This document shows, in pieces, positions 1 to 64,000 of a stretch of DNA of 64,000 nucleotides (position 1 is the first letter of the stretch; each line of letters starts with the position of its first letter). Origin of the DNA: an uncultured virus (IMG/VR IMGVR_UViG_3300020048_000016). Taxonomy: Duplodnaviria > Heunggongvirae > Uroviricota > Caudoviricetes. Made by a program: the position numbers and the translations under genes. Under the pieces are notes generated by a model. That model ran no database searches, was not told the origin of the DNA, and saw nothing but the letters and a program-made list of their open reading frames with translations. The stretch lies in IMG/VR virus record IMGVR_UViG_3300020048_000016; one strand, written 5' to 3'.

Positions 1-156
1 AGTGGTTTCAGAAGATTAACACCAACTGAGTGCGAAAGACTAATGGGTCTACCGACTGGTTATACATCGGTAGTTAGTGATACACAAAGATATAAATCAA
101 CCGGAAATGGGTGGCAAGTGGACACCGTAATACACTTATTCAAGAATATAAATTAA
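1..156 (+). CDS. C5 cytosine DNA methyltransferase, C-terminal end (partial)
   Basis: Frame 1 reads SGFRRLTPTECERLMGLPTGYT...RYKSTGNGW...*, matching C5-MTase motifs IX and X. Confidence 0.85.
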   Translation, partial: SGFRRLTPTECERLMGLPTGYTSVVSDTQRYKSTGNGWQVDTVIHLFKNIN

Positions 157-174
157 TTAAAAAAACAAAAACAA

Positions 175-480
175 ATGGTAAAGCACGAAATAAAAGTAGA
201 ATTCACTAATACTGAATCTTTGAGACAAATCATCGAGAAAGCGTACTTCGAAGAAGGTACAATGGGTAAAATTACAGGTAATCAACACTATATTGTTGTT
301 GAAGAAGCGGATGAAGCATACTCTGTTATCAAAGGGCTTCACAATGTAACAATCAAAGTTACAAATGATTTAATTGACGGATCTATGAGATTTATCATTG
401 ACGAATCAAATGATGATTTAAGAATCTCGCCAATTTCAATTTATTGCATTAAAGAGGAAGAAAGATATATTTTCTATTAA
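175..480 (+). CDS. hypothetical protein
   Basis: 101 aa ORF with A-rich start context. Confidence 0.6.
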   Translation: MVKHEIKVEFTNTESLRQIIEKAYFEEGTMGKITGNQHYIVVEEADEAYSVIKGLHNVTIKVTNDLIDGSMRFIIDESNDDLRISPISIYCIKEEERYIFY

Positions 481-521
481 TATATAAAAAGTCTTAGTGA
501 CATAAAAAATTAATATAAGAT

Positions 522-1538
522 ATGATAAAATTAGATTGGAACGATATTTCTATTATTCCGGAAACACTTAGTTCAATTTCATCAAGAAGTGAAATAGATC
601 CTTACTTAAATGGTAAACTACCTTTATTTACAGCACCTATGGATACCGTAATTGATGAAACTAACATTGATGAGTTTGAAAAAAATAATATTAACATTTG
701 CTTACCTAGAAATGTTAAATACGATGTAGTTAAGAATGATAATTATTTTTACTCTTATGGACTTGATGAGATCATTGAGATATTAGAATCTAATTATAAT
801 CTTCCTAAAAAAGTACTAATTGACGTTGCAAACGGTCACATGTTTAAACTTTATGAAGTATCAAAACAGATTAAAGAAAAATATGGTGATAACATAGAAC
901 TTATGGTTGGTAACATTGCAAATCCTGATACTTATACTAAATTCTGTGAGATCGGTGTTGATTATATAAGAGTTGGTATTGGTGGTGGATCTGCTTGTAC
1001 AACTTCAGCAAATGTTGCAATACACTATCCTATGGCCACTTTAATTAGAGAGTGTAAAGATAGAAGTTATGGTTGGGATAAACCAACTAAGATAATTGCA
1101 GATGGTGGATTTAAAAACTTCTCTGATATTATAAAGGCTCTTGCTATGGGTGCTGATTATGTTATGCTGGGTGGAATATTCAATAAGTGTTTAGAAAGTT
1201 GTGGTGAAAACTATAACACTAATGCCGGAAGTGGTAGAGTAATAAGTTTAGAAGAAGCAACCGAAAGATTTAACTCTAATTTCATTGTTTATAAATACTA
1301 CAGAGGTATGTCAACTAAGGAAGTTCAGAAGTCTTGGAATAGAGCTGAACTTAAAACTGGTGAAGGTATTTCAAAATTCAATGAAGTAGAATATACATTA
1401 TCTGGTTGGGTAGAAAACTTTACAGATTATTTGAAGTCCGCGATGTCTTATACTGGTTGCAGAACACTTGAAGAGTATTGTGGTGAAGTCCAATGGATTC
1501 AAATAAGTCAAAATGCTTTTAATAGATTTAATAAGTAA
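522..1538 (+). CDS. IMP dehydrogenase / GMP reductase family protein
   Basis: APMDTV, IDVANGH, RVGIGGGSACTT (catalytic Cys loop), IIADGG, YRGMST, SAMSYTG; no CBS domains. Confidence 0.92.
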   Translation: MIKLDWNDISIIPETLSSISSRSEIDPYLNGKLPLFTAPMDTVIDETNIDEFEKNNINICLPRNVKYDVVKNDNYFYSYGLDEIIEILESNYNLPKKVLIDVANGHMFKLYEVSKQIKEKYGDNIELMVGNIANPDTYTKFCEIGVDYIRVGIGGGSACTTSANVAIHYPMATLIRECKDRSYGWDKPTKIIADGGFKNFSDIIKALAMGADYVMLGGIFNKCLESCGENYNTNAGSGRVISLEEATERFNSNFIVYKYYRGMSTKEVQKSWNRAELKTGEGISKFNEVEYTLSGWVENFTDYLKSAMSYTGCRTLEEYCGEVQWIQISQNAFNRFNK

Positions 1539-1572
1539 AAAAAAGCCGATCTAAATTTAGATCGGCTTTTTT
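1539..1572. terminator. bidirectional intrinsic terminator
   Basis: Perfect palindrome AAAAAAGCCGATCTAAATTTAGATCGGCTTTTTT between convergent genes. Confidence 0.9.
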
Positions 1573-1616
1573 ATTTATATTTCCATATAAATATATAAAA
1601 ATGTTGTCCTTTCCTA

Positions 1617-2414
1617 CTAGCGTTTTACCATTACGAACCAGCTACAATTTGATTGACCTTTTACCTCTTCTTCAACTTCTTTCACCTCTTCTTTGCCTTG
1701 TGATACCAAGTCCGCTGCTTGTATTTTCACACCACCTGGTAAACTGAAATCATATCTTCCAACCATATTACCAAGAGCGATCTTAGATTGACCAGTAACA
1801 TACTTAAAGAATAGATCATCATTGAATAAATTCTCTTTTGGTATCTCTGCATATGCTTCCATAATAACATCATATTTAATATTAGTTAATATATGAAGTC
1901 TATGATTTAATTGATTAAATTGATGTTTAAGAGTATATTTATTTAATTGGTTCATCATATCAGACATATTATCTAAAAGTGTTTTATAAGTACCTAATTC
2001 ACCAATAGTTGTTACATAAGATGATAAGTAAGGTTGATTAGTTACCCCTAAGTTTACAGATAAGTTAGGAGTATTAATACCTAATTGAAACAAACTATCA
2101 CCTCTAACTTCATAAAGATAACTAACTGTTTGTATTTCACAAGGAACCGTAACATAGTTATACTTAGTATATTCTTCGGTAAAGAATGCTTCTTTATTAA
2201 TAAGAAAGTACATTTTCTGAACAGCATATTGGTAATTTCTATAGAACCAAGGAAGTGCTCTTTTTTCTATGATCTGTCTTATTTGTGCATCTGGTAAAGT
2301 TTTTGGAAGTGAACAAGCTATTGTTAATTCTGTTTGTATAGAATCAACCATTTCTTCTATTGTTAGACCACCTTGAAATGGTATAAACTCTTCTCCTAAA
2401 ATATTTGTACTCAT
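1617..2414 (-). CDS. neck/head-completion protein, T4 gp13-like
   Basis: C-terminal GRYDFSLPGGVKIQ...GKEEVKEVEEE resembles the gp13 LPGGV motif; size fits; late-type TAATATATA upstream. Confidence 0.65.
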   Translation of the reverse strand: MSTNILGEEFIPFQGGLTIEEMVDSIQTELTIACSLPKTLPDAQIRQIIEKRALPWFYRNYQYAVQKMYFLINKEAFFTEEYTKYNYVTVPCEIQTVSYLYEVRGDSLFQLGINTPNLSVNLGVTNQPYLSSYVTTIGELGTYKTLLDNMSDMMNQLNKYTLKHQFNQLNHRLHILTNIKYDVIMEAYAEIPKENLFNDDLFFKYVTGQSKIALGNMVGRYDFSLPGGVKIQAADLVSQGKEEVKEVEEEVKGQSNCSWFVMVKR

Positions 2415-2474
2415 AAAAATTATTTAATTTTATTTATATATTAAATAAGGATAATGATTTTAATATATAGTTTT

Positions 2475-3677
2475 ATGGGACATTCATTAAGACCGGATAA
2501 TTTAACTATAACACCTGATTTTGTTATATCAGATGGTACACACAATACTGGATATGTATTAGTATCTGCTACTGGTGGAGTAGCAAGTTGGAAAGACACT
2601 TCTAATTTACCTGGATTTAAAACAAATCACTATGTAGGTGAGTTATGGGCAGGTGGTGTAGTTGCTTCCGTTTGGAAAGAAAATGGTGTAGAGAAATGTT
2701 TAATTGCATCATTATGTGATTATTCTTATATTCAATATAGTTCTGTTCAGGATGATGATTTTTCTTTTTCTCAATTTCCATGGTCGTATATATATGCAAC
2801 AGGTAGTGCAACAAGTTCACATAATGGTTTATTAAATAGTACATATATAACAACACAGAGTCTTTCTACTAATATTGGTGCTTATCTTTGTTTAAATTAT
2901 ATCAATCCTGATTATAGTACAGGAACTTTTAGTGATTGGTATTTACCATCTGTTACAGAAATGCAACAAGTTGTAAATAACTCTTTTAAAATAAATTATG
3001 CTATTGATAATTATGCTATTGATAATTCAAAAACTACTAAACCTTGGGATAATAGTAATGGTTATGTTAGTTATATAACTAAATATCAACCACTAAATTG
3101 GGTTTATCCACAAATTTTAAAACCTGTGAATGATTATTGGACATCTACCGAAGTTATGAATTCAGGTGGTAATAATGCATATGCGGTGAATGTGGCTAAT
3201 AATACAATATCAATTTCACACAAAAATCAAGAAAATACAATAAGACCAGTTAGAATTGCAAGTGAAACAACAATAATAACAGCATTTGAATTTGTCAAAA
3301 GTTCTGGCATTCCTAACTATAACGTTCTACTAACTTCAAACATATCCGGTTCAGGTGATGTGTTGATTGAAATAGGTGTTTGTCGTAATGGACCTTATTC
3401 ACCTGCCACTTATGGTCTGTCCTCAGAATTCTTGAATAATAGAGGTGATGGTGCTGGATATGGTGCGGCTCCTGATAAACCAGCGATACCTTTACCGACA
3501 ATAAGTGATACTAAAACAATAGTAACTATGATATATGATCCTGGTATTGGATTTGGATATGGAGACTTTAATTCTAGTCTTTCAACCTTTCAGAATGGCT
3601 CTATGTATAGTATTAGAGCATATGCAATAACCAATAAAGGTGAAGTTAAATATGGAGAACAATTAATAATCTTTTAA
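2475..3677 (+). CDS. DUF1566 (Lcl/CLec-fold) domain protein, probable virion or tail-associated
   Basis: YVGELWAGGVV, SDWYLPSVTEM, YWTSTE, IRPVR motifs; ATG 2475 follows TAATATATA at 2461. Confidence 0.7.
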   Translation: MGHSLRPDNLTITPDFVISDGTHNTGYVLVSATGGVASWKDTSNLPGFKTNHYVGELWAGGVVASVWKENGVEKCLIASLCDYSYIQYSSVQDDDFSFSQFPWSYIYATGSATSSHNGLLNSTYITTQSLSTNIGAYLCLNYINPDYSTGTFSDWYLPSVTEMQQVVNNSFKINYAIDNYAIDNSKTTKPWDNSNGYVSYITKYQPLNWVYPQILKPVNDYWTSTEVMNSGGNNAYAVNVANNTISISHKNQENTIRPVRIASETTIITAFEFVKSSGIPNYNVLLTSNISGSGDVLIEIGVCRNGPYSPATYGLSSEFLNNRGDGAGYGAAPDKPAIPLPTISDTKTIVTMIYDPGIGFGYGDFNSSLSTFQNGSMYSIRAYAITNKGEVKYGEQLIIF

Positions 3678-3703
3678 GAGTTTAAAAAAAATTAAAAATA
3701 AAA

Positions 3704-6700
3704 ATGGCTTATAAAATATCATCATCAACATTTAGTATATCATCTCCTTTGGTTATAAAAAACGGAACAGAGGGATATGGTAAAATATTAACTACTGATG
3801 CTAGTGGACTTGTAGTTTGGAAAGAACCAAATTCATTTTTTGGAAATATTAGGTATATTGGTGAATTATATGGTGGTGGTATTGTAATTGATTTTTGGAA
3901 AGAAGGAGATGTTGAAAATACATTAATAATGTCATTAACACACTTATCATATGATTATGTTTGGAGTAATATTCCAAGTACCGGATATAGTCCTTTTTCG
4001 GATAGTTTTGTTTATTATTCTGGTGCAACTAGTTTATATGATGGTAAAAAAAATATAGATCCAATAACAAAACAGAGAGTTTATAATGTTGGTCCATTCA
4101 CTACTACAATAGTTGCATCACATACAATGAGTGCTACTAAAATGTGTGTAGATTATAATTATGGTGGATATGATGATTGGTATCTACCATCTTATGGTGA
4201 ATTTAATTCAATAATAAAAAACAAACATATTATAAATAGAGTATTAGGTGATGTAGATGGGATTAGAAGTCAAAATACTGGATCTGGCTCAGCACTAAAT
4301 GGTGTTTACTGGACATCAACGGAATATACTGAGCAAATAACAACTCCTCCAAATCCAATTTCAACTATTATTAATACCTCATATGGATTACAATACTCAA
4401 CGAGTGAAGGTAAATTTAAGGCGATTGCTAAAACTAGTTCTGCTATGGTAAGAGCGGTTAGAAGAGAAGAGAATTTAACCGGAAATGGTTTAGTTCTTTC
4501 TTTGGATGCTGGTAATAAAAATTCATATGATGATTCAACTAGAGGTAACATTTGGTATGATCTAGTTAATAAAGGAATAACAGCATCTGCTGGTTTAACT
4601 TTTTCTGCATCTGCTACAGGTGCAACATATTCTGCAACAAATAGTGGTTATATTTCATTTAAAAATAATCAAACTAGTTATATTGACTTTAAAGCAAATC
4701 TTGATAACTCGTCAATTGTTACCGTAGAAATGTTTGCTAGAATAAAAAGCACAACCGGTAATATTTTTTCTTGGGGAACAAGTGGTTATTCTATAGTTAA
4801 TGGTTGGGAATTAGGATTCTGGACAGGTGGTGGTGATAACTATGGTATTTCCGCTCAAAGAAAACAGGATTATGGTTTAGAAAATACTTGGAAACACTAT
4901 GTATTTGTTATGAGAACAGATGTTTCATATACTAATAATAAAATATATGTAAATGGTGATCGAATTACATTATCTGTATCAGCATTTGTTGGTACTGAAA
5001 GTGGAAAAAGCTTTGCTAATGGTAGTGGTAGAATAAATTCCCCAAATGCAGGATTTACAAATGGTAATGGTATGGATCTAGCGGTTTTTAATATTTATAA
5101 AAGAGAATTAAATCAAACTGAAATAGTAAACAATTTCAATAAATATAAAAAAAGATTTGAGGTTAAAGAAAGTGTTTATCAAAAGGATTTAATACTTAAT
5201 GTAAACTCAAATAATATAAACTCTTTTAATCCATCATCCGATCCAACTATTTGGGCAGATATTAGGATGTTTTCTGATTTCACTCCAACCAATGGTTTAG
5301 TTTTTGCTTCTACACCAACATATACTAAATCCGGTGGTGTTTATCCAGGAACTTTTATAAACTTTAACAGCAATAACTTAAAAGCATCAGTTACATCTAC
5401 AATAACATTTACATATTCGACAACTTGGGAAGCGTGGGTTAAATTTGATTCGGTTCAACCACGATCTGGTCCAAATATTTTTATGGGTCAGGTACTTCCA
5501 TATTTCGCAATTTCTACTAATAATTCTAATAAAATATTATTTTCCAATAGTTTTTCAGGTGTCGGTGGTGGTAGTAATCAAACATATCAGAATAGCAATA
5601 GATCGGTAACTTTTAGTGTTTGGTATCATCTTGCGTTTACTACTAAATATGATTCGGTTTCTAATACAACATCATCTAAGATTTATATAAATGGTGAACA
5701 GGATTATTCTAAAACATTAACCACAAATTCTGGTGGTGGTATAATAAATAGTGATCATATACCTGGTTATCAAAATAATATATTTTCATCTTATAAATTT
5801 TCAGTAGGTGATGGATCTAATTTAAATCCAAATGATGGTTCACCAACTTGGTCTACATTTAATGGTAGTTTAGCAGAAGTTAGAATATACAATCGAACAC
5901 TAAACGCATCAGAGATCAAAAACAATTACAATTCATCTAAAAATATTTATGATATAGATAAAAATCATGATACGCATAATTTTAATACTTCCCCTACATT
6001 TTCTATATTTCAGAATTTAACTTTAGATTTTCCAACTAAACAAAACAATTCTATATTAGTTAGTGATAATAAAGGTTTGATATCATTAAGTACACCAAGT
6101 TCTATAATATCCAATAAAAGTGTTAAGAGATCGGTAGGTGAATTATATGCTGGTGGTATAATAGTATCTGTTGTAGATTATTTATCAACTACAAACTATA
6201 TAATAGCATCATTACAAGATCTATCATCACCATATTATTGGAGTACCTTAGCCGGTTCACAAAGTATAAATCCTACTTTAAATACTAATGAATTTAACGG
6301 GTCATACAATACAGGATTAATAAAAACCGCTTTTGGTGCAGGTTCATATGCTGCTATGACAGCATCTACATATAATTATGGTGGATATACTGATTGGTAT
6401 TTACCTTCATCAAATGAATTAAGAGAGGCTTATAATAATAGTAATATTATAAACTTAGTTTTGGATAATAATAGTTTAATTGATACTTATTGGTCTTCAA
6501 CTGAATCAGCATTTGGTACTTCTTCTGGTCCAACTGTATATTATAGAAATGCATTTGCATTTAATTTTGGTTCATTAAATTCTTCACTGCCTTCAAATAT
6601 AGCAGGTGCTGGTATTGATGGTGCAACTTCATCTGGTTTGGAATTTCAGGTTGGTAAGTATAATAAATTAAAAGTTAGACCATTTAGAAGAGAAATTATT

Positions 6701-8287
6701 AATACTTCATTTATAACCGTTTGGAAAACAGACAACGATGGTTCTTCATTATCTAATCAAATAACAATACCAACTAATTCTGATTTTACATATAATTATA
6801 ATGTTAACTGGGGTGATGGTACAAATTCAGCCGGATTAAGTGGTGATGCAATTCATACATACACAACACCTGGTACATATACGGTTAAAATAACAGGAAC
6901 TTTCCCGGCAATTAGTTTTAATAATAGTTTTGATTGTTTAAAAATACTACAAGTTAAAAACTGGGGATCAATAAAATGGTCTACTATGGTCAATGCATTT
7001 AATGGTTGTGAGAATATTACTATAACAGCAACAGACGCACCTGATTTATCAAATATTACTTCTCTACAAAACATGTTTATCAATTGTATATCATTTAATC
7101 AATCAATAAATCACTGGGATGTATCAAATATTACATCTTTACAACAAATGTTTAATGGTTGTACAACATTTAATCAACCACTTAACTCTTGGAATACTTC
7201 AAATGTTACGAATATGCTTGGTGTCTTCCAATTCTGTTCAGCATTCAACCAACCACTAAGTTCTTGGAATACATCAAAAGTTACAACTATGGGTGGTATG
7301 TTTAATGGTGCATCTGTATTTAATCAACCACTAAGTTCTTGGAATACCACATTGGTACAAGATATGAGTTCTATGTTCTCTAATGCTACGTTATTTAATC
7401 AAAATATAAATTCTTGGAATACATCAGCAGTAACCAATATGAGTTCTATGTTCAATATCGCATCTACATTTAATCAACCACTTACAACAAGTGGTAACTC
7501 TTGGAACACATCAGCAGTAACTAATATGTCTGGTATGTTCGCTAGTGCTACGTTATTTAATCAACCACTAAGTTCTTGGAACACATCAGCGGTATTCGAT
7601 ATGTCTTATATGTTCATTGATGCAATCTCTTTTAATCAACCACTTAATTCTTGGAACACATCGTTGGTTGTTAATATGTCTTATATGTTCAAAAATGCTT
7701 CATCTTTTAATCAACCACTTAATTCTTGGAACACATCTTCCGTAACTGGTATGTTTGCAATGTTCTGGTTGGCATCTTCTTTTAATTCAAACATAACAAC
7801 TTGGAACACATCTTCCGTAACCAATATGGGTAGTATGTTCGAGGGCGCAACTGTGTTCAATCAAGCAATTGGTTCTTGGAACACATCTTCCGTAAATTTT
7901 ATGTCACTAATGTTTGCTGATGCAGTAGCATTTAATCAACCACTTACAACAAGTGGTAACTCTTGGAATACATCATCAGTTTTTATTATGAATGCTATGT
8001 TCTTTGGTGCAACCGCATTTAATCAAAATATAAGTTCTTGGAACGTATCTAATGTTGCTACTACCGTTTTTGGTCCAGGTTTTGGTAATTTTATGGATAC
8101 TAAAACACCTACTACATTTAGTGCTACTAATCTTGATGCTATTTATATTGGATGGGCTAGTAGACCAGTTAACACAGGTTTACCAATATCATTTGGTAGT
8201 GCTAAGAGAACATCAGCGAGTACATCAGCGAGAGCGGTATTGACAAGTTCTCCTAGAAACTGGCTTATAACAGATGGTGGAATTTAA
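3704..8287 (+). CDS. large multidomain adhesin / tail-fibre-like protein (2x DUF1566, 2x LamG-like, PKD-like, DUF285/BspA-type repeats)
   Basis: DWYLPS/YW(T/S)STE twice; [29 protein letters not shown] (LamG); [18 protein letters not shown] (PKD); FNQPLxSWNTSxVxxMxxMF repeats. Confidence 0.8.
7095..8050 (+). repeat. about 12 tandem ~25-aa DUF285-type repeats ([20 protein letters not shown])
   Basis: Recurring tttaatcaaccact...tcttggaa(c/t)acatc DNA units at about 75 bp period. Confidence 0.9.
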
Positions 8288-8319
8288 TTTGTTTTATTAA
8301 AATAAATTACATATATTTG
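8288..8319 (+). promoter_or_regulatory. Bacteroidota sigma-A-type promoter (-33 TTTG / -7 TAnnTTTG)
   Basis: TTTG at 8288-8291, 20 nt spacer, TATATTTG at 8312-8319. TAnnTTTG recurs at 11991, 14328, 17841, 24044, 26057, 27793, 36482(-), 40589, 43517, 45222, 47443, 49522, 54740, 59497, 59973, 61258, 61457 and 62185. Confidence 0.8.
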
Positions 8320-8339
8320 TTGGAACAAAACAAAATGCT

Positions 8340-8522
8340 ATGAAAGGAAAATTTAAAATAGGAACAATTACAAGAGATGAGATCTTGACGGTTTATAAAA
8401 GAGCATCTAGAGAAATGGAATTAGAAAACGCTACTGGTTGGGTTTCTAAACATAAAGTTCATAAATCTGCTAAGGACTATAAAAGAAATACAAAGCATAA
8501 AAAAAGCTATTCATTCGAATAG
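8340..8522 (+). CDS. small basic protein (weak ArfA-like C-terminus)
   Basis: KVHKSAKDYKRNTKHKK; has its own promoter and terminator. Confidence 0.55.
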   Translation: MKGKFKIGTITRDEILTVYKRASREMELENATGWVSKHKVHKSAKDYKRNTKHKKSYSFE

Positions 8523-8528
8523 CTTTTT
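8501..8528. terminator. intrinsic terminator overlapping the stop codon
   Basis: AAAAAGCTATTC-ATTC-GAATAGCTTTTT. Confidence 0.75.
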
Positions 8529-8536
8529 ATTTAATA

Positions 8537-9595
8537 TTATACTTTAAAGTTTCTAGAATCCTTTAACTTCTCTAAAACAAATTTCTCATCCAACTCAATA
8601 TTCTTAGGTATCTTAATAGATATTCTTATATAAAGATCACCCATTCCATAATTTATATCAGGAATACCTTTACTTCCAATTCTTATACTAGATCCGTGTT
8701 CTGTTCCTGGTTCAATATAAACCGGTATCTCACCGTGTGGTGTAGAAACTTTTATGTGAGCCCCACAAATTGCATCAATAACTGATATAGTTTTTTCTAC
8801 AATAATATTATTAACTTCTCTTTTGAATGAAAAGTCTTGTGCTTCTTCTACAATTATATAAAGATCACCCGGTACACCATCTCTAATATCATTGCCGAAT
8901 CCTTGCATAGATAATTGCATACCAGTTGATACACCTGCAGGTATTTCAACATCTACAACTTGATCTTCTAATCTTGTTCCATCACCTTTACAAGATGAAC
9001 ACTTGTGTTTAATCTGTTTACCAGAGCCTTGACAATCCGGACAAGTAGACTGAGTTCTCATTTGACCGAATGGTGTATTCTGAACAACAATTCTTTGTCC
9101 TTGACCATTACATACTAAACAATCAACAACATCAGTACCACCTTTACCATTACAAGGTGTACACTTAACATTTCTTTTATATTTAAGTTTCTTAACCGCA
9201 CCTTTTAATATCTCATCTATATTAAGAACTACTTTCATTCTTAAATCAGAACCTCTCGCTTGTCTTTTTTGTTGTCTTCCACCTCCTCGGTTTCCGAATA
9301 TATCTCCAAATTGTGAGAATATGTCATCCATATTAAATCCGTGTCCACCGAATGGATTTCCTCCACCTCCACCGAATGGATTACCATCCGATCCGAAACG
9401 ATCATAGTTAGATCTTTTATCAGAATCAGAGAGTGTTTCATATGCCTCTGCTGCTTCTTTAAACTTTGCTTCTGCATTTGGATCACCTTGATTTTTATCT
9501 GGGTGAAATTCCATAGCCTTTTTACGATAAGCCTTTTTAATTTGCTCTTCTGTCGCGTTTTTATCAACACCTAAAATGTTATAATAATCACTCAT
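8537..9595 (-). CDS. dnaJ: chaperone DnaJ
   Basis: J-domain HPD motif, G/F-rich region, four CxxCxGxG motifs, C-terminal domain. Confidence 0.97.
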   Translation of the reverse strand: MSDYYNILGVDKNATEEQIKKAYRKKAMEFHPDKNQGDPNAEAKFKEAAEAYETLSDSDKRSNYDRFGSDGNPFGGGGGNPFGGHGFNMDDIFSQFGDIFGNRGGGRQQKRQARGSDLRMKVVLNIDEILKGAVKKLKYKRNVKCTPCNGKGGTDVVDCLVCNGQGQRIVVQNTPFGQMRTQSTCPDCQGSGKQIKHKCSSCKGDGTRLEDQVVDVEIPAGVSTGMQLSMQGFGNDIRDGVPGDLYIIVEEAQDFSFKREVNNIIVEKTISVIDAICGAHIKVSTPHGEIPVYIEPGTEHGSSIRIGSKGIPDINYGMGDLYIRISIKIPKNIELDEKFVLEKLKDSRNFKV

Positions 9596-9617
9596 ATTTA
9601 TTTGTTATATTTTTTAA

Positions 9618-9857
9618 TTATCTATTTGGAAACCAATATTCCTTTTTAAATTCCATTGGGTCTATTTCAATATTATATATTTTTCTTATAGAACTCAACC
9701 TATCAAATTGTTTCCAATTTATTTCACCTTTATAGTATGAAATCATATCAGCAATAATTTCTTCAGCAGAATCTCCTTTTTTTCTCCAAATCTGCCACCA
9801 CTTTTTCCTATGAGGTTTTCTATCACCTACTGGTATTTTATAAGTTATACTTTTCAT
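9618..9857 (-). CDS. small protein resembling a portal (gp20) fragment
   Basis: YKIPVG...AEEIIADMISYYK...MEFKKEYWFPNR; internal tag-like RLSSIRKIY. Confidence 0.5.
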   Translation of the reverse strand: MKSITYKIPVGDRKPHRKKWWQIWRKKGDSAEEIIADMISYYKGEINWKQFDRLSSIRKIYNIEIDPMEFKKEYWFPNR

Positions 9858-10144
9858 CTTTTAACTCTTAATTTTTCATAAGCAATCGGATCAACAACTA
9901 TATTATTATATGTACCCGGTTCTCTTTCATCATCAAGATATTCGTGCGCTAGTTGATTAACTGCTATATTATCAGTATCTATGTCAGAGTAGTGAATGTG
10001 TTCAAATGCTTCCATAAGTTCGTTACGATCTTCCTCAGTAGGTACTACGATAACATACTTGGTCCATTTTACTTGGCTCATTTCTTCTTTCGTAAGATAA
10101 AGAGCATCTTTATCTTTTTTGAAATCGTCATATTTCTTCATCAT
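9854..10144 (-). CDS. hypothetical protein
   Basis: 96 aa ORF in the grpE-dnaJ operon. Confidence 0.55.
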   Translation of the reverse strand: MMKKYDDFKKDKDALYLTKEEMSQVKWTKYVIVVPTEEDRNELMEAFEHIHYSDIDTDNIAVNQLAHEYLDDEREPGTYNNIVVDPIAYEKLRVKR

Positions 10145-10469
10145 CTTTAAATAAATTATTTAGTATTATTTCTCTTCTTATGCAATTAGCACTATCATCA
10201 AAATATATATCAGTATATTTATTATACTGAATAAAGAAATCAGGACCTTCATAGTGCTGGTTATAATCTCTTCTTCTTCTAAAGTTCATAATTGGTAATT
10301 CATCAAATATCTCTTTGAATAAATCTTCTGTGCTTTCAAAATTAGATAAATCATTTTCATTTAATCTTTTACATAAATAGTCCATAGCAGGTGCCACATG
10401 TGATTCAACTGTCTTTCTGTATTTATCAGTATTGTATAAATCTGCTACTTCTAATCTCCAACTAATCAT
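10128..10469 (-). CDS. hypothetical protein with C-terminal tag
   Basis: Ends RREIILNNLFKDDEEI. Confidence 0.6.
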   Translation of the reverse strand: MISWRLEVADLYNTDKYRKTVESHVAPAMDYLCKRLNENDLSNFESTEDLFKEIFDELPIMNFRRRRDYNQHYEGPDFFIQYNKYTDIYFDDSANCIRREIILNNLFKDDEEI

Positions 10470-10969
10470 TTTAATGTTTTTTTAATTTTCAAATCTCTTA
10501 TATCTGCTACTATATCTTCTCTACCTCTTGTTCTTTCAACTAAATGAGCAACATAGTTATCTACTATTAACTCAAGTGTTTTACTTGTTCTATCTAAACT
10601 TTCTAAAAGTTCTAATGATTTTTTCATCTTAGGAACTATTACAAGGAAATAATCCACAAATTCATCTATATCAAATAATAATTGAAAGTATTCTAATCTT
10701 TTTTCTTTGAAAAGTGTTGGTGGGTTAAAAAAAACCTCAGCAAAAATTCTTCTAACACAAGGAAGTATTAAATCGACCATTTGATCTTCTTCTTCATACA
10801 TAGTTCCTTCAAAATCTTTATTTTCAAATAAATGCAACTTTTGATCGACAACATATTCTAGTATGTCAACCAAAAGTTGCTTTTTATCTCCGAGACCATT
10901 TGACAAAGCATCAATCATTAATTTTCTAAACGCTTCATCAGTTCTCATATCTAATACAGATTTAGACAT
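10466..10969 (-). CDS. hypothetical protein with C-terminal tag (possible MCP N-terminal-like segment)
   Basis: LILPCVRRIFAEV; ends IRDLKIKKTLK. Confidence 0.6.
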   Translation of the reverse strand: MSKSVLDMRTDEAFRKLMIDALSNGLGDKKQLLVDILEYVVDQKLHLFENKDFEGTMYEEEDQMVDLILPCVRRIFAEVFFNPPTLFKEKRLEYFQLLFDIDEFVDYFLVIVPKMKKSLELLESLDRTSKTLELIVDNYVAHLVERTRGREDIVADIRDLKIKKTLK

Positions 10970-11424
10970 TATTTTCCAAGTATAATTTTTGGGTATCTAA
11001 ATGGCTTATCATTCAGTGTATAACCTTTACTCACAACATCAATTATTTTACTTTCACCTATTTCCATAATAGAAATAACTTCGTGTAAATCTTCATCGTA
11101 AGTTTCAGTTTGAATTGGTTCAATTCCTTGTGTTTTTAAGAAAGTAGTTACTTTATTAGAAATAAGTTCAACACCTTCTCTAGCAGAATCATCTTTGATG
11201 TTTTTAAGAGCCAGTGTGATATCATTATCCATATCTAAGATAGAAGTGATCATGGAAACCTTTGTGTTGTTTCTTAATTCTTCTTTTTCTTTTATTAATC
11301 TCTTTTTGTAATTCTCAAAGTCAGCATATAATAACATATACTTATTTTCCGCTTCTTTTAACTTTGTTTCTAAATCAATTTCGTTGTTGTTAACTTCTTC
11401 AACTTCGTTCTCTTTATTTTCCAT
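10969..11424 (-). CDS. grpE: nucleotide exchange factor GrpE
   Basis: ADFENYKKR, DEDLHEVI, KGYTLNDK..RYPKI motifs. Confidence 0.93.
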   Translation of the reverse strand: MENKENEVEEVNNNEIDLETKLKEAENKYMLLYADFENYKKRLIKEKEELRNNTKVSMITSILDMDNDITLALKNIKDDSAREGVELISNKVTTFLKTQGIEPIQTETYDEDLHEVISIMEIGESKIIDVVSKGYTLNDKPFRYPKIILGK

Positions 11425-11425
11425 A

Positions 11426-11947
11426 TTAATAATTAAATTTTAAAAGTTTTCTTATGTTATTTGATCCATAAAATTCGTAAGTAACATTTTTATCTACGAT
11501 CTTATGAACTTCTAGTTTTTCAACATCTTTTTTAATTCCATCTATGTAATCAACTAACTCAGATAATGCTATACCATAAGATGATGTTGGTTCCCAATAG
11601 TCAGGAAATTTATCTAAAAATTTATCAATTGCTAAATCAAATGCTTTTTTTCTAGCAAGAAGTGAATCTTGATGTTTCATTGATTTGTTTGTTAAAAATT
11701 CAACAACATAGTTGTTAAACTTGTGGATAAGATTATCAGTCTCAATTACTTTAAGTAAACCAATAACCAAAGCATCCTTCTCAGTCATCTCCATCTCTGC
11801 ATTTTCTTTTAGTATTTTCTCTGCTTCTTTATCAGAACCACCTAGTATGTAATAAACATAATTGTCCCATAAACATCTTCTAACAATGTCCTCTGCGTAT
11901 ATTTTAATATTCATATATAAAATCTCTTTTTTCTTTATTATAGACAA
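11426..11947 (-). CDS. hypothetical protein
   Basis: ORF leading the grpE-dnaJ operon. Confidence 0.6.
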   Translation of the reverse strand: MSIIKKKEILYMNIKIYAEDIVRRCLWDNYVYYILGGSDKEAEKILKENAEMEMTEKDALVIGLLKVIETDNLIHKFNNYVVEFLTNKSMKHQDSLLARKKAFDLAIDKFLDKFPDYWEPTSSYGIALSELVDYIDGIKKDVEKLEVHKIVDKNVTYEFYGSNNIRKLLKFNY

Positions 11948-12041
11948 ACAATAAAATAAAGTTTAATATATAAAAATCAAAAAATTTCTTTATATTTGTA
12001 AAAAATATTATTATGAGTAAGGTAGAACCAGGAAATTTCTA

Positions 12042-12206
12042 ATGACACACAGAACTAAATTAAAGATAATACTCAATCCAATTCTTAGAAAGTTTGGGTG
12101 GTCAATAGTAAGTGTAATGAAAAATGACATTTTTATTAGATATGAATTAAGAAGATATCCAGAAAATTGTCCAGTAATAAAAAAAGAAGATGAAAGTAGT
12201 TTGTAA
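12042..12206 (+). CDS. small hypothetical protein (54 aa, not in the ORF track)
   Basis: MTHRTKLKIILNPILRKFGWSIVSV...; preceded by a 9-codon ORF MSKVEPGNF (12013-12042) with TAATG coupling. Confidence 0.5.
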   Translation: MTHRTKLKIILNPILRKFGWSIVSVMKNDIFIRYELRRYPENCPVIKKEDESSL

Positions 12207-12477
12207 AAATAATCATAAGAATGCAATAGATGATGAAGATGATTATGAATTATCTGTTCATAAAAATATTATAGAACAATATAAAGGAGGTGGTGATCAT
12301 TTAATCTTAGGTAAGGTCTATGAAGTTAACGGTGTAGATGTTTCCGATTTTGAAAAAGCCAGTGAATGTTATTATTCAATTGTGAATGAATCTGGTCAAC
12401 AATTTTGGTATTCTAGTAACCGATTTAAGAGCATATCTGATAATAGAGATGATAAATTAAAAGAATTAGGAATATAG
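12190..12477 (+). CDS. small beta-rich protein with C-terminal tag
   Basis: Ends NRDDKLKELGI. Confidence 0.65.
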   Translation: MKVVCKNNHKNAIDDEDDYELSVHKNIIEQYKGGGDHLILGKVYEVNGVDVSDFEKASECYYSIVNESGQQFWYSSNRFKSISDNRDDKLKELGI

Positions 12478-12488
12478 ATATATAGTTT

Positions 12489-12677
12489 ATGACAATAGAA
12501 GAAAAAATAGACTTAAACAAGCAAATAAGAAAGTACACTGGATCAAATTCATTTGTAGTTTCTTTACAAAAACAACTTAAGACAAATAAGCATTTGAGTA
12601 AGGTTGAACATAATGGTAAAGAAATAAAGATCTTATCAGATAAACAATATGAAGCAGCAATTACCTCATTAAGTTAA
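12489..12677 (+). CDS. hypothetical protein
   Basis: 62 aa; GATATATA upstream. Confidence 0.55.
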   Translation: MTIEEKIDLNKQIRKYTGSNSFVVSLQKQLKTNKHLSKVEHNGKEIKILSDKQYEAAITSLS

Positions 12678-12706
12678 ACATACTTTAATTTACTCATATA
12701 ATTAGT

Positions 12707-12946
12707 ATGAACGAAAGGATTACAAATACAAGTCTTTATAAACAAAAAGAAGAATTAGGTATTGAATATGCTTGGAATACCGAGCAATATGCAGCATTCA
12801 CTAAATGTGAAACCGATGATTTAATAGAAGACTATATAATTTATGAATATTTCGGCACAGGTGAGATACGAATAATGGATTCTGAAAATAAAGAAGAAGT
12901 TCTAGTAACTCAGAGAGTATTAAATTTAATGAGATTAGGTATATGA
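12707..12946 (+). CDS. hypothetical protein with C-terminal tag variant
   Basis: Ends QRVLNLMRLGI. Confidence 0.6.
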   Translation: MNERITNTSLYKQKEELGIEYAWNTEQYAAFTKCETDDLIEDYIIYEYFGTGEIRIMDSENKEEVLVTQRVLNLMRLGI

Positions 12947-13338
12947 AAGAAGAAGATTATAAAGAAGCATTTAATGCATTTGAACAAATAATTAAAACGT
13001 TCACTGAAGATTATGAACTATTAATTAATGGTTTATCATTTAACAAAGATAAAACCATATCAATTGGTGTATTACAACATATTAGTATTCTTTTATCCAA
13101 CGAAACTCTTAATAGATCTATTTTATATTCAGATGCTGAGATAAATTACATTTCACACGTAAAGAAAGCAATTTCGGAAAGAATAGATGTTATAAGAAAT
13201 GATAAAGATCCGATTAGAAAAGGTAGATTAACACCTGAGCAAATTTTAAAGTATTCAACAGATACTAAACCTAGACCACCTGTAGATATAAATCTAAAAG
13301 AAGGTAGACAACCTGATAAACCTTGGTATAAATTTTAA
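12943..13338 (+). CDS. hypothetical protein
   Basis: ATGA-coupled ORF. Confidence 0.55.
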   Translation: MKEEDYKEAFNAFEQIIKTFTEDYELLINGLSFNKDKTISIGVLQHISILLSNETLNRSILYSDAEINYISHVKKAISERIDVIRNDKDPIRKGRLTPEQILKYSTDTKPRPPVDINLKEGRQPDKPWYKF

Positions 13339-13340
13339 TT

Positions 13341-13763
13341 ATGAAAAAAATAGGATTCACTTGTTCATGTTTTGATCTGTTTCATGCAGGTCATATTATG
13401 ATGTTAAAAGAAGCAAAATCAAATTGCGATTATCTTATCGTTGGACTACAAACTGATCCAACTATAGATAGACCAGAAAAGAATAAACCAATACAAAGTG
13501 TTGTTGAAAGATTTATTCAATTAGAATCGTGTAAATATGTTGATGAAGTTGTTGTTTATGCAACAGAGAAAGATTTACTTGATATTCTTTATTCTTATCC
13601 AATTAATGTTAGAATTGTTGGTGAGGAATACCGAGATAAAGATTTTACAGGTAAAGATTTAGAACATATCGAAATGTATTATAATCAAAGAAAACATTCA
13701 TTCTCTACTACTGAATTAAGAGGTAGAGTTATTGATAGATATTTAAAAGAGAAAAAGAGTTAG
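13341..13763 (+). CDS. cytidylyltransferase (TagD/glycerol-3-phosphate CTase-like)
   Basis: FDLFHAGH (HxGH), YVDEVV, FSTTELR. Confidence 0.9.
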   Translation: MKKIGFTCSCFDLFHAGHIMMLKEAKSNCDYLIVGLQTDPTIDRPEKNKPIQSVVERFIQLESCKYVDEVVVYATEKDLLDILYSYPINVRIVGEEYRDKDFTGKDLEHIEMYYNQRKHSFSTTELRGRVIDRYLKEKKS

Positions 13764-14296
13764 ATATTATATTCCAATATTATCTCTCTCAACTTATCAC
13801 CTTTTTCTTTGAATAATGTTTCCATCTCAGATGATATTTTATAACCATCATCATTTCTTTTATATGCTCTATAAAATACTTCCATAAAACCAGGTCCAAT
13901 ACCTTTTGGGCCTATCCAATCACCTACATTTTTATATTTTACCTCTGCTCTATAAAAACTCATGATCTCCGCAAGTCTTTTAACTGCAGTTACTATTTCC
14001 ATACCTACGTCTTCGCTATTTAAACTAGGTATATACTCCATTATTCCGTGTCTAGTTTCTACTTCTTTACTTTCTTTTGAAATACCTAACTTTATAACTA
14101 TTCTACACATTCTCATTCTATTTTGATCTTCATATCCAAAAGAAACCAAAACCCCAGAATTAGGACTATACTCTCCCATTTTACCTAGTGCATCATTTAT
14201 ATAAACTAAAATATCATCAATCTCATCAACTAGATTTTGATCAGTTACAAAATTCTTATCTCTTTTAAAAGATTCGAATGTTTTAATTAATTTCAT
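13760..14296 (-). CDS. putative internal head protein (capsid-targeting-like leader)
   Basis: Starts MKLIKTFESF; TAATATATA at 14301-14309. Confidence 0.55.
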   Translation of the reverse strand: MKLIKTFESFKRDKNFVTDQNLVDEIDDILVYINDALGKMGEYSPNSGVLVSFGYEDQNRMRMCRIVIKLGISKESKEVETRHGIMEYIPSLNSEDVGMEIVTAVKRLAEIMSFYRAEVKYKNVGDWIGPKGIGPGFMEVFYRAYKRNDDGYKISSEMETLFKEKGDKLREIILEYNI

Positions 14297-14352
14297 TAAG
14301 TATATATTAAATTACAATTTTATTTATTATATTTGTACTTAAAATAGAAGAA

Positions 14353-15579
14353 ATGAAAAGATACAACTTATTATCATATGACGAAGCAGTAGCATTAACT
14401 AAACTTAATGAGGCTCCATTCTTGGAGTCTAAATTAGTTGTTGATGGATATAATGTATCTATATTCAACTATAGATTGGCTCAATATTCCGACTTCTTAG
14501 ATAACAAGGCCTTCGAGATGAGAGGTCTTACCTTTATATTCAATGAAGATGGTTCTTTGTTTAAAAGACACCTTTTGCTACAAAAATTCTTTAATCTAAA
14601 TCAAGTACCAGATACTCAATACTCTGAAGTTAAAGACTTTGCTATAAAATACATAAACAATAAAGAAGATGGTTCAATCGCTTCTTTTGTTAGACTTCCA
14701 AACGGTAAAGTACTCGGTAAATCTAAAATGTCATTCGAATCAGACCAAGCAGTTGGTATGAATAGAATATACAAAAACAATAAAGATCTTAGATCATTTG
14801 TTGATTGGTCACTTGATAATGATTTAGTAGCAGTGTTTGAATACGTGGCACCAACTAACAGAATCGTTTTACGATACACTGATGAAGAATTAATATTGCT
14901 AAGACTTAGAGATAACAAAACTGGTCACTACTTAGATATAAACGATCACTTAGATATATTAGGCTCTGTAAAAGTTGCTAAGTTTGAAGACAAAAATACT
15001 TTAGATGAACTTATAGAGTTAGCACATATCGTTGAAGACAAAGAAGGTTGGATCGTTCAGTTCGAAAAAGATCATCTAATAGACTTTCTTAAAATAAAAA
15101 CCGTATGGTATTGCGAACGTCACGGATTACTAACTGATGATCTATACCGAGAAAATATACTTGTTGGTTACATATTAGACGATAAGATAGATGATATACT
15201 TGGTCAAATACCAGAAGATGAACTAGAAGCTCACGAAAGAATAGGTAAGATGATATCGGTAGTTAAACACGCAATCGCGGTTAAGTCAGAAGAGATATTA
15301 CAATATTATGAACTATTCTTAGCAGAAGGTGATGGTAAAGATTGGGAAGGTGATCTCGGATTACAATTAATGAGAAAGTCTTACTCTTTAAAGTATGGTA
15401 AAAAAACACCAAACTTCTCATATGTTATGAACCTTTCTAAAGGAAAAGATGTTTATGACCTATCGATAGATTGGGTTAGAGATCAAACTAGAAAATTGAA
15501 TATAGCAAGAGATTTCTTGAAAGAAAGAGATCCTTCTTTATTCTTTGTAGATGGACCTGAAAACGAAATAGAAGATTAA
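14353..15579 (+). CDS. RNA ligase 1 (T4 Rnl1 family)
   Basis: EMRGL, KFFNLN, KEDGS (motif I), FEYVAPTNRIV, EGWIV, KIKT. Confidence 0.9.
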   Translation: MKRYNLLSYDEAVALTKLNEAPFLESKLVVDGYNVSIFNYRLAQYSDFLDNKAFEMRGLTFIFNEDGSLFKRHLLLQKFFNLNQVPDTQYSEVKDFAIKYINNKEDGSIASFVRLPNGKVLGKSKMSFESDQAVGMNRIYKNNKDLRSFVDWSLDNDLVAVFEYVAPTNRIVLRYTDEELILLRLRDNKTGHYLDINDHLDILGSVKVAKFEDKNTLDELIELAHIVEDKEGWIVQFEKDHLIDFLKIKTVWYCERHGLLTDDLYRENILVGYILDDKIDDILGQIPEDELEAHERIGKMISVVKHAIAVKSEEILQYYELFLAEGDGKDWEGDLGLQLMRKSYSLKYGKKTPNFSYVMNLSKGKDVYDLSIDWVRDQTRKLNIARDFLKERDPSLFFVDGPENEIED

Positions 15580-15589
15580 TATATACATT

Positions 15590-15733
15590 ATGAAAATAAA
15601 AAAGTTCAGCGAGTTTAAAAAGAGACCGAGAACAAAGATCAAAAAGGTGAGTGAAGTACCTTACACATTTGTTCCAAATACAAATGTTATGAGTCCAGCA
15701 CCAGTACCAACTATTCAAATAACAAAAGTGTAG
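15590..15733 (+). CDS. small basic protein with capsid-targeting-like leader (not in the ORF track)
   Basis: MKIKKFSEFKKRPRTK...; TAATATATA at 15577-15585. Confidence 0.5.
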   Translation: MKIKKFSEFKKRPRTKIKKVSEVPYTFVPNTNVMSPAPVPTIQITKV

Positions 15734-15750
15734 ATTTATCTACACTTTTT
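15724..15750 (+). terminator. intrinsic terminator
   Basis: AAAAGTGTAGAT-TT-ATCTACACTTTT. Confidence 0.75.
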
Positions 15751-15808
15751 CTTTTTAATTAAACTTTTTAATAAACTGACACTATAAAAGCATAACAATA
15801 TAGTTAAA

Positions 15809-15858
15809 TGACAAAATGTCAGTATTTGATAGACTAAAAAGTTTGGTACAGAGTTTGA
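15809..15858 (+). promoter_or_regulatory. putative sigma54-type promoter with upstream palindrome for dnaK
   Basis: TGACA-AAA-TGTCA (15809-15821) and TGGTACAGAGTTTGA (15844-15858) versus consensus TGGCACGnnnnTTGC. Confidence 0.45.
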
Positions 15859-15890
15859 CTATAATAAATCAAAAATAAAAATAAATAACT

Positions 15891-17786
15891 ATGAGTAAAA
15901 ATGTAATTATCGGAATTGACCTTGGTACAACTAATAGCTGTGTATCTGTGGTTGAAGGCGGTGAGCCAGTTGTAATTAGTAACGCAGAAGGAAAAAGAAC
16001 TACTCCTTCAATTGTTTCATTTTCAGGAACAGAAAGAAAAGTTGGTGATCCAGCAAAAAGACAAGCGGTTACAAACCCAAAAAACACAATCTACTCTATT
16101 AAGAGATTTATCGGTAAAGACTATTCAGTTTGTACTGATGAAGTTAAAAGAGTACCATATGAAGTTAAAAAATCAAAATCTAACGTACCGGTTGTTAACA
16201 TCGATGGTAGAGAATATACCCCACAAGAACTTTCTGCGATCATTTTACAAAAAATGAAAAAAACCGCAGAAGACTATTTAGGTCACGAAGTAACTAGAGC
16301 AGTTATTACGGTTCCTGCTTACTTTGGTGATGCAGAAAGAACAGCAACTATTGAAGCAGGTGAAATCGCTGGATTGAAAGTAGAAAGAATTATCAATGAG
16401 CCAACCGCGGCAGCTTTAGCATATGGTTTAGATAAAAAGAACAATGATGCAAAAATATTAGTATTTGACTGCGGTGGTGGTACTCATGATGTTTCTGTAT
16501 TAGAAATTGGTGATGGTGTATTTGAAGTAAAATCTACTGATGGTGATACTCACTTAGGTGGTGATGATTTTGATAATGCTATTATCACTTGGATGGTTGA
16601 AGATTTCAAATCTGAAAGTGGTGTAGATTTATCTCAAGATATGATGGCATTACAAAGATTGAAAGAAGCTGCAGAGAAAGCTAAGATTGAATTATCTTCT
16701 TCTCCTTCAACTGATATTAATCTTCCTTATATCACTTCAAGAGATAATCAACCTTTACACTTTGTAAAACAGTTAACTAAAGCTAAGTTTGACCAAATGA
16801 CAAGTTCATTAGTTGAAAGAGCTATTAATTGTGCTAAGAGTGCTCTTAAAAATGCTAAATTAAATACAAGTGATATTGATGAAGTTATCTTGGTTGGTGG
16901 TTCTACAAGAATTCCTGCAGTTCAAGATGCTATTGAAAAATTCATTGGTAAGAAAGCAAACAAATCTGTTAATCCAGACGAAGTTGTTGCATTAGGTGCC
17001 GCTATTCAAGGTGCAGTATTAAATGGTGGTATTACTGATGTTCTTCTTTTAGATGTTACTCCATTATCTTTGGGTATCGAAACTATGGGTTCTGTATTCA
17101 CTAAATTGATCGAAGCGAATTGTACTATTCCAACTAGAAAAAGCGAAACCTTCTCTACCGCATCTGATAACCAACCTTCTGTTGAGTTACACGTTTTACA
17201 AGGTGAGAGACCAATGGCAAAAGATAACAGATCTTTGGGCAAATTTAACTTGGATGGTATTATGCCAGCACCAAGAGGAATTCCCCAAGTGGAAGTGACT
17301 TTTGATATTGATGCAAATGGCATCTTGTCTGTGTCTGCAAAAGATAAAGCGAGTGGTAAAGAAAATTCAATTAGAATTGAAGGTGGTTCTCAATTAACAA
17401 AAGAAGAGATTGAGAAAATGAAAGCAGATGCAGAAGCAAACGCAGAAGCAGATCAAATCGAAAGAGAGAAAGTGGAAAAATTAAATTCAGCGGACTCTTT
17501 AATTTTCAACACTGAAAAACAATTGAAAGAGTTTGACGAGAAGTTAACAGAAGATGATAAATCCGCTTTAAAAGCAGATCTTGAAGATTTAAGAAAGGCT
17601 CACGCTGATCAAGATGTTCAAAGAATTGATGAAACATCTGGTAAATTAAATGAGACTTGGAATACAATCAGTACTAGATTATACCAAGAATCAAGTCAAA
17701 ACGAATCGAATCAAACTGAAACTGCTGATACAAGTGGTAATGGCGAAGTAGAAGATACTGATTTCGAAGAAGTTACTGAAAAGTAA
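15891..17786 (+). CDS. dnaK: chaperone DnaK (Hsp70)
   Basis: [37 protein letters not shown]. Confidence 0.98.
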
Positions 17787-17800
17787 TCAGATAGACAATT

Positions 17801-17829
17801 AAAACCTCACTATTTATAGTGGGGTTTTC
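17801..17829 (+). terminator. intrinsic terminator
   Basis: AAAACCTCACTAT-TT-ATAGTGGGGTTTT followed by a T-run. Confidence 0.8.
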
Positions 17830-17863
17830 TTTTTTATTACTATATTTGTAAAAACTCTATATT

Positions 17864-18085
17864 ATGAAAGTAAAAATTATAAGAAAAAAACTTAAAGACA
17901 AAAAGTGGGTACTGAACAGATATTGTCAGGTTTTACAAGCCACTAATAAGATGAACACATTTAAACAATTTGATTGTGATCCTTTTTTCAGAGGTGATGA
18001 GTTAGCGAGTGCAAACTTAAAAGTATATGAGAAAGAAATGTTTAGATTAAAAAGAAAGATTAAGTTTTTAGAAAAATTTTTATAA
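17864..18085 (+). CDS. hypothetical protein
   Basis: Follows TATATTTG at 17841. Confidence 0.55.
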   Translation: MKVKIIRKKLKDKKWVLNRYCQVLQATNKMNTFKQFDCDPFFRGDELASANLKVYEKEMFRLKRKIKFLEKFL

Positions 18086-18087
18086 TT

Positions 18088-18399
18088 ATGGAATTAAAGA
18101 TTGACAATTTATTAAAAAATGTTTATTACGGAACATTAGGCCAAATAACTAATGATCTAGCAAAACAAGTAGTTGAGATCGATGATCATTATAAGAAAAG
18201 ACTACCTAAGGAAGAAAAATTAAAAAAAAAAGAACTATTAGAGTTGACTAAACAAACCATACTTATGTATTGTGGTGAGGGTGGTATACCATTTAAATAT
18301 GCTAAACCAATACAAGCGTGTTTTGGGAATGTAGAACTCGAAAGTTTTATTAACAAGTACTTACCAGAAATTTTACCAGAATTAAGAGAAAATCAATAA
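18088..18399 (+). CDS. hypothetical protein
   Basis: Operon-coupled ORF. Confidence 0.55.
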   Translation: MELKIDNLLKNVYYGTLGQITNDLAKQVVEIDDHYKKRLPKEEKLKKKELLELTKQTILMYCGEGGIPFKYAKPIQACFGNVELESFINKYLPEILPELRENQ

Positions 18400-18400
18400 T

Positions 18401-18811
18401 ATGGAAACAAGAAAAGCAAAACTAGCAGCAACCGCACTTATCTATCAACAACAAGATGGTGATAAAATAATGGATTCTAAATTACTTGGAGTTTCAAGAA
18501 AAGATAACCATAAGTTATTTGGCCTACCTGGTGGTAAAGTAGACGAAGGAGAAACTACATACGATGCAATGGTAAGAGAAGTTAAAGAAGAAACTGGAAT
18601 TGATGTTCTTTCTGCTCAACCAATTTACTTCAGAGAAGACGGTGAATTTTTAGCAGTTGTTTTTCTTGTAACTAAGTGGTCAGGAGAAGTTACTACAACT
18701 GAAGCAGGTATTGTTGACTGGATTACTTTCGAAGAATTAAAACAAGGCTCGTTTCCTGAGTATAACTCTAAACTAGAAGAACAATTAAATTTTTTAAGAT
18801 GGATATTATAG
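18401..18811 (+). CDS. NUDIX hydrolase
   Basis: Nudix box GGKVDEGETTYDAMVREVKEETG. Confidence 0.92.
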   Translation: METRKAKLAATALIYQQQDGDKIMDSKLLGVSRKDNHKLFGLPGGKVDEGETTYDAMVREVKEETGIDVLSAQPIYFREDGEFLAVVFLVTKWSGEVTTTEAGIVDWITFEELKQGSFPEYNSKLEEQLNFLRWIL

Positions 18812-19245
18812 AAAAAAAACCAATAGCATATGTTGATATGGATGATACTCTTTGTAGATTTTACAAAGCAGCGAAAAAAGCACTGACTGAAAATCCAACT
18901 CAACCATATCCACAATCACAATGGGGTTTCTTTCTAGGTTTAGAACCGATGGAAGGAGCAATCGATGGTTTTAGAAAACTAGAAGAAAAATATGATGTAT
19001 GGATCTTAACAAGACCATCCACTAAAAACTTAAATTGCTATACAGAGAAAGCAAAATGGGTTTTAGATCACTTAGGACAAGATATCGTTGATAAACTTAT
19101 ACTATGTCCTGATAAAGCACTTTTAAAAGGTGACTATCTAATTGATGATAAGATCTGGTCAGGATTTGAAGGTGAACAAATACATTTCGGTCAAGGTGAC
19201 TTTAAAAACTGGGAATCAGTTGTAAAATATTTAATGAGCAAGTAA
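18799..19245 (+). CDS. 5'(3')-deoxyribonucleotidase (NT5C, HAD family)
   Basis: YVDMDDTL, EKAKWV..HLG, GDYLIDD. Confidence 0.88.
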   Translation: MDIIEKKPIAYVDMDDTLCRFYKAAKKALTENPTQPYPQSQWGFFLGLEPMEGAIDGFRKLEEKYDVWILTRPSTKNLNCYTEKAKWVLDHLGQDIVDKLILCPDKALLKGDYLIDDKIWSGFEGEQIHFGQGDFKNWESVVKYLMSK

Positions 19246-19976
19246 TGAATTTAATAAAAGTATTCGAAGATACACTAGATTGTATCAAAGACATTCAGAA
19301 TGATTATACACCATCAGTTACAACAAAACATACTTTTGTTGAGATTAAAGAATGTGAATCAGAATCTGAGCCAATTATCGAAGTGATAAACTCTGATACC
19401 GTATCTGCTATTGTAGAATATTCAAAATTAGGTAAAACTTGTGCATTGAATATGGCATCTTATAAGAAACCAGGTGGTGGTGTTCAAAATGGTGCAAGAG
19501 CCCAAGAAGAGTGTCTTTTTAGATCATCTAATCTATTTAATGTTGTTAGCAAGGACTTTTATCCTTTGAAAGACGATGAGTGTTTATACACGACGGATGC
19601 GCTTTTTGTTAAAGATGTTAATTATCATTATATGAAGCCAGTTCAATGTGATATTTTAACAATTGCTGCTATTAACTTAAACAAGTACGCAAAGTATGAT
19701 GATTTACAACAGATGTCTGATTCTGATTATGAAAAACTAACAAAAGAAAAAATTAGATTGATGTTAACAATTCCTTCTAATAATCAAATTGAAAACTTGA
19801 TATTAGGTGCTTGGGGTTGTGGAGTATTTGATAATGATCCTGCTAAAATATCTAGATACTTTAAAGAGGTTATCTTAGATGGATATGTATCAAACATTAA
19901 AAGAATTGTATTTGCTATTATAAATGATCATAATTCGGTTGGTAACAACTTTGATATTTTTAAAAACACACTATGA
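19245..19976 (+). CDS. TIGR02452 / microbial PARG-type macrodomain ADP-ribose glycohydrolase
   Basis: LNMAS..PGGG...GARAQEECLFRSSNL; LILGAWGCGVFDNDP. Confidence 0.88.
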   Translation: MNLIKVFEDTLDCIKDIQNDYTPSVTTKHTFVEIKECESESEPIIEVINSDTVSAIVEYSKLGKTCALNMASYKKPGGGVQNGARAQEECLFRSSNLFNVVSKDFYPLKDDECLYTTDALFVKDVNYHYMKPVQCDILTIAAINLNKYAKYDDLQQMSDSDYEKLTKEKIRLMLTIPSNNQIENLILGAWGCGVFDNDPAKISRYFKEVILDGYVSNIKRIVFAIINDHNSVGNNFDIFKNTL

Positions 19977-20326
19977 ATAAAATAGACAGAAATTTAATTG
20001 ATAAGAAATATATAGATGATATATTAGAATATTATATCTATGAGATCTATTCTATGCATATTCAACCAGTAAGAACCGAGTTATTAGTTTCTGTTTTAGA
20101 AGGTAGAATAAAAGATTGCTTAATGGATCAATTTATAATTGATTATACAATAAATGTTCATTTAAGTGATAAACAAAATAAAAGAGATGAAATAATTTCT
20201 TATTTATTAGATGAAAATTCTCAACCAGAATACTTCATAGAAGTTGCTTACAGAATGAGTGATAAGTCTTTTAATTCAGTAAAAATAAATGAGGACCTTT
20301 TAAATTCCTACGGAATCAACACTTAA
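19973..20326 (+). CDS. hypothetical protein with internal tag
   Basis: KRDEIISYLLDE. Confidence 0.55.
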   Translation: MNKIDRNLIDKKYIDDILEYYIYEIYSMHIQPVRTELLVSVLEGRIKDCLMDQFIIDYTINVHLSDKQNKRDEIISYLLDENSQPEYFIEVAYRMSDKSFNSVKINEDLLNSYGINT

Positions 20327-20361
20327 TAAAACTTCTTTAATTCATATTTAATATATAAAAT

Positions 20362-20604
20362 ATGAAAAAGAAGGTTGTAAATATGGTTAGAATTATGGGC
20401 ATCGGATTAAACGAGCTCATAATGGATTTTCACACTAGTGTAGCAACTTTTAATTCAATTGAGTGGGTTAAATCAGAGAATAAACTATATCTGCATATAT
20501 TTCACGATGATGATGATATACAAATAAGTTTTGATTTTGATGATTTAGACAAAGATGATAAACTAGAAATTTATGTTATTTTATCTTCTATTCTTTACAA
20601 CTGA
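20362..20604 (+). CDS. hypothetical protein
   Basis: TAATATATA at 20349. Confidence 0.55.
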   Translation: MKKKVVNMVRIMGIGLNELIMDFHTSVATFNSIEWVKSENKLYLHIFHDDDDIQISFDFDDLDKDDKLEIYVILSSILYN

Positions 20605-21098
20605 CGCTTTCTTCGTTCTTCTTCTAAATATGCTTTTAAATCTTCATAAGAAACTGCACCTGGATTTTGAATAATCTTACTTGCATTTCCTTTAGGTTTC
20701 TCTTCTAACTTTTTCAACTCGTTATTCTTAACAAGTTCTTCGTACTTAGTTTCTACTTCTTTTATAATATGACCTATATAGAAGTCAACACCTTTTGATG
20801 AAATCATTTTCAAATCTAAATCAAATATAAACTCTTCGAAGTTTTCACCAAAATAAACCGCCAAAACCTGATCTTTTATATAGTGATCTGTATAAAATCT
20901 TATATCACCTATATTACCTTGACCATAAATAGTAGTTTTGTATCTAGTATTATAGAACCAAGAAAATTTATCTTTATCATTAAATGATCTACTACCATTT
21001 TTCTCAACAGTAGGAACTATTCCTAAACTTACTCTGAAAAAAGTAGATTTTTTCATTTCGTTTATTATTTGAAAGTTTGTTACAATATGCATTCCCAT
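20595..21098 (-). CDS. hypothetical protein (late class)
   Basis: ORF with TATATA upstream. Confidence 0.6.
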   Translation of the reverse strand: MGMHIVTNFQIINEMKKSTFFRVSLGIVPTVEKNGSRSFNDKDKFSWFYNTRYKTTIYGQGNIGDIRFYTDHYIKDQVLAVYFGENFEEFIFDLDLKMISSKGVDFYIGHIIKEVETKYEELVKNNELKKLEEKPKGNASKIIQNPGAVSYEDLKAYLEEERRKRQL

Positions 21099-21134
21099 AA
21101 AACTATTTATATATAAATGCAAAGTCCCTAAACA

Positions 21135-21162
21135 AAAAAACCAGTCTTTTGACTGGTTTTTT
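21135..21162 (-). terminator. intrinsic terminator
   Basis: AAAAAACCAGTC-TTTTT-GACTGGTTTTTT. Confidence 0.8.
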
Positions 21163-21164
21163 AT

Positions 21165-21785
21165 TTATTCTGTTTCATAATCTAGTTTCTCATTATCACC
21201 AAACTTTTTATCAATTTCTAATTTTAGATATATGATATATTCTTCAAGGCTCATTTCATTACCACTTTCTTCTGGTTGTGCTTGTCCTTCTTTTGGTTTT
21301 TTAACTATAGATACTTTTAAATCATTATTTTCATTTTTTATTTCAATAGACTCACCTATCTCGCCATAATATTCAATAGTTGCAGATTCGTACTTCTTCA
21401 ACTTAACTTCGAATTTATTAATATCACCTTCTGATGTAGCACCATTAGCATCTTTTATATCAGTAGAAATATAAAGAGTGTATGAAGAATCAAAATCTGA
21501 AAATTTAAAAGTTAAAGATTCAACAATTGATGAATGACCTTTACCCATTTCAGAACTATCTTGACTAAGATTTAAATCTTTTATTGTTAGTTTCTTTTGA
21601 TTTTTTTCTTTTGCTTGTCTAATAGATATCTTTTCGATCTCATCATCATTTTCGACATTATCACTATGTTCCGGTATCAATTCTTCAATCTTAGTTTTGA
21701 TAATATTCAATTTACTACGCATATGAGTTTCTGATGTACTACCTTCATTAATGAATTCAATGTACTTTAATATTTTATCTTCCAT
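21165..21785 (-). CDS. putative head-associated acidic protein
   Basis: MEDKILKYIEFINE leader; TAATATATA at 21790-21798. Confidence 0.55.
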   Translation of the reverse strand: MEDKILKYIEFINEGSTSETHMRSKLNIIKTKIEELIPEHSDNVENDDEIEKISIRQAKEKNQKKLTIKDLNLSQDSSEMGKGHSSIVESLTFKFSDFDSSYTLYISTDIKDANGATSEGDINKFEVKLKKYESATIEYYGEIGESIEIKNENNDLKVSIVKKPKEGQAQPEESGNEMSLEEYIIYLKLEIDKKFGDNEKLDYETE

Positions 21786-21837
21786 AACATATATATTAAA
21801 TATTCTTTTTATAAAAACACATTTTAATATATATGTT

Positions 21838-22152
21838 ATGAAAACATTTAACGATTTAATATTTGTAGTTAGACCAATAGATCCTGCAGTTTATATGGAA
21901 GCACTTAAACAATATCCCACACCTTGGGAAACAGATTATGGTATCTGGTCAAACATTATTTTTGATAATGGTTATGGTGCTCGTGTAGCAAAAGGACCTC
22001 AAACAATTGGTGGACCTGATGGTTTATACGAAGTAAACGTTTTAGATAGTTCTAGTAAAGTTCTAGAAACAAGTTCAGTAATGACTGGCTCAGTTGGTAA
22101 CTTAGATGAAGCAGGTGTTACAGATTATATGCAAAGAATACAATCTATTTAA
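21838..22152 (+). CDS. conserved phage hypothetical protein
   Basis: FDNGYGARV...GGPDGLYEV motif; TAATATATA at 21825. Confidence 0.6.
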   Translation: MKTFNDLIFVVRPIDPAVYMEALKQYPTPWETDYGIWSNIIFDNGYGARVAKGPQTIGGPDGLYEVNVLDSSSKVLETSSVMTGSVGNLDEAGVTDYMQRIQSI

Positions 22153-22471
22153 TATATTCTCTTATAGCCTTATTTATAGAAGCGATTGTATATTTCTCAC
22201 CCTTTTCCGACTTAAAATCATTAGCAATTTTCCTCATTGCTGTGACTTTTGAACCCATTGGATTTCCTAAATAAACTTGTTTATCATCAACCATAACATA
22301 TCTAGCTATTGATTCTTCATCACCAATTACTTCTTTACCTAGAACCATTTTAGATTTACCAAAAGGAACTTTTCTATCTTTTATCGGATATTCTTTTTTA
22401 AGAAGTTTAATTATTTCTTCTACTTCGTTTTCGTTAGGTTTGTAACCTTCAAATGTCATTATATGTTTCAT
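22145..22471 (-). CDS. putative internal head protein
   Basis: MKHIMTFEGY leader; TAATATATA at 22477. Confidence 0.55.
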   Translation of the reverse strand: MKHIMTFEGYKPNENEVEEIIKLLKKEYPIKDRKVPFGKSKMVLGKEVIGDEESIARYVMVDDKQVYLGNPMGSKVTAMRKIANDFKSEKGEKYTIASINKAIREYIK

Positions 22472-22488
22472 AGTAATATATATTATTT

Positions 22489-22947
22489 TTAATCGTAAAA
22501 ATTCTGTCTAAAATACAACTTAATAAATTGATATTTTATGTCTGGTAATGTTTTTAATAATAAATCACTATTATTAAGATTTGCATTAAATTTATATCTT
22601 TCATTAGTTAATGTATCACCATTATTAGTAATATTTCCATTATTAGTATCGTTTGGTCTACCATTCTCACGATCTGGACTAAAAGTAAGCACAGTATAAA
22701 GTCCGATTCTTTCGTCTTCATATAAATATGATAACAAATGTTTTATTCTCGATTCAATATCCTCTAATTTAAAATATTTATTAGATTCTATTTTTATATC
22801 ATAGTAACCTTCCATATCATAATAAGCATCTACCTCAATAGTGAAACCTGAATCCTCTAAATCTCTTAGAATTTCTTCACACTCAGATACTATATCTTTT
22901 ATTTTTAAAGAGTATGTCCAATTTTCAAATAATTTGATATACTTCAT
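22489..22947 (-). CDS. putative internal head protein
   Basis: MKYIKLFENW leader. Confidence 0.55.
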   Translation of the reverse strand: MKYIKLFENWTYSLKIKDIVSECEEILRDLEDSGFTIEVDAYYDMEGYYDIKIESNKYFKLEDIESRIKHLLSYLYEDERIGLYTVLTFSPDRENGRPNDTNNGNITNNGDTLTNERYKFNANLNNSDLLLKTLPDIKYQFIKLYFRQNFYD

Positions 22948-23615
22948 TACTTAACTTTTATTTTATAAGCAGACTTAACGGTTACACCTTTAAGATCTGG
23001 TATATTCTCAACCTTTTGTGCACCAACACTTTTAACTAATTCATCAGATATACCAGTTAATGATGTGAATGCAATTGTACCACCTACACCAGCAACTTTT
23101 GATTCCATTCTAGATGCAGTATTAACAGCATTACCAAAGAAGTCTCTTAAATTAGCATTCTGTATGTTATACGATTTCTCTTGCATATTACCTTGACAAA
23201 TACCAACTCTTAATGGTAATTTTTCACTCAATAATATTTTCTTTGCGCAATTTATAGCATTTTGTAATGAACCTTTTCCTTTACCAAAATAAATCATAAA
23301 TGCATCACCTATAGTCTTAACTACGAATCCATTATATTGTTTAGCAATACTATTCATTAATTCGAAATGTTTGTTTAATTGCAAAGACATAGTTTGTGCA
23401 TCGTCAGACCATAACTTTGAAGATCCAACAACATCAGTAAACATAATTGATGGTGCTACATTCTCAGCATTTGCTTGAGCATTTTCACCATCTTTTGCAT
23501 TCTCTTGCTCATCCGTAAGAAGACGACCTGATCTTTCTTTTGTTGGCTTTGCTTCTACTGGTTTTTGAGCAACTTCTTCTGCTTCAAATAACTTAAATTT
23601 TACTATATTTTTCAT
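22947..23615 (-). CDS. class III adenylate/guanylate cyclase with capsid-targeting-like leader
   Basis: IMFTDVVGSS, VVKTIGDAFM, LRVGI, DFFGNAVNTASRME; leader MKNIVKFKLFEAEE. Confidence 0.9.
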   Translation of the reverse strand: MKNIVKFKLFEAEEVAQKPVEAKPTKERSGRLLTDEQENAKDGENAQANAENVAPSIMFTDVVGSSKLWSDDAQTMSLQLNKHFELMNSIAKQYNGFVVKTIGDAFMIYFGKGKGSLQNAINCAKKILLSEKLPLRVGICQGNMQEKSYNIQNANLRDFFGNAVNTASRMESKVAGVGGTIAFTSLTGISDELVKSVGAQKVENIPDLKGVTVKSAYKIKVK

Positions 23616-24019
23616 TTTACAAATTTTAATTTTACTGAAACTATTGTATCATAATCCGATATTAATGAATCATATCCACTTTCAGAGTATTCAAAATACG
23701 AAGTGTCTTCACTACCTTCTTCATCCCAGTAATTTAAAAGTAATATTATATGATCAAATTCCTCTGTTGAATTAATATAACTTGCCATTTGTTTTATAAC
23801 AGGTTTTATCTCTTCTAAATTCTCTTCTGTGAAGAAATTACCATTTTTCCATATTCTAGCATCTATACTTAATAATTCATTATTTCTATATGTGAATTTA
23901 CTAACATCATATAGATATTCGGGATTGTCTTGTCTTAATGGAATTAGCATATCTTTTAATTCCTCAATTATTTCATTATAGTCTTCTAAACTTTCATTGA
24001 ATCTTTTTAAATATTTCAT
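23612..24019 (-). CDS. putative internal head protein
   Basis: True start is MKYLKRFNES at 24019; TAATATATA at 24024-24032. Confidence 0.6.
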   Translation of the reverse strand: MKYLKRFNESLEDYNEIIEELKDMLIPLRQDNPEYLYDVSKFTYRNNELLSIDARIWKNGNFFTEENLEEIKPVIKQMASYINSTEEFDHIILLLNYWDEEGSEDTSYFEYSESGYDSLISDYDTIVSVKLKFVK

Positions 24020-24056
24020 AGTGTATATATTAAATATTTTTATTATATTTGTATTT

Positions 24057-24980
24057 ATGAATAGAATCGGATATTGTTGTATAGCCATCGGATGTAATGA
24101 TGGTAAGAAAAAGAAAGATTATATCACTGTTAATCGTGGTATGGTTAAAAAAACATTTTTAGCAAAAGGTATTCCTTATGTTTCGGAACTCGTTATAGAG
24201 AACCTTAAAGATACTCTAGAAGTATTGAAATATAATCTATCTAAAAAAATCTATGTATATAGAATGTCTAGTGATTCATTTCCCTGGATGTCCGAGTATG
24301 AGTTTGCGGATCTACCAAACTTTAACTATATACAAAGTCTTTTAATCAAAATAGGAAACTTTGTAAAAGAAAATGATCTTAGAGTATCATATCATCCAGG
24401 TCCTTTCAATGTTTTAGCAAGTGAAAATCAATCTGTAGTTGAAAAAACAATTTATGAATTGAATAAACACGCAGAACTTATGGATCTTATGGGTTTAGAT
24501 AAATCACACTACTATCCGATAAATATTCACATCAATACTACAAAACCAACCAGAGAAGAAGCAGCGCAGAGATTTGTTGATAACTTTGCATTATTAACTG
24601 ACTCTTGTAAGAGTAGATTAACATTAGAGAATGATGATAGTCCAAATCAATACTCAGTTAAAATATTACACGACTTAGTTTATACTAAAGTCGGTATTCC
24701 AATTGTATTTGATCAACATCACTTCAACTATGGTCCACAAGATCAAAGTATGGAAGAAGCACTTAGATTAGCACATTCAACTTGGAATGTAAAACCTATG
24801 ACACATATTAGTTCACCTAAAATATTAGAAGATGCTACTGGAAGAGCAACCGCACATGCAGATTACATTTATGAAGAAATTGAAACTTTTGGCCTTGAAT
24901 TTGATACAGAAATTGAAGCGAAGGCTAAAGACCTTGCCGTCATTAAGTATAGAAGTCAATTCCAATTACTCAAAGGCTAG
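24057..24980 (+). CDS. uvsE: UV damage endonuclease UvsE/UVDE
   Basis: RIGYCC, YRMSSD.FPW, HPGPFNVLAS, LENDD, VFDQHH, HADYI, EAKAKD. Confidence 0.93.
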   Translation: MNRIGYCCIAIGCNDGKKKKDYITVNRGMVKKTFLAKGIPYVSELVIENLKDTLEVLKYNLSKKIYVYRMSSDSFPWMSEYEFADLPNFNYIQSLLIKIGNFVKENDLRVSYHPGPFNVLASENQSVVEKTIYELNKHAELMDLMGLDKSHYYPINIHINTTKPTREEAAQRFVDNFALLTDSCKSRLTLENDDSPNQYSVKILHDLVYTKVGIPIVFDQHHFNYGPQDQSMEEALRLAHSTWNVKPMTHISSPKILEDATGRATAHADYIYEEIETFGLEFDTEIEAKAKDLAVIKYRSQFQLLKG

Positions 24981-25245
24981 GTTTAAAGTAGGTGATGAAG
25001 TTTTGATTACATCTCGTAAGAATCTAGTACAAGGTGGTTCTATAGAAGGTGTTGTTTTAGAAGTAGTTCTTGTAGGTAAACTAAGAGGTGATAGTATAGA
25101 CGAATGGCTTTATCAAGTTCAATATAATCCGGTTGAAGGTAGAAGTATAGGAAAGCACAAACACATTAATTATTTTAATGAAAGTGAATTAGATTTTACA
25201 CTACAAAGAAAGAGAGAAGATAAATTAAAAGAATTAGGTATATGA
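24934..25245 (+). CDS. small SH3/KOW-like protein with C-terminal tag (start uncertain)
   Basis: RFKVGDEV...; ends KREDKLKELGI. Confidence 0.55.
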   Translation: MPSLSIEVNSNYSKARFKVGDEVLITSRKNLVQGGSIEGVVLEVVLVGKLRGDSIDEWLYQVQYNPVEGRSIGKHKHINYFNESELDFTLQRKREDKLKELGI

Positions 25246-25661
25246 AAGAACAATTAAACGAAATAGTAGAAACGCTAATATCAGCAACTAAAAATGGAAG
25301 TATTTCTTGGAATGAGAAAGAGCCAAATTCAAAGACCAGAGGATATAAAAGAAGAATGGTCGCAAATGGTTCGGACAATTCTTCTTTTGAAATTAACATA
25401 GAATATACACTTACTGATGATAAATGGCGATTAGAAGAAAATAGTATGTGGGTTGTAAATCCCATTCTACCTGATGGTAGACATATGATTTCTACATACG
25501 CTAATAAAAATATTACTATTCTAAGAGATTTGATAATCAAAGAGTTCTGTAAAGATCTAAACCCAAGTATAAAGGTAGTAGAAGATATTCTAACCGATAT
25601 TTGTAAAAATATTTCAATATCTACACTAAGAGATAATAAACTAAAAGATCTTGGTATATAA
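25242..25661 (+). CDS. hypothetical protein with C-terminal tag
   Basis: Ends LRDNKLKDLGI. Confidence 0.65.
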   Translation: MKEQLNEIVETLISATKNGSISWNEKEPNSKTRGYKRRMVANGSDNSSFEINIEYTLTDDKWRLEENSMWVVNPILPDGRHMISTYANKNITILRDLIIKEFCKDLNPSIKVVEDILTDICKNISISTLRDNKLKDLGI

Positions 25662-26059
25662 TGAATTATAGAGAGATAATAGATGAGATAAAAGATATCA
25701 CAAAAAATCTCACCATAATTGAGGGCATTGTTGATATACACCATTCACACTCATTTCACGAAATAAATTATTATGAAATAAAAAACGCTTCTAATTCTTT
25801 CTGGACAATTTTAGGAAACGCTAATGAAGATGAAATAAAAGAATGTTTAGAAGATTATCCATTTGATGAAAATAATGTTCAAGACGAAGGCGAATATCAC
25901 TTTAACGCAGTTTTAAAATATGATGGTAGTGAACCTGATCATTATGGTTATTGGTATATAGATTATATTGAAATGACTTTTCAACAAACTTTTATAGAAA
26001 GAGAAAGAGAAGAAAAACTATTTAGATTATTAGATGATGATCCGGATATTTTTTCATAA
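25661..26059 (+). CDS. hypothetical protein with C-terminal tag
   Basis: Ends EREEKLFRLLDDDPDIFS. Confidence 0.6.
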   Translation: MNYREIIDEIKDITKNLTIIEGIVDIHHSHSFHEINYYEIKNASNSFWTILGNANEDEIKECLEDYPFDENNVQDEGEYHFNAVLKYDGSEPDHYGYWYIDYIEMTFQQTFIEREREEKLFRLLDDDPDIFS

Positions 26060-26068
26060 CTTTGCAAT

Positions 26069-26386
26069 ATGAAAGAAAAAATATTTAAACTGGCGAAGAT
26101 AGAAGCAGAATGGATGCGATACTATGGCTTTGTTGATTCTAGAATGGAAGAACAATTTGAAGATATTGACTTCTATGATAGAATGATACCTATCGGTTAT
26201 TCAAAAGTATATACTCCATTAGTTCATAAGTGTCCTATGGGTTATGTGAATAGTTTAGACACTGAGATTGTAGAAGTCGTTTATGGTCCAAGAGATCATG
26301 ATAAAGGTGTTTATACACCATTAGAATTTGTGATCTATAATAAGATTGAAGGTTATTTAGACTTAATAAAACTTATAAAGGGTTAA
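26069..26386 (+). CDS. hypothetical protein
   Basis: TAACTTTG 4 nt before the ATG; YTPLE motif. Confidence 0.6.
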   Translation: MKEKIFKLAKIEAEWMRYYGFVDSRMEEQFEDIDFYDRMIPIGYSKVYTPLVHKCPMGYVNSLDTEIVEVVYGPRDHDKGVYTPLEFVIYNKIEGYLDLIKLIKG

Positions 26387-26815
26387 TTATTGAAAACTAA
26401 TCCATTTAACTGAGATGTTTTGTCCGACTTCTTTATAAACAAAAAACCCTGACTTTCTATTACTAAAGTCTATTCCTTTTGATCTCAATAAAGATTGAAT
26501 TGAAATATCTGCTGCTGATTTGGTTTGACCAGTAGATTCAATACCAGAATCTACTAATTTTTTATCACTTGGTATTAATGTGCCAGGTGCTGGTGAATAA
26601 CCATCTCTTTCTAATTTCTCAATAGTTAATCCAGAACTAGCCATACTTTCTATTTTATCTTTTAATTTATCACCTAAACCTTGACTACTAGCATTTGCGT
26701 TATTGGATACCAATGAAGATGCTGCTATACCAAGCGCAAGTGCCCAATTTTTCCAACTCTCTTCTAATAGTTCATCATTAAGATTGTAATTTTCAAATGT
26801 TTTCAAATATTTCAT
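26387..26815 (-). CDS. putative internal head protein with hydrophobic segment after the leader
   Basis: MKYLKTFENY...LLEE then WKNWALALGIAASSLV. Confidence 0.55.
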   Translation of the reverse strand: MKYLKTFENYNLNDELLEESWKNWALALGIAASSLVSNNANASSQGLGDKLKDKIESMASSGLTIEKLERDGYSPAPGTLIPSDKKLVDSGIESTGQTKSAADISIQSLLRSKGIDFSNRKSGFFVYKEVGQNISVKWISFQ

Positions 26816-26842
26816 AATGTATATATCTTTTTAATCATAACT

Positions 26843-27763
26843 TTATAAACTTAACTTCTCACCACTTCTTGAATTAAACACTATACTTTTATCTTTATCT
26901 CCTTGAATTCCACCACTTTTAAAGTAAAAACCATCATCTTTCATTTTATCAGTAATTTTAGAAATAGTGATAAAATCTTCAATAGTTATTTTTGTTTTTA
27001 GTTTTTCATTCAATTCTATCATAGATTCTTCAATCTCGTCCAATGTGTATTTTTTATCATCAGGAAATGAAGTATCAACAGTTTCTGATAATTGAAACCA
27101 TTCAAAAAACTTTTCAATCTTACCTTTTACATTCATATCCGGTTCACCAGAAGTTCTCTTCACTAAATTATCACTTAAATAAGTAGTAATCGGTGTGTAA
27201 ATAATATACTCTGTTATATCATCATAAAACTTAGTGATTGTTGGTCTAACATCATCAAATAAAATTGTACCAGGTCCCCATAAATAAGAAATTAGTGCTA
27301 GTTTTAAAACTCTACTATCTTGTTGTGTAATCGTTTGTGGACAAAAAGTATTTTCTTTAGTAAGAATCTCAAATAATGGATTTAGAATATTCTTTTCTTC
27401 TTCATCAGCTTCATTCTTCCACTGGTCAAACCATTTTTTATCTACACTATCATCTACATAAGCAATCAAAAAAACTCCACCAATATCTTTTATATCAGAT
27501 TTTGATATCTCTGCTAACTTAGGACAACCTTTTGCTTCCAATAACTCAGTAATTTTTTCTTGTTCACCATCTTCATTATCAGTTGTGATTAGACAATTAC
27601 CTTTAAAATCTGTTGATTTCATCCAGTGTTCAATTCCGATTTGACCAGCTAAATAGGTTTTACCAGTTGCACTTGGTCCACATAATAAGAATAGTTTTTT
27701 ATCTTTATGATCTAATTTTTCTAAAATTAGTCTAAATTGTTCATATAACTTTAAGTATTTCAT
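26843..27763 (-). CDS. P-loop kinase/NTPase with capsid-targeting-like leader
   Basis: LLCGPSATGKT Walker A; ILFDD; leader MKYLKLYEQFRLILE. Confidence 0.7.
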   Translation of the reverse strand: MKYLKLYEQFRLILEKLDHKDKKLFLLCGPSATGKTYLAGQIGIEHWMKSTDFKGNCLITTDNEDGEQEKITELLEAKGCPKLAEISKSDIKDIGGVFLIAYVDDSVDKKWFDQWKNEADEEEKNILNPLFEILTKENTFCPQTITQQDSRVLKLALISYLWGPGTILFDDVRPTITKFYDDITEYIIYTPITTYLSDNLVKRTSGEPDMNVKGKIEKFFEWFQLSETVDTSFPDDKKYTLDEIEESMIELNEKLKTKITIEDFITISKITDKMKDDGFYFKSGGIQGDKDKSIVFNSRSGEKLSL

Positions 27764-27804
27764 AATAACTTTTTTTTTACATAATTATATATTATATTTG
27801 TTAA

Positions 27805-28008
27805 ATGAAAAGTTATATTAAATACGAAAAAGAGTACATTCAATATTTAATTGAAAATAAAAAGTCAATTGATACCGAATTACTGGATAAATATTTCCTA
27901 GATGAGATAGATTTCCAATCGGTTATCGATACCATTAATTTAGATGAAATACAATCATTTCAATCATTCACTAAATCGAAAAAGATAGATCAACTATTTG
28001 GAAAGTAA
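27805..28008 (+). CDS. hypothetical protein with C-terminal tag variant
   Basis: Ends KSKKIDQLFGK. Confidence 0.55.
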   Translation: MKSYIKYEKEYIQYLIENKKSIDTELLDKYFLDEIDFQSVIDTINLDEIQSFQSFTKSKKIDQLFGK

Positions 28009-28042
28009 TTAATTTGATATATAAAAACAAAAATCAAAATTA

Positions 28043-28690
28043 ATGAAAAATCTATTAGTATTGTTATTAATTATTATAAGTACTTCTTTATTCAGTCAAA
28101 ATAAAGTAGATACTATAATAACTAATAAAGCATATTCTGCTTATGTTAATAAAGAATTGGGACAACCTCTATATGTAAAATATAAACTTTATAAGGGTGG
28201 TGGTAAATGCCAGAGAGCAACTAATTGGGTAAATGATACCAAATTAAAATTAGTTAACGAAAATCAATATAAAGGTAGCGAATATGATAAAGGACATTTA
28301 GCAAATGCTGAAGATTTTGCATATGATTGTACTTTAGATTCATTAACTTTCCGTGATTATAATAGAATACCACAAGCTAAGAAACTTAATAGAGGTATAT
28401 GGAAAGTAGATGAAACCGAAATAAGAAAAATTTCACAAACAGATTCACTTATTGTTTATTGTGGTGGTTATTGGGATTCTTCTTGTAAATTAGTTAACGG
28501 TATGAAGATACCAAAACAATGTTGGAAAGTTGTTTATAGTTTATCTAAGAAAAAAGTTATTTATTGTTATGTTTTCGAAAATACAGAAACTCCTATTAAA
28601 ACAGAATGGTCATTAGCAAATTTAGAAGCGTTACTAGGTTACTCAATTGTCGTAACTGAACCAAAGAAAGTAAAAAGTAAAAAGAAATAA
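28043..28690 (+). CDS. secreted DNA/RNA non-specific endonuclease (NucA-like)
   Basis: Signal peptide; YDKGHL, NRIPQ..LNRGIWK, IPKQCWKVV. Confidence 0.88.
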   Translation: MKNLLVLLLIIISTSLFSQNKVDTIITNKAYSAYVNKELGQPLYVKYKLYKGGGKCQRATNWVNDTKLKLVNENQYKGSEYDKGHLANAEDFAYDCTLDSLTFRDYNRIPQAKKLNRGIWKVDETEIRKISQTDSLIVYCGGYWDSSCKLVNGMKIPKQCWKVVYSLSKKKVIYCYVFENTETPIKTEWSLANLEALLGYSIVVTEPKKVKSKKK

Positions 28691-28713
28691 AAAAAACTAA
28701 TTGCTCTCTTTTT

Positions 28714-29151
28714 TTATTTACTTAGTTCTGGATATTTACTTCTTACGTTATCACTTATCTTTATCGCTTCATCATATTCATTAATTCTTACGAATACTGT
28801 CTCACATTTTAATGCAATACTTTCTTTTTCGGTATCAACTGAATGTGTTCTTATCTCTGCAGTAAGTGTAATTGATGTATTACCGATCTTTTTAATACCT
28901 ACATATGTCTTATAGATTTGATTTGCTGAAATTGCTTTAATAAACTCAACATTCATAGTTTTTGTTACGATCCAGGGTGTATCACAAACTTCTGCTGCAA
29001 ATACCGCACATACAGAATCTAATTCCGCCATCTGATCAGCTCCAAACATACGACTATGAACACCAATATCTTTTCCTTTACAGAATTGTGTATTTCTACA
29101 TATCAATTCACCTTTATTTAATAATATTACGTTAAATTCTCTTTGTGTCAT
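28714..29151 (-). CDS. hotdog-fold acyl-CoA thioesterase-like protein
   Basis: MFGA.QMAELD, VEFIKAI, IGNTSITL, TVFVRI. Confidence 0.75.
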   Translation of the reverse strand: MTQREFNVILLNKGELICRNTQFCKGKDIGVHSRMFGADQMAELDSVCAVFAAEVCDTPWIVTKTMNVEFIKAISANQIYKTYVGIKKIGNTSITLTAEIRTHSVDTEKESIALKCETVFVRINEYDEAIKISDNVRSKYPELSK

Positions 29152-29209
29152 AATTTTTAATTTAGAATGTAAATATAGTGAATATTTTCTTACTTATCAA
29201 TTATTATAT

Positions 29210-29947
29210 TTAATATATTCTAATTAATGGTTCATTTATCAATATACTTCTCATATTCCAATTATTTTTTATCCAAAATAATGTCGCATTCTTCTCTATC
29301 ATATCTGGTCCAAAATAATGAAGTCCATTCATTTTTAAGAAATCAGGATTGAAATTATCCTCTAACCCTTTTGAATCTAACCATTGTTTTAATATTAGAG
29401 ACTCCGGTGGTATTGGTTGATTCCACTCCATATATAAATCAAAAACTTTAATTAATATATCTATTTTACCAAAAATACAAAAATCGGATGGATAATCTTG
29501 ACCAAAATGAATTACACCTTCGCTTAATTGATTTTTTAAATCCTTAGGTATTTTGTATATTATTTCTGTACAATATTTAGGATTATAAGAATGCTCAAAA
29601 GATATTTCCTCATTTATTGGCCATATATTCTCTAAATTATAAAAAATACAATCATGTCTTATTTTCATAGCATGTTTAACTCCTAATTCCTTTAGTCTCA
29701 ATAAACCAAATAAACTAGATTGAAATTGCATATTACAATTTAAGTACCCAGAATATTCAGGTTTATCAATAAGAACAACTTCAATGCCAGATCTTTCTAT
29801 TTTAAGAATGTTTCTAGCCGGCTCATCACTCCAAGTACACCATACAGTAGGACAATCAAATTGACTCCATAAAATCATCTCATCAACTCTGTTAGTTGGA
29901 CCTTGAATTGCTATACCTGCACCATCTGGTAATTTAATTTTTTCCAT
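29210..29947 (-). CDS. WavE-like glycan/LPS synthesis protein
   Basis: IAIQGP, WCTW, N.NMQ..SSL.GL, MKIRHD, DFCIFG, PPES. Confidence 0.65.
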   Translation of the reverse strand: MEKIKLPDGAGIAIQGPTNRVDEMILWSQFDCPTVWCTWSDEPARNILKIERSGIEVVLIDKPEYSGYLNCNMQFQSSLFGLLRLKELGVKHAMKIRHDCIFYNLENIWPINEEISFEHSYNPKYCTEIIYKIPKDLKNQLSEGVIHFGQDYPSDFCIFGKIDILIKVFDLYMEWNQPIPPESLILKQWLDSKGLEDNFNPDFLKMNGLHYFGPDMIEKNATLFWIKNNWNMRSILINEPLIRIY

Positions 29948-29961
29948 AATGTCAATATTTT

Positions 29962-30216
29962 TTACTTATCAACTATTTCATCTATTATGTAATTTCTTAC
30001 AATAGATTTCAATTCAGATATAATCCTAGATGCAGATCTATTATCATTTGGGTAGTCCATCATATCCACCATACTTGGTTGATATACATATTTAGATTCG
30101 TCAAATTTGCTTATTAATGTAAAAATTGGTCCAAAAGTTATTTCACTCAATTCCATTTCTATATCGAAATATTTTTCAAATTTTGACAAATCATCGCTGA
30201 AAATATTCATATCCAA
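29962..30216 (-). CDS. hypothetical protein with C-terminal tag
   Basis: Ends VRNYIIDEIVDK. Confidence 0.55.
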   Translation of the reverse strand: MDMNIFSDDLSKFEKYFDIEMELSEITFGPIFTLISKFDESKYVYQPSMVDMMDYPNDNRSASRIISELKSIVRNYIIDEIVDK

Positions 30217-30626
30217 TCATATTTTACAATTTCGATACCAGCATCTCTTAGAAATTCTAAACCACTTATGTCTTTATAATCTTCAACATAAACAAGTCTT
30301 TTAATTCCAGATTGTAAAATTAATTTAGAACAGTCTCTACAAGGTGAATGTGTTTGATATAAAGTTGCACCATCACAAGATTGTCCGTGTCTAGCACATT
30401 TTAATATAGCATTAGCTTCTCCGTGAATTACAGACCATTTAGTTTCACCATTCTCCATCTCACACGAGTTTTCTTGACCAGCAGCGGTTCCATTGTAACC
30501 ATCTGATACAATCATACCACTTTTTACAATAAGTGCTCCTACTTGCTTTCTAGAGCAGTGAGACAACTTAGCCCACTCTCTTGCCATATTTAAATATGTT
30601 CTATCATATTTTTCTTGCTTCTGCAT
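30207..30626 (-). CDS. dCMP deaminase
   Basis: VGALIV, GYNG, HGEANA, SPCRDC zinc motifs. Confidence 0.93.
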   Translation of the reverse strand: MQKQEKYDRTYLNMAREWAKLSHCSRKQVGALIVKSGMIVSDGYNGTAAGQENSCEMENGETKWSVIHGEANAILKCARHGQSCDGATLYQTHSPCRDCSKLILQSGIKRLVYVEDYKDISGLEFLRDAGIEIVKYDWI

Positions 30627-30723
30627 ATATACTATTTATTTTAAGTTTTCTTATAAGGTTTTTTGGCAATGGTTCAAGATTCATATTATATCTACCCATC
30701 ATCAAATCAAGCATTCTTCCCAT
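30604..30723 (-). CDS. 39-aa micro-protein that is mostly the C-terminal tag (not in the ORF track)
   Basis: MGRMLDLMMGRYIMNLEPLPKNLIRKLKINSIYAEARKI*. Confidence 0.45.
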   Translation of the reverse strand: MGRMLDLMMGRYNMNLEPLPKNLIRKLKINSIYAEARKI

Positions 30724-30874
30724 CGAATATACAAATTATACTTATTTTTCTCTTCAAAGATCTTTGTTTTCTGATCATGTCTTTTAGAGCATTTCTAAAA
30801 GCAGATTCTGGATAAGTTCTACCATTACATTCTTTAGAAAGTTTTGCGATCTTTTCTAACTCTCTTGGACTCAT
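30707..30874 (-). CDS. 55-aa hypothetical protein with tag variant (not in the ORF track)
   Basis: MSPRELEKIAK...KRKISIICIFDGKNA*; ATGA-coupled to the upstream gene. Confidence 0.5.
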   Translation of the reverse strand: MSPRELEKIAKLSKECNGRTYPESAFRNALKDMIRKQRSLKRKISIICIFDGKNA

Positions 30875-31203
30875 CTTAACATCCAATCACCCATTCTGAT
30901 CTTTTTGAAATCAGAAACATCGTGGATATATTCATATATCCAACACTCGATATCACTCTCAGTTCTTATCTTAGTTCTAATATATTCATCACCTTCAAAC
31001 TCATCAAGTTCAGGAAATACTTTAGGATCTACTAAATAAACATCTCCAATTACTCTATCATTTCCTTTTCTTATAAATCCTGGATAGAATTCATTGACTT
31101 TATAAATTTCACCTTCAATTGTGGTTTTACCACAGAAAGTTGCTTCTTCTAAAAGACCCCTAGCAGAATCTCTAAATAAACCATAAACGAATAAGTACTC
31201 CAT
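30871..31203 (-). CDS. gamma-glutamylcyclotransferase (AIG2-like)
   Basis: LFVYG, YPG, LDEFEG..YIR, GDW. Confidence 0.88.
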   Translation of the reverse strand: MEYLFVYGLFRDSARGLLEEATFCGKTTIEGEIYKVNEFYPGFIRKGNDRVIGDVYLVDPKVFPELDEFEGDEYIRTKIRTESDIECWIYEYIHDVSDFKKIRMGDWMLR

Positions 31204-31204
31204 A

Positions 31205-31966
31205 TTAATCTTGTAATGTTTTTATTTCTTCTTTATGTTTAGCAATTCTATCATTTATCAAATCATAGTAATTCTTATCTAATTCAATTGCAATATATTT
31301 TCTTTTTGAATTAATACTAGCAATTGCCGTTGTACCAGAACCTGCTGCGTTATCAAGAACAACATCACCTTCATTAGTGTAAGTTCTTATCAACCATTCA
31401 AGACAATCTATACTTTTCTCAGTTCTATGTTGAGCAACTGAAGGATGTGGTTTTTGAAAAGATAAAATAGATTTAGGATGTTTTTGTGTAGATCCTGCTC
31501 TATTATCATCAGTCATTTCAAATGCGCCATAGTTAGAGTTTTTATGTTCCTTATCCATATAAGTTTTACCTTTTGAATGAAGAGGTTTACCAATAGTGTA
31601 TTGTGGATTATAAGTAGGTAATTTCTTATAGAATATTGCAATTTGTTCGTGAACTCTTAAAGGCATTCTATTTGCGTTTAAGAAACCACTAGTTAAATGT
31701 TTATCCCAGATAAGATCATATCTAAATAGTTTTCTTTTTGAATTGATTAGATCAACATAAAATAAACCTTGTGCGAAAAGTACAATAGCACCATTCTCTT
31801 TGATTATTCTTTCATACTCTTTCCAAAGTTTATCCAAAGGAATAACAACGTCTTTTTGATTTTGAGTTGTACCGTAAGGTAAATCACACAAAATCATATC
31901 AATTGAACCATCTGGTATATTTTTCATAACTTCCAGACAATCTCCGTGTATAACACTATTGCTCAT
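31205..31966 (-). CDS. N4/N6 DNA methyltransferase (beta class)
   Basis: DLPYG, H.TEKS, VLDNAAGSGTT. Confidence 0.92.
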   Translation of the reverse strand: MSNSVIHGDCLEVMKNIPDGSIDMILCDLPYGTTQNQKDVVIPLDKLWKEYERIIKENGAIVLFAQGLFYVDLINSKRKLFRYDLIWDKHLTSGFLNANRMPLRVHEQIAIFYKKLPTYNPQYTIGKPLHSKGKTYMDKEHKNSNYGAFEMTDDNRAGSTQKHPKSILSFQKPHPSVAQHRTEKSIDCLEWLIRTYTNEGDVVLDNAAGSGTTAIASINSKRKYIAIELDKNYYDLINDRIAKHKEEIKTLQD

Positions 31967-32144
31967 AAATTTTATTTATTTTTTCTTTTCTTATTTTTTC
32001 TTTATTGAAACCAAGCAAATCAGCAATCCAATCTCTATTAAAATATGGTTTTCCGGAATCATCAGATACACTACTTAAATCATTGAATATATTTATTCTT
32101 TTCATTAATAAATCTGTTTTAGATTTCTCATCATTCAATTCCAT
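31956..32144 (-). CDS. small protein resembling a portal C-terminal segment, plus tag
   Basis: DLLMKRINIF...KPYFNRDWIADLLG; ends IRKEKINKIYEQ. Confidence 0.5.
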   Translation of the reverse strand: MELNDEKSKTDLLMKRINIFNDLSSVSDDSGKPYFNRDWIADLLGFNKEKIRKEKINKIYEQ

Positions 32145-32313
32145 ATACTCTATATATTTTTTTCATACGACGGTAATTTTTCTCCTGAAAGATTTCCGAT
32201 AATGCCTGACTTACTTGTTGAGAGGTTATGATATAGTTTGCAGCACCACTACTACTCATTTTATTGATGTAATTAGAAGACTGCAATACTTTATCATATA
32301 AACTCTGTGTCAT
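32131..32313 (-). CDS. small protein resembling a major capsid protein segment, plus tag
   Basis: LYDKVLQSSNYINKMSSSGAANYIITSQQVSQAL; ends RRMKKIYRVYGIE. Confidence 0.55.
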   Translation of the reverse strand: MTQSLYDKVLQSSNYINKMSSSGAANYIITSQQVSQALSEIFQEKNYRRMKKIYRVYGIE

Positions 32314-32873
32314 TATTTCACTTTGTCAATTTTTAAAACTTCAATCTCAATCAAATTCATTCTTCCGAATATTGATACCGCAACTTTAACTTTATCTCCT
32401 TTGATTGATTCAATTTTACCATTGAATGTACTGAATGGACCATCTAAGATCGTTACTTCTTCACCAACGATATATCTAGATACTTCTTCTTCTTTAACTT
32501 CTTTTGATGCTTCATGATCACCGATCATTCTACTTACTTCAGATTGAGTAAGAGGTAAAATATCACCTGCTCTATTTGTTAGAAAGCCAGTTGCACCATT
32601 AACACCTTTTAAAAAGTATTTTAATTCACCAACTGCTGCGGTTTCAACGAAAATATAACCTGGAAATTTTACTTTCTCTCTTTGTATTTTCTTACCATTC
32701 TTTAAATAAGAACTATGCTCAACTGGTACTATTACATTACTCAATTTACCCATTAGATCACCTACTTCTGATTCTTTCTTTAACTTCTCAGCAACAGATC
32801 TCTCTTTGTTACCAGCAGCACGAACTACATACCAAGATGTAGTAGTTTTTCTTTTTGTCGTTATCTCACTCAT
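32313..32873 (-). CDS. nusG: transcription factor NusG
   Basis: WYVV...KE, FPGYIFVE, KOW motif VTILDGPFSTFNGKI, VSIFGR. Confidence 0.93.
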   Translation of the reverse strand: MSEITTKRKTTTSWYVVRAAGNKERSVAEKLKKESEVGDLMGKLSNVIVPVEHSSYLKNGKKIQREKVKFPGYIFVETAAVGELKYFLKGVNGATGFLTNRAGDILPLTQSEVSRMIGDHEASKEVKEEEVSRYIVGEEVTILDGPFSTFNGKIESIKGDKVKVAVSIFGRMNLIEIEVLKIDKVK

Positions 32874-32884
32874 ATTATTGTATT

Positions 32885-33295
32885 TTAATTTCCTTTTTCT
32901 AACTTCTTAAAGTAAGCAAGTTCCTCTTTTATAAAATCTGGAAACTTTCTAATTAAATAGTCTAGATCGAATTGATCAACTCTTAATCCTTTTAAAAGAA
33001 GTTTATAATCTTTCTCTGGTAATTCTTTTTCCTGCTTAGGTGTTTTAGACCAGAAGTTACTTGGATATGGTTGAGTTTTCATAAAATGAAACCATAAATC
33101 CATTGCCAACACTTTATCTATATTTTTTAGATTCAAAAGTTGAGCTTTTTCAGGATATAATTTGGAGAAATAGCGATTATAAATAAAAAAGAATTCACTT
33201 TTTACCTCATCGCTAATTTTATCTCCATTATTATTATATATCCAATCTTTTTTAAACTTGAACATCGCATTTGCGACATCTGTTATTCCTGCCAT
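32885..33295 (-). CDS. possible clamp-loader small subunit (T4 gp62-like)
   Basis: FIYNRYFS...AQLLN...WFHFM...FWSK pattern loosely resembles gp62; size fits. Confidence 0.35.
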   Translation of the reverse strand: MAGITDVANAMFKFKKDWIYNNNGDKISDEVKSEFFFIYNRYFSKLYPEKAQLLNLKNIDKVLAMDLWFHFMKTQPYPSNFWSKTPKQEKELPEKDYKLLLKGLRVDQFDLDYLIRKFPDFIKEELAYFKKLEKGN

Positions 33296-33702
33296 TATTT
33301 TAGTAAGTTATTAAGTAAATATTCTCTCATCCAAACTTTATCAACAAGTGATAAAAATTCTATTTCAAACAATTTTAGTAATTCCTCATCAGAAAGTTTA
33401 TATTCAAACACAGTATCTATTGGAACATAATCACCATTAACAAGTTTATACTCAAAAATACCAGTTGAATAATTGTAAAATTTACCAACAACCTCAATTC
33501 TTTCCCAATCAAGCAATTTTTCTTTTATCTCGACAAATTTCTTTGGTAACTCACCATCTTTGCAATCAGAAGAGAACCACTCTGAATAATAGCAAATTAT
33601 TCTTATAAGAACCGGGTTTTTAATATCTCTAAATATACCCTCAACTATAGATCTCCACTTCTTTTCGTAATTTTGAAGTTGAGTGTTATCTAATATTCTC
33701 AT
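33295..33702 (-). CDS. hypothetical protein with C-terminal tag
   Basis: EKKWRSIVE near the N-terminus; ends MREYLLNNLLK. Confidence 0.6.
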   Translation of the reverse strand: MRILDNTQLQNYEKKWRSIVEGIFRDIKNPVLIRIICYYSEWFSSDCKDGELPKKFVEIKEKLLDWERIEVVGKFYNYSTGIFEYKLVNGDYVPIDTVFEYKLSDEELLKLFEIEFLSLVDKVWMREYLLNNLLK

Positions 33703-34657
33703 AACCAAATTCCATTTTATCAATAATTTCATCCGGTAAATTATGAAGTCTTAAATCAATAAGTTTGAAATTACCTTTAATATTCTCAACAATATCTTCA
33801 ATCTTAGATTTACTTAATTTCTTTTTCTCACAAATTAAATCAGCGATATTTTCAAGTAAATCTGGATCAGATAAGTTTATTTCACCAAACTCAGTAATAT
33901 AGTTATCATAAATACCCTTAGCACCCTTAGCACCAATACCTCTTGTTTTACCGTTTTTCGTTACATTCCAAACAGAAGAGATGTTGTCACTTTGATCACC
34001 TGATATAATCTTAATGATTAATGATTCGACAGGATCTATCTCATTCAACTCATATTTAGTAATGAAACGATTCATAAGTTCAATAAATTCACTATTATCA
34101 TTCAATGCGAAAATATCATCATTTGGCAACTTCGATACTTTGTTTAAGAAGATCTGGTAGTTTTTAGGTAAGAATAGTTTCTCTTTATTAAACATCTCAT
34201 TACTCATAATGTTGATGTATAAAGGCTCTAAACTATAACTAACTATTTGTTTGATGTCGTAGTCATTCGAAACGATTATAGTTGATCTGTTATTCTCATT
34301 CGCTCTTGTTACCAAGAATGAAATCCAATCATCACCTTCTACGTGTGGTGCTTCTAAAATTTTACAACCGACAACAGATTCTTTGAATTCACCATAAGCA
34401 GTGTAGACAAAATTCCAATCTATGTCTGAGTCTTTTTTACGAGTGGCTTTATAATCACTCGTTAGTTGTTTTCTCCAAGATTTTTCTTTGGAGTCTGATA
34501 CAAGATAGATATTCGCGAACGGATACCATTTTCTGTAATTGTTAATTGTATTCTCAAGTGACTTGTGTAACGCACCAAAAAGAAGATTGTTCTTGTGAAG
34601 TGTGAATACTAGTTTACTTAAAATATAATTTCCGTCGATTATGAGGTCAAGAACCAT
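33686..34657 (-). CDS. 5'-3' exonuclease / RNase H (T4 rnh, FEN family)
   Basis: IIDGNY, SWRK...YKATRK, EGDD, SNDYD, GDQSDNI. Confidence 0.9.
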   Translation of the reverse strand: MVLDLIIDGNYILSKLVFTLHKNNLLFGALHKSLENTINNYRKWYPFANIYLVSDSKEKSWRKQLTSDYKATRKKDSDIDWNFVYTAYGEFKESVVGCKILEAPHVEGDDWISFLVTRANENNRSTIIVSNDYDIKQIVSYSLEPLYINIMSNEMFNKEKLFLPKNYQIFLNKVSKLPNDDIFALNDNSEFIELMNRFITKYELNEIDPVESLIIKIISGDQSDNISSVWNVTKNGKTRGIGAKGAKGIYDNYITEFGEINLSDPDLLENIADLICEKKKLSKSKIEDIVENIKGNFKLIDLRLHNLPDEIIDKMEFGYENIR

Positions 34658-34700
34658 ATAAAATATATTATTTTTATATATATAGAAAAAAAAGTAGATT

Positions 34701-35609
34701 ATGTTGTTAACAAAATTCATAAACATAATAATGAATAGAGGAAATCTTGGATATTATAACCGAGTTATGAATAAAAAATACAAAGTAGGTGATAATGATG
34801 ATATTCCTATGGAACTTATACCTAAAACTATGAATGTTGATGTCGATGTTGAATGTGATATATGTAAATCAAAAATGATAAAAAATTATAAAACATACAA
34901 CTCCTGCCTAGAATATGGTTTCTATAGTTGCAATAAATGCAAACACATAAAAAGAAAAATGACAAATAAAGAAAAATATGGTGATGAGAATTTTATCAAT
35001 ATTGATAAAAGAAAAGATACTATGAGTGATAGGTATGGTTTTTATAACAACAACCGAGAAAAAAGTAAGACTACTTGTATTGATAAATATGGTGAGGATA
35101 ATGTATCTAAGGTAGATTCTGTTAAAAATAAAAAGAAAGAAACCAATAATAAAAATTGGGGTGTAGATAACGTATTTCAATCAGATGAAATTAAGAGAAG
35201 ATCAGATATAACAATGTTTAAAAATCACGGTGTAAATAGAGCACTACAAAATATCGATTTATTTAATAAGGCTCAAATAAGTGGATTTAAAATAAAAAGA
35301 TATAAGGATATTGGCTATTATAGAGGTAAATATGAATTAGACTTCTTAGAATATTGTGATGAAAATAATATAATAGTTACCAATGGTCCATCAGTAAGAT
35401 ATATTTATAATGATGTCAATAAAGTATATCATTCTGACTTTTATATAAAAAATGAAAATTTGATATGTGAAATAAAATCATCATATACATATAATTATAA
35501 CAAAGAATTAAACGACGCTAAAAGAGAAAGTTGTATAGAAAATGGTTACAATTTTATATTTATAATTGATAAGGATTATAGCGAATTGAGCAAAATAATA
35601 AATAAATAA
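34701..35609 (+). CDS. free-standing putative homing-type endonuclease (Zn ribbon, KYG repeats, PD-(D/E)XK domain)
   Basis: CDIC/CNKC; repeated K.T..(E/D)(K/R)YG..N; YHSDFY...ICEIKS; opposite strand to neighbours. Confidence 0.65.
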   Translation: MLLTKFINIIMNRGNLGYYNRVMNKKYKVGDNDDIPMELIPKTMNVDVDVECDICKSKMIKNYKTYNSCLEYGFYSCNKCKHIKRKMTNKEKYGDENFINIDKRKDTMSDRYGFYNNNREKSKTTCIDKYGEDNVSKVDSVKNKKKETNNKNWGVDNVFQSDEIKRRSDITMFKNHGVNRALQNIDLFNKAQISGFKIKRYKDIGYYRGKYELDFLEYCDENNIIVTNGPSVRYIYNDVNKVYHSDFYIKNENLICEIKSSYTYNYNKELNDAKRESCIENGYNFIFIIDKDYSELSKIINK

Positions 35610-36149
35610 TTATTTCATAATCAGATTTATTTGAATTTCTCGCCAGAGAGCATTATAATCCTCTCTGATATCTCTATCATATTGATAGATATCTTGTCCT
35701 TTACTATGATACCAATCCCTCCAATGATTATTTGCTTTCTCTTTAACCTCTTCGTATAATTCTTTCATAAGGTCAAAACAGTCTTCTTTTTCAACCCATT
35801 CACATAAATTTTGAATAAGATCAAATTGAATCTTTTCAAATTCTGTTTTGAAGTTTCTTGTTATATAAGTTAAGAAGTAATGATAGATGATCTTATCTTT
35901 ATAATCATCAACACCTTTTGGATTCATTAAATCGGGATAACACATATAGAACTCAATATCTAAAGACATCAAGTGTTTTATTAATTTAGAAATTCCTTTA
36001 TGTATTCTGTGATCCAAACTAACAAATACGACATCCGTATCTGCGTCAATATAGCAGATAGGTATCTTTAAATACTTCTTAAAAAATAATGTGTTCTTAT
36101 CTACGATCCAATTAGAACTATTATCTGGTATTAAATCATTTAAGTCCAT
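35610..36149 (-). CDS. hypothetical protein with C-terminal tag
   Basis: Ends WREIQINLIMK. Confidence 0.6.
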   Translation of the reverse strand: MDLNDLIPDNSSNWIVDKNTLFFKKYLKIPICYIDADTDVVFVSLDHRIHKGISKLIKHLMSLDIEFYMCYPDLMNPKGVDDYKDKIIYHYFLTYITRNFKTEFEKIQFDLIQNLCEWVEKEDCFDLMKELYEEVKEKANNHWRDWYHSKGQDIYQYDRDIREDYNALWREIQINLIMK

Positions 36150-36474
36150 ATTCTCTCTTTATTCTAATTAATAATCTATTATTAAACTCTCTTGTATCTG
36201 GTGTATTACCTGGTCTACCCCAGCGATGATTTCTTCCTCTTATTGATTTATTTGGCGAATACTTTAAACCTTCTCCCGTGTATCTCCAAGGTGAACCAAT
36301 TGACTTCAAATTAAAATGCTGATGTGTATTTAGATAATCCATCCAATTTGGATTTTCTACTACATATCCGGCACAATCTTTATATTTATAAAAATTCATA
36401 TCCCTCGAAAAACTTTTAATTTTACGAACAAGTATTTTATCATTGGTATGTCTGCGCCAAGCACGATCTCTCAT
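36136..36474 (-). CDS. basic hypothetical protein
   Basis: MRDRAWRRH; TATCTTTG(-) at 36482. Confidence 0.6.
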   Translation of the reverse strand: MRDRAWRRHTNDKILVRKIKSFSRDMNFYKYKDCAGYVVENPNWMDYLNTHQHFNLKSIGSPWRYTGEGLKYSPNKSIRGRNHRWGRPGNTPDTREFNNRLLIRIKREYGLK

Positions 36475-36495
36475 AATCTTGCAAAGATACGGAAA

Positions 36496-36894
36496 TTAAT
36501 TTAGAATATCACCTATTTTTAAATCTCTTCTCAATGAATTTAAATATGAAGTTGAATCATAAAAATCAACATCAATATAGAAATCCTTAAATGTTTTTAT
36601 TTTATATGTGAATTTAAAAAATTTATCTATACTACCAAAATCAACATCTCCTAGTTCAAAAATACATGTTTTTATTATATCACCTTTCCTATTATACTGT
36701 TTAAGTACCGCGATTTTAATATCTCTCGAATCATTAAATGTAAATTCATTTCTATTAATATCAAGCATAATTGAAAAATTATTACCCAATACATTTGTGT
36801 TATCAGGTGTAAATGAAATTTCTTTTAAATCTTTGTTAATAAATAAAACATCAACTACTGTTGTATCATTTTTATTATAATTAAATCCAATCAT
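36496..36894 (-). CDS. protein with a tail-tube-like segment and C-terminal tag
   Basis: AVLKQYNRKGDIIKT; ends RRDLKIGDILN. Confidence 0.55.
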   Translation of the reverse strand: MIGFNYNKNDTTVVDVLFINKDLKEISFTPDNTNVLGNNFSIMLDINRNEFTFNDSRDIKIAVLKQYNRKGDIIKTCIFELGDVDFGSIDKFFKFTYKIKTFKDFYIDVDFYDSTSYLNSLRRDLKIGDILN

Positions 36895-38741
36895 TATTTC
36901 AATAATTCATTTTTTCTAAGATCAGCATTTTTACCGAACCAAATATTAAGTGATTCAGAAGATAAATCATCCTTAGTTATTAATACTAATCTAGGTTTAT
37001 TTATGATATCATCATATTCATCATCCACAAGTGCTGCTAAACCTTTCTTATAGTTTATCTCCCAATCTTTTAAATTAGCAGTCTCACCCCAAGTATCATA
37101 CTCATTTTGTGTATAGAAAAATAATTTATTTTTCTTCTTAGTTTTAGAAACAGAAACTACAAGTGGTGTATCTACTTTATAAATCATTTTTCGATCATAC
37201 ATATCCGGCCAATATTTATAAAAGAAGTTTAAAAGTGACCCAGTGATCGAATCACCATCGACATCAGCATCAGTGTATATCAAAATTCGACCATATCTCA
37301 ATTCTTTTATATCAATTGATTGTCCTAATTTCAAACCAATACAAGCCATTAAATCAACAGCTTCTTTATTCTCAACTAATTTCTTATTTGTTATTTCAGA
37401 TACATTTATAAACTTACCACCTAATGAGAAAGAACCCATTAACTCTGGTGTTCTATACTTTCTAAATGCAGAATTCGCAGAATCGCCTTCGAAAAGTGCT
37501 AATGAACATTTCCATCGATCTTTACCTTTAGCATCAATCAATTTCTCAACTTTAACTTTTGAAAGTTTTTTATTTAATTCTCTTTGTAATTTGTTATCAT
37601 CTGCATTTTTCTTTTGCTGAATCCAGTCTAGTATAGAATTAACGATTTCCGATTTCAATATAGATTGAATCAACTTAGTACTTACTTCAAAAGTAGAACC
37701 AAATTCTTTAACCTCTGTAATTAACTTCTCTTTTGTCTGTGATGAGAATGATGGGTTTATAATAGTTGCATCTAAGAATAAGAAAATATGACTTTTCAAT
37801 TCAGATGGTTTGATATCAACTTTGTGCTTTTTTAAGAAAAACTCTCTCAGTTGTACAATGATCTGATTCATAATATAATCAACGTGTGTACCACCATCAT
37901 ATGTTTCTGTAACATTTGCAAAACTAACTTGTTGAAATCCATTTTGTGAATGTGCAATACCTAATGACCAAGATTTATCTTTTTTACACTCAATAAAATA
38001 TTCAGGTGTGTATAACTTAATGTAATCCTCAAATGAATTTATATTAATCAAATTGCCATTGAAATACATTTTTAAACTGGTGTTACAAGCAGCGATATCA
38101 TATATTCTTTTCTCGATCATTTTTAAATGATCTTCATCAATATTAGTTAGTCCAAATTTTTCTAGATCAGGTATATATGTTATTTCAGTGTGATTTGCTT
38201 TTGATTTTTTGATAACCGGTTTAGTTCTTTCTCTCATATTACTTGAAAAAACTTGTAAGAAATGATTCTTACCATCACAAGAAGAAACCGTAAATTCCTT
38301 TGAAAAAACATTTGATAATTTTGCACCTAAACCATTTGTACCAGCAACTGTTCTTTCTTCTGTATCATCATAGTTAGAACCAGACATAAGATTTCCAAAT
38401 ATAACTTCTGGTACATATTGTCCGTGTTCTTTATGGATAACGATTGGAATACCACCATTATCTCTTACTGAGATCTTATTTTCTGTTAAATCTATGTTTA
38501 TGTCTATTCTGTTAAGACTTGGATTTCTTTTATGCTCATCGACCGAATTCGTAACAACCTCATCAAATATTTTTAAAAATGATGGTATATAAGTAACTTC
38601 TCTTTGAATCATCTTATCTTCTTCGAATATCCACTTAACTACTGTACTTGGTTTATTAGAACCAACATATGTACCTGGTCTCAAAAGAATGTGACTTATC
38701 TGATCTAGAACTTTATATTTATCTTCTATTTTTTTACTCAT
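36894..38741 (-). CDS. type IIA topoisomerase ATPase/TOPRIM subunit (T4 gp39+gp60-like)
   Basis: HILLRPGTYVGS, EVVTNSVDE, GTNGLGAKLSN, EGDSA, DADVDG, YKKGL. Confidence 0.95.
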   Translation of the reverse strand: MSKKIEDKYKVLDQISHILLRPGTYVGSNKPSTVVKWIFEEDKMIQREVTYIPSFLKIFDEVVTNSVDEHKRNPSLNRIDINIDLTENKISVRDNGGIPIVIHKEHGQYVPEVIFGNLMSGSNYDDTEERTVAGTNGLGAKLSNVFSKEFTVSSCDGKNHFLQVFSSNMRERTKPVIKKSKANHTEITYIPDLEKFGLTNIDEDHLKMIEKRIYDIAACNTSLKMYFNGNLININSFEDYIKLYTPEYFIECKKDKSWSLGIAHSQNGFQQVSFANVTETYDGGTHVDYIMNQIIVQLREFFLKKHKVDIKPSELKSHIFLFLDATIINPSFSSQTKEKLITEVKEFGSTFEVSTKLIQSILKSEIVNSILDWIQQKKNADDNKLQRELNKKLSKVKVEKLIDAKGKDRWKCSLALFEGDSANSAFRKYRTPELMGSFSLGGKFINVSEITNKKLVENKEAVDLMACIGLKLGQSIDIKELRYGRILIYTDADVDGDSITGSLLNFFYKYWPDMYDRKMIYKVDTPLVVSVSKTKKKNKLFFYTQNEYDTWGETANLKDWEINYKKGLAALVDDEYDDIINKPRLVLITKDDLSSESLNIWFGKNADLRKNELLK

Positions 38742-38836
38742 TTTAAATAGTAATTTTTTCTATATAGTAAAAAAAAATTATTAGGTTTATAAATGTAAAA
38801 CATAAAACAAACAATTTTTTTAGTATATATAGTTTT

Positions 38837-40241
38837 ATGAATCAAAAAAGTATAACCAATTTTTTATCAAATGAATATAAGGGTTTTGCTTTCTATGTTA
38901 TAGAAAATAGAGCTATACCAAATGTTATTGATTTTTACACATGGGAGAAATTAACTACTGGAGCANNNNNNNNNNGCTCTTCCATCTGTAATTGATGGGT
39001 TTAAACCGACACAACGTAAAATAATACACGTTTGTAGTCAGATATGGAAGACAGGTGCTGAGAAACCTCTTAAAGTCTTCCAATTAGGTGGTAAAGTAGC
39101 AAGTGATGCTTTTTATCATCACGGTAATATGTCACTTGAAAATGCTATTGTAACAATGGCTCAGAAGTTTAAAAACAACGCTGCTTTATTAGAAGAAGTT
39201 GGACAATACGGATCTTTAAGATCACCACAAGCAGGTGCACCTAGATATATCGGAACTAAACTAAATAACAATTTTAAACTAATTTATAAAGATTCTGACT
39301 TATTAGAATTTAAAGAAGAAGAAGGTGAATCAATTGAACCACATTATTTTCTTCCTATCATACCAATGGTTTTAATAAATGGATCTTCTGGTATCGCGGT
39401 TGGTTTCGCGATGAACATTCTAAATAGAGATATCAAAAGTGTTACAGAAGCTTGTATAAATACACTTAAAGGTAAAGGTATAACTGAGATTAAACCATCT
39501 ATAAACGAATTCAGTGGTGAATTCATACAAGATATAGAAAACAATAAAAGATGGATAATAAGAGGTAAATTTCAACGAGTTAATACATCAACAGTTAGAA
39601 TTACTGAGTTACCACCATCAATGACCTATGAGAAGTATGAAGCAATCTTAGATAAATTGTGCGACGATAAAGTTATTGTTTCATATGATAACAATTGTAA
39701 AGATAATATCGATTATGTTATAAAATTCACACGTGCTGAGTTGGAGAAAATAACAGATGAGAAATTAATTAAAATATTTAAACTAGAGGAATACTCAACT
39801 GAGATATTCTCTACGCTAGATGAGTTTGGTAAATTAAAAATATTCGAAAACACATCTGACATAATCAGATATTTTGTTAATTTCAGACTTGAATACTATC
39901 ACAAGAGAAAAGAGTTTATGTTGAACAAGATGAGACATGATCTTAAAGTTCTTTCTAATAGAGGTAGATTTATCAAAGCAATCTTAGATGAGAAATTAAA
40001 AGTTAATAATGTTTCTAAACCAGATATTATAAAAGGTATCGAAGAAATGAATCTAGAACAAATAGATGGTAACTATGACTACTTATTGAGAATGCCGATC
40101 TACTCTTTAACAAAAGAATTATTCGAAAAGTTAAAAGCAGATTTTACCGCAAAGAAAGAAGAAATTAAAGTATTAGAAGAAACAGATCCAAAAGATATGT
40201 ACCTTCTAGATTTAGATGAACTTAAAAAGAAATTTAAATAA
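38837..40241 (+). CDS. type IIA topoisomerase cleavage subunit (T4 gp52-like), interrupted by an assembly gap
   Basis: 5' part MNQK...IENRAIPNVID; after the gap ALPSVIDGFKPTQRK, YHHG, GAPRYI (catalytic Tyr), GIAVGF. Confidence 0.92.
38966..38975. other. scaffold gap (10 N)
   Basis: N-run. Confidence 1.
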
Positions 40242-40576
40242 TGGTAGACGTAATTTCTATTATAGAAGATTTTAAAAATTACACATTTGATAGAAAATAT
40301 GATATGATATTCTCTATGGATGATGAATACTACGAAATTATTGAGATTAGAGATAAAATACAAGATGTAAATAAAATGCCAGATTATATTAAGAATGATT
40401 GGTATAAGTATAATAGTATTCCTCTAACCGAAAAAACATTAGATAAACATTTAGCAGATGCTGAAGAAAACATAAAAAGACCTCGTTCAGTAAGAAACGA
40501 TGTAGATCCAGAAATGGATAAATTAAAAGAACTTAGAGCACTCAAAAGAAATTTTAAAATAGATAGTATATTATAA
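40241..40576 (+). CDS. hypothetical protein with C-terminal tag
   Basis: Ends KRNFKIDSIL. Confidence 0.6.
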   Translation: MVDVISIIEDFKNYTFDRKYDMIFSMDDEYYEIIEIRDKIQDVNKMPDYIKNDWYKYNSIPLTEKTLDKHLADAEENIKRPRSVRNDVDPEMDKLKELRALKRNFKIDSIL

Positions 40577-40618
40577 TTTTATTTTACCTATATTTGTATT
40601 TAATTTAAAATAAATAAT

Positions 40619-41416
40619 ATGGTAGTATTTTTAATGATTGTCTTCTACGTTCTAGTTGCCAATTCAGTGGGTAAGTTGGGTGAGAATAAGAAAATTGGTT
40701 TCAAGAGAGCATTTTGGACAAGTTTAGTTTTAACACCATTAGTAGGTATTTTACTAACAAATCGATCAAGAAATCTAAGTGTATCTGAACTACAGATCAA
40801 TTCTATCAGAGAAGCAAACTTTGAATCAACCAATAGATTAAATACAAATATGACAGAGATAGTAAGGATTTTACTAGCAATAAATCTGTTAATGTTTGTC
40901 GCTGAATTAGTTTTATTAACTTATGGAGGTGAACCTTATTTACAATCTATAGTTCTACACTCAAACATATCTCAAACATATCAATTTGTAACCTATCAAT
41001 TCTTACACGCAGGTTTACCTCACTTATTCAATAATATGTTTGGTTTAGTTATGTTCGGTCCAATTGTAGAAAGATATTATGGTAAGTTAAAATTTATTCT
41101 ATCTTATATCGCATTTGGTGTACTAGGTGCATTAACTCAGATATATTTTAATCAAGGTGGTAGTATAATTGGTGCATCCGCATCAGTATTTGGTTTAATA
41201 ACATTATTTGCTATTATAGATAGGTCTGTTATAAAAATAGGTAGAGTTAATCTAAGAGTTCGTTTATTTGCATTTTTTATAATCTTATCAGAAATTATTG
41301 AAACTTTAAAGTTTCAAAATGATAAAATAGGACATTTTGCACACATAGGTGGTGCAGTATTTGCAATATTATTTTTTATTATTCATCATTATGCAACAAA
41401 AACTGAACGACGTTAA
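40619..41416 (+). CDS. rhomboid family intramembrane serine protease
   Basis: FLHAG..HLFNNM, GASAS (catalytic Ser), HFAHIGG (catalytic His); multiple TM segments. Confidence 0.9.
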   Translation: MVVFLMIVFYVLVANSVGKLGENKKIGFKRAFWTSLVLTPLVGILLTNRSRNLSVSELQINSIREANFESTNRLNTNMTEIVRILLAINLLMFVAELVLLTYGGEPYLQSIVLHSNISQTYQFVTYQFLHAGLPHLFNNMFGLVMFGPIVERYYGKLKFILSYIAFGVLGALTQIYFNQGGSIIGASASVFGLITLFAIIDRSVIKIGRVNLRVRLFAFFIILSEIIETLKFQNDKIGHFAHIGGAVFAILFFIIHHYATKTERR

Positions 41417-42044
41417 AAGTTATCTTAGAGATATAAAACTATCATCTATATTCTCAGAAGAGAATGTAACAATCGTAAATGATCATGCTTGTTTCAAACC
41501 TAGATTATTCTATAAAAATAGAAAAAAATTTATTACTCAATTAAAAGGATTAGATGGTATTTTAGTTGGATCAGCAGCATTATCTATGTATAGAGTTAAT
41601 GGAGTAGATGTATTCACTAGAACTTATTCAGACTTAGACTTTGTTGTTAGTAGAGACAATTTTATTAAGTTTTGTGGTATGAATAACTTCAAAAATGTTA
41701 AATATACCAATACGGTTGTTTCATTAAACTTTCACACTGGTAAAGATTTAGGAACTGATAGTTATGGACATCACAGAGGACATATGTTTCATACAGACTT
41801 TGATGTAATTGGTTGTGATGATCCTATCTCATATAATGTTGTTGGTGATCTAAAGGTTGAAAGTTTTTTATCAATCATAAATAATAAACTTAAACTTGCA
41901 GAAGATTATCTATATAAATATGATAATTCACCAAGTTTAGGTTGGAACGAAAAAGATAATTATAAATCACAAGCTAGAAAGCATATAGATGATTTATTTG
42001 AAGTAATAACAAAAATAGCAGCAAATGAAGGTATTAAGGCTTAG
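41391..42044 (+). CDS. nucleotidyltransferase-fold (Pol beta-like) protein with the tag near the N-terminus
   Basis: LVGSAAL...R.YSDLDFVV; LRDIKLSSIF near the N-terminus. Confidence 0.65.
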   Translation: MQQKLNDVKSYLRDIKLSSIFSEENVTIVNDHACFKPRLFYKNRKKFITQLKGLDGILVGSAALSMYRVNGVDVFTRTYSDLDFVVSRDNFIKFCGMNNFKNVKYTNTVVSLNFHTGKDLGTDSYGHHRGHMFHTDFDVIGCDDPISYNVVGDLKVESFLSIINNKLKLAEDYLYKYDNSPSLGWNEKDNYKSQARKHIDDLFEVITKIAANEGIKA

Positions 42045-42417
42045 TGAAAAAAAAATACACATTAAGTGTAATATGAAAATACTTATAACACACGATAAAA
42101 ATGAGTGTATAGTTATAGATGATATCGATACCAGGTTTGTATATAGAAAAGGACCTTACTATGATTTTAATTTAAAACAACCAGGTATCTGTTATTCTAT
42201 AATTATAAAGGATGGATTTCTATCAAGTTTGTGTAACAAATATCAAATTAAGAAAAAATTTGTAAGTTTTATGCAAACAGATACGAGCAATAAAATGAGT
42301 ATAAATATATCAGAGGAAGATCATGTATTAGTAGAAACATATTCAATTTTATTTTCAGATAAAGACTGGTATGTTAGGTGGAATAGAGAGCAGCAATTAA
42401 AAAAATTATTAGAATAA
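42025..42417 (+). CDS. hypothetical protein with C-terminal tag
   Basis: Ends NREQQLKKLLE. Confidence 0.6.
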   Translation: MKVLRLSEKKIHIKCNMKILITHDKNECIVIDDIDTRFVYRKGPYYDFNLKQPGICYSIIIKDGFLSSLCNKYQIKKKFVSFMQTDTSNKMSINISEEDHVLVETYSILFSDKDWYVRWNREQQLKKLLE

Positions 42418-42535
42418 TAAACTTTTTATATATAAAAGCATAATTAAAGTATAGTCCGACCGGCCCATGGTAGATGGGGGTTTCGTTGATTCTTCAAAGT
42501 GGATTTATTTAATATTAAAATTAAATAAATAGAAT

Positions 42536-43492
42536 ATGAAGAAATTATTATTAGCAACGATATTTGTTTTGACGAGTATCTTTGCATTTACACAAACTTA
42601 TTTAGTAGACCAACATTTTAGTGCAGTAGCACCTACTGGGTGGAGTTCAACATCTAGTGTGTGGAGTTTTGTTAGAAATGAATCAGCGACGGGTAACTAT
42701 CGTAATGTTTATGATGCTACTAAATATTCTGCTAGATTTTCATCTGCTGCAAACGGTAATTCTATTTATATTTATATTCCAATTAACTTTAAAATGGATA
42801 GTTTATATAATATCACATTTTACACAAAACGTGCTTGTTCAGTTAGAGTTTATACAAATGAATTACCTAATCAAAATACTCTTTTAACAAAAGATTCAAC
42901 AACAAATTCTAGTTGTAATTCTAATTGGAATACGTGGTATCAGTGGTCATTTACCATACAATCAACTTATACGGGAGCTGGATATTTTCAAATTGGAATA
43001 AAGACCGTATATGGTGGTCCAACATCAGTATATTTAGATGATTTAACTATAACCGAATCATCTCCAGTTGGATTACCGATAGAGCTTTTATATTTCAAAG
43101 TAATGAGAGATAACCTATTGAATAAACTATTTTGGTCTACAGCATCAGAAAATAACAACGACTTCTTTACGATTGAAAAATCAATAAATGGTGGTGATTG
43201 GGAAATTATTGATAGACAAAATGGTGCAGGAAACTCTTCTATACAACTAAACTATTACTTTTTGGATCAAAGTGTGGAGAGTTTAATAAACTACTACAAA
43301 CTAAAACAAACAGATTATGATGGTAAGTTTAAATACTCTGATATAATCTCTATTGATAATAGAATGAACTCTAAGTCTAAAGAGATTGAGAAGATTACAA
43401 ACATACTTGGTCAGGAAGTCGACCTAACATATTATAGAGGTCTCGTCATACTATACTACACGGATGGAACTTCTGGAAAAATTATAAAATAA
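42536..43492 (+). CDS. Bacteroidota-type secreted protein (T9SS-cargo-like)
   Basis: Signal peptide; LPIELLYF..WSTASENNNDFFTIEKS..YYKLKQTDYDG Ig-like module; ITNILGQEV tail. Confidence 0.75.
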   Translation: MKKLLLATIFVLTSIFAFTQTYLVDQHFSAVAPTGWSSTSSVWSFVRNESATGNYRNVYDATKYSARFSSAANGNSIYIYIPINFKMDSLYNITFYTKRACSVRVYTNELPNQNTLLTKDSTTNSSCNSNWNTWYQWSFTIQSTYTGAGYFQIGIKTVYGGPTSVYLDDLTITESSPVGLPIELLYFKVMRDNLLNKLFWSTASENNNDFFTIEKSINGGDWEIIDRQNGAGNSSIQLNYYFLDQSVESLINYYKLKQTDYDGKFKYSDIISIDNRMNSKSKEIEKITNILGQEVDLTYYRGLVILYYTDGTSGKIIK

Positions 43493-43547
43493 TTAGGTTT
43501 ATTAATAATAGTTCCATATATTTGTAAAACAAACAAAACGAAATATT

Positions 43548-44003
43548 ATGGCAACTAAGACAGCAACAAAAAAGATCGCAGCTCCGAAACTTAACATTCA
43601 GCATAGCTACATCACTTTGAAATTACCTACTGGCAACTTTACAACTTCATTTGGTGGTGCAAAAGTATCTGGACAATTAGTTAAAATGAAAGGTGCTTTC
43701 GAAGCATTAGATAAATATGTTCAAACTGCAGGTAAAACTAAAAGTTTTGGTGAAGCAATGAATGACTTGTTAAACCCTAAATTGTTAGATAAATTAGTAC
43801 CAGGATGGGACAAACCAGTTGTAGCAGAAGTATTCGCACCGAAAGATCAAGTTTCTTTCAAAGATGGTTTATTCGCTAAGAAATATCCAGGAACTTACGA
43901 AGTTAGACAGATGAAAGGTAAATACACTTACATCTTACTTCCTAACAAAGCAGGTAACTTAGAGAGTATTGGTTTCGCCTCAACTGAATTAACTAAAAAA
44001 TAA
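43548..44003 (+). CDS. hypothetical protein
   Basis: Own TAnnTTTG promoter; C-rich codon bias typical of highly expressed genes here. Confidence 0.65.
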   Translation: MATKTATKKIAAPKLNIQHSYITLKLPTGNFTTSFGGAKVSGQLVKMKGAFEALDKYVQTAGKTKSFGEAMNDLLNPKLLDKLVPGWDKPVVAEVFAPKDQVSFKDGLFAKKYPGTYEVRQMKGKYTYILLPNKAGNLESIGFASTELTKK

Positions 44004-44007
44004 GATT

Positions 44008-44238
44008 ATGAGAACATTTTTAAATATTACTTTGTTCATCGGTTCATTCGTAGGAATTTTTGTTCTTGCAGGATATTGTGAAAGTAAAAAAGATCCTTAT
44101 GAAGAAGGTGCACACTGGGACTACTCTATTGATTGTGAGAATGGATTTGTTTACAAGTCATTAGGTCATAGAAGAGGAACTATACAAGTATTAAATTCTG
44201 ATGGAACACCATTAAGATGTGGTGAGAAGATCTACTAA
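44008..44238 (+). CDS. small membrane-anchored protein / lipoprotein
   Basis: N-terminal hydrophobic helix ending LAGYC. Confidence 0.55.
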   Translation: MRTFLNITLFIGSFVGIFVLAGYCESKKDPYEEGAHWDYSIDCENGFVYKSLGHRRGTIQVLNSDGTPLRCGEKIY

Positions 44239-44261
44239 AAATATTAACTACCCCTAAAAAG

Positions 44262-44300
44262 AAAACGTGTAAAGATAATTTAAAAATCTTTACACGTTTT
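44262..44300. terminator. bidirectional terminator
   Basis: AAAACGTGTAAAGAT...ATCTTTACACGTTTT. Confidence 0.8.
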
Positions 44301-44329
44301 TGCTATTGGTTAAAAAAATTCAATTTTCT

Positions 44330-45184
44330 TTACATAAGATCCACCATTTTTGTAATATCATCTATAAATTTATTTAGATCAGGATGAAAACCTACAAATC
44401 TTTTAATATTAGGTATATTTAATAATAAATCTTTGTATTTATCATCTATTTTATTTTTCTCATTTTCAAAATCAATTTCTTTTTCAGATAGAGATCTTGA
44501 TTTATTATCCAATTCTTTTTCTCTATTAGAAAGATCTAATAGATCTTTATCAATCTTATCTTGAAGTTCTTTATATTTAGAGTCTATTTCATTAGATGAT
44601 TTAAGTGCATCTCTATCTAAATTTCTTTCCTTCTCATTCAATTCTTGTGTTCTATCATTAATATCCAATGATTTTTCAATAAGTTCTTTTGATTTATTTC
44701 TAAGTTCATCTTCTCTATTTTCTAGTGATTGTAGATCATCTTTAAGTTCCTTTTCTCTCTTCTCAACTCTTTTCAATCTGATTTCAATCTCATCTTCTTG
44801 ACCTTTTATTCTTCTATCTCTGCTATTTAAATCAACTTCTTTTAACTCTAATTCTTTTATCTTAGCCTCATCAACTACTGGTAATGATTTACTTTGTGAT
44901 GTATTTGATAGAACTATTTCTTCAATGAAAGGAATAAGTTTCTTTGTAAGAACGGCAGGTGTAGGAAGTTTATTAGTTTTAATATAAGTCAAAAGTTCTG
45001 CTTTCCAGTCTACTATGTTGAATATTTCAGGATTAGCATCTACTATTTCTTTATCAATTGGAATTATATCACTCTTCAATTTATAGTTATATGATTCTAA
45101 TACTGTTCCTGCTTTTATTATAAAAATCTTTTTATCTGGTGATATGTATTGAAAGTCACTTAATAATTTATGTTTTATCTTCAT
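44330..45184 (-). CDS. coiled-coil protein
   Basis: Long heptad-rich E/K/L region. Confidence 0.65.
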   Translation of the reverse strand: MKIKHKLLSDFQYISPDKKIFIIKAGTVLESYNYKLKSDIIPIDKEIVDANPEIFNIVDWKAELLTYIKTNKLPTPAVLTKKLIPFIEEIVLSNTSQSKSLPVVDEAKIKELELKEVDLNSRDRRIKGQEDEIEIRLKRVEKREKELKDDLQSLENREDELRNKSKELIEKSLDINDRTQELNEKERNLDRDALKSSNEIDSKYKELQDKIDKDLLDLSNREKELDNKSRSLSEKEIDFENEKNKIDDKYKDLLLNIPNIKRFVGFHPDLNKFIDDITKMVDLM

Positions 45185-45263
45185 TATAAATATTTTCTTT
45201 TATATATTCTATAATAAATTGTATCTTTGTTGAAACATTTATTAATTTATTTATAAAAAGAAT

Positions 45264-45470
45264 ATGAGAAAAGGAGATAAACTAAAATGTTTAAAAGATA
45301 TTACTAATTTTTTAGGACAACCGCTTTTTATTAAAGGTGAAATATACGAAGTATTATTTGTCGATAATGAAGATTTAAAAGTTTTAGTTTGCTTGAATCA
45401 TATTTTATATGCTAATGAATATAATTACTTTCCACTTGATTGGATTAAAGATAATTTTAAGAAGCAATAA
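45264..45470 (+). CDS. small SH3-like hypothetical protein
   Basis: MRKGDKLKC...FIKGEIYEV. Confidence 0.55.
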   Translation: MRKGDKLKCLKDITNFLGQPLFIKGEIYEVLFVDNEDLKVLVCLNHILYANEYNYFPLDWIKDNFKKQ

Positions 45471-45488
45471 AAAATTATTATATGATAA

Positions 45489-45746
45489 TTGAAATTTTTA
45501 TGTATCAGAAACTATTTTGAGGATTCGTCAAGCAGGGCGAGATGGACAAAAGGAAAATACTACGAAGGACGAATGGCGAACGGATTCGACAAAGAAAATG
45601 GCATAACTTGCTATGTAGTATCCAATAACTATGGAATAAACGACGATATAGAATACTTCGTTAAGACTAAAGAATATAACAACTATTTCAAATCAATAGA
45701 AGATGTTCGAGATGAAAAATTAGAGGAACTATTAAATAATAAATAA
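45489..45746 (+). CDS. small protein with C-terminal tag
   Basis: Ends VRDEKLEELLNNK. Confidence 0.6.
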   Translation: MKFLCIRNYFEDSSSRARWTKGKYYEGRMANGFDKENGITCYVVSNNYGINDDIEYFVKTKEYNNYFKSIEDVRDEKLEELLNNK

Positions 45747-45957
45747 AAGTAAATGAATGCTAAAATTATATTATCACATTATCCATATTATCTGACTCCT
45801 GATAAATTCTACCAAATAGAACAAAGTCAAATAGAAGAAAACATTTATTTTATAACAACTGATGTAGGATCTACCACTTCGGTTGATATATCTCAACTCA
45901 GATTTTTAGATGAAATTAGAAGTGAAAAATTAGAGGAACTATTAAATAATAAATAAA
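45713..45957 (+). repeat. 35-bp exact direct repeat encoding the tag ends of two adjacent genes
   Basis: tgaaaaattagaggaactattaaataataaataaa at 45713 and 45923 (210 bp apart). Confidence 0.9.
45753..45956 (+). CDS. small protein with C-terminal tag
   Basis: Ends IRSEKLEELLNNK. Confidence 0.6.
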   Translation: MNAKIILSHYPYYLTPDKFYQIEQSQIEENIYFITTDVGSTTSVDISQLRFLDEIRSEKLEELLNNK

Positions 45958-45977
45958 TAAAAATAAAAACACAAATT

Positions 45978-46664
45978 ATGATAAATTAGATTACAACACC
46001 GAAAATCGATTGGAGAACTAAAAAAGTTTCTGATCATGATCTAGCAGTTAAACTATTTAACGCTACAATTGAATTATACAACTTCATCCACAAAAATAGC
46101 GACAAGATCGCATTCGCAGACATTAAATATCAGAAGACAGAAGGAACTGGTGAGTGGAGATTATCAAAATGGATAAAACCTATCTATGATATACAAGAAG
46201 TATCCACCCATTATACATCAGGCAGATTTGATATCAAACTAAATAATGCCGAATATTCTCGAATATCTTTAAAAACAAAAGAATATATTGCTTGTAATAG
46301 AGCTTATACTAGTCATTTAACCTTTACTAGTGATATCATAATAGAATGTAGTCCATACCATTATGGTGATAGAAGTATTTATGCTATGATAGACAACATA
46401 AGAATATTTATCAAAAGAATACCTAAGAAATCAAGAAATAAAATTGTTAAAATGCTTTATTGGTTCGAATGTACACCAATTGAAGAAAGAGGGTTTGTCG
46501 AATATGCTGCTCTTTTTAAAAGGATGAGAACTTACTTTGATATGGAGATATTAGAAAAATGGGTTAGTGGTAAAAACAAATTAAAATTTGATAAAATAGT
46601 AGAAACTTATGATCAAGTTGAAACTAGAAATAGAAAGTTAAACAAATTATTAAGACGAAAATGA
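45978..46664 (+). CDS. 228-codon ORF with a single in-frame TAG at codon 4 (amber read-through candidate or pseudogene); C-terminal tag
   Basis: ATG ATA AAT TAG ATT ACA..., then open in frame into the track ORF 46386-46664; ends TRNRKLNKLLRRK. Confidence 0.6.
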
Positions 46665-47416
46665 AAAATACTTATTTAAGTGATAGTGATATAATGGGTT
46701 GGAATGATAGAATTCCAAAACGAAGACCTTATTCAATTATAGCTAGATATTCATCTCAGAATACACAACCGACTATTGTATTTATCAATAATAATAATAA
46801 CAATAGTATTTATACAGGTAGTTCATTTGATACTTCTGGTGATGCCAATGAACCAAAAGAGAAATTCAAATTTGTTTTCTCTATTTCTTCAAATAGAAAA
46901 GATGAGTTCTGGGACATATTCTCAAAACTAAAAAAGAAAGGATTTATAAACTATGTAAAGAAAGGAAATGGTTCTCATAAAACATTAGACTATACTGATA
47001 AAATTATTGAATCAAAGTCCGAAATGGAACATAATGTTCTTAATAAAGAATACACTAGATATGAATTCTTATACGATGGATTGTTATCAGAGATAATGGC
47101 TCATGTTTCTTTATTAGAACAAAGTATTGAATTTTTCTCAGAAATATGGGGCTATGATGAAGATGGTAAAGAGTATAACTTAATTAAGTTTCCTATTGGT
47201 AGTATTGCATCACCATTTGATGATAAATCAAAAGATCTAGTTATTTTAGATTATGACTATGAGAAAAATGGTAAAGATTATCATATAAAATATATTGTGA
47301 GTGAGATGATGCATGATCCAAAATCTCTTATAATTAAATATGGTGATGTGATTACTATGACTGAGAGTTTAATTACATTCAGCAGAAATGGTAGAATAGA
47401 TGATTTATTAAATTAA
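46661..47416 (+). CDS. hypothetical protein with C-terminal tag
   Basis: Ends SRNGRIDDLLN. Confidence 0.65.
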   Translation: MKNTYLSDSDIMGWNDRIPKRRPYSIIARYSSQNTQPTIVFINNNNNNSIYTGSSFDTSGDANEPKEKFKFVFSISSNRKDEFWDIFSKLKKKGFINYVKKGNGSHKTLDYTDKIIESKSEMEHNVLNKEYTRYEFLYDGLLSEIMAHVSLLEQSIEFFSEIWGYDEDGKEYNLIKFPIGSIASPFDDKSKDLVILDYDYEKNGKDYHIKYIVSEMMHDPKSLIIKYGDVITMTESLITFSRNGRIDDLLN

Positions 47417-47457
47417 TTATTTGTTTTATTAAATAAAATAACTATATTTGCATATAG

Positions 47458-47533
47458 ATCCGAGTGCGTAATGAGGGGCGGTCCCAAATCCTATATGGTT
47501 GACTTAGGGTGAGTTCGATTCTCACCTCGGATC
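47458..47533 (+). tRNA. tRNA-like RNA, anticodon arm non-canonical or undetermined
   Basis: Acceptor ATCCGAG/CTCGGAT (extendable to 11 bp); T-arm GTGAG-TTCGATT-CTCAC; directly after the promoter at 47420-47450. Confidence 0.55.
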
Positions 47534-47540
47534 TATTTAA

Positions 47541-47620
47541 GCGGGTAGAGCATAATGCAACGTGGAAGTTGCACCACCCTCTAAAAGTGATAGCATCGGG
47601 TTCAAATCCTGCTACCCGCA
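47541..47620 (+). tRNA. atypical tRNA with CUA (amber suppressor) anticodon
   Basis: GCGGGTAG/CTACCCGC acceptor; TGCAAC/GTTGCA D-like stem; loop CT-CTA-AA (47579-47585) on a 3-bp CAC/GTG stem; GGTTCAAATCC T-loop; no encoded CCA. Confidence 0.6.
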
Positions 47621-47633
47621 CTAATAAATTTTT

Positions 47634-47783
47634 ATGATCACTTTTATACAAATTATTTCATTATTGCTATTAGTATCAATACTATTAATTAAAAAGACTA
47701 GTTACCAGGAATATGGTGTTGCCGGTATTCTTTTAGGATTAACAGCGATTTTAATATTTATGTTATACTTATTATTCAGATGA
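47634..47783 (+). CDS. small two-TM membrane protein (not in the ORF track)
   Basis: MITFIQIISLLLLVSILLIKK...GVAGILLGLTAILIFMLYLLFR*. Confidence 0.55.
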   Translation: MITFIQIISLLLLVSILLIKKTSYQEYGVAGILLGLTAILIFMLYLLFR

Positions 47784-48232
47784 AAAAGATAGATCCTAGA
47801 AAATTAAATTCTTTTTGTAGAGATGAAAGAGATTTTTTATATTGGGCTCACGAACAATATATAAGAAGTTTTCGTAGCAATGAAAGATTTAAAGAACAAA
47901 TTAACACTATTTTAGATATAATAAAAATAAAATATAATATGGGAGCAAGTGGACCTTGGAACGGACAATCAAAAGCCGAGTACCAAAAAAATTACAAACG
48001 TGTATCTGATATTGTTTCTAAATCAGATGGAGACGAAGACAAACAAATTAAGTTAGCAAAAATACAAACTGCTAAGATTACTGATGAGTGGAAAGCACTA
48101 AATAGGGCGATGTGTGCAAAAGAAATGGGTCACGAAAATATTTATGAAGTTTTCTTCCAGAGAGCTTATGAGTTAGGATCAGTTTCTAAACAAGACTACA
48201 GAGAATATAAACTTGAAAAATTGGGAATATGA
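47780..48232 (+). CDS. hypothetical protein with C-terminal tag (possibly a fusion of two ORFs; second ATG at 47939)
   Basis: Internal RFKEQINTIL; ends YREYKLEKLGI. Confidence 0.6.
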   Translation: MKKIDPRKLNSFCRDERDFLYWAHEQYIRSFRSNERFKEQINTILDIIKIKYNMGASGPWNGQSKAEYQKNYKRVSDIVSKSDGDEDKQIKLAKIQTAKITDEWKALNRAMCAKEMGHENIYEVFFQRAYELGSVSKQDYREYKLEKLGI

Positions 48233-48354
48233 AAGAAAAAATAACTAACACAACCATACTACAGGTTGCACTTATTTCTGGGATAGTAATATTAGCATCT
48301 ATGGGTCTTGAAGGATGGGGATGGCTCGTATTTGCATTGCTTCTAACTTTATGA
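48229..48354 (+). CDS. small membrane protein (41 aa, not in the ORF track)
   Basis: MKEKITNTTILQVALISGIVILASMGLEGWGWLVFALLLTL*; ATGA-coupled at both ends. Confidence 0.55.
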   Translation: MKEKITNTTILQVALISGIVILASMGLEGWGWLVFALLLTL

Positions 48355-48635
48355 ATGGAATAATCAAAACAAAGATGCTTTGTAAATCTACAATGAAGGA
48401 AGGTTCAAGGTATAATATAAGAGTAACGGTTGAAGTATTCACAGAAGGTAAAGAATATAATGTTGAGTTTAAACCTTTTAGAAAAGGATCATCTGGTTTT
48501 TCAGAGTATCAATATTATTGGGCGACCGGTGAAGATGGTGAAAAAAGAGAAATTCCACCATCACACTTTAATATAATTTTTTGTAATAAAGCAGAGAAAA
48601 GAAATAAACTAATAGAGGAAATATTAAAAAAGTAA
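48351..48635 (+). CDS. small protein with C-terminal tag
   Basis: FTEGKEYNV; ends KRNKLIEEILKK. Confidence 0.6.
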   Translation: MNGIIKTKMLCKSTMKEGSRYNIRVTVEVFTEGKEYNVEFKPFRKGSSGFSEYQYYWATGEDGEKREIPPSHFNIIFCNKAEKRNKLIEEILKK

Positions 48636-48646
48636 ATATAAATAGT

Positions 48647-49033
48647 ATGAGTGAAGAAGTAAAAAATGTAACAGTGTCAGATCTTTTCGTTAAGATTTAT
48701 GAAAATTTTAACGTAGTTGATCAGATTGAGAATATGAATAATCTTTCTGAAGAAGAATTATATCTATTGCTCGTTTATGTATTAGACAGACATAGTGATG
48801 ACGATCCTGTAGTTGTTCACAACCTACAACCATTCAAAGAAAAAGTTATGGAGATCTATGAGCTACAAGACGATAAAGAAACAACTAATCCGGTCTTGTT
48901 AGTATTGGTTGAAGAAACAGGTGACAAATATATTGAAACTGACTATGTAGTAAATAGACTAGGTGATAAACTTAAAGACCCGTTAACAAAAGAAGAAGTT
49001 CGTGAAGCAAAAATCGATATTATCGGTGAGTAA
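48647..49033 (+). CDS. hypothetical protein with C-terminal tag
   Basis: Ends VREAKIDIIGE. Confidence 0.6.
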   Translation: MSEEVKNVTVSDLFVKIYENFNVVDQIENMNNLSEEELYLLLVYVLDRHSDDDPVVVHNLQPFKEKVMEIYELQDDKETTNPVLLVLVEETGDKYIETDYVVNRLGDKLKDPLTKEEVREAKIDIIGE

Positions 49034-49047
49034 AATAAATTAAAAAT

Positions 49048-49506
49048 ATGTTTGGATATAAATTAGGATATAGATTGAAGAGATTAAAGGTAAAGTGGAG
49101 ACAGTGGAAGAAATCTTTGGACAAACGAATTAGTCCAGTAGATCAAACAACATCACCATATCAAGATAAAGCAATAAGACTTTGGAAATTAACATTGAAA
49201 GATACCGAAAGTAAATTAGGTGTAAGTACACAAGGTGTTAGACAAATCGAAAAAGATAATCTGTTGATTATTTTTCAATATACTGATAGTAATAGTAATT
49301 CTATTTTGACAATAATGGACAATAATGTTTATGAACTAAGCATACCACCAAAACAATCTATTACTATATGTGATTATTTCGATGATGAAATGGATCGCAG
49401 AATGGATAAATCAGTTAGTGCTAAAAGAGTTATTATAGAGACTGATCTAGACAAATTAGTAAATTCTCAAGATATTCAATTAAAAAAACAAAAAGGTGAT
49501 AAATAA
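49048..49506 (+). CDS. hypothetical protein
   Basis: 152 aa ORF. Confidence 0.55.
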   Translation: MFGYKLGYRLKRLKVKWRQWKKSLDKRISPVDQTTSPYQDKAIRLWKLTLKDTESKLGVSTQGVRQIEKDNLLIIFQYTDSNSNSILTIMDNNVYELSIPPKQSITICDYFDDEMDRRMDKSVSAKRVIIETDLDKLVNSQDIQLKKQKGDK

Positions 49507-49556
49507 TCAAATTATTATCCTTACATTTGTAAAACAATATTAAAACATAGAAAAAT

Positions 49557-51235
49557 ATGGTAATTAAGAACATCCACGAGAAATTATTGAATGGTATCCA
49601 GCAAATGCTTATCGATACGAAAATAAATTTACCTTATTATGGTGAATTCAACTTACACGTGAGTTTCCACGAACAAGATTCGATTGGTACTTGTGCAGTG
49701 AATATGACACCTAAGGGTATGAACTTCTACTACTCACCAAAGTTCTTGGCTGATATGTCACAAAAAGAAGTAAACTTTATCACTCTTCACGAGGATTTTC
49801 ACTTACTTTTTAATCACCCTAAGAGAACGGTATCTGGTCAATACGATCATAAAATGTCTAACATTGCTCAGGATATGATCATCAACCACATCATCTGGGA
49901 AGATATTCCACGAGCATTCGTAGAGATTCCTAAGTCACCAGATGGTAAAAATATGGCTTTATTCGTACCAAAAGAATACAAAGGTAAACTTATCTTCGAA
50001 GAGTTGTACGAGTGGTTGAAAGATGAGAAAGAGAAGTGGGAGAAAGAGAAGAAACAAAATTGCTCTTGTAAATCTTGTAACGGTACTGGTAAAAAACAAG
50101 ACCAACAAGGCCAACAACAACAAAAAGGTCAAGGTCAACAACCAGGTGATGGCCAAGAGCAAGGTGACGGTCAAGGTGGTCAAGGTCAAGAACCAGGCGA
50201 AGGTCAAGGACAAGAGCAAGGAGATGGTCAAGGAGACGGACAAGGACAAGGTAGTGGTCAAGGTCAACAACCAGGTCAAGGACAAGGTGGTGGTCAAGGT
50301 CAAAGCGAACTAGGTCAAGAGCCTTGCCCAGATTGTGGTGGCTCTGGCTCAGAAGGTGGTAAAGACTCAACGGGAAAACCATCTTATGGTCCCTATGGTC
50401 AGAACCCATCTAAAGATGGTGATGCTATCGACACTTGGTCAAAAGAGCAAATCTTCGAGAATATGGAAAACAACAATGGTGAGTACTTAGATAAACACAT
50501 TGGTGATGAAGTACCAGAAGAGATGCGTGATGCGATGGTTAAAGATGTTATGGATAGATTAGCAGCACGTGGATTAGCGTCTGGTAACCTTGAAACTACA
50601 CTTAACAAGTTACGTAAGAAAAGAAAAGATTACTTGAAAGAAATCAAGAGAGCTGTTTCAAATATGATCTTTGGTACAAATAAAGTAAGAACTATTGTAA
50701 AACCAAATCGTAAACAGATTTCTGGTATCAAAGGAACACGAAAAGTTAAGACCGCAATAAATGTTATCTTAGATACATCAGGTTCTATGGGTAATACTTT
50801 TGAGAAAGTACTTTCTTACATCTACCGAAATGATATCGAAGTGAATATGATCCAAGGTGATACTGATGTTAAATGGGTTGACAAGTTTATGGACAAAAAG
50901 AAAATTGAACGAATGGTGATTGCTGGACACGGTGGTACTGTTCTTCAACCATCTGTAAACTATGTTGTTGAGCACTTTAACAAGTACAATACTGTGATCT
51001 TGAGTGACGGTTATTGCGACACTCTTGACCTAAGTAAGTTAAAAGGTAAAGTGTTGGTAATATCGATTGGTGTTAAAATACCAATTGGTAGATCAAATGG
51101 TCGAGTTNNNNNNNNNNAGACTTAAGTAAACTTAAAGGAAAGGCTTTGATTATCTCAATCGGCGTTAAAGTACCACTAGGTAGAACAAATGGTAGAGTTA
51201 AACAAATCTGTGTTGACATCGACAGCGATAGATAA
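49557..51235 (+). CDS. DUF2201-type metallopeptidase-VWA protein (MoxR partner); C-terminus crosses a gap
   Basis: LHEDFH (HExxH), NIAQD.IIN, LDTSGSM (MIDAS), GHGGT, ILSDGY; G/Q-rich linker flanked by CKSCNGTG and CPDCGGSG. Confidence 0.85.
51108..51117. other. scaffold gap (10 N)
   Basis: N-run. Confidence 1.
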
Positions 51236-51253
51236 TAACTCAAATTTTAATAG

Positions 51254-51281
51254 AAAGCCAGTCTAATGACTGGCTTTTTTT
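51254..51281 (+). terminator. intrinsic terminator
   Basis: AAAGCCAGTC-TAAT-GACTGGCTTTTTTT. Confidence 0.85.
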
Positions 51282-51343
51282 ATTTAATTTAATTTTATTA
51301 AGCGATTTTATAATTTGTATATTGAGAAATAAATATATACTCT

Positions 51344-52162
51344 ATGAAATACTTAAAGAGATATAACGAGGAATTAGAACCTGCGACATATAGAAGAGCT
51401 TCAACTAAATTACTTGCTAAGGCAAAGAAGAAAAGAGCTGGTGAAATGTGGGACTATGCAGACGAAAAAGAATTCGGTGTTTATAATATGAACTTTATTG
51501 ATACAGATTATCATGAATTAAAAGATGTTAAAGTTAGTAGTCCTAAGGTTGAATTTTATTATGGATCATCTGATTATAAAATAAAAACCGCAGTAGAAGG
51601 TTTAACTTATGCGGAACAACTTGTTAATAGATGGAAAGAGTATGATAAAGAAAAATCTGATTGTAAACTTTCAGTTACTTTTGTTTTTTCTTTTATACCA
51701 CAGTATGAATCAAAAAATAGAAGAATTTCATATGAACCACCAACTTATGGTCTACCTAAACATATGACCGCTTTTGAAATTCAATTAGACTTGTGTGATC
51801 CAGATGATGTTCGTTGGTTTATGGCTGATAAAGAAGATAATGACGATATAGATATATTTGAAATGTATTCAGATTGTAATCAGAAATACATATATTTAAA
51901 AGAACCTTTCTATCAATCAAAGGGTGTTTTTGCAGATAGAAAATCTGCTTTAAAATTTAAAAAAGAATTACCTACACTTATAAAACCATATATGAAAGAT
52001 ATAATAGACATATTATCAATTGTTGGTGCAGAATCAGAAGATATAGATGAAGTATATGAACTAATTAATAAAGTTAGAATAAATAATCTATATGATGATG
52101 AATGGAATGGCAACAAACACGATGCTAACTGGTTCAGAAGAGATCTTGAATTGACACAATAA
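51344..52162 (+). CDS. putative internal head protein, paralog 1
   Basis: MKYLKRYNEELEPATYRRA; FADRKSA; AAATATATA upstream. Confidence 0.6.
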   Translation: MKYLKRYNEELEPATYRRASTKLLAKAKKKRAGEMWDYADEKEFGVYNMNFIDTDYHELKDVKVSSPKVEFYYGSSDYKIKTAVEGLTYAEQLVNRWKEYDKEKSDCKLSVTFVFSFIPQYESKNRRISYEPPTYGLPKHMTAFEIQLDLCDPDDVRWFMADKEDNDDIDIFEMYSDCNQKYIYLKEPFYQSKGVFADRKSALKFKKELPTLIKPYMKDIIDILSIVGAESEDIDEVYELINKVRINNLYDDEWNGNKHDANWFRRDLELTQ

Positions 52163-52176
52163 TAAAGAAATAAATT

Positions 52177-53244
52177 ATGAAATATTTAAAAAGATATAAC
52201 GAGGAATTAACACCTGCGAATACAAAAAACCTTAAAACCGCTGCTAAAAGTGCTTCACTTTTAAATCAACCTGAAAGAAGTAATAAATTCAGAGACTATG
52301 CAGATACTAAGGATTTTGGTGTATATAATATAGATTTATATAGAAGTAGTGGTATGTCACTTACAAAAGATTTAACTTTTACAGAAGTAACATTTGATAA
52401 TATCGTTTATGGTGTTAAAACATCTTATAGCAGTGTATATCAAGATCCGGAAGAAGTAGTTAGAAGATGGGGTGAAGGTGAGGGACATTTAGCGATTTCA
52501 TTTGATGTTTGTTTCAGACCGACAAGAGAAACATTTAAAAAAATTGGAAATTCTTTTGATATAAAAGGTGCTAATTATAATAAACTTGGTTCACATTTTA
52601 TTAATATTAAAAATGATTATAGATTAACAGACGAAGTTAAACTTCCTTTATTTAGAATGTCTCTAATATTAGCAACCTCATTTGAAGATTATTGTGAAGA
52701 TTGTGGTGGTTCAGGTAATTATGATTGTAATACTTGTGATGGTACGGGTGAAGAATGGTATAATGGTGGTGATGATGTAAGAGATTGTCCTGATTGTGAA
52801 GGTGGTGAAATAACTTGTAATACTTGTAATGGTACAGGAAATAGTGAAAAAATGGAAATTTCCGATCGTTTTGATAGAGACAAATGTTTTATTCTTAACT
52901 CATATCCAGCAGAACTTCATAAAGTTTTAGGTACTAAAGAAAGTAAAGAAACAATACTTGGTACATTCGTAGATAGAATATCCGCTAGAAAATTCCAAAA
53001 GGAATTACCAATCATTTTTGAAAAAAGTGGAATTAAATCTAAGATAGTAGATGTTTTATCAATTCTAAAAGCAGATTCTGAAGATATTGAAAATGCAATT
53101 GATTTATTTTATAATATACCAGTAAGTGCTATATTACCTGAGAGAGCAGATAAAATAACTGGTCCAGATGATGCCAGAGGATATATGAATAAGAATAATG
53201 CTAAGAGAATAAAACAAATACAACCAAAAAGAGAAGAAAAGTAA
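52177..53244 (+). CDS. putative internal head protein, paralog 2, with an inserted DnaJ-type Zn finger
   Basis: MKYLKRYNEELTPA; CEDCGGSG, CNTCDGTG, CPDCEGG, CNTCNGTG; FVDRISA. Confidence 0.6.
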   Translation: MKYLKRYNEELTPANTKNLKTAAKSASLLNQPERSNKFRDYADTKDFGVYNIDLYRSSGMSLTKDLTFTEVTFDNIVYGVKTSYSSVYQDPEEVVRRWGEGEGHLAISFDVCFRPTRETFKKIGNSFDIKGANYNKLGSHFINIKNDYRLTDEVKLPLFRMSLILATSFEDYCEDCGGSGNYDCNTCDGTGEEWYNGGDDVRDCPDCEGGEITCNTCNGTGNSEKMEISDRFDRDKCFILNSYPAELHKVLGTKESKETILGTFVDRISARKFQKELPIIFEKSGIKSKIVDVLSILKADSEDIENAIDLFYNIPVSAILPERADKITGPDDARGYMNKNNAKRIKQIQPKREEK

Positions 53245-53245
53245 T

Positions 53246-53995
53246 ATGAAATATTTAAAAAAATTCAACGAAGAATTAAACCCTAGTACATATAGAAGAG
53301 CTGCGAGTAAATTGAAAAAATTGGGTGGCTTTAATATTGATGTAGCAAAAAATCTTACAGATTGGGCCGAAAAAAGAGAAGCAGATGAATCGATCATAAA
53401 ATGGGAAAAGAATATTGAAGAATTTTCTAAATTCGGTAAATTTAAACTTAACATTGCTAATAAATTCACTGGTGATTTTTATCTAGACTTAAATTTTAGC
53501 AGAGATTCATTCCTTGATGAGTATGCACCAATAGGTGAAGGTGATGATGAATATTATGTAGGATTAGGTTTTTTCATTGGTGCTATTCCAGTTGATGAAG
53601 AAACTAGAGTTAAAACATTAGAAATTGTTACAGAAGATGATTTTAGTAATGGATTTATATGGAGCAATATGTTATCAATTGGACTTAAAATAATACCAGG
53701 TTCATATGAAATAACAGATATATCAATAGAGGATTATGATGTAGAGTTAACAGGTGGTGTTGAATTAGCAGATAGAGCAAGTGCTGGTAGATTAAGATCT
53801 TTGTTAGTTAGTCTTTTTGAAAATCCTAATTTAAATTATCCAAGTGGTTATAATGATTATGATTATTTCTATGAGATGTTCGAAAGTGTTATACTTGCAG
53901 GAGGTGGTTTATCATCAGATTTAGGAATGAAAATGGAAGAAATAGCAGAATATATTAAAAAATTCCCTGCACGTGAACTTATAAATAAATTATGA
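53246..53995 (+). CDS. putative internal head protein, paralog 3
   Basis: MKYLKKFNEELNPSTYRRA; LADRASA. Confidence 0.6.
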   Translation: MKYLKKFNEELNPSTYRRAASKLKKLGGFNIDVAKNLTDWAEKREADESIIKWEKNIEEFSKFGKFKLNIANKFTGDFYLDLNFSRDSFLDEYAPIGEGDDEYYVGLGFFIGAIPVDEETRVKTLEIVTEDDFSNGFIWSNMLSIGLKIIPGSYEITDISIEDYDVELTGGVELADRASAGRLRSLLVSLFENPNLNYPSGYNDYDYFYEMFESVILAGGGLSSDLGMKMEEIAEYIKKFPARELINKL

Positions 53996-54726
53996 AATAC
54001 TTAAAAACATATAATAAATTATTCGAAAGTGTAGTTTCAGTTGATGAAGAAGTTTGGGAAGAATTTAAAGACATATTACAAATTGATATACTAGACGAAT
54101 TTGGTTTAAGTTACGATGATATTACTGATCATGCAATTGATTCAGATTATGTTGATCCACTTATCACAATGCGTGGTAATAAATCAGATTTTACAAATAT
54201 GATTTCCAATTTAATAGACTTTTCAAAAAGAGTTAAAGCAATGAGTGGATATTTTTTATCAGTATTTCAAGCTGCAAATGATATTTATTTTACTTTTAGT
54301 GAATGTCCAACTAGTATAAGTATTTTAAATGATTTTAATTTAGAACCAACTTTTCTAAATAATAGTAATACATTAGCAGGATATGTTAATATAGATCAAG
54401 CAATTGAAATAATAAATTATCTTAACACTTTTTACAAATTTGCAGATGATGATGATATAGAACTTCTTAAAAAGAATTACGAAATATTAAGAAATATTTA
54501 TAATACTAAGATTAAAATAAATGTAAGAGATTTTGAGAAAGGTAAATATAAACAGTTCGTTGCATTTGAATTTGAACTAGTTGATAAATTACACGATAAA
54601 AATCCTGTTTTTGTTATAAGCTCAAATGATATAAATAGTCCTTATATTCTTATCAAGAATGGTCTAAATGATATAAAAGTAAGTAGAAGTATGCAAGAAG
54701 ATTTTTTACAAAAAGAAGAATTTTAA
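53992..54726 (+). CDS. putative internal head protein
   Basis: MKYLKTYNKLFES leader. Confidence 0.55.
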   Translation: MKYLKTYNKLFESVVSVDEEVWEEFKDILQIDILDEFGLSYDDITDHAIDSDYVDPLITMRGNKSDFTNMISNLIDFSKRVKAMSGYFLSVFQAANDIYFTFSECPTSISILNDFNLEPTFLNNSNTLAGYVNIDQAIEIINYLNTFYKFADDDDIELLKKNYEILRNIYNTKIKINVRDFEKGKYKQFVAFEFELVDKLHDKNPVFVISSNDINSPYILIKNGLNDIKVSRSMQEDFLQKEEF

Positions 54727-54746
54727 TAAAAATAATTACTATATTT

Positions 54747-55925
54747 GTGAGAATAATAACTAAATACGAAAAATTCTTGGAAACTACTAAAACAATGTTG
54801 GATGTCATTCCACAATCAGTTAAAGATCTTCATAAATTATTTGAAGCAAATGGTAAGAAATTATACCTTGTTGGTGGATCAGTTCGTGATTTCTTAACCG
54901 GTGATAAACCAAAAGATTTCGACTTAGCTACCGATGCTCTTCCAGATGAAGTATTAGATATACTTGATAACAAATTCAGAACTAACTTACAAGGTAAAGC
55001 GTTCGGTGTTGTTGTTGTTTTCACAAAAGATCAACCAGAGGGTATGGAGATCGCTACATTCAGAGAAGATATTAGCAAAGGTAGAAACCCAGAAGTTAAA
55101 CTAGGTGTTACAATAGAAGATGATGTTAAACGAAGAGATTTAACATACAATGGTCTATTCTTTGATTTAGATACTAATGAGATCGTAGATTTAGTTGGTG
55201 GTCGTAAAGACTTAGAAGATGGTATAACTAGAACTATTGGAGATCCTATTGAGAGATTTGAAGAAGATAGTTTAAGAATTTTGAGAGCATTTCGTTTTGC
55301 ATCAAGATACGAACATCCTTTACACGAAGATACCGTTAAAGCAATTGAGAAAAGAAAACATTTAGAGAATATCGATCCAGAGACGGGAGATATGAAAAGA
55401 ATATCACAAGAAAGAATATTTGAAGAATTACAAAAAGCGTGGAAACAAGCGAAGGATTACAATTTCTACTTGAACTTAATAACTAAGTTTGATATGTGGG
55501 ATCAAGTATTTCCAGGTGCTGATATAAACACAGAGTTAGTAGATAGCAAAGATTTTATCGTTGTACTTGCTAACCTTTTCAAAAAAGAAAAGACTACCGG
55601 TTTAGAGAAAACATTAGTTCAAAACTTTAAAATTGATATAGATAAAGCAAAGAAGATAGTATTTTTACTTGATTTATCAAACTTTAATCAACCAATTGAA
55701 GTATTTGATCTATACAAAAAGAAAGTAGCATCTGGTGTAAAAGATTCAACTTTATTAGAATGGTTGAAAGTTACTGGTAATAATAGTAACTTATTAACTA
55801 AATTTATTGACTACAAACCAACAGTATCATCACAAGAATTGATGGAACAAGGGTTTAAAGGTAAAGAGTTAGGTTTAAAGATCAAAGAGTTAGAAGCAGA
55901 GAGTTTTAATAATCTATTAAAATAA
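54747..55925 (+). CDS. cca: CCA-adding tRNA nucleotidyltransferase / poly(A) polymerase family (class II)
   Basis: LVGGSVRD, DFDLAT, EIATFR, RRDLTYN, RFEEDSLRILRAFRF, SQERI. Confidence 0.9.
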   Translation: MRIITKYEKFLETTKTMLDVIPQSVKDLHKLFEANGKKLYLVGGSVRDFLTGDKPKDFDLATDALPDEVLDILDNKFRTNLQGKAFGVVVVFTKDQPEGMEIATFREDISKGRNPEVKLGVTIEDDVKRRDLTYNGLFFDLDTNEIVDLVGGRKDLEDGITRTIGDPIERFEEDSLRILRAFRFASRYEHPLHEDTVKAIEKRKHLENIDPETGDMKRISQERIFEELQKAWKQAKDYNFYLNLITKFDMWDQVFPGADINTELVDSKDFIVVLANLFKKEKTTGLEKTLVQNFKIDIDKAKKIVFLLDLSNFNQPIEVFDLYKKKVASGVKDSTLLEWLKVTGNNSNLLTKFIDYKPTVSSQELMEQGFKGKELGLKIKELEAESFNNLLK

Positions 55926-55931
55926 TATCAA

Positions 55932-56831
55932 ATGAAAAAAATGAAACCTGAGGTTGAATGGAATATCAAAATTCAATCTCAAACAAATGTACCAGAATCT
56001 GTAAATAAAGATGAACTGATAAGTGCCATATTTTCTATAAATAGAGATGAGAATCAACAAAGAATAAATGAATTCAATCAGAGTATGAGAAATCAATTTA
56101 CTGATGAAGTTAGCAAATGGCAAAACAATAAAAAAGAAGAAATACTAGACAAACTAGTTAATAAATTAAATATTGAGTTTGTTGATGATCAAGTAATTCT
56201 TGTGTGCGATTTCAATTGTAACTTTCCTGGTGATTGGAATAAAATAGATGTTATTGAATGGTCTGAAGGATTTAATAAATTATATGTTGAATATCTTATG
56301 GCTGGTATGGATGATATCGTATCTAAGCACAAGAAGGGTGAGTCTGATAATTATAATGATCATAAAGATTTAAGAGAAACATTTGAAAGAATTGTAAAAA
56401 AACAGAAATTCAATGTTACTAAATTAGGAAACTATGTTCCGGTTGTAGAAATTGGAGATTTTCTAATAACTATCAAAGGAAAAGCAAAGACTGATTATCC
56501 AATTAAATGTCGTTTGAATGGTGTAAGCGATGAAACAGATTTCGTAAGTTATATGGAACGCGACCTTTCCGATGTTCTTAAAGAAGGTTATATGCGTTTT
56601 GTATATGAAAATGACGAACTATTCACCGTTAATGAATATATTTCAACCAGAGAGTTAACAGACGAAGAAATGGAAGAACTTATTGATTACACACAAGGAC
56701 AGTGGTCTGATGGTATCGGTGAAAGTTTTGAACAAAGACCTATTATGGTTTCTGGTGATGAAGTTTATATCAGCCCTTGGTATAATGGTCAAAAAGTAGT
56801 ATATTCGCAAGTAGAGAAACAAATTAATTAA
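55932..56831 (+). CDS. conserved hypothetical protein
   Basis: C-terminal GQWSDGIGESFEQRPI motif. Confidence 0.6.
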   Translation: MKKMKPEVEWNIKIQSQTNVPESVNKDELISAIFSINRDENQQRINEFNQSMRNQFTDEVSKWQNNKKEEILDKLVNKLNIEFVDDQVILVCDFNCNFPGDWNKIDVIEWSEGFNKLYVEYLMAGMDDIVSKHKKGESDNYNDHKDLRETFERIVKKQKFNVTKLGNYVPVVEIGDFLITIKGKAKTDYPIKCRLNGVSDETDFVSYMERDLSDVLKEGYMRFVYENDELFTVNEYISTRELTDEEMEELIDYTQGQWSDGIGESFEQRPIMVSGDEVYISPWYNGQKVVYSQVEKQIN

Positions 56832-56861
56832 ATTTTAATTTTTCATTTAGATATATAGTTT

Positions 56862-57602
56862 ATGATTTATTATATTACACACTTAAAAGATGTACTTGGT
56901 AACAATTATTTAGGTATTGATATACCAAAAACCGTTGTCGAGCCATTCTTAAATGAACTTAAAGATATAGTCGGTGATGATTATGATGAGTTTTTAAAAC
57001 TTAAAGAAGATAGAGATGGTGCTAATTATCACATTACGGTAATTAATGTTATGGATTATAATAAACTTTCTAAACAAATGGGAGTAGATAAGTTTGTTAA
57101 TTCATTAGATCCTATTTTTAAATATCCAGTTGATGATTTGAGATTATTGGGTATTGGTAGAGCTCAAAGAAATGAGAATATAGCATTCTTTACTATTTGT
57201 CAATCAGATAAGTTAGAAGCAATAAGAAAAAGATTTGAACTAGCAGATCATGACTTTCACATTACACTAGGTTTCAAATATAAAGATGTATTTGGAGTTA
57301 GAAAGAATGAAATATTTAAAAAAGAATCAAAATTTCTTCAACTTTTAAGACAAGAGTTTTATAAAAACGAAGACTTTAACTTCATTAGAAAAATAGTTAA
57401 TTACGAATTAGATCCAAAAGCAGAGATCATTCCAGTTAAATTAACTGAGACAACTATTAAAGTAAAATGTGAGGGTTACTACCTAGACATTGGATATTCA
57501 GAAGAGGGAGAATGTCTTAGGATATATACGAAATATTCAATTGAAGATGATCTTCCAAGATTATCAGAAACAGAAATTGCAAAAATACTTAACAAAAAAT
57601 AA
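56862..57602 (+). CDS. 2H phosphoesterase
   Basis: Two HxT motifs: YHITVI and FHITLGF. Confidence 0.82.
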   Translation: MIYYITHLKDVLGNNYLGIDIPKTVVEPFLNELKDIVGDDYDEFLKLKEDRDGANYHITVINVMDYNKLSKQMGVDKFVNSLDPIFKYPVDDLRLLGIGRAQRNENIAFFTICQSDKLEAIRKRFELADHDFHITLGFKYKDVFGVRKNEIFKKESKFLQLLRQEFYKNEDFNFIRKIVNYELDPKAEIIPVKLTETTIKVKCEGYYLDIGYSEEGECLRIYTKYSIEDDLPRLSETEIAKILNKK

Positions 57603-57607
57603 AATTT

Positions 57608-57895
57608 ATGGAGACTATGATATTACATAACTACTACACATTAGACGAGTGTACTAATAAAAAAGGAATTATCAAAAAACTTAAAGAACTTGAGCAAGAA
57701 GGTAAAATAGAATATGATATTGAGAAATCAACTGATGTTGTTACATTAGAAGATCTAGATTTGGAAGATGATGATATCGAAGAGTTGATTGAACTTTTTG
57801 AAAAGAATGATGTTTATCCATATCTTGATAAAGATGATGAAGATGAAGATGGTTATGATGACAACGGTTATTATGATGAAGATGAAGATTATTAA
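57608..57895 (+). CDS. acidic hypothetical protein
   Basis: D/E-rich tail. Confidence 0.55.
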   Translation: METMILHNYYTLDECTNKKGIIKKLKELEQEGKIEYDIEKSTDVVTLEDLDLEDDDIEELIELFEKNDVYPYLDKDDEDEDGYDDNGYYDEDEDY

Positions 57896-57906
57896 TAAAT
57901 AATACT

Positions 57907-58101
57907 ATGAATAACGATTACGAAAGATATGACTTTTGGTTCAGAGAAACCAATCAGGGAAATAAGGGAAAGGATACTAGATCTATGGATAAACTTGTTG
58001 AATCAAACAGATTGTTTGACGAGAAGAATCAAAAAGGATTTAAATATAATTCTGATGATAGAAGCGAAGATAATCCTAACATTACTCAATTTTTCATTTA
58101 A
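57907..58101 (+). CDS. hypothetical protein
   Basis: 64 aa ORF before the terminator. Confidence 0.5.
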   Translation: MNNDYERYDFWFRETNQGNKGKDTRSMDKLVESNRLFDEKNQKGFKYNSDDRSEDNPNITQFFI

Positions 58102-58107
58102 AAAATT

Positions 58108-58136
58108 AAAGCCACTCAAATTGAGTGGCTTTTTTT
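58108..58136. terminator. bidirectional terminator
   Basis: AAAGCCACTCAA-A-TTGAGTGGCTTTTTTT. Confidence 0.85.
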
Positions 58137-58545
58137 ATAAAATTGTATATGTAGTGTAAAAGAATTCTTGATATGTACCTGGTAATGCAGCGGTGCTATC
58201 CCAATCTATATTATCACTGAATTCTAAACCATATTCATCTTTCAATATTTTTTTAAATCTATTAAATTTACCTAATAAACCCTGTGTGAATGAAAATTCA
58301 GAAAATGGATCATCATCATATACCGAATTTACAATAAAATCTATTCTATTTTTACCTGAACTAATCTCAAAATAAAAAATATGATCATCCAATTCATCTA
58401 AATCATTAGACCACCATTCGAATAAATGATTATCAAATTCTTCTGAGAAACAATTAAAAAATATATCTTTTATATCTTCAATCATATCCTCTGTTATCTT
58501 AGGTTGAGTTTGATTACTCTCATTAAATCTTTTTAAATACTTCAT
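58135..58545 (-). CDS. putative internal head protein
   Basis: MKYLKRFNES leader. Confidence 0.55.
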   Translation of the reverse strand: MKYLKRFNESNQTQPKITEDMIEDIKDIFFNCFSEEFDNHLFEWWSNDLDELDDHIFYFEISSGKNRIDFIVNSVYDDDPFSEFSFTQGLLGKFNRFKKILKDEYGLEFSDNIDWDSTAALPGTYQEFFYTTYTIL

Positions 58546-58546
58546 A

Positions 58547-58954
58547 TTAATAATATCCTACGTTATTTTCTTCTTCTGGGTAAACAGACTTAACCATACG
58601 CTTAAGTTCATCACAGAATTCAAGTGTTTCTTCTACAAGACGACCAACTCCTCTACCTAATATAGATATTGTGTAAAATATTCTATCTTTTTCAGTAACA
58701 AGTCTAGTTGGACCATTAGACGTACTAACACCATACTGATAATCTATAGAATCACTAGTATTGCTATGATGTATTATACACAAAGTCTCAGTTGGTCTAC
58801 CTATTAATATTCTTAATGATTTACCTTGATCTAAGTAATCAATAGCCTTATCTTTAATATCTTCTATTAGATCCCAATTAGCATTATCATGAACAGATTT
58901 TATCCATTCTTCTCTTGCTCCTAAACTTTCATTATATTTCTTTAAATACTTCAT
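58547..58954 (-). CDS. putative internal head protein
   Basis: MKYLKKYNES leader. Confidence 0.55.
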   Translation of the reverse strand: MKYLKKYNESLGAREEWIKSVHDNANWDLIEDIKDKAIDYLDQGKSLRILIGRPTETLCIIHHSNTSDSIDYQYGVSTSNGPTRLVTEKDRIFYTISILGRGVGRLVEETLEFCDELKRMVKSVYPEEENNVGYY

Positions 58955-59472
58955 ATTAATCCTTTACCTTCTTTTGTTTGTATTGATATAATAAACTCTT
59001 TTATGCCAATACCTGATGATAAAAGCTCTTTACCTGTTGTTTCGCTACCTTCTTTACTATAAAGATAACCGAATCTACCAGGACCATCTAATAATTCATC
59101 AATATCAACATTATTATTCTTATTTAAGAACTCTATATAATTATCTCTAGCCAATCTATCAAGATATACTATTTTAATTCTTCTTATTTCATATTCAAAA
59201 CCATCTAGTTCTATTTGTTCTAATATTTGTTTAGTTTTACTTTTTATAAGATCTATTTTTATATATCCTCTGTTTTTAGAAGAATCTCTGCGTATATCAA
59301 TATCAATGTAATCCTTTTCATCTTCAAAAGATCTCTCTGATCCAACTACATCAACCGCATGATCATCTGTTAAATCAGCAACCATAAGTTTAATATCATC
59401 AACTAAATGTTTGAAGTTTGGATCACCAAACTCATTACTTTCAAATAATTTGAAACTCTTTATTATTTTCAT
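58951..59472 (-). CDS. putative internal head protein
   Basis: MKIIKSFKLFES leader; TAATATATA at 59477-59485. Confidence 0.55.
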   Translation of the reverse strand: MKIIKSFKLFESNEFGDPNFKHLVDDIKLMVADLTDDHAVDVVGSERSFEDEKDYIDIDIRRDSSKNRGYIKIDLIKSKTKQILEQIELDGFEYEIRRIKIVYLDRLARDNYIEFLNKNNNVDIDELLDGPGRFGYLYSKEGSETTGKELLSSGIGIKEFIISIQTKEGKGLI

Positions 59473-59508
59473 AATGTATATATTAATATTAATAACTATA
59501 TTTGCAAA

Positions 59509-59967
59509 ATGATTATAATATTTCTAGATATTGATGGTGTTCTAAGAACTCATAAGAGTGATTTAGAATGGTCTCTTAAATTAGGAGAACCAATACCAGA
59601 TATATGTAAAAGATATTTTAGTAAAACAGCAGTTAGCAATCTAAATGAAATTCTTGGTTGGTCAAGAGCAAAGATTGTAGTTACATCAACCTGGCGAACA
59701 TTGGTCAGTTTTGATGATCTTAAAAAGATATTTAAAGAAAATGGTGTAATTTCAGAAGTGGTTGATATTACATCAATTGGTATAAACAGAGGTGAAGAAA
59801 TTGAACAGTATATCTCTGATAATAATATAGTTGACTATGTTGTAATAGATGATAATGTAAGTGATATCATCAATGTAATTAATAAAGAAAGAGTTGTAAA
59901 AATAGATTCAAAAATCGGTCTAGAAGATGAAAATATAATAGATCATGTCTTGGATATTTTACTTTAA
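59509..59967 (+). CDS. HAD phosphatase (Swiss-army-knife RNA-repair-like)
   Basis: IFLDIDGVL, IVVTSTWR, RGEEI, YVVIDD. Confidence 0.85.
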   Translation: MIIIFLDIDGVLRTHKSDLEWSLKLGEPIPDICKRYFSKTAVSNLNEILGWSRAKIVVTSTWRTLVSFDDLKKIFKENGVISEVVDITSIGINRGEEIEQYISDNNIVDYVVIDDNVSDIINVINKERVVKIDSKIGLEDENIIDHVLDILL

Positions 59968-60001
59968 TTGAGTAAATTTGTAGAAACAAAACGATATAGA
60001 T

Positions 60002-60229
60002 ATGAAAAGAAAATTAAACCCAGGAAGATATATGAAAGTATCTTCATTAAATGAATTCTTAAAATCAAATAATGATTTTACTGATTTTGTTCAAAAAGTA
60101 AAAGGTATTGAAACACATACTGGTGTAGAAGATGTTTACTATTCAACTGCAGATTTTAAAAATGTAATACCTAGTGATCAATTTAGATTGATCGAATGTG
60201 AAGTAGTAACTAGTTTAATTTTAGAATAA
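60002..60229 (+). CDS. hypothetical protein
   Basis: After TAAATTTG at 59973. Confidence 0.55.
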   Translation: MKRKLNPGRYMKVSSLNEFLKSNNDFTDFVQKVKGIETHTGVEDVYYSTADFKNVIPSDQFRLIECEVVTSLILE

Positions 60230-60247
60230 TAAATTAATTAAAGAAAA

Positions 60248-60568
60248 ATGAAAAGAATATTATTAACAGGATTGACACTTTTGATGTTATCAAGTTGTGA
60301 TCCAGCAGGTGTTACGAGACAAACAACAACTGGTAGTGAAAGAGGTTTACCAGAAGAATTAAAAGGATTGAAAGTGTATGATGTATCTACCGGTGAGGGT
60401 AACTATATAAAAGTTGCACTATTGAATGGTAAGTTAAACTCTACTACCTATCAGGTGGGTAAACATAGTGAAACTACAATTATAATTGGTTGCGATAATC
60501 AAAAAAGAGTAATTAATGCAAAAGAGATAATCTCTGAGACAGATAGTATTTTAGTAATTAGAAAGTAA
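60248..60568 (+). CDS. lipoprotein
   Basis: MKRILLTGLTLLMLSSC lipobox. Confidence 0.7.
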   Translation: MKRILLTGLTLLMLSSCDPAGVTRQTTTGSERGLPEELKGLKVYDVSTGEGNYIKVALLNGKLNSTTYQVGKHSETTIIIGCDNQKRVINAKEIISETDSILVIRK

Positions 60569-60608
60569 AGAAAAATGAAATATTTAATAATCAATAACAC
60601 ATAAAATT

Positions 60609-61235
60609 ATGGCAACAAATTTATTCAGCAAGGCTAAGAAAGCAGCACCTGCTAAGAAGGTATCCGCAAAGGATAAGAAAGTTCGAATCGTAGTAGAAGA
60701 TCCAGATTTCTTCGAAAAAGTAGAAAAATTAGAAGAGTTACAAGGTACTCTTAAAACCGCAAAAGCAAAAGCAGATCTAATCTCTGATGAGTTGAAAGAT
60801 CTTGCTAAAGACAAATGGGCTGACTTATACGAAGAAACGAATAAGAACCCAGAGTCTGTCATGATCGTTCAAGATAGCGATACTGGTGACACAGCACAGT
60901 TTATGTTTGTACCAACAGACAAATACATTACTATCAATGAAGATAGAGCAGAAGAGTTGAAAGATACTTATGGTGATGATATCGTAGAAGAGAAAACAAC
61001 ATTCTCTTTTGATGAGACGATGATTGAGAAGTATGGTGAGGTTTTATCTGAATTAATCGAGAATAGTGATGAGATCGAAGATAAAGATAAAGAAAAGATC
61101 ATCAAAGCAACAACTACATACTCTGTAGCGAAAGGAACTATTAATAAGTTCAAAGAATATGGTGAGGTAATTGAGATGATGGAGACGGTTAAACCAGTTG
61201 TTGCAATTAAAAATGTAGAAATTATCAAAGGTTAG
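60609..61235 (+). CDS. hypothetical protein
   Basis: 208 aa; K/A-rich N-terminus. Confidence 0.65.
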   Translation: MATNLFSKAKKAAPAKKVSAKDKKVRIVVEDPDFFEKVEKLEELQGTLKTAKAKADLISDELKDLAKDKWADLYEETNKNPESVMIVQDSDTGDTAQFMFVPTDKYITINEDRAEELKDTYGDDIVEEKTTFSFDETMIEKYGEVLSELIENSDEIEDKDKEKIIKATTTYSVAKGTINKFKEYGEVIEMMETVKPVVAIKNVEIIKG

Positions 61236-61335
61236 TTGTTTTATTAATAATTATTACTATATTTGTAAAACAATAACGATTGTAAGTAGAGAAGTTGGCA
61301 ATTCGCTGTAAAACCCTGGTTTCTTCTTTCAATTT

Positions 61336-61411
61336 GATTAGTTGGGAAAGTTGGTAATCCGATCGGTGGGTAACTACCGATAGATCATAGGTTCGAGTCC
61401 TGTACTGATCA
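61336..61411 (+). ncRNA. tRNA-shaped RNA with a GNRA tetraloop instead of an anticodon loop
   Basis: GATTAGT/ACTGATC acceptor; GGA/TCC D-stem with GG loop; ATCGGTGG-GTAA-CTACCGAT; ATAGG-TTCGAGT-CCTGT T-arm. Confidence 0.7.
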
Positions 61412-61482
61412 CAAAAATAAAAATAAAAAAAAGTTAGGTTATTAAAGAATTATTACTAACTTTGTAAAACAAACAGAAAGAT

Positions 61483-61965
61483 ATGACAACAGAAGAATTA
61501 GAGTTAGCATTTGAAAACGCACCTACGATAGATGCTAAGTCAGATATACTTAATAGTGCAATTATTAAACAAATAGATAATTTTGATAGTGATGAATTTG
61601 CTAAATTAGATGAAAGTATCAAAAACTTGTTTGATGATTTGAAAAATCTTAAAATTGAAAAGGCTCAAGAAGAAAATGAATTTTGTAATTCAGAGATAGA
61701 GAGCGGTAATTTAGATCTTTATAGATGTATTAATTCAGTTGATGATTGCGTTTTTGGTGAAACATACTATGTGAAAATTGATGATGTTGCAGCAGATTAT
61801 AAGTCTAAGGGTTTTGATAAGTTAAGTGATGAAATGTCTGAGTACATTAATAAGATTGAGCCTACTATAACGATCTATTGTGATAAAGGTATCGGTACAT
61901 TAAAGTTCAGAAAGGTTTTCACAAAAGAATTTGCATTATTTAATGAGTATTTTATAAAAGATTAA
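61483..61965 (+). CDS. hypothetical protein
   Basis: After TAACTTTG at 61457. Confidence 0.6.
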   Translation: MTTEELELAFENAPTIDAKSDILNSAIIKQIDNFDSDEFAKLDESIKNLFDDLKNLKIEKAQEENEFCNSEIESGNLDLYRCINSVDDCVFGETYYVKIDDVAADYKSKGFDKLSDEMSEYINKIEPTITIYCDKGIGTLKFRKVFTKEFALFNEYFIKD

Positions 61966-61975
61966 ATTGATAATT

Positions 61976-62149
61976 ATGGATAAATTAACTGAAATCGGTA
62001 AAAAATTACCAAACGACCAGGATCTAGGCAAGTATGTTAGATCATTAATCAGAGAGATAGAATCAAATGAGATCAAAGATATTGTAAAAGAATATCCAAA
62101 TGATTTCGACTTAGGTAAACAACTAAGAAAAAAAATAAATCAAAAATAA
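61976..62149 (+). CDS. small protein with a duplicated PNDxDLGKxxR motif
   Basis: PNDQDLGKYVR / PNDFDLGKQLR. Confidence 0.55.
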   Translation: MDKLTEIGKKLPNDQDLGKYVRSLIREIESNEIKDIVKEYPNDFDLGKQLRKKINQK

Positions 62150-62240
62150 ATCAAAAAAAAGGATAATAATCGAAAAATAATCCTTAGATTTGCAAAGAAG
62201 AAAAATTAGTAATTAAATCGTAAATAAAACAAAAACAAAT

Positions 62241-63392
62241 ATGGAGAATAATGTAGAAGTTGCCGCTGCGCAAGAAAATGGTATGATGCCACAATGGATG
62301 TTAGACAAATTGGATACTCTAACAGAGAAAGAAAGAGAGTACTTGGCAATTATGTGGCCTAAGTATGGTGTTTTATTCATAACATCGAAACCTGGTGTTG
62401 CGAAGTCTGCAATCGGATTGTCAATTGCAACTAAGTTAGGATTTAGATACCTTGATATGCGTTTATCAATGTCTGATGAGTCCGATTTCAAATACCCATA
62501 CTTAGAGGACTTAACACAAGATGGTCAAACTTTTAAAGTTTCTGGCTATGCTGTTCCTAAATGGGCTTTCGAATCTAATCAAAGACCAACTATCATTCAC
62601 TTTGAAGAGTTGAACAGAGCCCCACAATTCGTAAGAAACGCGGCTTTACAAATCTTACTTGAACGCGAAATTGGTGATTTCAAATTCAACGATAACGTAC
62701 TAATGATGGCTTCTGGTAACTTAGGTGACGAAGATGGTACAGACGTAGAAGAGTTCGATTCTGCTTTGAACAACCGTTTAATTCACGTAGATCACGTATT
62801 ATCAGTTGATGAGTGGTTGAAAAACTTCGCAGTAGATAAATGTCACCGCTTAATCGTGAGCTACATCAAAACTCACCCTGAGCAAATCTACAAAACGAGT
62901 GATAATATGAAGGGTTACGCAACACCGCGTTCTTGGACTATGCTTTCTAAGTTCATCACTCAAAACTATGGTAAAGAATCATCTGCAAGAGATTTCTTAC
63001 CATTGTTGAGAAAAGTGGCTCACGGGTATGTTGGAAACTCAGCAATGAAGTTCTTACAATATTGCGAAGATATGTTGAACATCTCAATCCAAGATGTAAT
63101 CAACAACTACGATGGAGTTAAGAAAGACTTGGCTAAATACAACCGAGACAAAAACTCTGAGTTAATCCAGTCATTGAAAGAGATTGACATCTCTACATTG
63201 AATGAGAAACAATTAGGTAACATCGTTAAATTCCTTGGTGGAGTTGGAGATGATGAGAAAACTGCTTACTTGTTGTGGATCTTAGACAACGTGGCGAACA
63301 TCGGCGAACCTAAGATGAAGAAGTTCTTACTTCAATTCGAAGACTTGTTGAGAACGATCAAAAAGATCAACAAACCTACTGCTAAGAAGTAA
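62241..63392 (+). CDS. MoxR-like AAA+ ATPase
   Basis: SKPGVAKS (variant Walker A), IIHFEELNRA, ASGN, ALNNRL, ATPRSW. Confidence 0.88.
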   Translation: MENNVEVAAAQENGMMPQWMLDKLDTLTEKEREYLAIMWPKYGVLFITSKPGVAKSAIGLSIATKLGFRYLDMRLSMSDESDFKYPYLEDLTQDGQTFKVSGYAVPKWAFESNQRPTIIHFEELNRAPQFVRNAALQILLEREIGDFKFNDNVLMMASGNLGDEDGTDVEEFDSALNNRLIHVDHVLSVDEWLKNFAVDKCHRLIVSYIKTHPEQIYKTSDNMKGYATPRSWTMLSKFITQNYGKESSARDFLPLLRKVAHGYVGNSAMKFLQYCEDMLNISIQDVINNYDGVKKDLAKYNRDKNSELIQSLKEIDISTLNEKQLGNIVKFLGGVGDDEKTAYLLWILDNVANIGEPKMKKFLLQFEDLLRTIKKINKPTAKK

Positions 63393-63407
63393 TTCAAAGC
63401 ATAGTAG

Positions 63408-63437
63408 AAAGGGTGTCACTTAGACACCCTTTTTTTT
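63408..63437 (+). terminator. intrinsic terminator
   Basis: AAAGGGTGTC-ACTTA-GACACCCTTTTTTTT. Confidence 0.85.
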
Positions 63438-63510
63438 AACTAGTTTTTTCAATAGAATAAACAAATTGGTAAGTCTACAATATAAGACTATACTATAATA
63501 ATCAAAGAAA

Positions 63511-64000
63511 ATGTTTAGAGACAAATTTAAGAAGTTTGGTGGGGATTTTATTCCGGATATAATAGAATACTTGAAAGGACAACTAGAAGTTGATCCTGGC
63601 TTAACTATTACAGCAGGATGTGATTCAATACAATTACGAAGAAGAACTGTTTACGCGGTTACTATTATGATGTATAATGGTGATGTTAAGAATGGTGCAC
63701 ACGTTGTTTTCTTCAGAGAGTCTTGTTCTAAAATTAGAGAAAACCAAGAAAGATTATACAAAGAAGCACAATATCTTCATGATCTTGGTACTTTCTTAGA
63801 TATAGAATTATCCGAATTCTATACAAGAAAAGATTTAAATGATTATGAAAGAAAGAGATATAAATATCATCTTGCTAAATGCAATCACGAATACTCTCAC
63901 GTTCCTGATCACCAAGAAGAAGGAGTTATTAAAAATTTATTAATGACACCTGCAGATAATATGGAATTCAAATTAGTTGACTTACATATTGACTTTAATC
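63511..64000 (+). CDS. RNase H-like YkuK (DUF458) family protein (partial)
   Basis: MFRDKFKK...ITAGCDSIQ...GAHVVF...RLYKEA...LHIDFN; runs off the window. Confidence 0.7.
   Translation, partial: MFRDKFKKFGGDFIPDIIEYLKGQLEVDPGLTITAGCDSIQLRRRTVYAVTIMMYNGDVKNGAHVVFFRESCSKIRENQERLYKEAQYLHDLGTFLDIELSEFYTRKDLNDYERKRYKYHLAKCNHEYSHVPDHQEEGVIKNLLMTPADNMEFKLVDLHIDFN

Follow-up and report, generated by a model that had tools for sequence, protein, structure and literature searches.

A predicted helical C-terminal tag on unrelated small proteins of huge phages

Introduction

Why should about one in five of the proteins encoded on a stretch of phage DNA, all of them small and fast evolving, end in the same predicted ten-residue helix with an invariant arginine? 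The question is raised by a 64,000-nucleotide sequence of an uncultured tailed phage (IMG/VR IMGVR_UViG_3300020048_000016), the whole of which is referred to here as the window. A preliminary description of the window had listed 25 such C-termini and read them mainly as a docking helix that plugs variable heads into one hub, with a degron as an alternative. It knew of no described system of this kind, and the papers that we searched likewise held no description of the tag. The tag has the character of an address label or a disposal label.

Results

The tag follows the consensus [IL]-R-[DEN/K]-x-K-[IL]-polar-polar-[LI]-[LIG], mostly with 0-2 further residues before the stop codon. Using our own gene calls, C-termini were scanned with the regular expression R...[LI]..[LI][LIVFMGY], starting within the last 16 residues. 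This R-x-x-x-[LI]-x-x-[LI]-Φ signature was identified in 21 of the 108 window genes, compared with 0.3-0.9 expected from composition-matched shuffles (mean 0.91 and maximum 5 in 500 rounds of shuffling the last 16 residues; 0.3 when whole proteins were shuffled). The N-terminal 16 residues gave no match and reversed C-termini gave one. The narrower pattern of the preliminary description, R..K[LI]..[LI][LG], also held, with C-terminal matches in 9 of 106 genes versus one interior match in 17,937 positions. The internal or N-terminal copies that it noted at 9618, 19973 and 41391 exist as strings, but interior matches to the main expression are at chance level (8 versus 6.4 expected). Among 2,951 proteins from five tag-bearing sets, the numbers of matches with 0 to 7 residues after position 9 were 81, 190, 78, 32, 21, 15, 17 and 12, and beyond this offset they fell to a background of approximately 1.3 per offset. 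The tag is a strictly C-terminal, portable peptide signal.

All 25 listed strings are present in the window, 22 of them on open reading frames (ORFs) as originally placed and three on ORFs with different starts: REDKLKELGI ends the ORF at 24832/24934-25245, RNRKLNKLL(RRK) ends that at 46386-46664 and not one starting at 45978, and RNKLIEEIL(KK) ends that at 48315/48321-48635, previously placed at 48351. The main expression matches 22 of the 25 strings; the other three are looser variants (10466 RDLKIKKTL, 27805 KSKKIDQLF and 32131 RMKKIYRVY). On the minus strand, the ORF at 10128..10469 (113 aa) ends ...REIILNNLF+KDDEEI, and its neighbour at 10466..10969 (167 aa) carries the loose variant ...RDLKIKKTLK, with T at position 8, which fails the strict expression. 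Plus-strand tagged ORFs lie at 12190..12477 (95 aa, RDDKLKELGI), 12707..12946 (79 aa, RVLNLMRLGI; its homologues end R[IML][LI]NL..L.[IV]), 24934..25245 (open from 24832, start uncertain), 25242..25661 (139 aa, RDNKLKDLGI) and 25661..26059 (132 aa), where REEKLFRLL is followed by an 8-residue tail and still matches; they are followed by the variant ORF 27805..28008 (plus strand, 67 aa), which ends KSKKIDQLFGK with K for R. The minus strand then carries 29962..30216 (82-84 aa, RNYIIDEIVDK), the mini-ORF 30604..30723 (36-39 aa, RKLKINSIY+AEARKI), 30707..30886 (55-59 aa, RKISIICIF+DGKNA), 31956..32144 (62 aa, RKEKINKIYEQ), the loose variant 32131..32313 (60 aa, RMKKIYRVYGIE, V at position 8), 33295..33732 (135-145 aa, REYLLNNLLK), 35610..36149 (179 aa, REIQINLIMK) and 36496..36894 (132 aa, RDLKIGDILN). 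The remaining tagged ORFs, all on the plus strand, are 40241..40576 (111 aa, RNFKIDSIL), 42025..42417 (114-130 aa, REQQLKKLLE), 45489..45746 (57-85 aa, RDEKLEELLNNK), 45753..45956 (67 aa, RSEKLEELLNNK), 46386..46664 (92 aa, RNRKLNKLLRRK), 46661..47416 (251 aa, RNGRIDDLLN), 47780..48232 (150 aa, REYKLEKLGI), 48315..48635 (94-106 aa, RNKLIEEILKK) and 48647..49033 (128 aa, REAKIDIIGE). A further variant, absent from the earlier list, is encoded on the minus strand at 13760..14296 (178 aa, N-terminus MKLIKTF) and ends KGDKLREII+LEYNI. This is the one MK.[IL]K.F protein ending in a K-for-R variant; none of the 13 proteins with this leader has the strict tag, in agreement with the original observation that MKYLK-leader proteins lack it. 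The same holds for core enzymes, as no tagged window protein reaches a Pfam cut-off.

The bodies that carry the tag are unrelated, as had been proposed. None of the 210 pairs of tagged window proteins showed body similarity under E 0.01. In the 634-kb relative LR745206, the bodies of the 167 tagged proteins fell into 165 BLAST clusters, and only 3 of 150 tagged proteins had a Pfam family. These carriers are also rarely shared: 4/167 tagged versus 212/787 untagged LR745206 proteins had a BLAST match in LR756501, and 10/167 versus 212/787 in LR756504. Across 55 homologous pairs from 15 families, identity was 56% in the tag compared with 38% in the body, with R identical in 98% and position 5 in 82%. 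Fifteen distinct homologues of 10128..10469 keep the tag region, and 7/7 homologues of 35610..36149 are tagged. Codons at R1, K4, I/L5, L/I8 and position 9 follow the usage of the genome, and every synonymous codon occurs. Constraint acts on the peptide and not on the nucleotides.

The helical character noted initially was also predicted in two AF2 models, which place the tag within C-terminal helix 94-111 of the 10128..10469 product and in helix 161-177 of the 35610..36149 product, after a low-confidence linker. The pLDDT of the tag (72-88) was much like that of the body in both. The two architectures differ, and neither gave a Foldseek match under E 0.3. The tag is predicted to make up the final two or three turns of an amphipathic helix at the chain end, with a conserved basic-plus-hydrophobic face (K-4, R1, K4, [IL]5, [LI]8 and Φ9).

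As judged from genome sequences, the tag is found in, and kept across, an entire clade of huge Bacteroidota phages. Its share of genes is 17-20%, with 167 of 954 genes tagged in LR745206 and 102 of 508 in G004 (36.6% GC); L114 (46.6% GC) has 5 tagged genes in 23. The tag is absent from three AT-rich phages compared: a tag HMM had no match in Lak-A2 (541 kb), and neither a Staphylococcus phage nor the 735-kb relative LR756501 has the R-tag. LR756501 instead carries a C-terminal DPYGEExW motif on 41 unrelated proteins. Tag-bearing lineages have their own dialects, for example D/E to K at position 2 and L to G at position 9, and these differences argue for a co-evolving reader.

Tagged genes made up 60/174 genes in LR745206 units headed by the host-type motif TAnnTTTG versus 23/368 in TAATATATA-type units (odds ratio 7.9, P = 2e-16), the promoter classes being guesses assigned by motif only. 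This contrast was absent from the window, where 4/33 H-class, 6/45 P-class and 11/30 unclassified genes were tagged. The promoter motifs suggest that the carriers are probably immediate-early proteins.

LR745206, LR756504, G002 and G004 each encode a ClpC-like AAA_2 protein that has a VGF loop but no Clp N-domain, whereas the tag-less LR756501 encodes a ClpB-like AAA_2 protein with an N-domain and no VGF loop. ClpP counts were 2 in LR745206, 3 in LR756504, 2 in G004, 2 in G011 and 0 in LR756501; none was seen in G002, a contig that spans only ~130-520 kb of the LR745206 map. Four of the tag-bearing genomes were studied in full, and in these ClpP is present wherever its region is covered. Clp alone is insufficient for the tag, because two ClpP matches above the cut-off and an AAA_2 protein also occur in the tag-less Lak-A2. 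ClpS is absent from the tag-rich G004. In the window, the dnaJ-grpE operon contains tagged genes, and tagged genes also adjoin DnaK. Fourteen genes common to all four tag-bearing genomes have no match in LR756501, including those for GrpE, a coiled-coil protein (window 44330-45184), a 129-aa UVR-motif protein and a rhomboid.

Discussion

It is probable that one trans-acting factor reads the tag as a common handle. What this factor does with its clients is much less certain. Our best explanation, put forward tentatively, is that the tag is a built-in C-terminal degron that would clear early proteins. Selection keeps the tag in each genome on about 100-170 small proteins that evolve fast and are otherwise unrelated; under the degron model the phage ClpC-like unfoldase (no N-domain, VGF loop) with ClpP, or a host AAA+ protease, would engage the exposed chain end, and the early effector set would be cleared as infection proceeds. 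Because the motif is strictly C-terminal, its carriers look early and Clp co-occurs with it, the degron alternative of the preliminary description accounts for the data no less well than its adaptor-hub reading. Bacterial C-terminal degrons known so far are unstructured and either nonpolar or basic; the ssrA tag ends in LAA and the MuA-type C-motif 2 of ClpX in RRKKAI. Like these, the phage tag is short, lies at the very C-terminus and can be joined to any body, and the phages that bear it encode Clp components. It differs in sequence, in its predicted helicity and in its invariant Arg/Lys, and it is encoded in each gene rather than added by tmRNA as ssrA is. ClpX degrons are described as 'unstructured ... 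at the N- or C-terminus, five classes known' (PMC12723719). Since the tag is predicted to be helical, with a pLDDT near that of the body, it may be packed rather than free, and the invariance of its Arg and Lys suggests recognition in a specific groove and not in a pore; both weigh against a degron.

Nearly as likely is the non-proteolytic docking label favoured originally, in which the helix would plug varied effector heads into one hub, such as a phage or host chaperone, RNA polymerase, the replisome, a scaffold or a compartment, and so concentrate or position them. The conserved face and the lineage dialects are both typical of helix-in-groove motifs, and predicted helicity, the chaperone neighbourhood and the tag-associated genes listed above are consistent with it. 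Against it, our analysis identified no partner, DnaK/DnaJ occur also in the tag-less LR756501 and Lak-A2, and a single hub would have to receive 100-170 different clients. A helix that serves only for docking could also lie elsewhere in the chain, yet interior copies are at chance. Type IV secretion systems (Dot/Icm, VirB/D4) offer a parallel, as one machine reads a loosely conserved C-terminal signal on hundreds of unrelated effectors, which make up at least several percent of the proteome. The phage tag is much more sharply defined, helical by prediction and without an E-block, and no secretion machinery was found among the phage proteins scanned.

A cis-acting capping, packing or oligomerisation helix, inherited or converged on by small, rapidly evolving proteins and needing no reader, is rather unlikely. 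The hydrophobic face may pack on the body, as the similar pLDDT values would allow, and a ...L-G-I ending would fit a helix C-cap. Packing alone can hardly explain an invariant Arg in fixed register to the chain end on ~165 unrelated bodies, nor lineage-wide dialect shifts, and the sister lineage has a chemically opposite motif in DPYGEExW. Like-charged faces also argue against tag-tag pairing.

Slightly less plausible still is a substrate mark for the MoxR AAA+/vWA-metallopeptidase (DUF2201) pair, with the vWA domain binding the tagged end and the peptidase processing the protein. The pair is found in the window (49557-51125 and 62241-63392) and in all relatives, and could conceivably read and process a terminal motif. 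The peptidase gene immediately follows the densest cluster of tagged genes (45264-49033) on its downstream side, in LR745206 TAnnTTTG-type motifs precede both genes of the pair as they do tagged genes, and the peptidase is strongly conserved, the best 120 of 1,886 matches being 70-96% identical. Against this, LR756501, which lacks the R-tag, encodes homologues of both proteins (37-42% identity), and Iyer et al. 2021 (PMC7824862) propose for the pair in group 2.2 jumbo phages a role in virion assembly and structural-protein processing. The LR756501 lineage has a different C-terminal motif, and its pair may have a co-evolved specificity.

We regard a capsid-targeting or ejection signal, by which tagged proteins would be packed in the huge head and injected as T4 internal proteins are, as highly improbable. 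The T-even capsid targeting sequence (CTS) is cleaved in the prohead and sits on a handful of packaged proteins made late. The logic is similar, as a short constant peptide is joined to diverse, fast-evolving anti-host bodies of one phage lineage, and huge capsids have room. PMC3012670 describes the T-even internal proteins (IPI-III, Alt) as diverse bodies with 'only a conserved CTS'. The phage tag is C-terminal, however, and not an N-terminal cleaved leader. It occurs on 17-20% of genes, and these genes look early, being over-represented after host-type promoter motifs and under-represented in the other class; a genome with 100-170 different cargoes would have no precedent.

Finally, a nucleotide-level signal of the next gene (ribosome site, promoter, terminator or recombination site) or an AT-rich artefact is almost certainly wrong: several tags overlap the next start codon and A-ending tag codons (ATA, CTA, GGA) are in slight excess, but such a reading is contradicted by synonymous codons near genomic frequencies, by I/L interchange that needs first-base changes, by tags at operon ends, by shuffles giving 0.3-7 matches where 21-167 were observed, and by tagged genomes of higher GC and tag-less AT-rich phages.

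Genomic context of the window

The window has a G+C content of 29% and encodes about 108 genes, including those for DnaK, DnaJ, GrpE, RNA ligase, NUDIX, PARG, a split topoisomerase II, NusG, dCMP deaminase, rhomboid and a MoxR-like ATPase. Its DnaK region shares 72-74% DNA identity with two 'uncultured phage' records, LR745206 (634 kb) and LR756502 (642 kb). Al-Shayeb et al. (2020) assign their largest genomes, of 634-735 kb, to the Mahaphage clade, with replication predicted in Bacteroidetes. Comparisons with whole relatives used LR745206, LR756504 and LR756501 (735 kb), together with the IMG/VR contigs G002 (385 kb) and G004 (344 kb).

A C-terminal tag on small, unrelated proteins

The preliminary description had listed 25 proteins ending in a shared helical motif (the tag; proteins ending in it are carriers). 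All 25 strings were found in the sequence, with three of the ORFs starting at other positions than it gave. Using the regular expression R...[LI]..[LI][LIVFMGY], with the start within the last 16 residues, 21 of the 108 called window genes were positive, compared with a mean of 0.91 and a maximum of 5 in 500 shuffles of those residues, so the proposed enrichment over shuffled C-termini was borne out. Whole-protein shuffles predicted 0.3 positives, and the controls gave 0/108 at N-termini and 1 for reversed C-termini. Interior matches numbered 8 versus 6.4 expected; the internal and N-terminal copies also claimed are thus at chance level. The enrichment likewise withstood comparison with AT-rich genomes, as the tag was found in 0/82 proteins of Lak-A2, 0/53 of a Staphylococcus phage and 3/1010 of LR756501 (3.2 expected). 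An 18-column HMM of the window tags was searched in six frames, which makes its counts independent of gene calls; it matched 46 times in LR745206, 10 times in LR756504 and not at all in LR756501 or Lak-A2.

A profile built from 291 tags revealed K at R-4 in 34% and [IL] at R-1, followed by R1, D/K/E/N at position 2, K (57%), I (16%) or R (10%) at position 4, [IL] at 5, polar residues at 6-7, [LI] at 8 and L/I/G at 9. The numbers of tags with 0-7 residues past position 9 were 81, 190, 78, 32, 21, 15, 17 and 12, with later offsets at a background of about 1.3. A sequence search of the PDB with the profile returned a best E-value of 0.39, which has no meaning. A membrane anchor was rejected: net charge in the last 14 residues is low (median 0 to +1), and TM-like segments are no commoner in tagged (4%) than in untagged (9%) LR745206 proteins.

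Carriers are small (median 105 aa versus 161 aa in LR745206). None in the window reached the Pfam cut-off, and 3/150 in LR745206 had any Pfam family at E 1e-4. Searching PHROGs with 25 carriers gave three weak matches and no function, and one carrier searched against the ESM Atlas matched nothing but an unnamed cluster of viral proteins (0.76). The bodies are unrelated, with 0/210 window pairs matching at E <0.01 and 167 LR745206 bodies falling into 165 BLAST clusters; Foldseek with two carrier bodies gave no match at E <0.3. A BLAST match was found for 4/167 tagged LR745206 proteins in LR756501 and 10/167 in LR756504, compared with 212/787 untagged proteins, and median identity between window and LR745206 proteins was 38% for tagged versus 56%. 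By these measures, carriers evolve fast. The tag matched the expression in 9 of the 10 LR745206 partners of window carriers and was a variant in the tenth; across 55 homologous pairs, tags were 56% and bodies 38% identical, with R kept in 98%. Carriers also cluster: adjacent pairs number 52, where 29 are expected (maximum 43 of 500).

Lineage dialects and a different label in a sister lineage

Whole-genome counts were 167/954 in LR745206, 103/923 in LR756504, 52/458 in G002 and 102/508 in G004, where shuffles predict 1.5-7. At least one tag HMM match at E 0.05 was present in 24 of the 27 DnaK-bearing IMG/VR records searched. In a quick-mode, midpoint-rooted DnaK tree, tag-rich loci were concentrated in one large clade and tag-free loci in another; the branches of LR756504 and LR756501 are long and unreliable. 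The tag has dialects: R-D-x-K-[IL]-x-K-[IL]-L in LR745206 and G002, R-E-x-[KR]-L-x-E-L-G-I in G004, and R-K-x-[KIR]-I-x-x-L-[LI]-stop in LR756504. Unbiased motif discovery in the tag-less LR756501 revealed another label, DP[YFW]GEE.W, which ends 41/1010 proteins and has 62 interior copies (loci L042-L078, e.g. record positions 11314, 44452 and 130076), on bodies that are almost all singleton BLAST clusters. This label was absent (0) from the window, LR745206, LR756504, G002 and G004, so between lineages the two labels exclude each other.

Because an invariant Arg keeps the same spacing to the chain end across some 165 unrelated bodies, and because lineages differ in dialect while a sister lineage has a different label, the simplest account is that the tag is a peptide signal read in trans, which we consider highly probable. 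Tentatively, huge Bacteroidota phages may run a proteome-wide, lineage-specific C-terminal addressing code, with an Arg-helix on 100-170 early orphan effectors and DPYGEExW on the sister lineage's own set, each read by a dedicated, co-evolving phage machine that routes or retires the whole set. A viral system of this sort for protein sorting or turnover would have no described counterpart. Between a sixth and a fifth of all genes in the largest known phages are small orphans with no assigned role, and a common, mutable, lineage-specific end-label unites them as one functional class with a single experimental handle.

Upstream motifs suggest early expression of carriers

In LR745206, 60/174 genes were tagged in units headed by TAnnTTTG, which we take to be the Bacteroidota -7 promoter element, compared with 23/368 where a second motif, TAATATATA, heads the unit (odds ratio 7.9). 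The contrast is not visible in the window itself, where 4/33 genes in the TAnnTTTG class, 6/45 in the TAATATATA class and 11/30 unclassified genes were tagged. The second motif, (T)TAATATATA, is presumably a phage-specific promoter. With timing read from these upstream motifs, carriers look like early genes, and candidate early effectors in metagenomic phage genomes can be flagged simply by this sequence label.

Both upstream classes occur in window intergenic regions 23980-24060, 27764-27804 and 59473-59508 and genome-wide in LR745206, and in divergent regions they often lie back to back. ATATATA was present in 179/364 upstream regions, a 12-fold enrichment. A second shared motif, this one N-terminal, was seen in 13 window proteins that begin MK.[IL][KIMV].[FY] (MKYLKRFNES and similar). 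These proteins are larger and without Pfam families, they lie at 13760-14296, 22489-24019, 26387-27763, 51344-54726 and 58135-59472, and TAATATATA mostly stands a few bases before their ATG.

Candidate readers of the tag

The specific mechanism that we rank first, while regarding it as doubtful, is a C-terminal degron. It is favoured since the lack of enrichment among interior copies is explained only by a mechanism acting at the chain end, since carriers look like early genes, and since ClpP and an unfoldase competent to work with it occur together in tag-bearing genomes and not in the tag-less relative. An AAA_2 unfoldase without a Clp N-domain but with a VGF loop, presumably the ClpP-docking loop of ClpC, was found in all four tag-bearing genomes; the LR756501 orthologue (record 352511-354745) is ClpB-like, with the N-domain and no VGF loop. 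ClpP counts were 2 in LR745206, 3 in LR756504, 2 in G004, 2 in G011, 0 in LR756501 and 2 in the tag-less Lak-A2. On this reading a Clp protease would degrade carriers by way of the tag, which co-occurs with ClpP and a VGF-loop unfoldase. Against a degron, Lak-A2 has Clp without the tag, and in being helical and charged the tag differs from known degrons. Its nearest analogues include the C-terminal degrons of AAA+ proteases and the signals of type IV effectors. Like ssrA and ClpX C-motif degrons, the tag occupies the extreme C-terminus (81/190/78/32... versus a background of 1.3). Those degrons end in ...LAA-COOH or RRKKAI-COOH and are unstructured, whereas the tag reads R-[DEN/K]-x-K-[IL]-x-x-[LI]-[LIG] and is a predicted helix. 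If the label is a degron or a sorting signal, it would show how huge phages time or position a large early effector arsenal and would give a portable tag for use in Bacteroidota.

ClpS was found in LR745206, LR756504, G002, G011, G012 and G013 and was absent from LR756501, Lak-A2 and G004. Clp components looked best among candidate readers, but ClpS is missing from the tag-rich G004 and ClpP is present in the tag-less Lak-A2. The ClpC-like unfoldase of LR745206 (423224-425329) and its orthologues in G002 and G004 have an acidic, low-complexity N-terminus, which the LR756504 orthologue lacks; the LR756501 genome has neither ClpP nor ClpS. A phage tmRNA was rejected as source of the motif, as ARAGORN detected none in the window or in five genomes and the Rfam matches in the 140 kb surrounding smpB of LR745206 were all tRNAs. 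SmpB is encoded there at 332952-333386, and this region (280-420 kb) has 54 tRNA-type Rfam matches and several aminoacyl-tRNA synthetases.

Non-proteolytic docking, the main interpretation of the preliminary description, is unlikely. In phyletic profiling for a phage-encoded reader, 75 LR745206 proteins had a match in LR756504 and none in LR756501, of which 14 were left once G002 and G004 were also required; matches in each of LR756504, G002 and G004 were found for only 70 LR745206 proteins, and LR756501 has a match to 56 of them too. The 14 include GrpE, dCMP deaminase, rhomboid, 2H and HAD RNA-repair domains, a coiled-coil protein (window 44330-45184), a 129-aa UVR-motif protein, a 55-mer that may be RHH-like and a protein that may be CYTH-like, the last two labels being our own reading of the sequences. 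No obvious reader was identified among the 14, and the coiled-coil and UVR-motif candidates are marked out only by presence in tag-bearing records and absence from three tag-less ones. The tag also differs from sliding-clamp motifs (the PIP box Q-x-x-[LIM]-x-x-[FY]-[FY], or Q-L-[SD]-L-F) in its invariant R four positions before the first hydrophobic residue, K at -1 and a ninth residue that is mostly L or G. A three-gene PrkA - YeaH (DUF444) - SpoVR cluster at LR745206 480112-484920 looked promising; it is 49-65% identical to that of LR756504 and has no BLAST match in LR756501.

Other readings of the tag

A helix with a structural role in cis is improbable. AlphaFold2 with family alignments placed the tag within a terminal helix in both proteins modelled, namely H94-111 for 10131-10469 (mean pLDDT 80) and, after a linker of pLDDT <50, H161-177 for 35613-36149 (mean pLDDT 82). 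The two predicted structures differ in architecture.

Processing of tagged proteins by a MoxR AAA+ ATPase and a vWA-metallopeptidase, both encoded in the window, is slightly more improbable. The MoxR-like ATPase (62241-63392) has an AAA_5 match below the cut-off (E 5.6e-4, 20.4 bits versus 22), and homologues of the DUF2201 vWA-metallopeptidase (49557-51125) carry PF13203 and PF09967. The pair is not confined to tag-bearing genomes, having homologues in LR756501, where tagged proteins are at chance level; since both genome kinds keep it, it is not specifically linked to the tag. A complex prediction for the metallopeptidase (alignment A4, 515 aa) with 10131-10469 (alignment A2) gave no answer (score 0.00, mark 0.32) and, run without controls, counts neither for nor against binding.

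Capsid targeting is very improbable. The T4 capsid targeting sequence (CTS) is an N-terminal leader of about 10 residues; it resembles the tag as a constant element on diverse bodies and differs in position, as 0/108 window N-termini have the motif and matches peak 0-2 residues from the C-terminus. CTS carriers are late and packaged, and the timing of tagged genes is read only from upstream motifs, TAnnTTTG being overrepresented and the TAATATATA class underrepresented among them. No type IV secretion system or coupling protein was found among the Pfam-scanned proteins (104 from the window, 67 and 51 from LR745206). Defining features of the CTS and of AAA+ degrons were tested and do not describe the tag, so it is a member of neither; nor, within the proteins scanned, does it appear to belong with the type IV signals. 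We counted the CTS among the nearest analogues from passages of PMC3012670. No described C-terminal tag of this kind was found in the full-text searches or in main-text passages of huge-phage papers.

A DNA-level signal is hardly conceivable, with codons at conserved positions tracking genomic usage (Arg AGA 73% versus 75% genome-wide, AGG 15% versus 11%), every Leu/Ile codon in use with a mild shift toward A-ending ones, and the tag kept at higher G+C (G004, 36.6%, 102/508; L114, 46.6%, 5/23).

Additional features of the window

A 1527-aa protein at 3704-8287, with five DUF285 repeats and Laminin_G_3, Lcl_C and PKD domains, is likely a surface adhesin or fibre. An RNA repair and ADP-ribose toolkit occupies 14353-20000 and 54747-59967 and comprises a T4-type RNA ligase, NUDIX, a microbial PARG, a CCA/polyA polymerase and 2H and HAD 'Swiss army knife' domains. 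Two short N runs lie at 38965-38975 and 51107-51117. The vWA-metallopeptidase ORF is cut short by the second run, and the residues before this run are repeated in the peptide at 51146-51235, which suggests an assembly gap or a masked stretch. The densest cluster of tagged genes has a lone tRNA at its centre, at 47541-47620 (+ strand; Rfam, 36 bits).

Follow-up and report, generated by a model that had tools for sequence, protein, structure and literature searches.

A conserved mini-gene of huge T4-like phages that appears to join a capsid-protein segment to a shared basic tail

In plants and animals, microProteins are small mimics with a single domain that titrate the larger proteins from which they derive, and the internal proteins of phage T4 carry an N-terminal capsid targeting sequence that is cut off at a protease site. 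The mini-protein described here is encoded in a window of 64,000 nucleotides, the whole stretch of DNA that was analysed, from an uncultured virus (IMG/VR record IMGVR_UViG_3300020048_000016), and it shares some traits with both. Like microProteins, it is short and lacks the rest of its larger parent, and by alignment it may stem from an interaction region of that parent. However, a common tail on unrelated fragments is not a feature of microProteins. As in the T4 capsid targeting sequence, a short peptide is common to unrelated small phage proteins and could be an address label, but in the mini-gene the motif is at the C-terminus. An L-S-E before the tail in the clade of the window is the one protease-like site nearby, and its E is not kept in distant members.

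The Gol region lies in the first quarter of T4 gp23 and, as part of the full capsid protein, triggers the Lit defence (PMC3014915). The system of Gol, Lit protease and EF-Tu is comparable in that a short gp23-type stretch alone is a ligand in phage-host conflict, which holds for Gol. In contrast, the mini-gene is a separate gene and its segment lies about 70% along the capsid protein (T4 residues 360-389 of 521). Because Gol is in the first quarter, we ruled out that the segment is the Gol region sensed by Lit.

With T4-type gp23 itself (PF07068; chains 6uzc, 5vf3, 8gmo and 8t9r) the mini-protein has in common the pattern G-x-x-N-[FY]-I-I-x-S-x-x-V-x-x-x-L within about 40 residues. However, gp23-type major capsid proteins (MCPs) have 520-580 residues, and the mini-protein, with 60 residues or about a tenth of the fold, is incapable of building a capsid shell. 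Its gene also follows NusG instead of being part of the cluster of head genes, and it has a basic tail that MCPs lack. Full-text searches of openly readable papers found no description of capsid-fragment mini-genes and no microProtein-type capsid mimics of phages.

The mini-gene and its genomic slot

The features discussed below are as follows.

32131..32313, minus strand: 60-aa mini-gene, with ATG at 32313-32311 and a TGA stop at 32133-32131 in the ORF list
32191..32307, minus strand: MCP-like segment of the mini-gene, residues 3-41, on positions 222-260 of the Pfam Gp23 model; also placed by hhalign, by T4 gp23 360-389 and by AlphaFold2 (AF2)
32143..32172, minus strand: basic tag, residues 48-57 (R-R-M-K-K-I-Y-R-V-Y), then G-I-E; it also holds the start region of the next gene and its ATG (32144)
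32313..32873, minus strand: phage NusG-like gene (Pfam NusG E 2.5e-14, KOW E 1.1e-5; phrog_6386 3.7e-26)
31956..32144, minus strand: next mini-gene, 62 aa, ending R-K-E-K-I-N-K-I-Y, possibly a C-terminal portal (gp20) fragment plus tag
31205..31966, minus strand: N6/N4 DNA methyltransferase, cargo of the variable slot (Pfam N6_N4_Mtase 1.8e-26)
30707..30886, minus strand: 59-aa mini-ORF, conserved in the related locus L003, whose end K-R-K-I-S-I-I-C-I-F resembles the tag more loosely
30604..30723, minus strand: 39-aa mini-ORF ending R-K-L-K-I-N-S-I-Y, just ahead of the dCMP deaminase
30207..30626, minus strand: dCMP deaminase (phrog_174 1e-54), which is conserved and bounds the variable mini-gene slot on its far side, with the same border in loci L002-L008

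The original prediction was a 60-aa mini-protein in a non-structural setting after nusG. We found the ORF at the same coordinates, on the minus strand and with the same protein sequence, and the neighbours are a NusG-like gene, a methyltransferase and a dCMP deaminase. The start codon of the mini-gene and the stop codon of the NusG-like gene share one base (TAATG). The window and loci L003, L005, L006, L007 and L008 have the mini-gene in the same slot between NusG and dCMP deaminase, even where identity is as low as about 45-55%. The L004 contig covers the deaminase side of the slot only; L006-L008 were found by single-protein scans of IMG/VR. It is a variable slot, with DNA methyltransferases among its cargo. 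In L005 a methyltransferase lies between NusG and the mini-gene, and the coupling to NusG is therefore not obligatory. The Bacteroidota-type promoter motif TAnnTTTG had 107 sites, compared to 104.6 in shuffles, with no overall enrichment.

The other small ORFs of the slot are harder to trace to a parent. Homologues of the 62-aa ORF fall into 18 clusters, in which the C-terminal half hardly varies. When the family profile was compared with the 467 large ORFs of LR745206.1, one of the closest GenBank relatives, the best match was a T4-type portal (E 0.0037, residues 454-488), and none of the 19 members matched Pfam Portal_T4; a portal origin is therefore possible, not established. The 59-aa ORF had no parent in Pfam below E 0.1 or in PHROGs up to E 1. 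The 39-aa ORF had no match in Pfam or PHROGs and seems, matched by eye and not by a tool alignment, to be the counterpart of a 51-aa LR745206.1 ORF with a weak likeness to the portal C-terminus (Portal_T4, E 0.048, model positions 385-425).

The mini-gene family has about 44 protein clusters from uncultured huge T4-like phages, 30 of them mini-gene clusters with 68-98% identity and 14 further small relatives with 35-70%. Full-length relatives have 58-75 aa, and length and frame are kept over the roughly 44 clusters; all four DNA copies compared were free of frameshifts. The window and L003 differ by 14 synonymous and 6 non-synonymous codon changes in codons 0-44 (numbered from L5). The stops TGA, TGA, TAG and TAA fall at the same place in relatives, so the stop is a true one. 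Taken together, these patterns indicate that the mini-gene is a real, old gene under purifying selection in a huge AT-rich T4-like phage.

A tblastn search of the window for a second copy returned the self-match only (next best E 0.39), and in 50,697 phage records tblastn gave seven records at E<=10, none of them significant (best E 2). An IMG/VR scan with family alignment A1 had 593 pattern matches and none confirmed, and the nearest ESM Atlas clusters were unnamed and scored 0.88-0.89, under the lead level of 0.9. In one marine metatranscriptome run, 8% of the sampled words were present; the contigs were mostly 85-95% alike and thus came from relatives, and 32149-32245 was uncovered. LR745206.1 and LR756502.1, the closest GenBank relatives, do not have this mini-gene, and therefore it is dispensable in the lineage.

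Homology to the A domain of gp23-type capsid proteins

A segment of the major capsid protein followed by a tag had been proposed for the mini-protein, a view that the lack of a profile match to gp23-family MCPs or to the genome's own MCP would contradict. We searched for such a match and found it with PF07068, with gp23 structures and with MCPs of the lineage, and therefore this anatomy stands. The window protein matched Pfam Gp23 (PF07068) at E 6.2e-4 and 19.7 bits, with residues 3-41 on positions 222-260 of the 376 in the model, and phrog_138 'major head protein' at E 6.3e-4. Alone, it is under the curated cut-off of PF07068 (19.7 vs 24.4 bits), whereas the L008 relative reaches 32 bits. At E<=0.1, 21 of the 22 family members matched PF07068 (best 3e-8), and phrog_138 was matched by 20 of the 22 (best 1.2e-7).

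In place of the phage's own MCP, we used a profile of 26 MCPs from the same huge-phage lineage. With hhalign, the family aligned to this profile with a probability of 93.2% and E 3e-7 over 43 ungapped columns, mini-protein 2-43 corresponding to MCP 409-451. Against the PDB, the best four matches of the family profile were T4 gp23 chains at residues 360-389 (of 521), ungapped over 30 residues, with E 0.08-0.1. The T4 gp23 string given in the original prediction agrees with the profile alignment from EAVEIARQ onward, and its first seven letters are not covered by that alignment. On 120 MCPs from the huge-phage lineage the family profile had a median score of 26.9 bits, compared to 14.7-16.1 bits on T4 gp23, which favours descent from the MCP type of the lineage itself over a T4-like donor.

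Two controls were made with small ORFs of the window. Among 75 small intergenic ORFs examined with Pfam at E<=0.01, a phage structural family was matched by the mini-protein alone. When 77 small ORFs were compared by BLASTP with 670 large ORFs, the mini-protein matched the MCP at E 0.003, and reversed sequences gave 0 matches. The AF2 monomer (pLDDT 79) had a helix at 3-21, an extended loop or strand at G-A-A-N-Y-I-I-T-S and the beginning of a helix at 32-57. With 60 aa and these two helices and a loop, the mini-protein is without the complete HK97-type fold (N-arm, P domain, A domain and insertion domain). The AF2 model of the lineage MCP, made from 26 close sequences, had a mean pLDDT of 45.5 and was unusable. 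The profile matches indicate that residues 2-43 are homologous to, and descended from, one helix-strand-helix segment of the A domain of a gp23-type MCP.

The relationship is not a recent one. Over the segment, the mini-protein and the lineage MCPs have only about 30% identity, and the invariant residues are G-A-A-N-Y-I-I-T-S in the former and G-P-A-Q-Y-L-I-T-N in the latter. The different invariants mean that the mini-protein has long been under its own constraints, and therefore it need not still fit any MCP surface. A search of 1.84 billion representatives for an MCP close to the mini-protein found none that reaches E 1e-3. Because there is no MCP near it and relatives 45-55% identical have the same slot, a recent capture is excluded.

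The alignment sets N381 of T4 gp23 opposite Q33 of the mini-protein and A387 opposite S39. Both T4 residues belong to a short helix of the A domain, where neighbouring subunits meet inside a capsomer, and the gp24-bypass mutations N381S and A387T enable gp23 to form pentamers besides hexamers (PMC9546572). By this alignment, the second helix of the mini-protein would correspond to the capsomer-interface helix of T4 gp23 with the gp24-bypass sites. Complex prediction for the lineage MCP and the mini-protein scored 0.00 in two runs, a result that weighs neither way.

A shared basic tail on fragments of conserved proteins

What had been called the tag was found again as a recurring C-terminal motif, R-K-x-K-I-x-x-I-[FY], on neighbouring mini-ORFs and in LR745206.1. 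The window protein has a variant of it, the ORFs 31956..32144 and 30604..30723 share the motif, and distant family members have the canonical R-K-x-K-I-x-x-I-[FYW]. Over the 22 rows of alignment A2, R49 and K52 are conserved at 90% or more. In LR745206.1 the motif is on 15-17 small ORFs. In its 3711 six-frame ORFs, we counted 19 motifs in the last 22 residues and 11 in the bodies (0.23 vs 0.04 per 1000 aa). The forward motif is thus enriched about five times at C-termini, and the reversed motif, which gave 4, is not. A regex for untranslated copies of the tag in LR745206.1 had 93 matches, mostly junk, since the pattern admitted stops.

The tag is also a stretch of DNA with a second use. In all four tagged ORFs of the window, its codons coincide with the ATG of the next gene and the A-rich region in which that gene starts; A-rich leaders like AAATAAAT are a general feature of the window. 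The last 12 codons of the mini-gene had no nucleotide change between the window and L003, compared to 20 changed among the first 45, and L007 retains tag-coding DNA downstream of a stop codon. These three observations, the overlap with the next start, the lack of changes and the persistence in L007, mean that part of the conservation of the tag is at the DNA level, and this part needs no reader. Elsewhere the tag is present without a following same-strand gene and with varied synonymous codons.

MinD has a C-terminal membrane-targeting amphipathic helix with a pronounced hydrophobic moment. We considered the tag as such a helix and dropped the idea because the mean hydrophobic moment of 21 tag 9-mers was 0.32, equal to the background of 0.32, with two of the 21 above the 90th percentile of the background; the window tag is entered twice in this set, and two of the matches in it are doubtful.

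Further fragments of large phage proteins bear the same tail. Directly after the mini-gene, L006 has a second MCP fragment plus tag (PF07068 model 166-199, E 1.6e-5, 24.9 bits, over the cut-off). A 40-aa ORF of L004 and a 38-aa ORF of L005 match the prohead protease family Peptidase_S77 (E 4e-3 and 2e-3, respectively). The tagged ORFs of LR745206.1 include further MCP fragments and match pieces of the scaffold (E 3e-36) and, weakly, of DNA polymerase B (E 6.6e-3). Among the apparent parents, the MCP segments and the scaffold are clear and the prohead protease, portal and DNA polymerase are weaker. Members of this class are ORFs of about 35-85 aa, homologous to a short segment of a large phage protein, with a shared C-terminal motif and kept by selection. 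The mini-gene has all of these traits and, judged by them, is a member of an undescribed class that may be called 'conserved fragment plus shared tail'.

What the mini-protein may do

We consider it most likely, with about an even chance, that the mini-protein is a molecular mimic whose tail is a common handle. Its capsid-like part would occupy a binding site that normally receives the same piece of the capsid protein, and the basic tail would dock the mimic to a shared reader; binding, timing of expression and the reader are all presumed here. The mimic could be directed to a host sensor of conserved phage proteins, as a decoy or antagonist, or to capsid subunits and assembly partners of the own or a competing phage, and each of these is a tentative possibility. 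That it delivers a chaperone to its parent protein seems improbable.

As a decoy or antagonist, an early mini-protein would show a piece of capsid to a host sensor of head proteins and block or misdirect it before the real MCP is made, and the tail would disable or relocate the sensor. Several defence systems are reported to be triggered by MCPs, the prohead protease or capsid vertex proteins (PMC13728456), and a 29-residue gp23 peptide is enough for Lit (PMC3014915). MCP, protease, portal, scaffold and polymerase, the apparent sources of the tagged fragments, are conserved and of the kind that sensors tend to recognise. The mini-gene lies in a variable slot with DNA methyltransferases, and the tagged ORFs of LR745206.1 adjoin NAMPT+NUDIX, N6/N4 methylase, Sir2 and DnaJ genes; variable neighbourhoods with methylase, Sir2 and NAMPT+NUDIX genes often hold counter-defence genes. 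However, the segment differs from the Gol region and no sensor is known for it, most known capsid sensors read folded proteins and not pieces of 40 residues, and an early mimic of a trigger would be dangerous if it were anything other than a pure antagonist. In sequence and position the family is also deeply conserved, unlike fast-evolving counter-defence genes. If the mimic acts on assembly instead, it would bind capsid subunits at the copied intracapsomer interface and restrain or steer the phage's own heads, or perhaps poison those of co-infecting T4-like phages. This agrees with the alignment to the T4 interface helix, where changes at N381 and A387 enable pentamers, and with the other tagged fragments, which copy further MCP segments, scaffold, protease and perhaps portal and so form a head-assembly set; microProteins are an established precedent for titration of a parent. 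The low identity to the lineage MCP and the different invariant residues speak against it. With no MCP anywhere close to the mini-protein there is no evident target for interference, the members derived from DNA polymerase do not fit, and the mini-gene lies among DNA-metabolism genes, which are early in T4.

A third explanation, which we find rather doubtful, is that the descent from an MCP is mere history, that the protein now binds, for example, nucleic acid, RNA polymerase/NusG or a chaperone via its basic tail, and that the tag is largely a by-product of the overlap with the next start. The double use of the tag codons with their unchanged nucleotides, the general A-rich leaders, the tag DNA behind the stop codon in L007 and the translational coupling to NusG are in its favour, as is the fact that the phage encodes full-length Hsp70 and DnaJ and that in LR745206.1 a DnaJ gene is directly ahead of two tagged ORFs. 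However, the MCP-like core and not the tail alone is most conserved across the family, and the continued match of 21 of the 22 members to the Gp23 model argues for selection on the capsid-like surface. The enrichment of the forward but not the reversed motif at C-termini, the tags without a following gene and with varied synonymous codons, and the methyltransferase between NusG and the mini-gene in L005 do not suit a by-product either. It is very unlikely, and we disfavour the idea, that the mini-gene is a functionless, decaying leftover of a duplicated capsid gene. It is indeed short, under the Pfam cut-off alone and absent from the closest GenBank relatives, but length and frame are kept in about 44 clusters, none of the four DNA copies has a frameshift, synonymous changes exceed non-synonymous ones, and the slot is kept across deep divergence.

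Some fragments of LR745206.1, with weak E-values, come from the catalytic core of DNA polymerase and not from an interface, and a simple interface mimic therefore misses part of the class. With a modest chance, well short of even, the tagged mini-proteins form a modular 'signature-peptide' system, in which the most conserved segments of head and replication proteins would be re-encoded as early tagged mini-proteins and one reader of the tail would use this panel of mimics to blind host sensors or sabotage the homologues of competitors. The mini-protein would then be the member with the capsomer-interface helix.

At the least, the results mean that Pfam Gp23 matches on tiny ORFs of huge phages represent a conserved gene class and not noise in gene calling or broken capsid genes. 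The class is easily tested because each member has 40-80 residues and an identifiable parent. If its members are mimics with a common handle, they would represent a new principle in phages, the re-use of signature pieces of essential proteins as stand-alone effectors. If true, this bears on how phages handle host immunity that senses conserved structural proteins, and on how giant phages, with their long infection cycles, regulate the assembly of heads or keep competitors out.

The mini-gene and its slot

The 60-codon ORF at window 32131..32313 (-) was confirmed from ATG to TGA, with a sequence identical to that quoted in the original prediction. Its ATG shares one base with the stop codon of the preceding gene (TAATG), which encodes a phage NusG (Pfam NusG 2.5e-14, KOW 1.1e-5, phrog_6386 3.7e-26). 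At 29% G+C, the window encodes T4-type enzymes of DNA metabolism, namely both subunits of topoisomerase II, an RNase H/FEN-type exonuclease, dCMP deaminase, RNA ligase and tRNA nucleotidyltransferase, and no capsid gene was found in it by tblastn with the mini-protein or by gene annotation. The non-structural setting proposed for the mini-gene was thus borne out. The nearest GenBank relative is LR745206.1, an uncultured phage of 634,780 bp (22% of a 6-kb query aligned, at 74.7% identity), and contigs carrying mini-gene homologues reach 686,955 bp, so this is a huge T4-like phage. Two assembly gaps of 10 N each lie at window 38966-38975 and 51108-51117, the latter within an HNH-endonuclease-like ORF (49557..51125). 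The host is possibly a member of Bacteroidota. Several window gene starts have TAnnTTTG just upstream, as in Bacteroidota promoters; its total in the window equals that in shuffles (107 vs 104.6). The ESM Atlas clusters nearest to the mini-protein are labelled Bacteroidota, which is a weak indication.

The mini-gene is a real gene, on the grounds of its distribution, selection and true stop, and it is very unlikely to be gene debris. A word-indexed search returned 30 clusters with identities of 68-98%, almost all of them 58-65 aa long, and in a HMMER search of 1.84 billion representatives (E<=1e-3) 17 proteins matched, of which 14 were small (44-69 aa, 35-70% identity) and three were long. The long proteins, P0038 (549 aa), P0032 (675 aa) and P0034 (2638 aa), match in 5-8 stretches; P0038 and P0032 are tandem repeats, and the P0038 repeat unit holds the mini-like core …H-P-A-M-N-Y-I-L-C-A-Q-R-M-A-K-S-I-H…. 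Between the window and L003, a locus from a related phage, the first 45 aligned codons differ by 14 synonymous vs 6 non-synonymous changes. The stop lies at the same place in four DNA copies and is written with three codon types (TGA, TGA, TAG, TAA), so it is genuine and not recoded.

In the window and in the related loci L003 and L005-L008, the mini-gene lies between NusG and dCMP deaminase, downstream of an RNase H-type gene; the L004 contig breaks off immediately before the mini-gene and therefore shows the deaminase side only. This address is kept even in members with only about 45-55% identity to the window protein. The cargo of the slot varies among relatives (methyltransferases, a GGACT-like gene, a ParB-like gene, other mini-ORFs), and in LR745206.1, which lacks the mini-gene, a single 51-aa ORF occupies the slot. 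The RNase H - NusG surroundings are a hot spot for mobile genes. Endonuclease-like genes occur at differing places around this block among relatives:

window 34701..35609 (+), endonuclease-like gene with PHROG endonuclease and homing-endonuclease matches
L003 359..1012 and L007 4696..5274, endonuclease-like ORFs assigned by eye

The capsid segment

The mini-protein had been read as a segment of the gp23-type major capsid protein (MCP), and profile matches to both the Gp23 family and the lineage MCPs uphold this. The window protein itself matches Pfam Gp23 below the cut-off of 24.4 bits (E 6.2e-4, 19.7 bits, residues 3-41 on model positions 222-260 of 376) and phrog_138 at E 6.3e-4. In the 22-member family alignment, 21 members match Gp23 (best E 3e-8) and 20 match phrog_138 (best E 1.2e-7). 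Aligned by hhalign with 26 MCPs of the huge-phage lineage, the family gave 93.2% probability and E 3e-7 over 43 columns without gaps (mini 2-43 aligned to MCP 409-451). The four best PDB matches of the family profile were all T4 gp23, residues 360-389 (E 0.08-0.1). The same profile scored a median of 26.9 bits on 120 lineage MCPs and 14.7-16.1 bits on T4 gp23, so the mini-protein is closer to the MCP type of its own lineage, and the S-N-Y-I stretch of its first helix is common to lineage MCPs. As chance controls, only one of 75 small intergenic window ORFs matched a phage structural family, and reversed small ORFs gave no BLASTP matches to large ORFs.

The relation to the MCP is nonetheless old: the single mini sequence found no MCP at E 1e-3 among the 1.84 billion representatives (HMMER), phage isolate records yielded no segment close to it, and an invariant G-A-A-N-Y-I-I-T-S in the mini-proteins stands against an invariant G-P-A-Q-Y-L-I-T-N in the MCPs. 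Among phage records, it had non-significant matches at the capsid-gene place of LR745206.1 and at a single site of LR756502.1 (642,428 bp).

AlphaFold2 predicted a helix (3-21), an extended loop (22-31, with N-Y-I-I-T-S) and a long helix (32-57), with a mean pLDDT of 79. In the profile-PDB alignment, T4 gp23 N381 and A387 fall opposite Q33 and S39; among close relatives, Q33 is conserved to at least 90% and S39 does not vary. According to PMC9546572, N381S and A387T are gp24-bypass mutations with which gp23 can form pentamers, and the two residues belong to a short A-domain helix located where adjacent subunits of a capsomer meet. Because Q33 and S39 stand opposite these interface residues, the mini-protein would copy, among other things, an element of the intracapsomer interface. 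The Gol region sensed by Lit is placed in the first quarter of gp23 by PMC3014915 and is ruled out as the parent segment, since the mini-protein aligns with T4 360-389.

The shared tail and the sister fragments

The tag proposed to follow directly after the capsid segment proved to be a recurring C-terminal motif, R-K-x-K-I-x-x-I-[FY], found on other small ORFs too. The last 13 residues of the mini-protein (R-R-M-K-K-I-Y-R-V-Y-G-I-E) are a variant of this motif, which is clearer in distant members (R-K-E-K-I-K-R-I-F and the like), and conservation over the 22 rows is at least 90% for both R49 and K52. ORFs flanking the mini-gene in relatives have the same ending, and the window holds:

window 31956..32144 (-), tagged ORF next after the mini-gene, ending R-K-E-K-I-N-K-I-Y
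window 30604..30723 (-), tagged ORF ending R-K-L-K-I-N-S-I-Y
window 30707..30886 (-), loosely tagged ORF with a looser motif at its end

In LR745206.1, 19 ORFs matched a regular expression for the tag within their last 22 residues; 17 of them are 30-83 aa long and about 15 are canonical. The tag was five-fold enriched in C-terminal tails compared with ORF bodies (0.23 vs 0.04 per 1000 aa), and the reversed motif showed no such enrichment there. A MinD-like membrane helix was dropped as a candidate for the tail, its hydrophobic moment being that of the background.

In all four tagged window ORFs the following gene's ATG falls within the [YF] codon or comes immediately behind it, so the tag codons are also the A-rich leader of that gene; AAATAAAT-type leaders without a Shine-Dalgarno sequence precede many window genes. 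The last 12 codons of the mini-gene show zero changes between the window and L003. At about 6440..6530 of the related locus L007, a TAA terminates an ORF two codons short of the tag, and despite this stop the tag DNA (F-R-K-E-K-I-K-R-I-F-D-G-E) has remained intact together with the dCMP deaminase start that overlaps it, which is one case of tag DNA retained untranslated as a tail. By eye, the stopped ORF resembles the 51-aa slot ORF of LR745206.1, the likely counterpart, again by eye, of window 30604..30723. It is rather unlikely, in our view, that capsid descent is only the history of the mini-protein and the tail mostly a by-product of overlap. A called same-strand start follows within 40 nt in only 9 of the 17 tagged LR745206.1 ORFs, in two MCP-fragment ORFs the tag is not followed by any gene, and synonymous codons differ among tags. 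We conclude that the tail is a true peptide motif and that its codons often serve two purposes.

The design of a conserved fragment plus tag is not unique to the mini-gene, as sister mini-ORFs are recognizable by sequence in relatives:

L006 6176..6376 (+), 66-aa tagged ORF directly after the mini-gene copy, second MCP fragment
L004 279..401 (+) and L005 1761..1877 (+), tagged prohead-protease-like ORFs of 40 and 38 aa (prohead protease family Peptidase_S77, E 4e-3 and 2e-3)
LR745206.1 83154..83393 (+), polymerase-B-like piece
LR745206.1 265897..266055 (+), piece with I-N-S-Y-Y-G
LR745206.1 460435..460831 (-), scaffold-repeat piece
LR745206.1 255010..255367 (-), two adjacent MCP C-terminal pieces
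LR745206.1 440158..440361 (+), MCP spine-region piece
LR745206.1 93266..93520 (+), untagged MCP N-terminal piece (E 5e-7)

The L006 ORF matches Gp23 over the cut-off (E 1.6e-5, 24.9 bits) at positions 166-199, a part different from that of the mini-protein, and for the L004/L005 ORFs there is also a phrog_207 match at 0.027. Tagged ORFs of LR745206.1 match MCP model positions 164-194 and 302-356, and an ORF adjoining an MCP-fragment ORF copies, by eye, the preceding MCP strand. The scaffold piece, also tagged, derives from a scaffold-like repeat protein encoded beside the MCP gene (E 3e-36). The tagged polymerase-like ORF has the N-terminal DNA polymerase B gene as its best large-ORF match (E 6.6e-3) and contains D-F-A-S-L-Y-P-S, which we take to be polymerase motif A. 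The best large-ORF match of the I-N-S-Y-Y-G ORF is the RNase H/FEN-type exonuclease gene (E 0.005); the piece is polymerase motif-B-like by eye only.

The product of window 31956..32144 (62 aa) is conserved in 18 clusters, with a near-invariant C-terminal half, S-R-D-W-I-A-D-L-L-G-F-N-K-x-I-I-R-K-E-K-I-N-K-I-Y. Its family profile scores best on the LR745206.1 portal protein, which is of T4 type (E 0.0037), and the two have P-Y-F-x-x-[DE]-W-I-x-D in common. Because none of 19 family members matches Pfam Portal_T4, it is only possibly a portal C-terminal fragment plus tag. The 51-aa slot ORF of LR745206.1 matches Portal_T4 weakly (E 0.048). LR745206.1 222134..222304 (+) weakly matches Gp23 (model 102-163, E 4.4e-4) in a 508-aa frame with one in-frame TAA, and possible readings of this frame are a gp24-like vertex paralogue, a damaged gene and a gene whose stop is recoded.

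Candidate roles of the mini-protein

In a search of the main texts of openly accessible papers, neither capsid-fragment mini-genes nor a tail common to such fragments was described. The fragment and shared-tail design is new against the published record, as far as this is searchable.

Within or beside the molecular-mimic reading favoured below, it is possible, if somewhat unlikely, that the mini-protein blocks or misleads, as antagonist or decoy, host sensors that recognise conserved phage proteins. The parents of the tagged fragments are such proteins, capsid and prohead-protease proteins are named as defence triggers in PMC13728456, and methyltransferases, NAMPT+NUDIX and Sir2 occur in the neighbourhood of tagged ORFs. 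Against this candidate stand the shortness and deep conservation of the pieces; a sensor for this MCP segment is not known. Interference with, or control of, head assembly seems to us a similarly tentative candidate: the interface helix fits it, and so does the head-assembly set among the parents, whereas the low identity to the lineage's MCP and the polymerase-derived class members do not. A role as chaperone adaptor is a less likely candidate; in its favour, DnaJ directly precedes two tagged ORFs in LR745206.1, and the phage encodes both Hsp70 and DnaJ at full length:

window 15891..17786 (+), full-length Hsp70/DnaK (Pfam HSP70 E 4.6e-246)
window 8537..9595 (-), DnaJ with three domains (J domain, zinc-finger centre, C-terminal domain)

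Judged from anatomy and context, we favour the reading, to which we give about an even chance, that the mini-protein would act as a molecular mimic carrying a shared handle.

What the first reader, a model, noticed from the sequence alone, without database searches (positions are those of the whole stretch)
61336..61411. tRNA mimic whose anticodon loop is replaced by an 8-bp stem with a GUAA tetraloop
The acceptor, D and T arms are canonical, but the anticodon arm is ATCGGTGG-GTAA-CTACCGAT, so it cannot decode. It lies downstream of a TAnnTTTG promoter (61258) and has no encoded CCA. The fully paired replacement stem argues for selection rather than decay. Inference: a decoy for tRNA-targeting toxins or anticodon nucleases, a synthetase/EF-Tu/RelA modulator, or a processing signal.
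Basis: partly seen in the sequence, partly recalled or inferred. Interest (0 to 1): 0.7.

Follow-up and report, generated by a model that had tools for sequence, protein, structure and literature searches.

The report
Anticodon-less tRNA look-alike in a megaphage
A freshwater giant phage carries a well-formed tRNA-shaped RNA gene whose codon-reading loop is zipped into a hairpin, so it almost certainly cannot decode and more likely serves as a cutting signal for tRNA-trimming enzymes, or is a recently disabled tRNA.

Summary
Window 61336-61411 (+) is a real tRNA-shaped gene: ARAGORN calls tRNA-??? and Rfam tRNA scores 48.2 bits, E 1.5e-9. The anticodon arm is 5 bp plus a 10-nt loop. That loop zips into 8 bp (one G-U) capped by a GUAA (GNRA) tetraloop, with pair probabilities of 0.99.

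The window is a Bacteroidetes-type megaphage related to the 634- and 642-kb records LR745206 and LR756502. The body is tRNA-Pro-like: its 17-nt D arm matches 39 of 42 IMG/VR hits, all tRNA-Pro. The acceptor stem is not Pro-like.

No relative carries this element. The same slot is a tRNA hot spot in relatives, holding Met, Arg, Leu, Trp and others. In two about 98%-identical strains from other studies, the only changes across 421 nt are three in the hairpin. All three keep pairing (U-A to U-G, G-C to G-U) or the GNRA loop (GUAA to GCAA).

The element has its own phage promoter box and sits about 6 nt behind a conserved, covarying 42-nt RNA motif.

Best reading (0.4): a non-decoding tRNA-like processing handle. 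Main rival (0.3): a young pseudogene. Expression is untested.

The parts
61246..61273 (+). Phage promoter box with the Bacteroidetes-type -7 element TATATTTG (61258-61265). It would drive the leader plus the tRNA-like RNA.
   Evidence: A 28-nt direct repeat with 61445-61472, 89% identical. The 23-nt box has 4 matches in the window against 0.08 expected, and the other three lie just upstream of ORF starts. That TAnnTTTG is the Bacteroidetes -7 consensus is recalled knowledge.
61288..61329 (+). Conserved 42-nt leader RNA motif, a three-way junction: P1 AGAAG/CUUCU, P2 GGC-AAUUC-GCU, P3 AAAC-CCUG-GUUU. It ends 6-8 nt before the tRNA-like 5' end.
   Evidence: Also found in L113, L110, L137, L108 (metagenome relatives) and L149, L150 (IMG/VR). 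In P1, 4 of 5 pairs show double compensatory changes. Model R1 gives a single hit in the window at 61.8 bits. No Rfam family matched.
61336..61411 (+). tRNA-shaped RNA gene. Acceptor 61336-61342 / 61404-61410, D arm 61345-61360, sealed anticodon arm 61362-61381, variable loop 61382-61386, T arm 61387-61403, discriminator A at 61411.
   Evidence: ARAGORN; Rfam tRNA 48.2 bits; direct reading of the sequence.
61362..61381 (+). Anticodon-arm hairpin: 8 bp (one G-U) with the GUAA tetraloop at 61370-61373. The only variable part among strains.
   Evidence: Pair probabilities 0.85-0.99 and hairpin alone -10.9 kcal/mol. Natural variants are 61371 T>C, 61376 A>G and 61377 C>T.
61405..61417 (+). CTGATCACAAAAA: the 3' acceptor strand plus trailer. 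It is identical to the 3' junction of a different structured RNA ('RNA-2') at the same slot in relative L113.
   Evidence: Direct comparison of the printed sequences. Reading it as a remnant of a shared ancestral tRNA(-like) 3' end is inference.
61445..61472 (+). Second copy of the promoter box, serving ORF 61483-61965. There is no terminator between the tRNA-like gene and this box.
   Evidence: Terminator scan of 60900-61700 found 0.
54795..55925 (+). Context: phage CCA-adding enzyme (tRNA nucleotidyltransferase). It is the likely maker of the missing CCA end.
   Evidence: PHROG tRNA nucleotidyltransferase, E 4.6e-57. Pfam PolyA_pol head domain, E 1.3e-30. Its action on this RNA is inferred.

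Best explanation
The element is a tRNA-derived gene with a tRNA-Pro-type body and a different acceptor stem. It folds into a normal L-shaped tRNA body, but its anticodon loop has been replaced by a closed 8-bp hairpin with a GNRA cap. It therefore cannot read codons.

It is transcribed from its own copy of a phage promoter box, together with a conserved 42-nt structured leader RNA that ends 6-8 nt before it. The most likely mechanism is that host RNase P cuts at 61335/61336. The 3' side is then trimmed and given CCA by RNase Z-type trimming and the phage CCA-adding enzyme.

On this reading the tRNA shape works as a 'cut here' punctuation mark. It releases the leader RNA with a defined 3' end and separates it from the read-through transcript into the next gene.

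Shown: the fold, the sealed arm, the promoter box, the conserved leader, and the structure-preserving strain variants. Inferred: transcription, RNase P and CCA processing, and that processing is the selected function.
For: - It is a real tRNA shape with all elbow and tertiary nucleotides intact: U8, A14, G15/C48, G18G19, A21, G53-C61 and TTCGA.
- The arm is predicted closed: three extra pairs at p=0.99, and -22.9 versus -15.3 kcal/mol for the closed versus open cloverleaf. The hairpin is present in both the MFE and centroid folds.
- It has a dedicated promoter box identical in 23 of 23 positions to the box in front of the next ORF.
- The leader motif is conserved with compensatory P1 changes in 7 sequences from at least 4 phage lineages. 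In L150 it lies 3 nt after a tRNA.
- In relatives L106 and L109 a second structured RNA lies 7-8 nt upstream of tRNA-Met. Structured small RNAs abutting tRNA 5' ends therefore recur at this slot.
- Strain variants: X2's 7,919-nt contig has 19 differences in 901 nt, and X4's 928-nt contig has 18 differences in 808 nt. Between 61068 and 61488 they differ only at 61371, 61376 and 61377.
- All three of those changes are in the hairpin. They are U-A to U-G, G-C to G-U, and GUAA to GCAA. The G-U changes keep pairing only in the + strand RNA.
- By my arithmetic, 3 of 3 changes falling in 20 of 76 nt has p about 0.02, and all three being structure-neutral has p about 0.1.
- The letter at -1 is U, which bacterial RNase P favours (recalled).
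- A phage CCA-adding enzyme is encoded 5.4 kb upstream.
Against: - There is no expression or end-mapping data. The one RNA run laid (X20) has no contig over the element, which says nothing either way.
- The element was found only in this lineage at about 98% identity. There were 0 hits in IMG/VR and 0 in GTDB genomes. None of the 43 metagenome loci, the 8 IMG/VR syntenic loci or the two megaphage records carries it.
- The leader motif and RNA-2 also occur with no tRNA beside them (L113, L108, L137). A tRNA handle is therefore not required for them.
- The low-diversity block 61068-61488 includes 168 nt of coding sequence. The conservation of the tRNA body may therefore reflect a recent sweep or recombination rather than selection on the RNA.
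- Only three substitutions support structural constraint.
Confidence: 0.4

Rival explanations
1. It is a young tRNA pseudogene. On this reading a phage tRNA gene in a fast-turnover tRNA slot suffered an indel in its anticodon loop, is no longer used, and has not yet had time to decay. The closed hairpin is incidental.
For: - The slot downstream of the conserved 208-aa ORF is a tRNA gain/loss hot spot. Relatives hold Met, Arg, Trp, Leu, Tyr, Val or Glu genes there, or nothing. tRNAs are called in 16 of 43 metagenome loci, 3 of 8 IMG/VR loci, and L001.
- Other off-pattern tRNA calls occur in such regions, for example L116 with a 6-nt loop in the same slot.
- The element is restricted to strains about 98% identical, too close for decay to show.
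- The nearest relatives of the body have normal 7-nt loops.
- Earlier notes of this scan read two similar cases as disabled copies (unchecked leads).
Against: - By my arithmetic, a random 10-nt loop gives three nested pairs plus a GNRA cap about 0.2% of the time.
- Going from a tRNA-Pro-type loop to this one needs several changes, not one indel.
- All three natural substitutions hit the hairpin, none hits the other 56 nt, and all three preserve the RNA structure.
- The gene keeps a perfect copy of the phage promoter box.
Confidence: 0.3
2. It is a non-decoding tRNA mimic that acts in trans in the conflict over tRNAs. It could be a decoy or sponge for host tRNA-binding toxins or nucleases that recognise the tRNA body or 3' end. 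Alternatively it could be an RNA partner or substrate of the phage's own RNA-repair and CCA enzymes.
For: - The element lies in an RNA-repair neighbourhood. This includes the CCA-adding enzyme (54795-55925), a 2H 'Swiss Army Knife' phosphoesterase (56862-57602) and a HAD_SAK_2 phosphatase (59509-59967). An Rnl1-type RNA ligase lies at 14353-15579.
- Jumbo-phage RNA repair against anticodon nucleases, and a tRNA-like partner of Ro/TROVE repair platforms, are described in PMC7824862 (passages read).
- The hairpin is the one fast-changing spot in an otherwise identical 421-nt block, as an arms-race surface might be.
Against: - Relatives keep the same repair genes next to ordinary tRNAs, so the neighbourhood is not specific to this RNA.
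- Most known anticodon nucleases read the anticodon loop, which is absent here (recalled).
- No TROVE/Ro60 domain was found among the 89 window ORFs scanned.
- There is no binding or titration evidence of any kind.
Confidence: 0.15
3. It is a working decoder with an expanded anticodon loop, for example a quadruplet or frameshifting tRNA as in ARAGORN's 8-nt-loop reading 'GUAA'. Alternatively it is a tRNA whose loop is trimmed to 7 nt after transcription.
For: - ARAGORN reports a 4-base anticodon.
- The clade does keep a tRNA-Glu-shaped family with a non-7-nt loop (CUUUUCRG, or 7 bp plus UUUC) across three megaphage lineages, with 9 of 23 pairs compensatory.
Against: - No register of the 10-nt loop has U33 before and a purine after an anticodon.
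- Removing any 3 nt that restores U33 leaves a pyrimidine at position 37 (my reading).
- The loop is predicted fully paired.
- The supposed anticodon differs between 98%-identical strains, GUAA versus GCAA.
Confidence: 0.04

Closest known systems
Canonical elongator tRNA (Rfam RF00005), specifically phage tRNA-Pro(UGG) genes
   Same: It has a 7-bp acceptor stem with discriminator A, D and T arms with all elbow nucleotides, and a 5-nt variable loop, and scores 48.2 bits on RF00005. The 17-nt D arm is identical to that of 39 tRNA-Pro genes in IMG/VR phages, whose variable loop and T arm are also similar.
   Different: It has a 10-nt, self-paired 'loop' instead of a 7-nt loop with U33 and R37. 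Its acceptor stem starts G1-C72, whereas all 39 phage tRNA-Pro hits start C1-G72. There is no anticodon.
tRNA-like processing signals: plant mitochondrial t-elements (PMC1920247, seen as search listing and abstract only), and mascRNA and herpesvirus TMER tRNA-like units (both recalled)
   Same: It is a tRNA-shaped, non-decoding module placed directly next to another RNA whose end it could define through RNase P or RNase Z. Here the conserved leader motif ends 6-8 nt upstream.
   Different: Those are organellar or eukaryotic systems with mapped ends. Here no ends are mapped, the setting is a phage of bacteria, and the anticodon arm is a neat GNRA hairpin rather than a degenerate region.
tRNA pseudogenes in phage tRNA clusters
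   Same: It is tRNA-derived, has a disabled anticodon loop, and lies in a tRNA gain/loss hot spot.
   Different: All stems and tertiary positions are intact, it has its own promoter box, and its natural variants preserve the structure.
tRNA-like domains of bacterial Y RNA (YrlA; PMC4201824 and 10.1101/312249, listings and abstracts only) and of tmRNA
   Same: These are tRNA mimics without a decoding anticodon. YrlA is encoded in RNA-repair operons, and this element likewise lies among RNA-repair genes.
   Different: In YrlA the RNA ends lie at the anticodon side and bind Ro60 (recalled). Here the ends form the acceptor stem. No TROVE protein was seen in the window, and no Rfam tmRNA or Y RNA hit was found.
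Frameshift-suppressor tRNA-Pro with an 8-nt anticodon loop (Salmonella sufA/sufB type; recalled)
   Same: It is a tRNA-Pro-type body with extra letters in the anticodon loop, which still contains UGGG.
   Different: The loop has 10 nt, not 8. It has no U33/purine-37 frame and is predicted paired.

Membership tests
Canonical tRNA (RF00005) | Score at or above the Rfam gathering threshold, with acceptor, D and T arms | tested here: met
   48.2 bits against 29, model positions 1-71 all matched. ARAGORN also calls it.
Canonical tRNA (RF00005) | 7-nt anticodon loop with U33 and purine 37 flanking a 3-nt anticodon | tested here: not met
   The loop is 10 nt (UGGGUAACUA) and predicted paired into 3 more bp plus GUAA.
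Canonical tRNA (RF00005) | Aminoacylation and use on the ribosome | not testable with these tools
   This needs charging assays or tRNA sequencing.
Phage/bacterial tRNA-Pro | Pro-type D arm and body | tested here: met
   The 17-mer GGGAAAGTTGGTAATCC occurs in 42 IMG/VR loci, 39 of them tRNA-Pro genes.
Phage/bacterial tRNA-Pro | C1-G72 acceptor start and an NGG anticodon in register | tested here: not met
   The element has G1-C72, whereas all 39 tRNA-Pro hits start C...G. UGGG is present in the loop but out of register.
tRNA-like processing signal (t-element type) | Non-decoding tRNA shape placed directly beside another RNA or gene whose end it could define | tested here: met
   The conserved leader motif (61288-61329) ends 6-8 nt before 61336. 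No terminator precedes the next gene.
tRNA-like processing signal (t-element type) | Mapped RNase P / RNase Z cleavage at its ends | not testable with these tools
   Only assembled contigs of one RNA run were available, and none covers the element.
tRNA pseudogene | No purifying constraint on the structure | tested here: inconclusive
   3 of 3 natural substitutions are in the hairpin and preserve structure. That is only three events, within a low-diversity block.
Bacterial Y RNA (YrlA) / Ro60 RNP | Ro60/TROVE partner gene, and RNA ends at the anticodon side | tested here: not met
   No TROVE domain was found among 89 window ORFs (the rest of the phage genome was not seen). The RNA ends form the acceptor stem.
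Expanded-loop (quadruplet) decoder tRNA | 8-nt loop keeping U33 and a purine 3' of the anticodon | tested here: not met
   ARAGORN's 8-nt reading GG-GUAA-CU has G at the U33 position and C at the position-37 place. The 'anticodon' varies between strains.

The most novel reading that the evidence does not exclude
The element belongs to an undescribed class of phage RNAs: tRNA bodies whose anticodon arm is deliberately sealed by a GNRA hairpin. On this reading they act in trans as anticodon-nuclease-proof tRNA mimics. They would titrate or mislead host defence proteins that sense or attack the tRNA body or CCA end, or they would serve as the RNA cofactor of the phage's RNA-repair and CCA module. 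The fast-changing hairpin would be the surface under an arms race.
Probability: 0.15. Interest if true: 0.85.

Novelty: new variant of a known kind. Interest (0 to 1): 0.55.

Why it matters
Phage tRNA genes are usually read as codon-supply or as replacements for tRNAs cut by host defences. A tRNA-shaped gene that cannot decode, yet is promoter-driven and keeps its sealed arm across natural strains, points to a second use of the tRNA fold in phages. That use could be RNA punctuation for small structured RNAs, or molecular mimicry.

The papers I could search do not describe this for phages: searches found nothing, and PMC10690425 mentions only unspecified 'tRNA-like' candidates. Earlier unchecked notes of this scan list several similar cases in unrelated phages, so it may be a recurrent class.

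The case is directly testable with RNase P cleavage, CCA addition and small-RNA sequencing. It also warns annotators that 'undetermined' tRNA calls in phage genomes are not all decoders or junk.

Tried and rejected
- **Direct DNA similarity of 61200-61500 to 50,697 phage records:** no match.
- **First IMG/VR pattern:** it had a miscounted N run and could not have matched even the window. It is void.
- **Hairpin 16-mer in IMG/VR:** 9 loci, none tRNA-like, all in unrelated GC-rich contexts.
- **Pattern for a Pro-type D arm followed by an anticodon arm 1-9 nt too long:** 0 hits in IMG/VR and 0 in GTDB genome contigs.
- **Fuzzy search (up to 2 mismatches) for the element's acceptor strands and hairpin in all held loci:** only chance-like hits.
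- **No whole genome is held for the window,** so the phage's other tRNAs could not be compared.
- **RNA run X20:** contigs cover only the flanking genes, which is no evidence for or against transcription.
- **Rfam on the leader and on the relatives' second structured RNA:** nothing above noise.
- **Flanking proteins:** the 208-aa ORF, the 160-aa ORF and the 299-aa ORF beside the CCA enzyme have no informative Pfam, PHROG or Atlas match.
- **Tiny intron or post-transcriptional trimming:** rejected, because no 3-nt removal restores U33 with a purine at position 37.
- **Y-RNA reading:** rejected on topology and the lack of a TROVE gene in the window.
- **Terminator, on either strand:** rejected. 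The scan found 0, and the A run follows the structure on the + strand.
- **Leader motif copies elsewhere:** model R1 found no further copy in W01, W02, G001 or G002.

Full report
**What the window is**

The window is AT-rich (27-33% GC) and phage-like. It encodes topoisomerase II subunits, a T4 Rnl1-type RNA ligase and a tRNA nucleotidyltransferase. It also encodes a DnaK/DnaJ/GrpE set and many proteins of unknown function. Its CCA-adding enzyme is 71% identical to a stretch of LR745206.1 (634,780 bp) and 48% identical to one of LR756502.1 (642,428 bp), both 'uncultured phage' records. These lengths match the 634- and 642-kb genomes of the 'Mahaphage' clade, predicted to replicate in Bacteroidetes (PMC7162821, passages read). 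That these two records are those genomes is my inference from the lengths. No whole genome is held for the window.

**The observation**

Positions 61336-61411 (+) read as follows:
- acceptor stem GATTAGT/ACTGATC (7 pairs, one U-G), followed by U8;
- a D arm, GGAA-AGTTGGTA-ATCC;
- G26;
- the anticodon arm, ATCGGTGG-GTAA-CTACCGAT;
- a variable loop, AGATC;
- a T arm, ATAGG-TTCGAGT-CCTGT;
- discriminator A, then CAAAAA.

ARAGORN calls 'tRNA-???' with a four-letter anticodon (gtaa). Rfam's tRNA model matches end to end at 48.2 bits (gathering score 29, E 1.5e-9) when 301 nt are searched, with the only irregularity an over-long anticodon loop. The whole-window gathering-mode search missed it. This is a filter effect worth knowing about.

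Only the outer five pairs of the arm correspond to a normal anticodon stem. The other three pairs (U-A, G-U, G-C) and the GUAA cap come from a 10-nt loop. GUAA is a GNRA tetraloop (established knowledge). Thermodynamically the arm is closed:
- the closed cloverleaf scores -22.9 kcal/mol against -15.3 for the open loop;
- the three extra pairs have probability 0.99;
- the hairpin alone scores -10.9 kcal/mol;
- the hairpin is present in both the MFE and centroid folds.

All nucleotides that build the tRNA elbow are present.

**Promoter and leader**

TATATTTG (61258-61265) lies in a 23-nt box that recurs exactly at 61450-61472, 11 nt before the next ORF's ATG. It recurs with three mismatches at 17834 and 49515, each just upstream of an ORF start. 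That is 4 matches against 0.08 expected. No terminator-like site lies between 60900 and 61700.

Between the box and the tRNA-like gene lies a 42-nt motif (61288-61329). I found this motif again in four metagenome relatives (L113, L110, L137, L108) and in two IMG/VR phages (L149, L150). Its outer helix covaries (AGAAG/CUUCU, GCGAG/CUCGC, UGAGG/CCUCA), with 4 of 5 P1 pairs showing double changes. The two inner hairpins keep their stems while their loops vary.

A covariance model of the motif hits the window once (61.8 bits). Among five other records it hits only the one the seed came from. Rfam has nothing for it. It is a small, real, unnamed structured RNA, and it ends 6-8 nt before the tRNA-like 5' end.

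**Where the tRNA body comes from**

The 17-nt D arm occurs in 42 IMG/VR loci. Of these, 39 are tRNA genes with a proline anticodon loop, and many also share the AGATC variable loop and the T arm. All 39 start C1...G72, whereas the element starts G1...C72, and its anticodon stem is unrelated to theirs. The body is therefore tRNA-Pro-like, but the acceptor stem is not.

**Relatives**

The gene upstream (208 aa, 60609-61235) marks a conserved slot.
- In LR745206 a normal tRNA-Met(CAU) sits about 75 nt behind the homologous stop codon.
- In IMG/VR, 3 of 8 syntenic loci have tRNAs (Met, Arg, Trp) and 5 have none.
- In 43 metagenome loci (best 81% protein identity), 16 carry tRNA calls of seven isotypes plus one undetermined call with a 6-nt loop. 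None is Pro and none is this element.
- The two megaphage records carry 68 and 56 tRNA-model matches.

The slot is thus a tRNA gain/loss hot spot, and the element is confined to one narrow lineage. Pattern scans for Pro-type bodies with over-long anticodon arms found nothing in IMG/VR or in GTDB genomes.

The slot also holds structured RNAs. In L113 and L108 the leader motif is followed by a second structured RNA of about 105 nt. In L106 and L109 that second RNA lies 7-8 nt upstream of tRNA-Met. The 13 letters CTGATCACAAAAA at the element's 3' end recur at the 3' junction of that second RNA in L113. This hints that the ancestor of both lineages had a tRNA(-like) gene with this acceptor strand. 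That is inference.

**Natural variants**

The stretch 60609-62000 is held, at least in part, by 20 listed runs from 14 studies, all aquatic or freshwater by label. Four were laid.
- X1 is identical and may be the source sample.
- X2 has a 7,919-nt contig with 19 differences in 901 nt.
- X4 has a 928-nt contig with 18 differences in 808 nt.

Between 61068 and 61488 these two contigs differ from the window at only three places:
- 61376 A>G (both runs), turning U-A into U-G;
- 61377 C>T (X4), turning G-C into G-U;
- 61371 T>C (X4), turning GUAA into GCAA, still GNRA.

All three lie in the 20-nt hairpin. None lies in the other 56 nt of the element, the leader or the promoter. The wobble changes keep pairing only for the + strand RNA. 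By my arithmetic, three of three in the hairpin has p about 0.02 if changes fell evenly over the element. All three being structure-neutral has p about 0.1.

There are caveats. This is only three events. The quiet block also covers 168 nt of coding sequence, so a recent sweep or exchange could explain the conserved flanks. The RNA run X20 has no contig over the element, which is no evidence either way.

**Context**

The element lies among RNA-repair genes: the CCA-adding enzyme (54795-55925), a 2H 'Swiss Army Knife' phosphoesterase (56862-57602) and a HAD_SAK_2 phosphatase (59509-59967). An Rnl1 ligase lies further off at 14353-15579. PMC7824862 (passages) describes such modules in jumbo phages as counter-measures to anticodon nucleases. 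It also notes Ro/TROVE repair platforms with a tRNA-like partner. No TROVE domain was found in the 89 window ORFs, and relatives keep the same enzymes beside ordinary tRNAs.

**Interpretation**

It is close to certain that this is a tRNA-derived gene that cannot decode. There is no usable anticodon register, the arm is closed, and the 'anticodon' letters vary between near-identical strains.

Whether it is kept for a function is less sure. I put this at about 0.6, based on the intact body, the private promoter, the neat GNRA closure and the structure-preserving variants.

Among functions, I favour a processing handle (0.4 overall). RNase P cutting at 61335/61336 would give the conserved leader RNA a defined 3' end and cut it free from read-through into the next gene. 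The phage CCA enzyme would finish the 3' end. This matches the recurrent placement, at this slot, of small structured RNAs directly in front of tRNAs. The fact that the leader and the second RNA also occur without any tRNA weakens it.

The rivals are:
- a young pseudogene (0.3);
- a trans-acting mimic in the tRNA conflict or repair system (0.15);
- an expanded-loop decoder (0.04).

**Comparison with what is known**

The closest named things are:
- canonical tRNA and phage tRNA-Pro (membership fails on the anticodon loop and the first acceptor pair);
- tRNA-like processing signals such as plant mitochondrial t-elements (it works like them, but ends are unmapped);
- phage tRNA pseudogenes;
- YrlA and tmRNA tRNA-like domains (different topology).

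My literature searches (with passages in 61, 68, 86) found no description of sealed-anticodon tRNA look-alikes in phages. Supplements were not opened. Earlier notes of this scan list five similar GNRA-sealed cases in other phages, read as cut signals, and two read as disabled copies. These are unchecked AI notes that raised my prior but are not independent evidence.

My own scan of all held loci for tRNA shapes with an anticodon arm of at least 7 bp and a 4-nt loop found only this element and a tRNA-Glu-shaped family. That family is conserved across three megaphage lineages, with 9 of 23 pairs compensatory. This shows that non-canonical anticodon arms can be maintained in this clade.

**Verdict**

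The feature is real. It is most likely a non-decoding tRNA-like RNA, so a new variant of a known kind. Interest is moderate to good, pending expression and processing data.

Noticed in passing
window 61288-61329 (+); also L113 3125-3166, L110 1641-1682, L137 463-504, L108 about 2868-2911, L149 586-627 (-), L150 about 584-627 (-): An unnamed 42-nt three-way-junction RNA motif with an invariant core TTGGCAAT..GC.GTAAAAC and a covarying outer helix. It is found after stop codons and next to tRNA genes in several phages. It has no Rfam match and a single copy in the window.
   Followed up: partly
L113 about 3175-3275; L108 about 2915-3015; L109 about 3160-3265; L106 about 3650-3760: A second conserved structured RNA of about 105 nt, with core GGAGTAG.CCAGAAACGTACTGG.CGACGCCTCC, a variable inner hairpin, and two CCUC segments competing for one GGAG. 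It lies in the same slot. In L106 and L109 it lies 7-8 nt upstream of tRNA-Met. It has no Rfam match.
   Followed up: partly
L096 2971-3059 (LR745206), L038 1501-1595 and L039 (IMG/VR megaphages), L103 602-674 (LR756502): A tRNA-Glu-shaped gene family whose anticodon arm is 7 bp plus UUUC (or an 8-nt loop CUUUUCRG). It is conserved across three megaphage lineages with 9 of 23 pairs compensatory. Two members carry a 16-22-nt insertion in the D arm. It could be a sealed mimic or a quadruplet decoder.
   Followed up: partly
window 47541-47620 (+) and 47457-47534 (+): Two more odd tRNA-like genes lie behind a TATATTTG promoter at 47443. One scores 36.2 bits on Rfam tRNA, has a loop CUCUAAA (a CUA, amber-suppressor-like anticodon), a weak anticodon stem and 11 extra D-loop letters, and is missed by default ARAGORN. 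The other is called only at relaxed ARAGORN settings, as tRNA-Arg(CCT)-like, and has a possible G-1 opposite C73.
   Followed up: partly
window 61292-61305 versus 61348-61361: The leader motif and the D arm of the tRNA-like gene share a 14-mer at 12 of 14 positions (AAGTTGGCAATTCG versus AAGTTGGTAATCCG). This could be chance, or a hint that the leader motif is itself tRNA-derived.
   Followed up: no
window 54795-59967 and 14353-15579: An RNA-repair gene set: CCA-adding enzyme, 2H-SAK phosphoesterase, HAD_SAK_2 phosphatase and an Rnl1-type ligase. No kinase was recognised. The 299-aa ORF at 55932-56831, between the CCA enzyme and the 2H enzyme, has no match anywhere.
   Followed up: no
window 8537-9595 (-), 10969-11424 (-), 15891-17786 (+): The phage encodes its own DnaJ, GrpE and Hsp70/DnaK chaperone set.
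   Followed up: no
window 18401-24088: A cluster of nucleotide and NAD-conflict genes: NUDIX, a 5'-nucleotidase, a microbial PARG and a class III nucleotide cyclase. A MoxR-type AAA_5 ATPase lies at 62241-63392 and a DUF2201 metallopeptidase/VWA protein at 49557-51125.
   Followed up: no
L096 1337-1424 (LR745206 419836-419923): An 88-nt class II, Tyr-like tRNA whose anticodon arm is a palindrome. It reads as 6 bp plus UUGUAA or 8 bp plus UGUA, and ARAGORN gives 'tRNA-?(gt)'. This is another non-7-nt loop in a relative.
   Followed up: no
window 42687-42702 (+): A near copy (3 mismatches) of the hairpin core, CGACGGGTAACTATCG, lies inside ORF 42536-43492. About 0.02 matches were expected by chance.
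   Followed up: no
whole window, Rfam search: Gathering-mode cmscan of the 64-kb window missed a 48-bit tRNA match that the same model finds when 301 nt are searched. Off-pattern tRNA-likes can be lost to the speed filters.
   Followed up: yes
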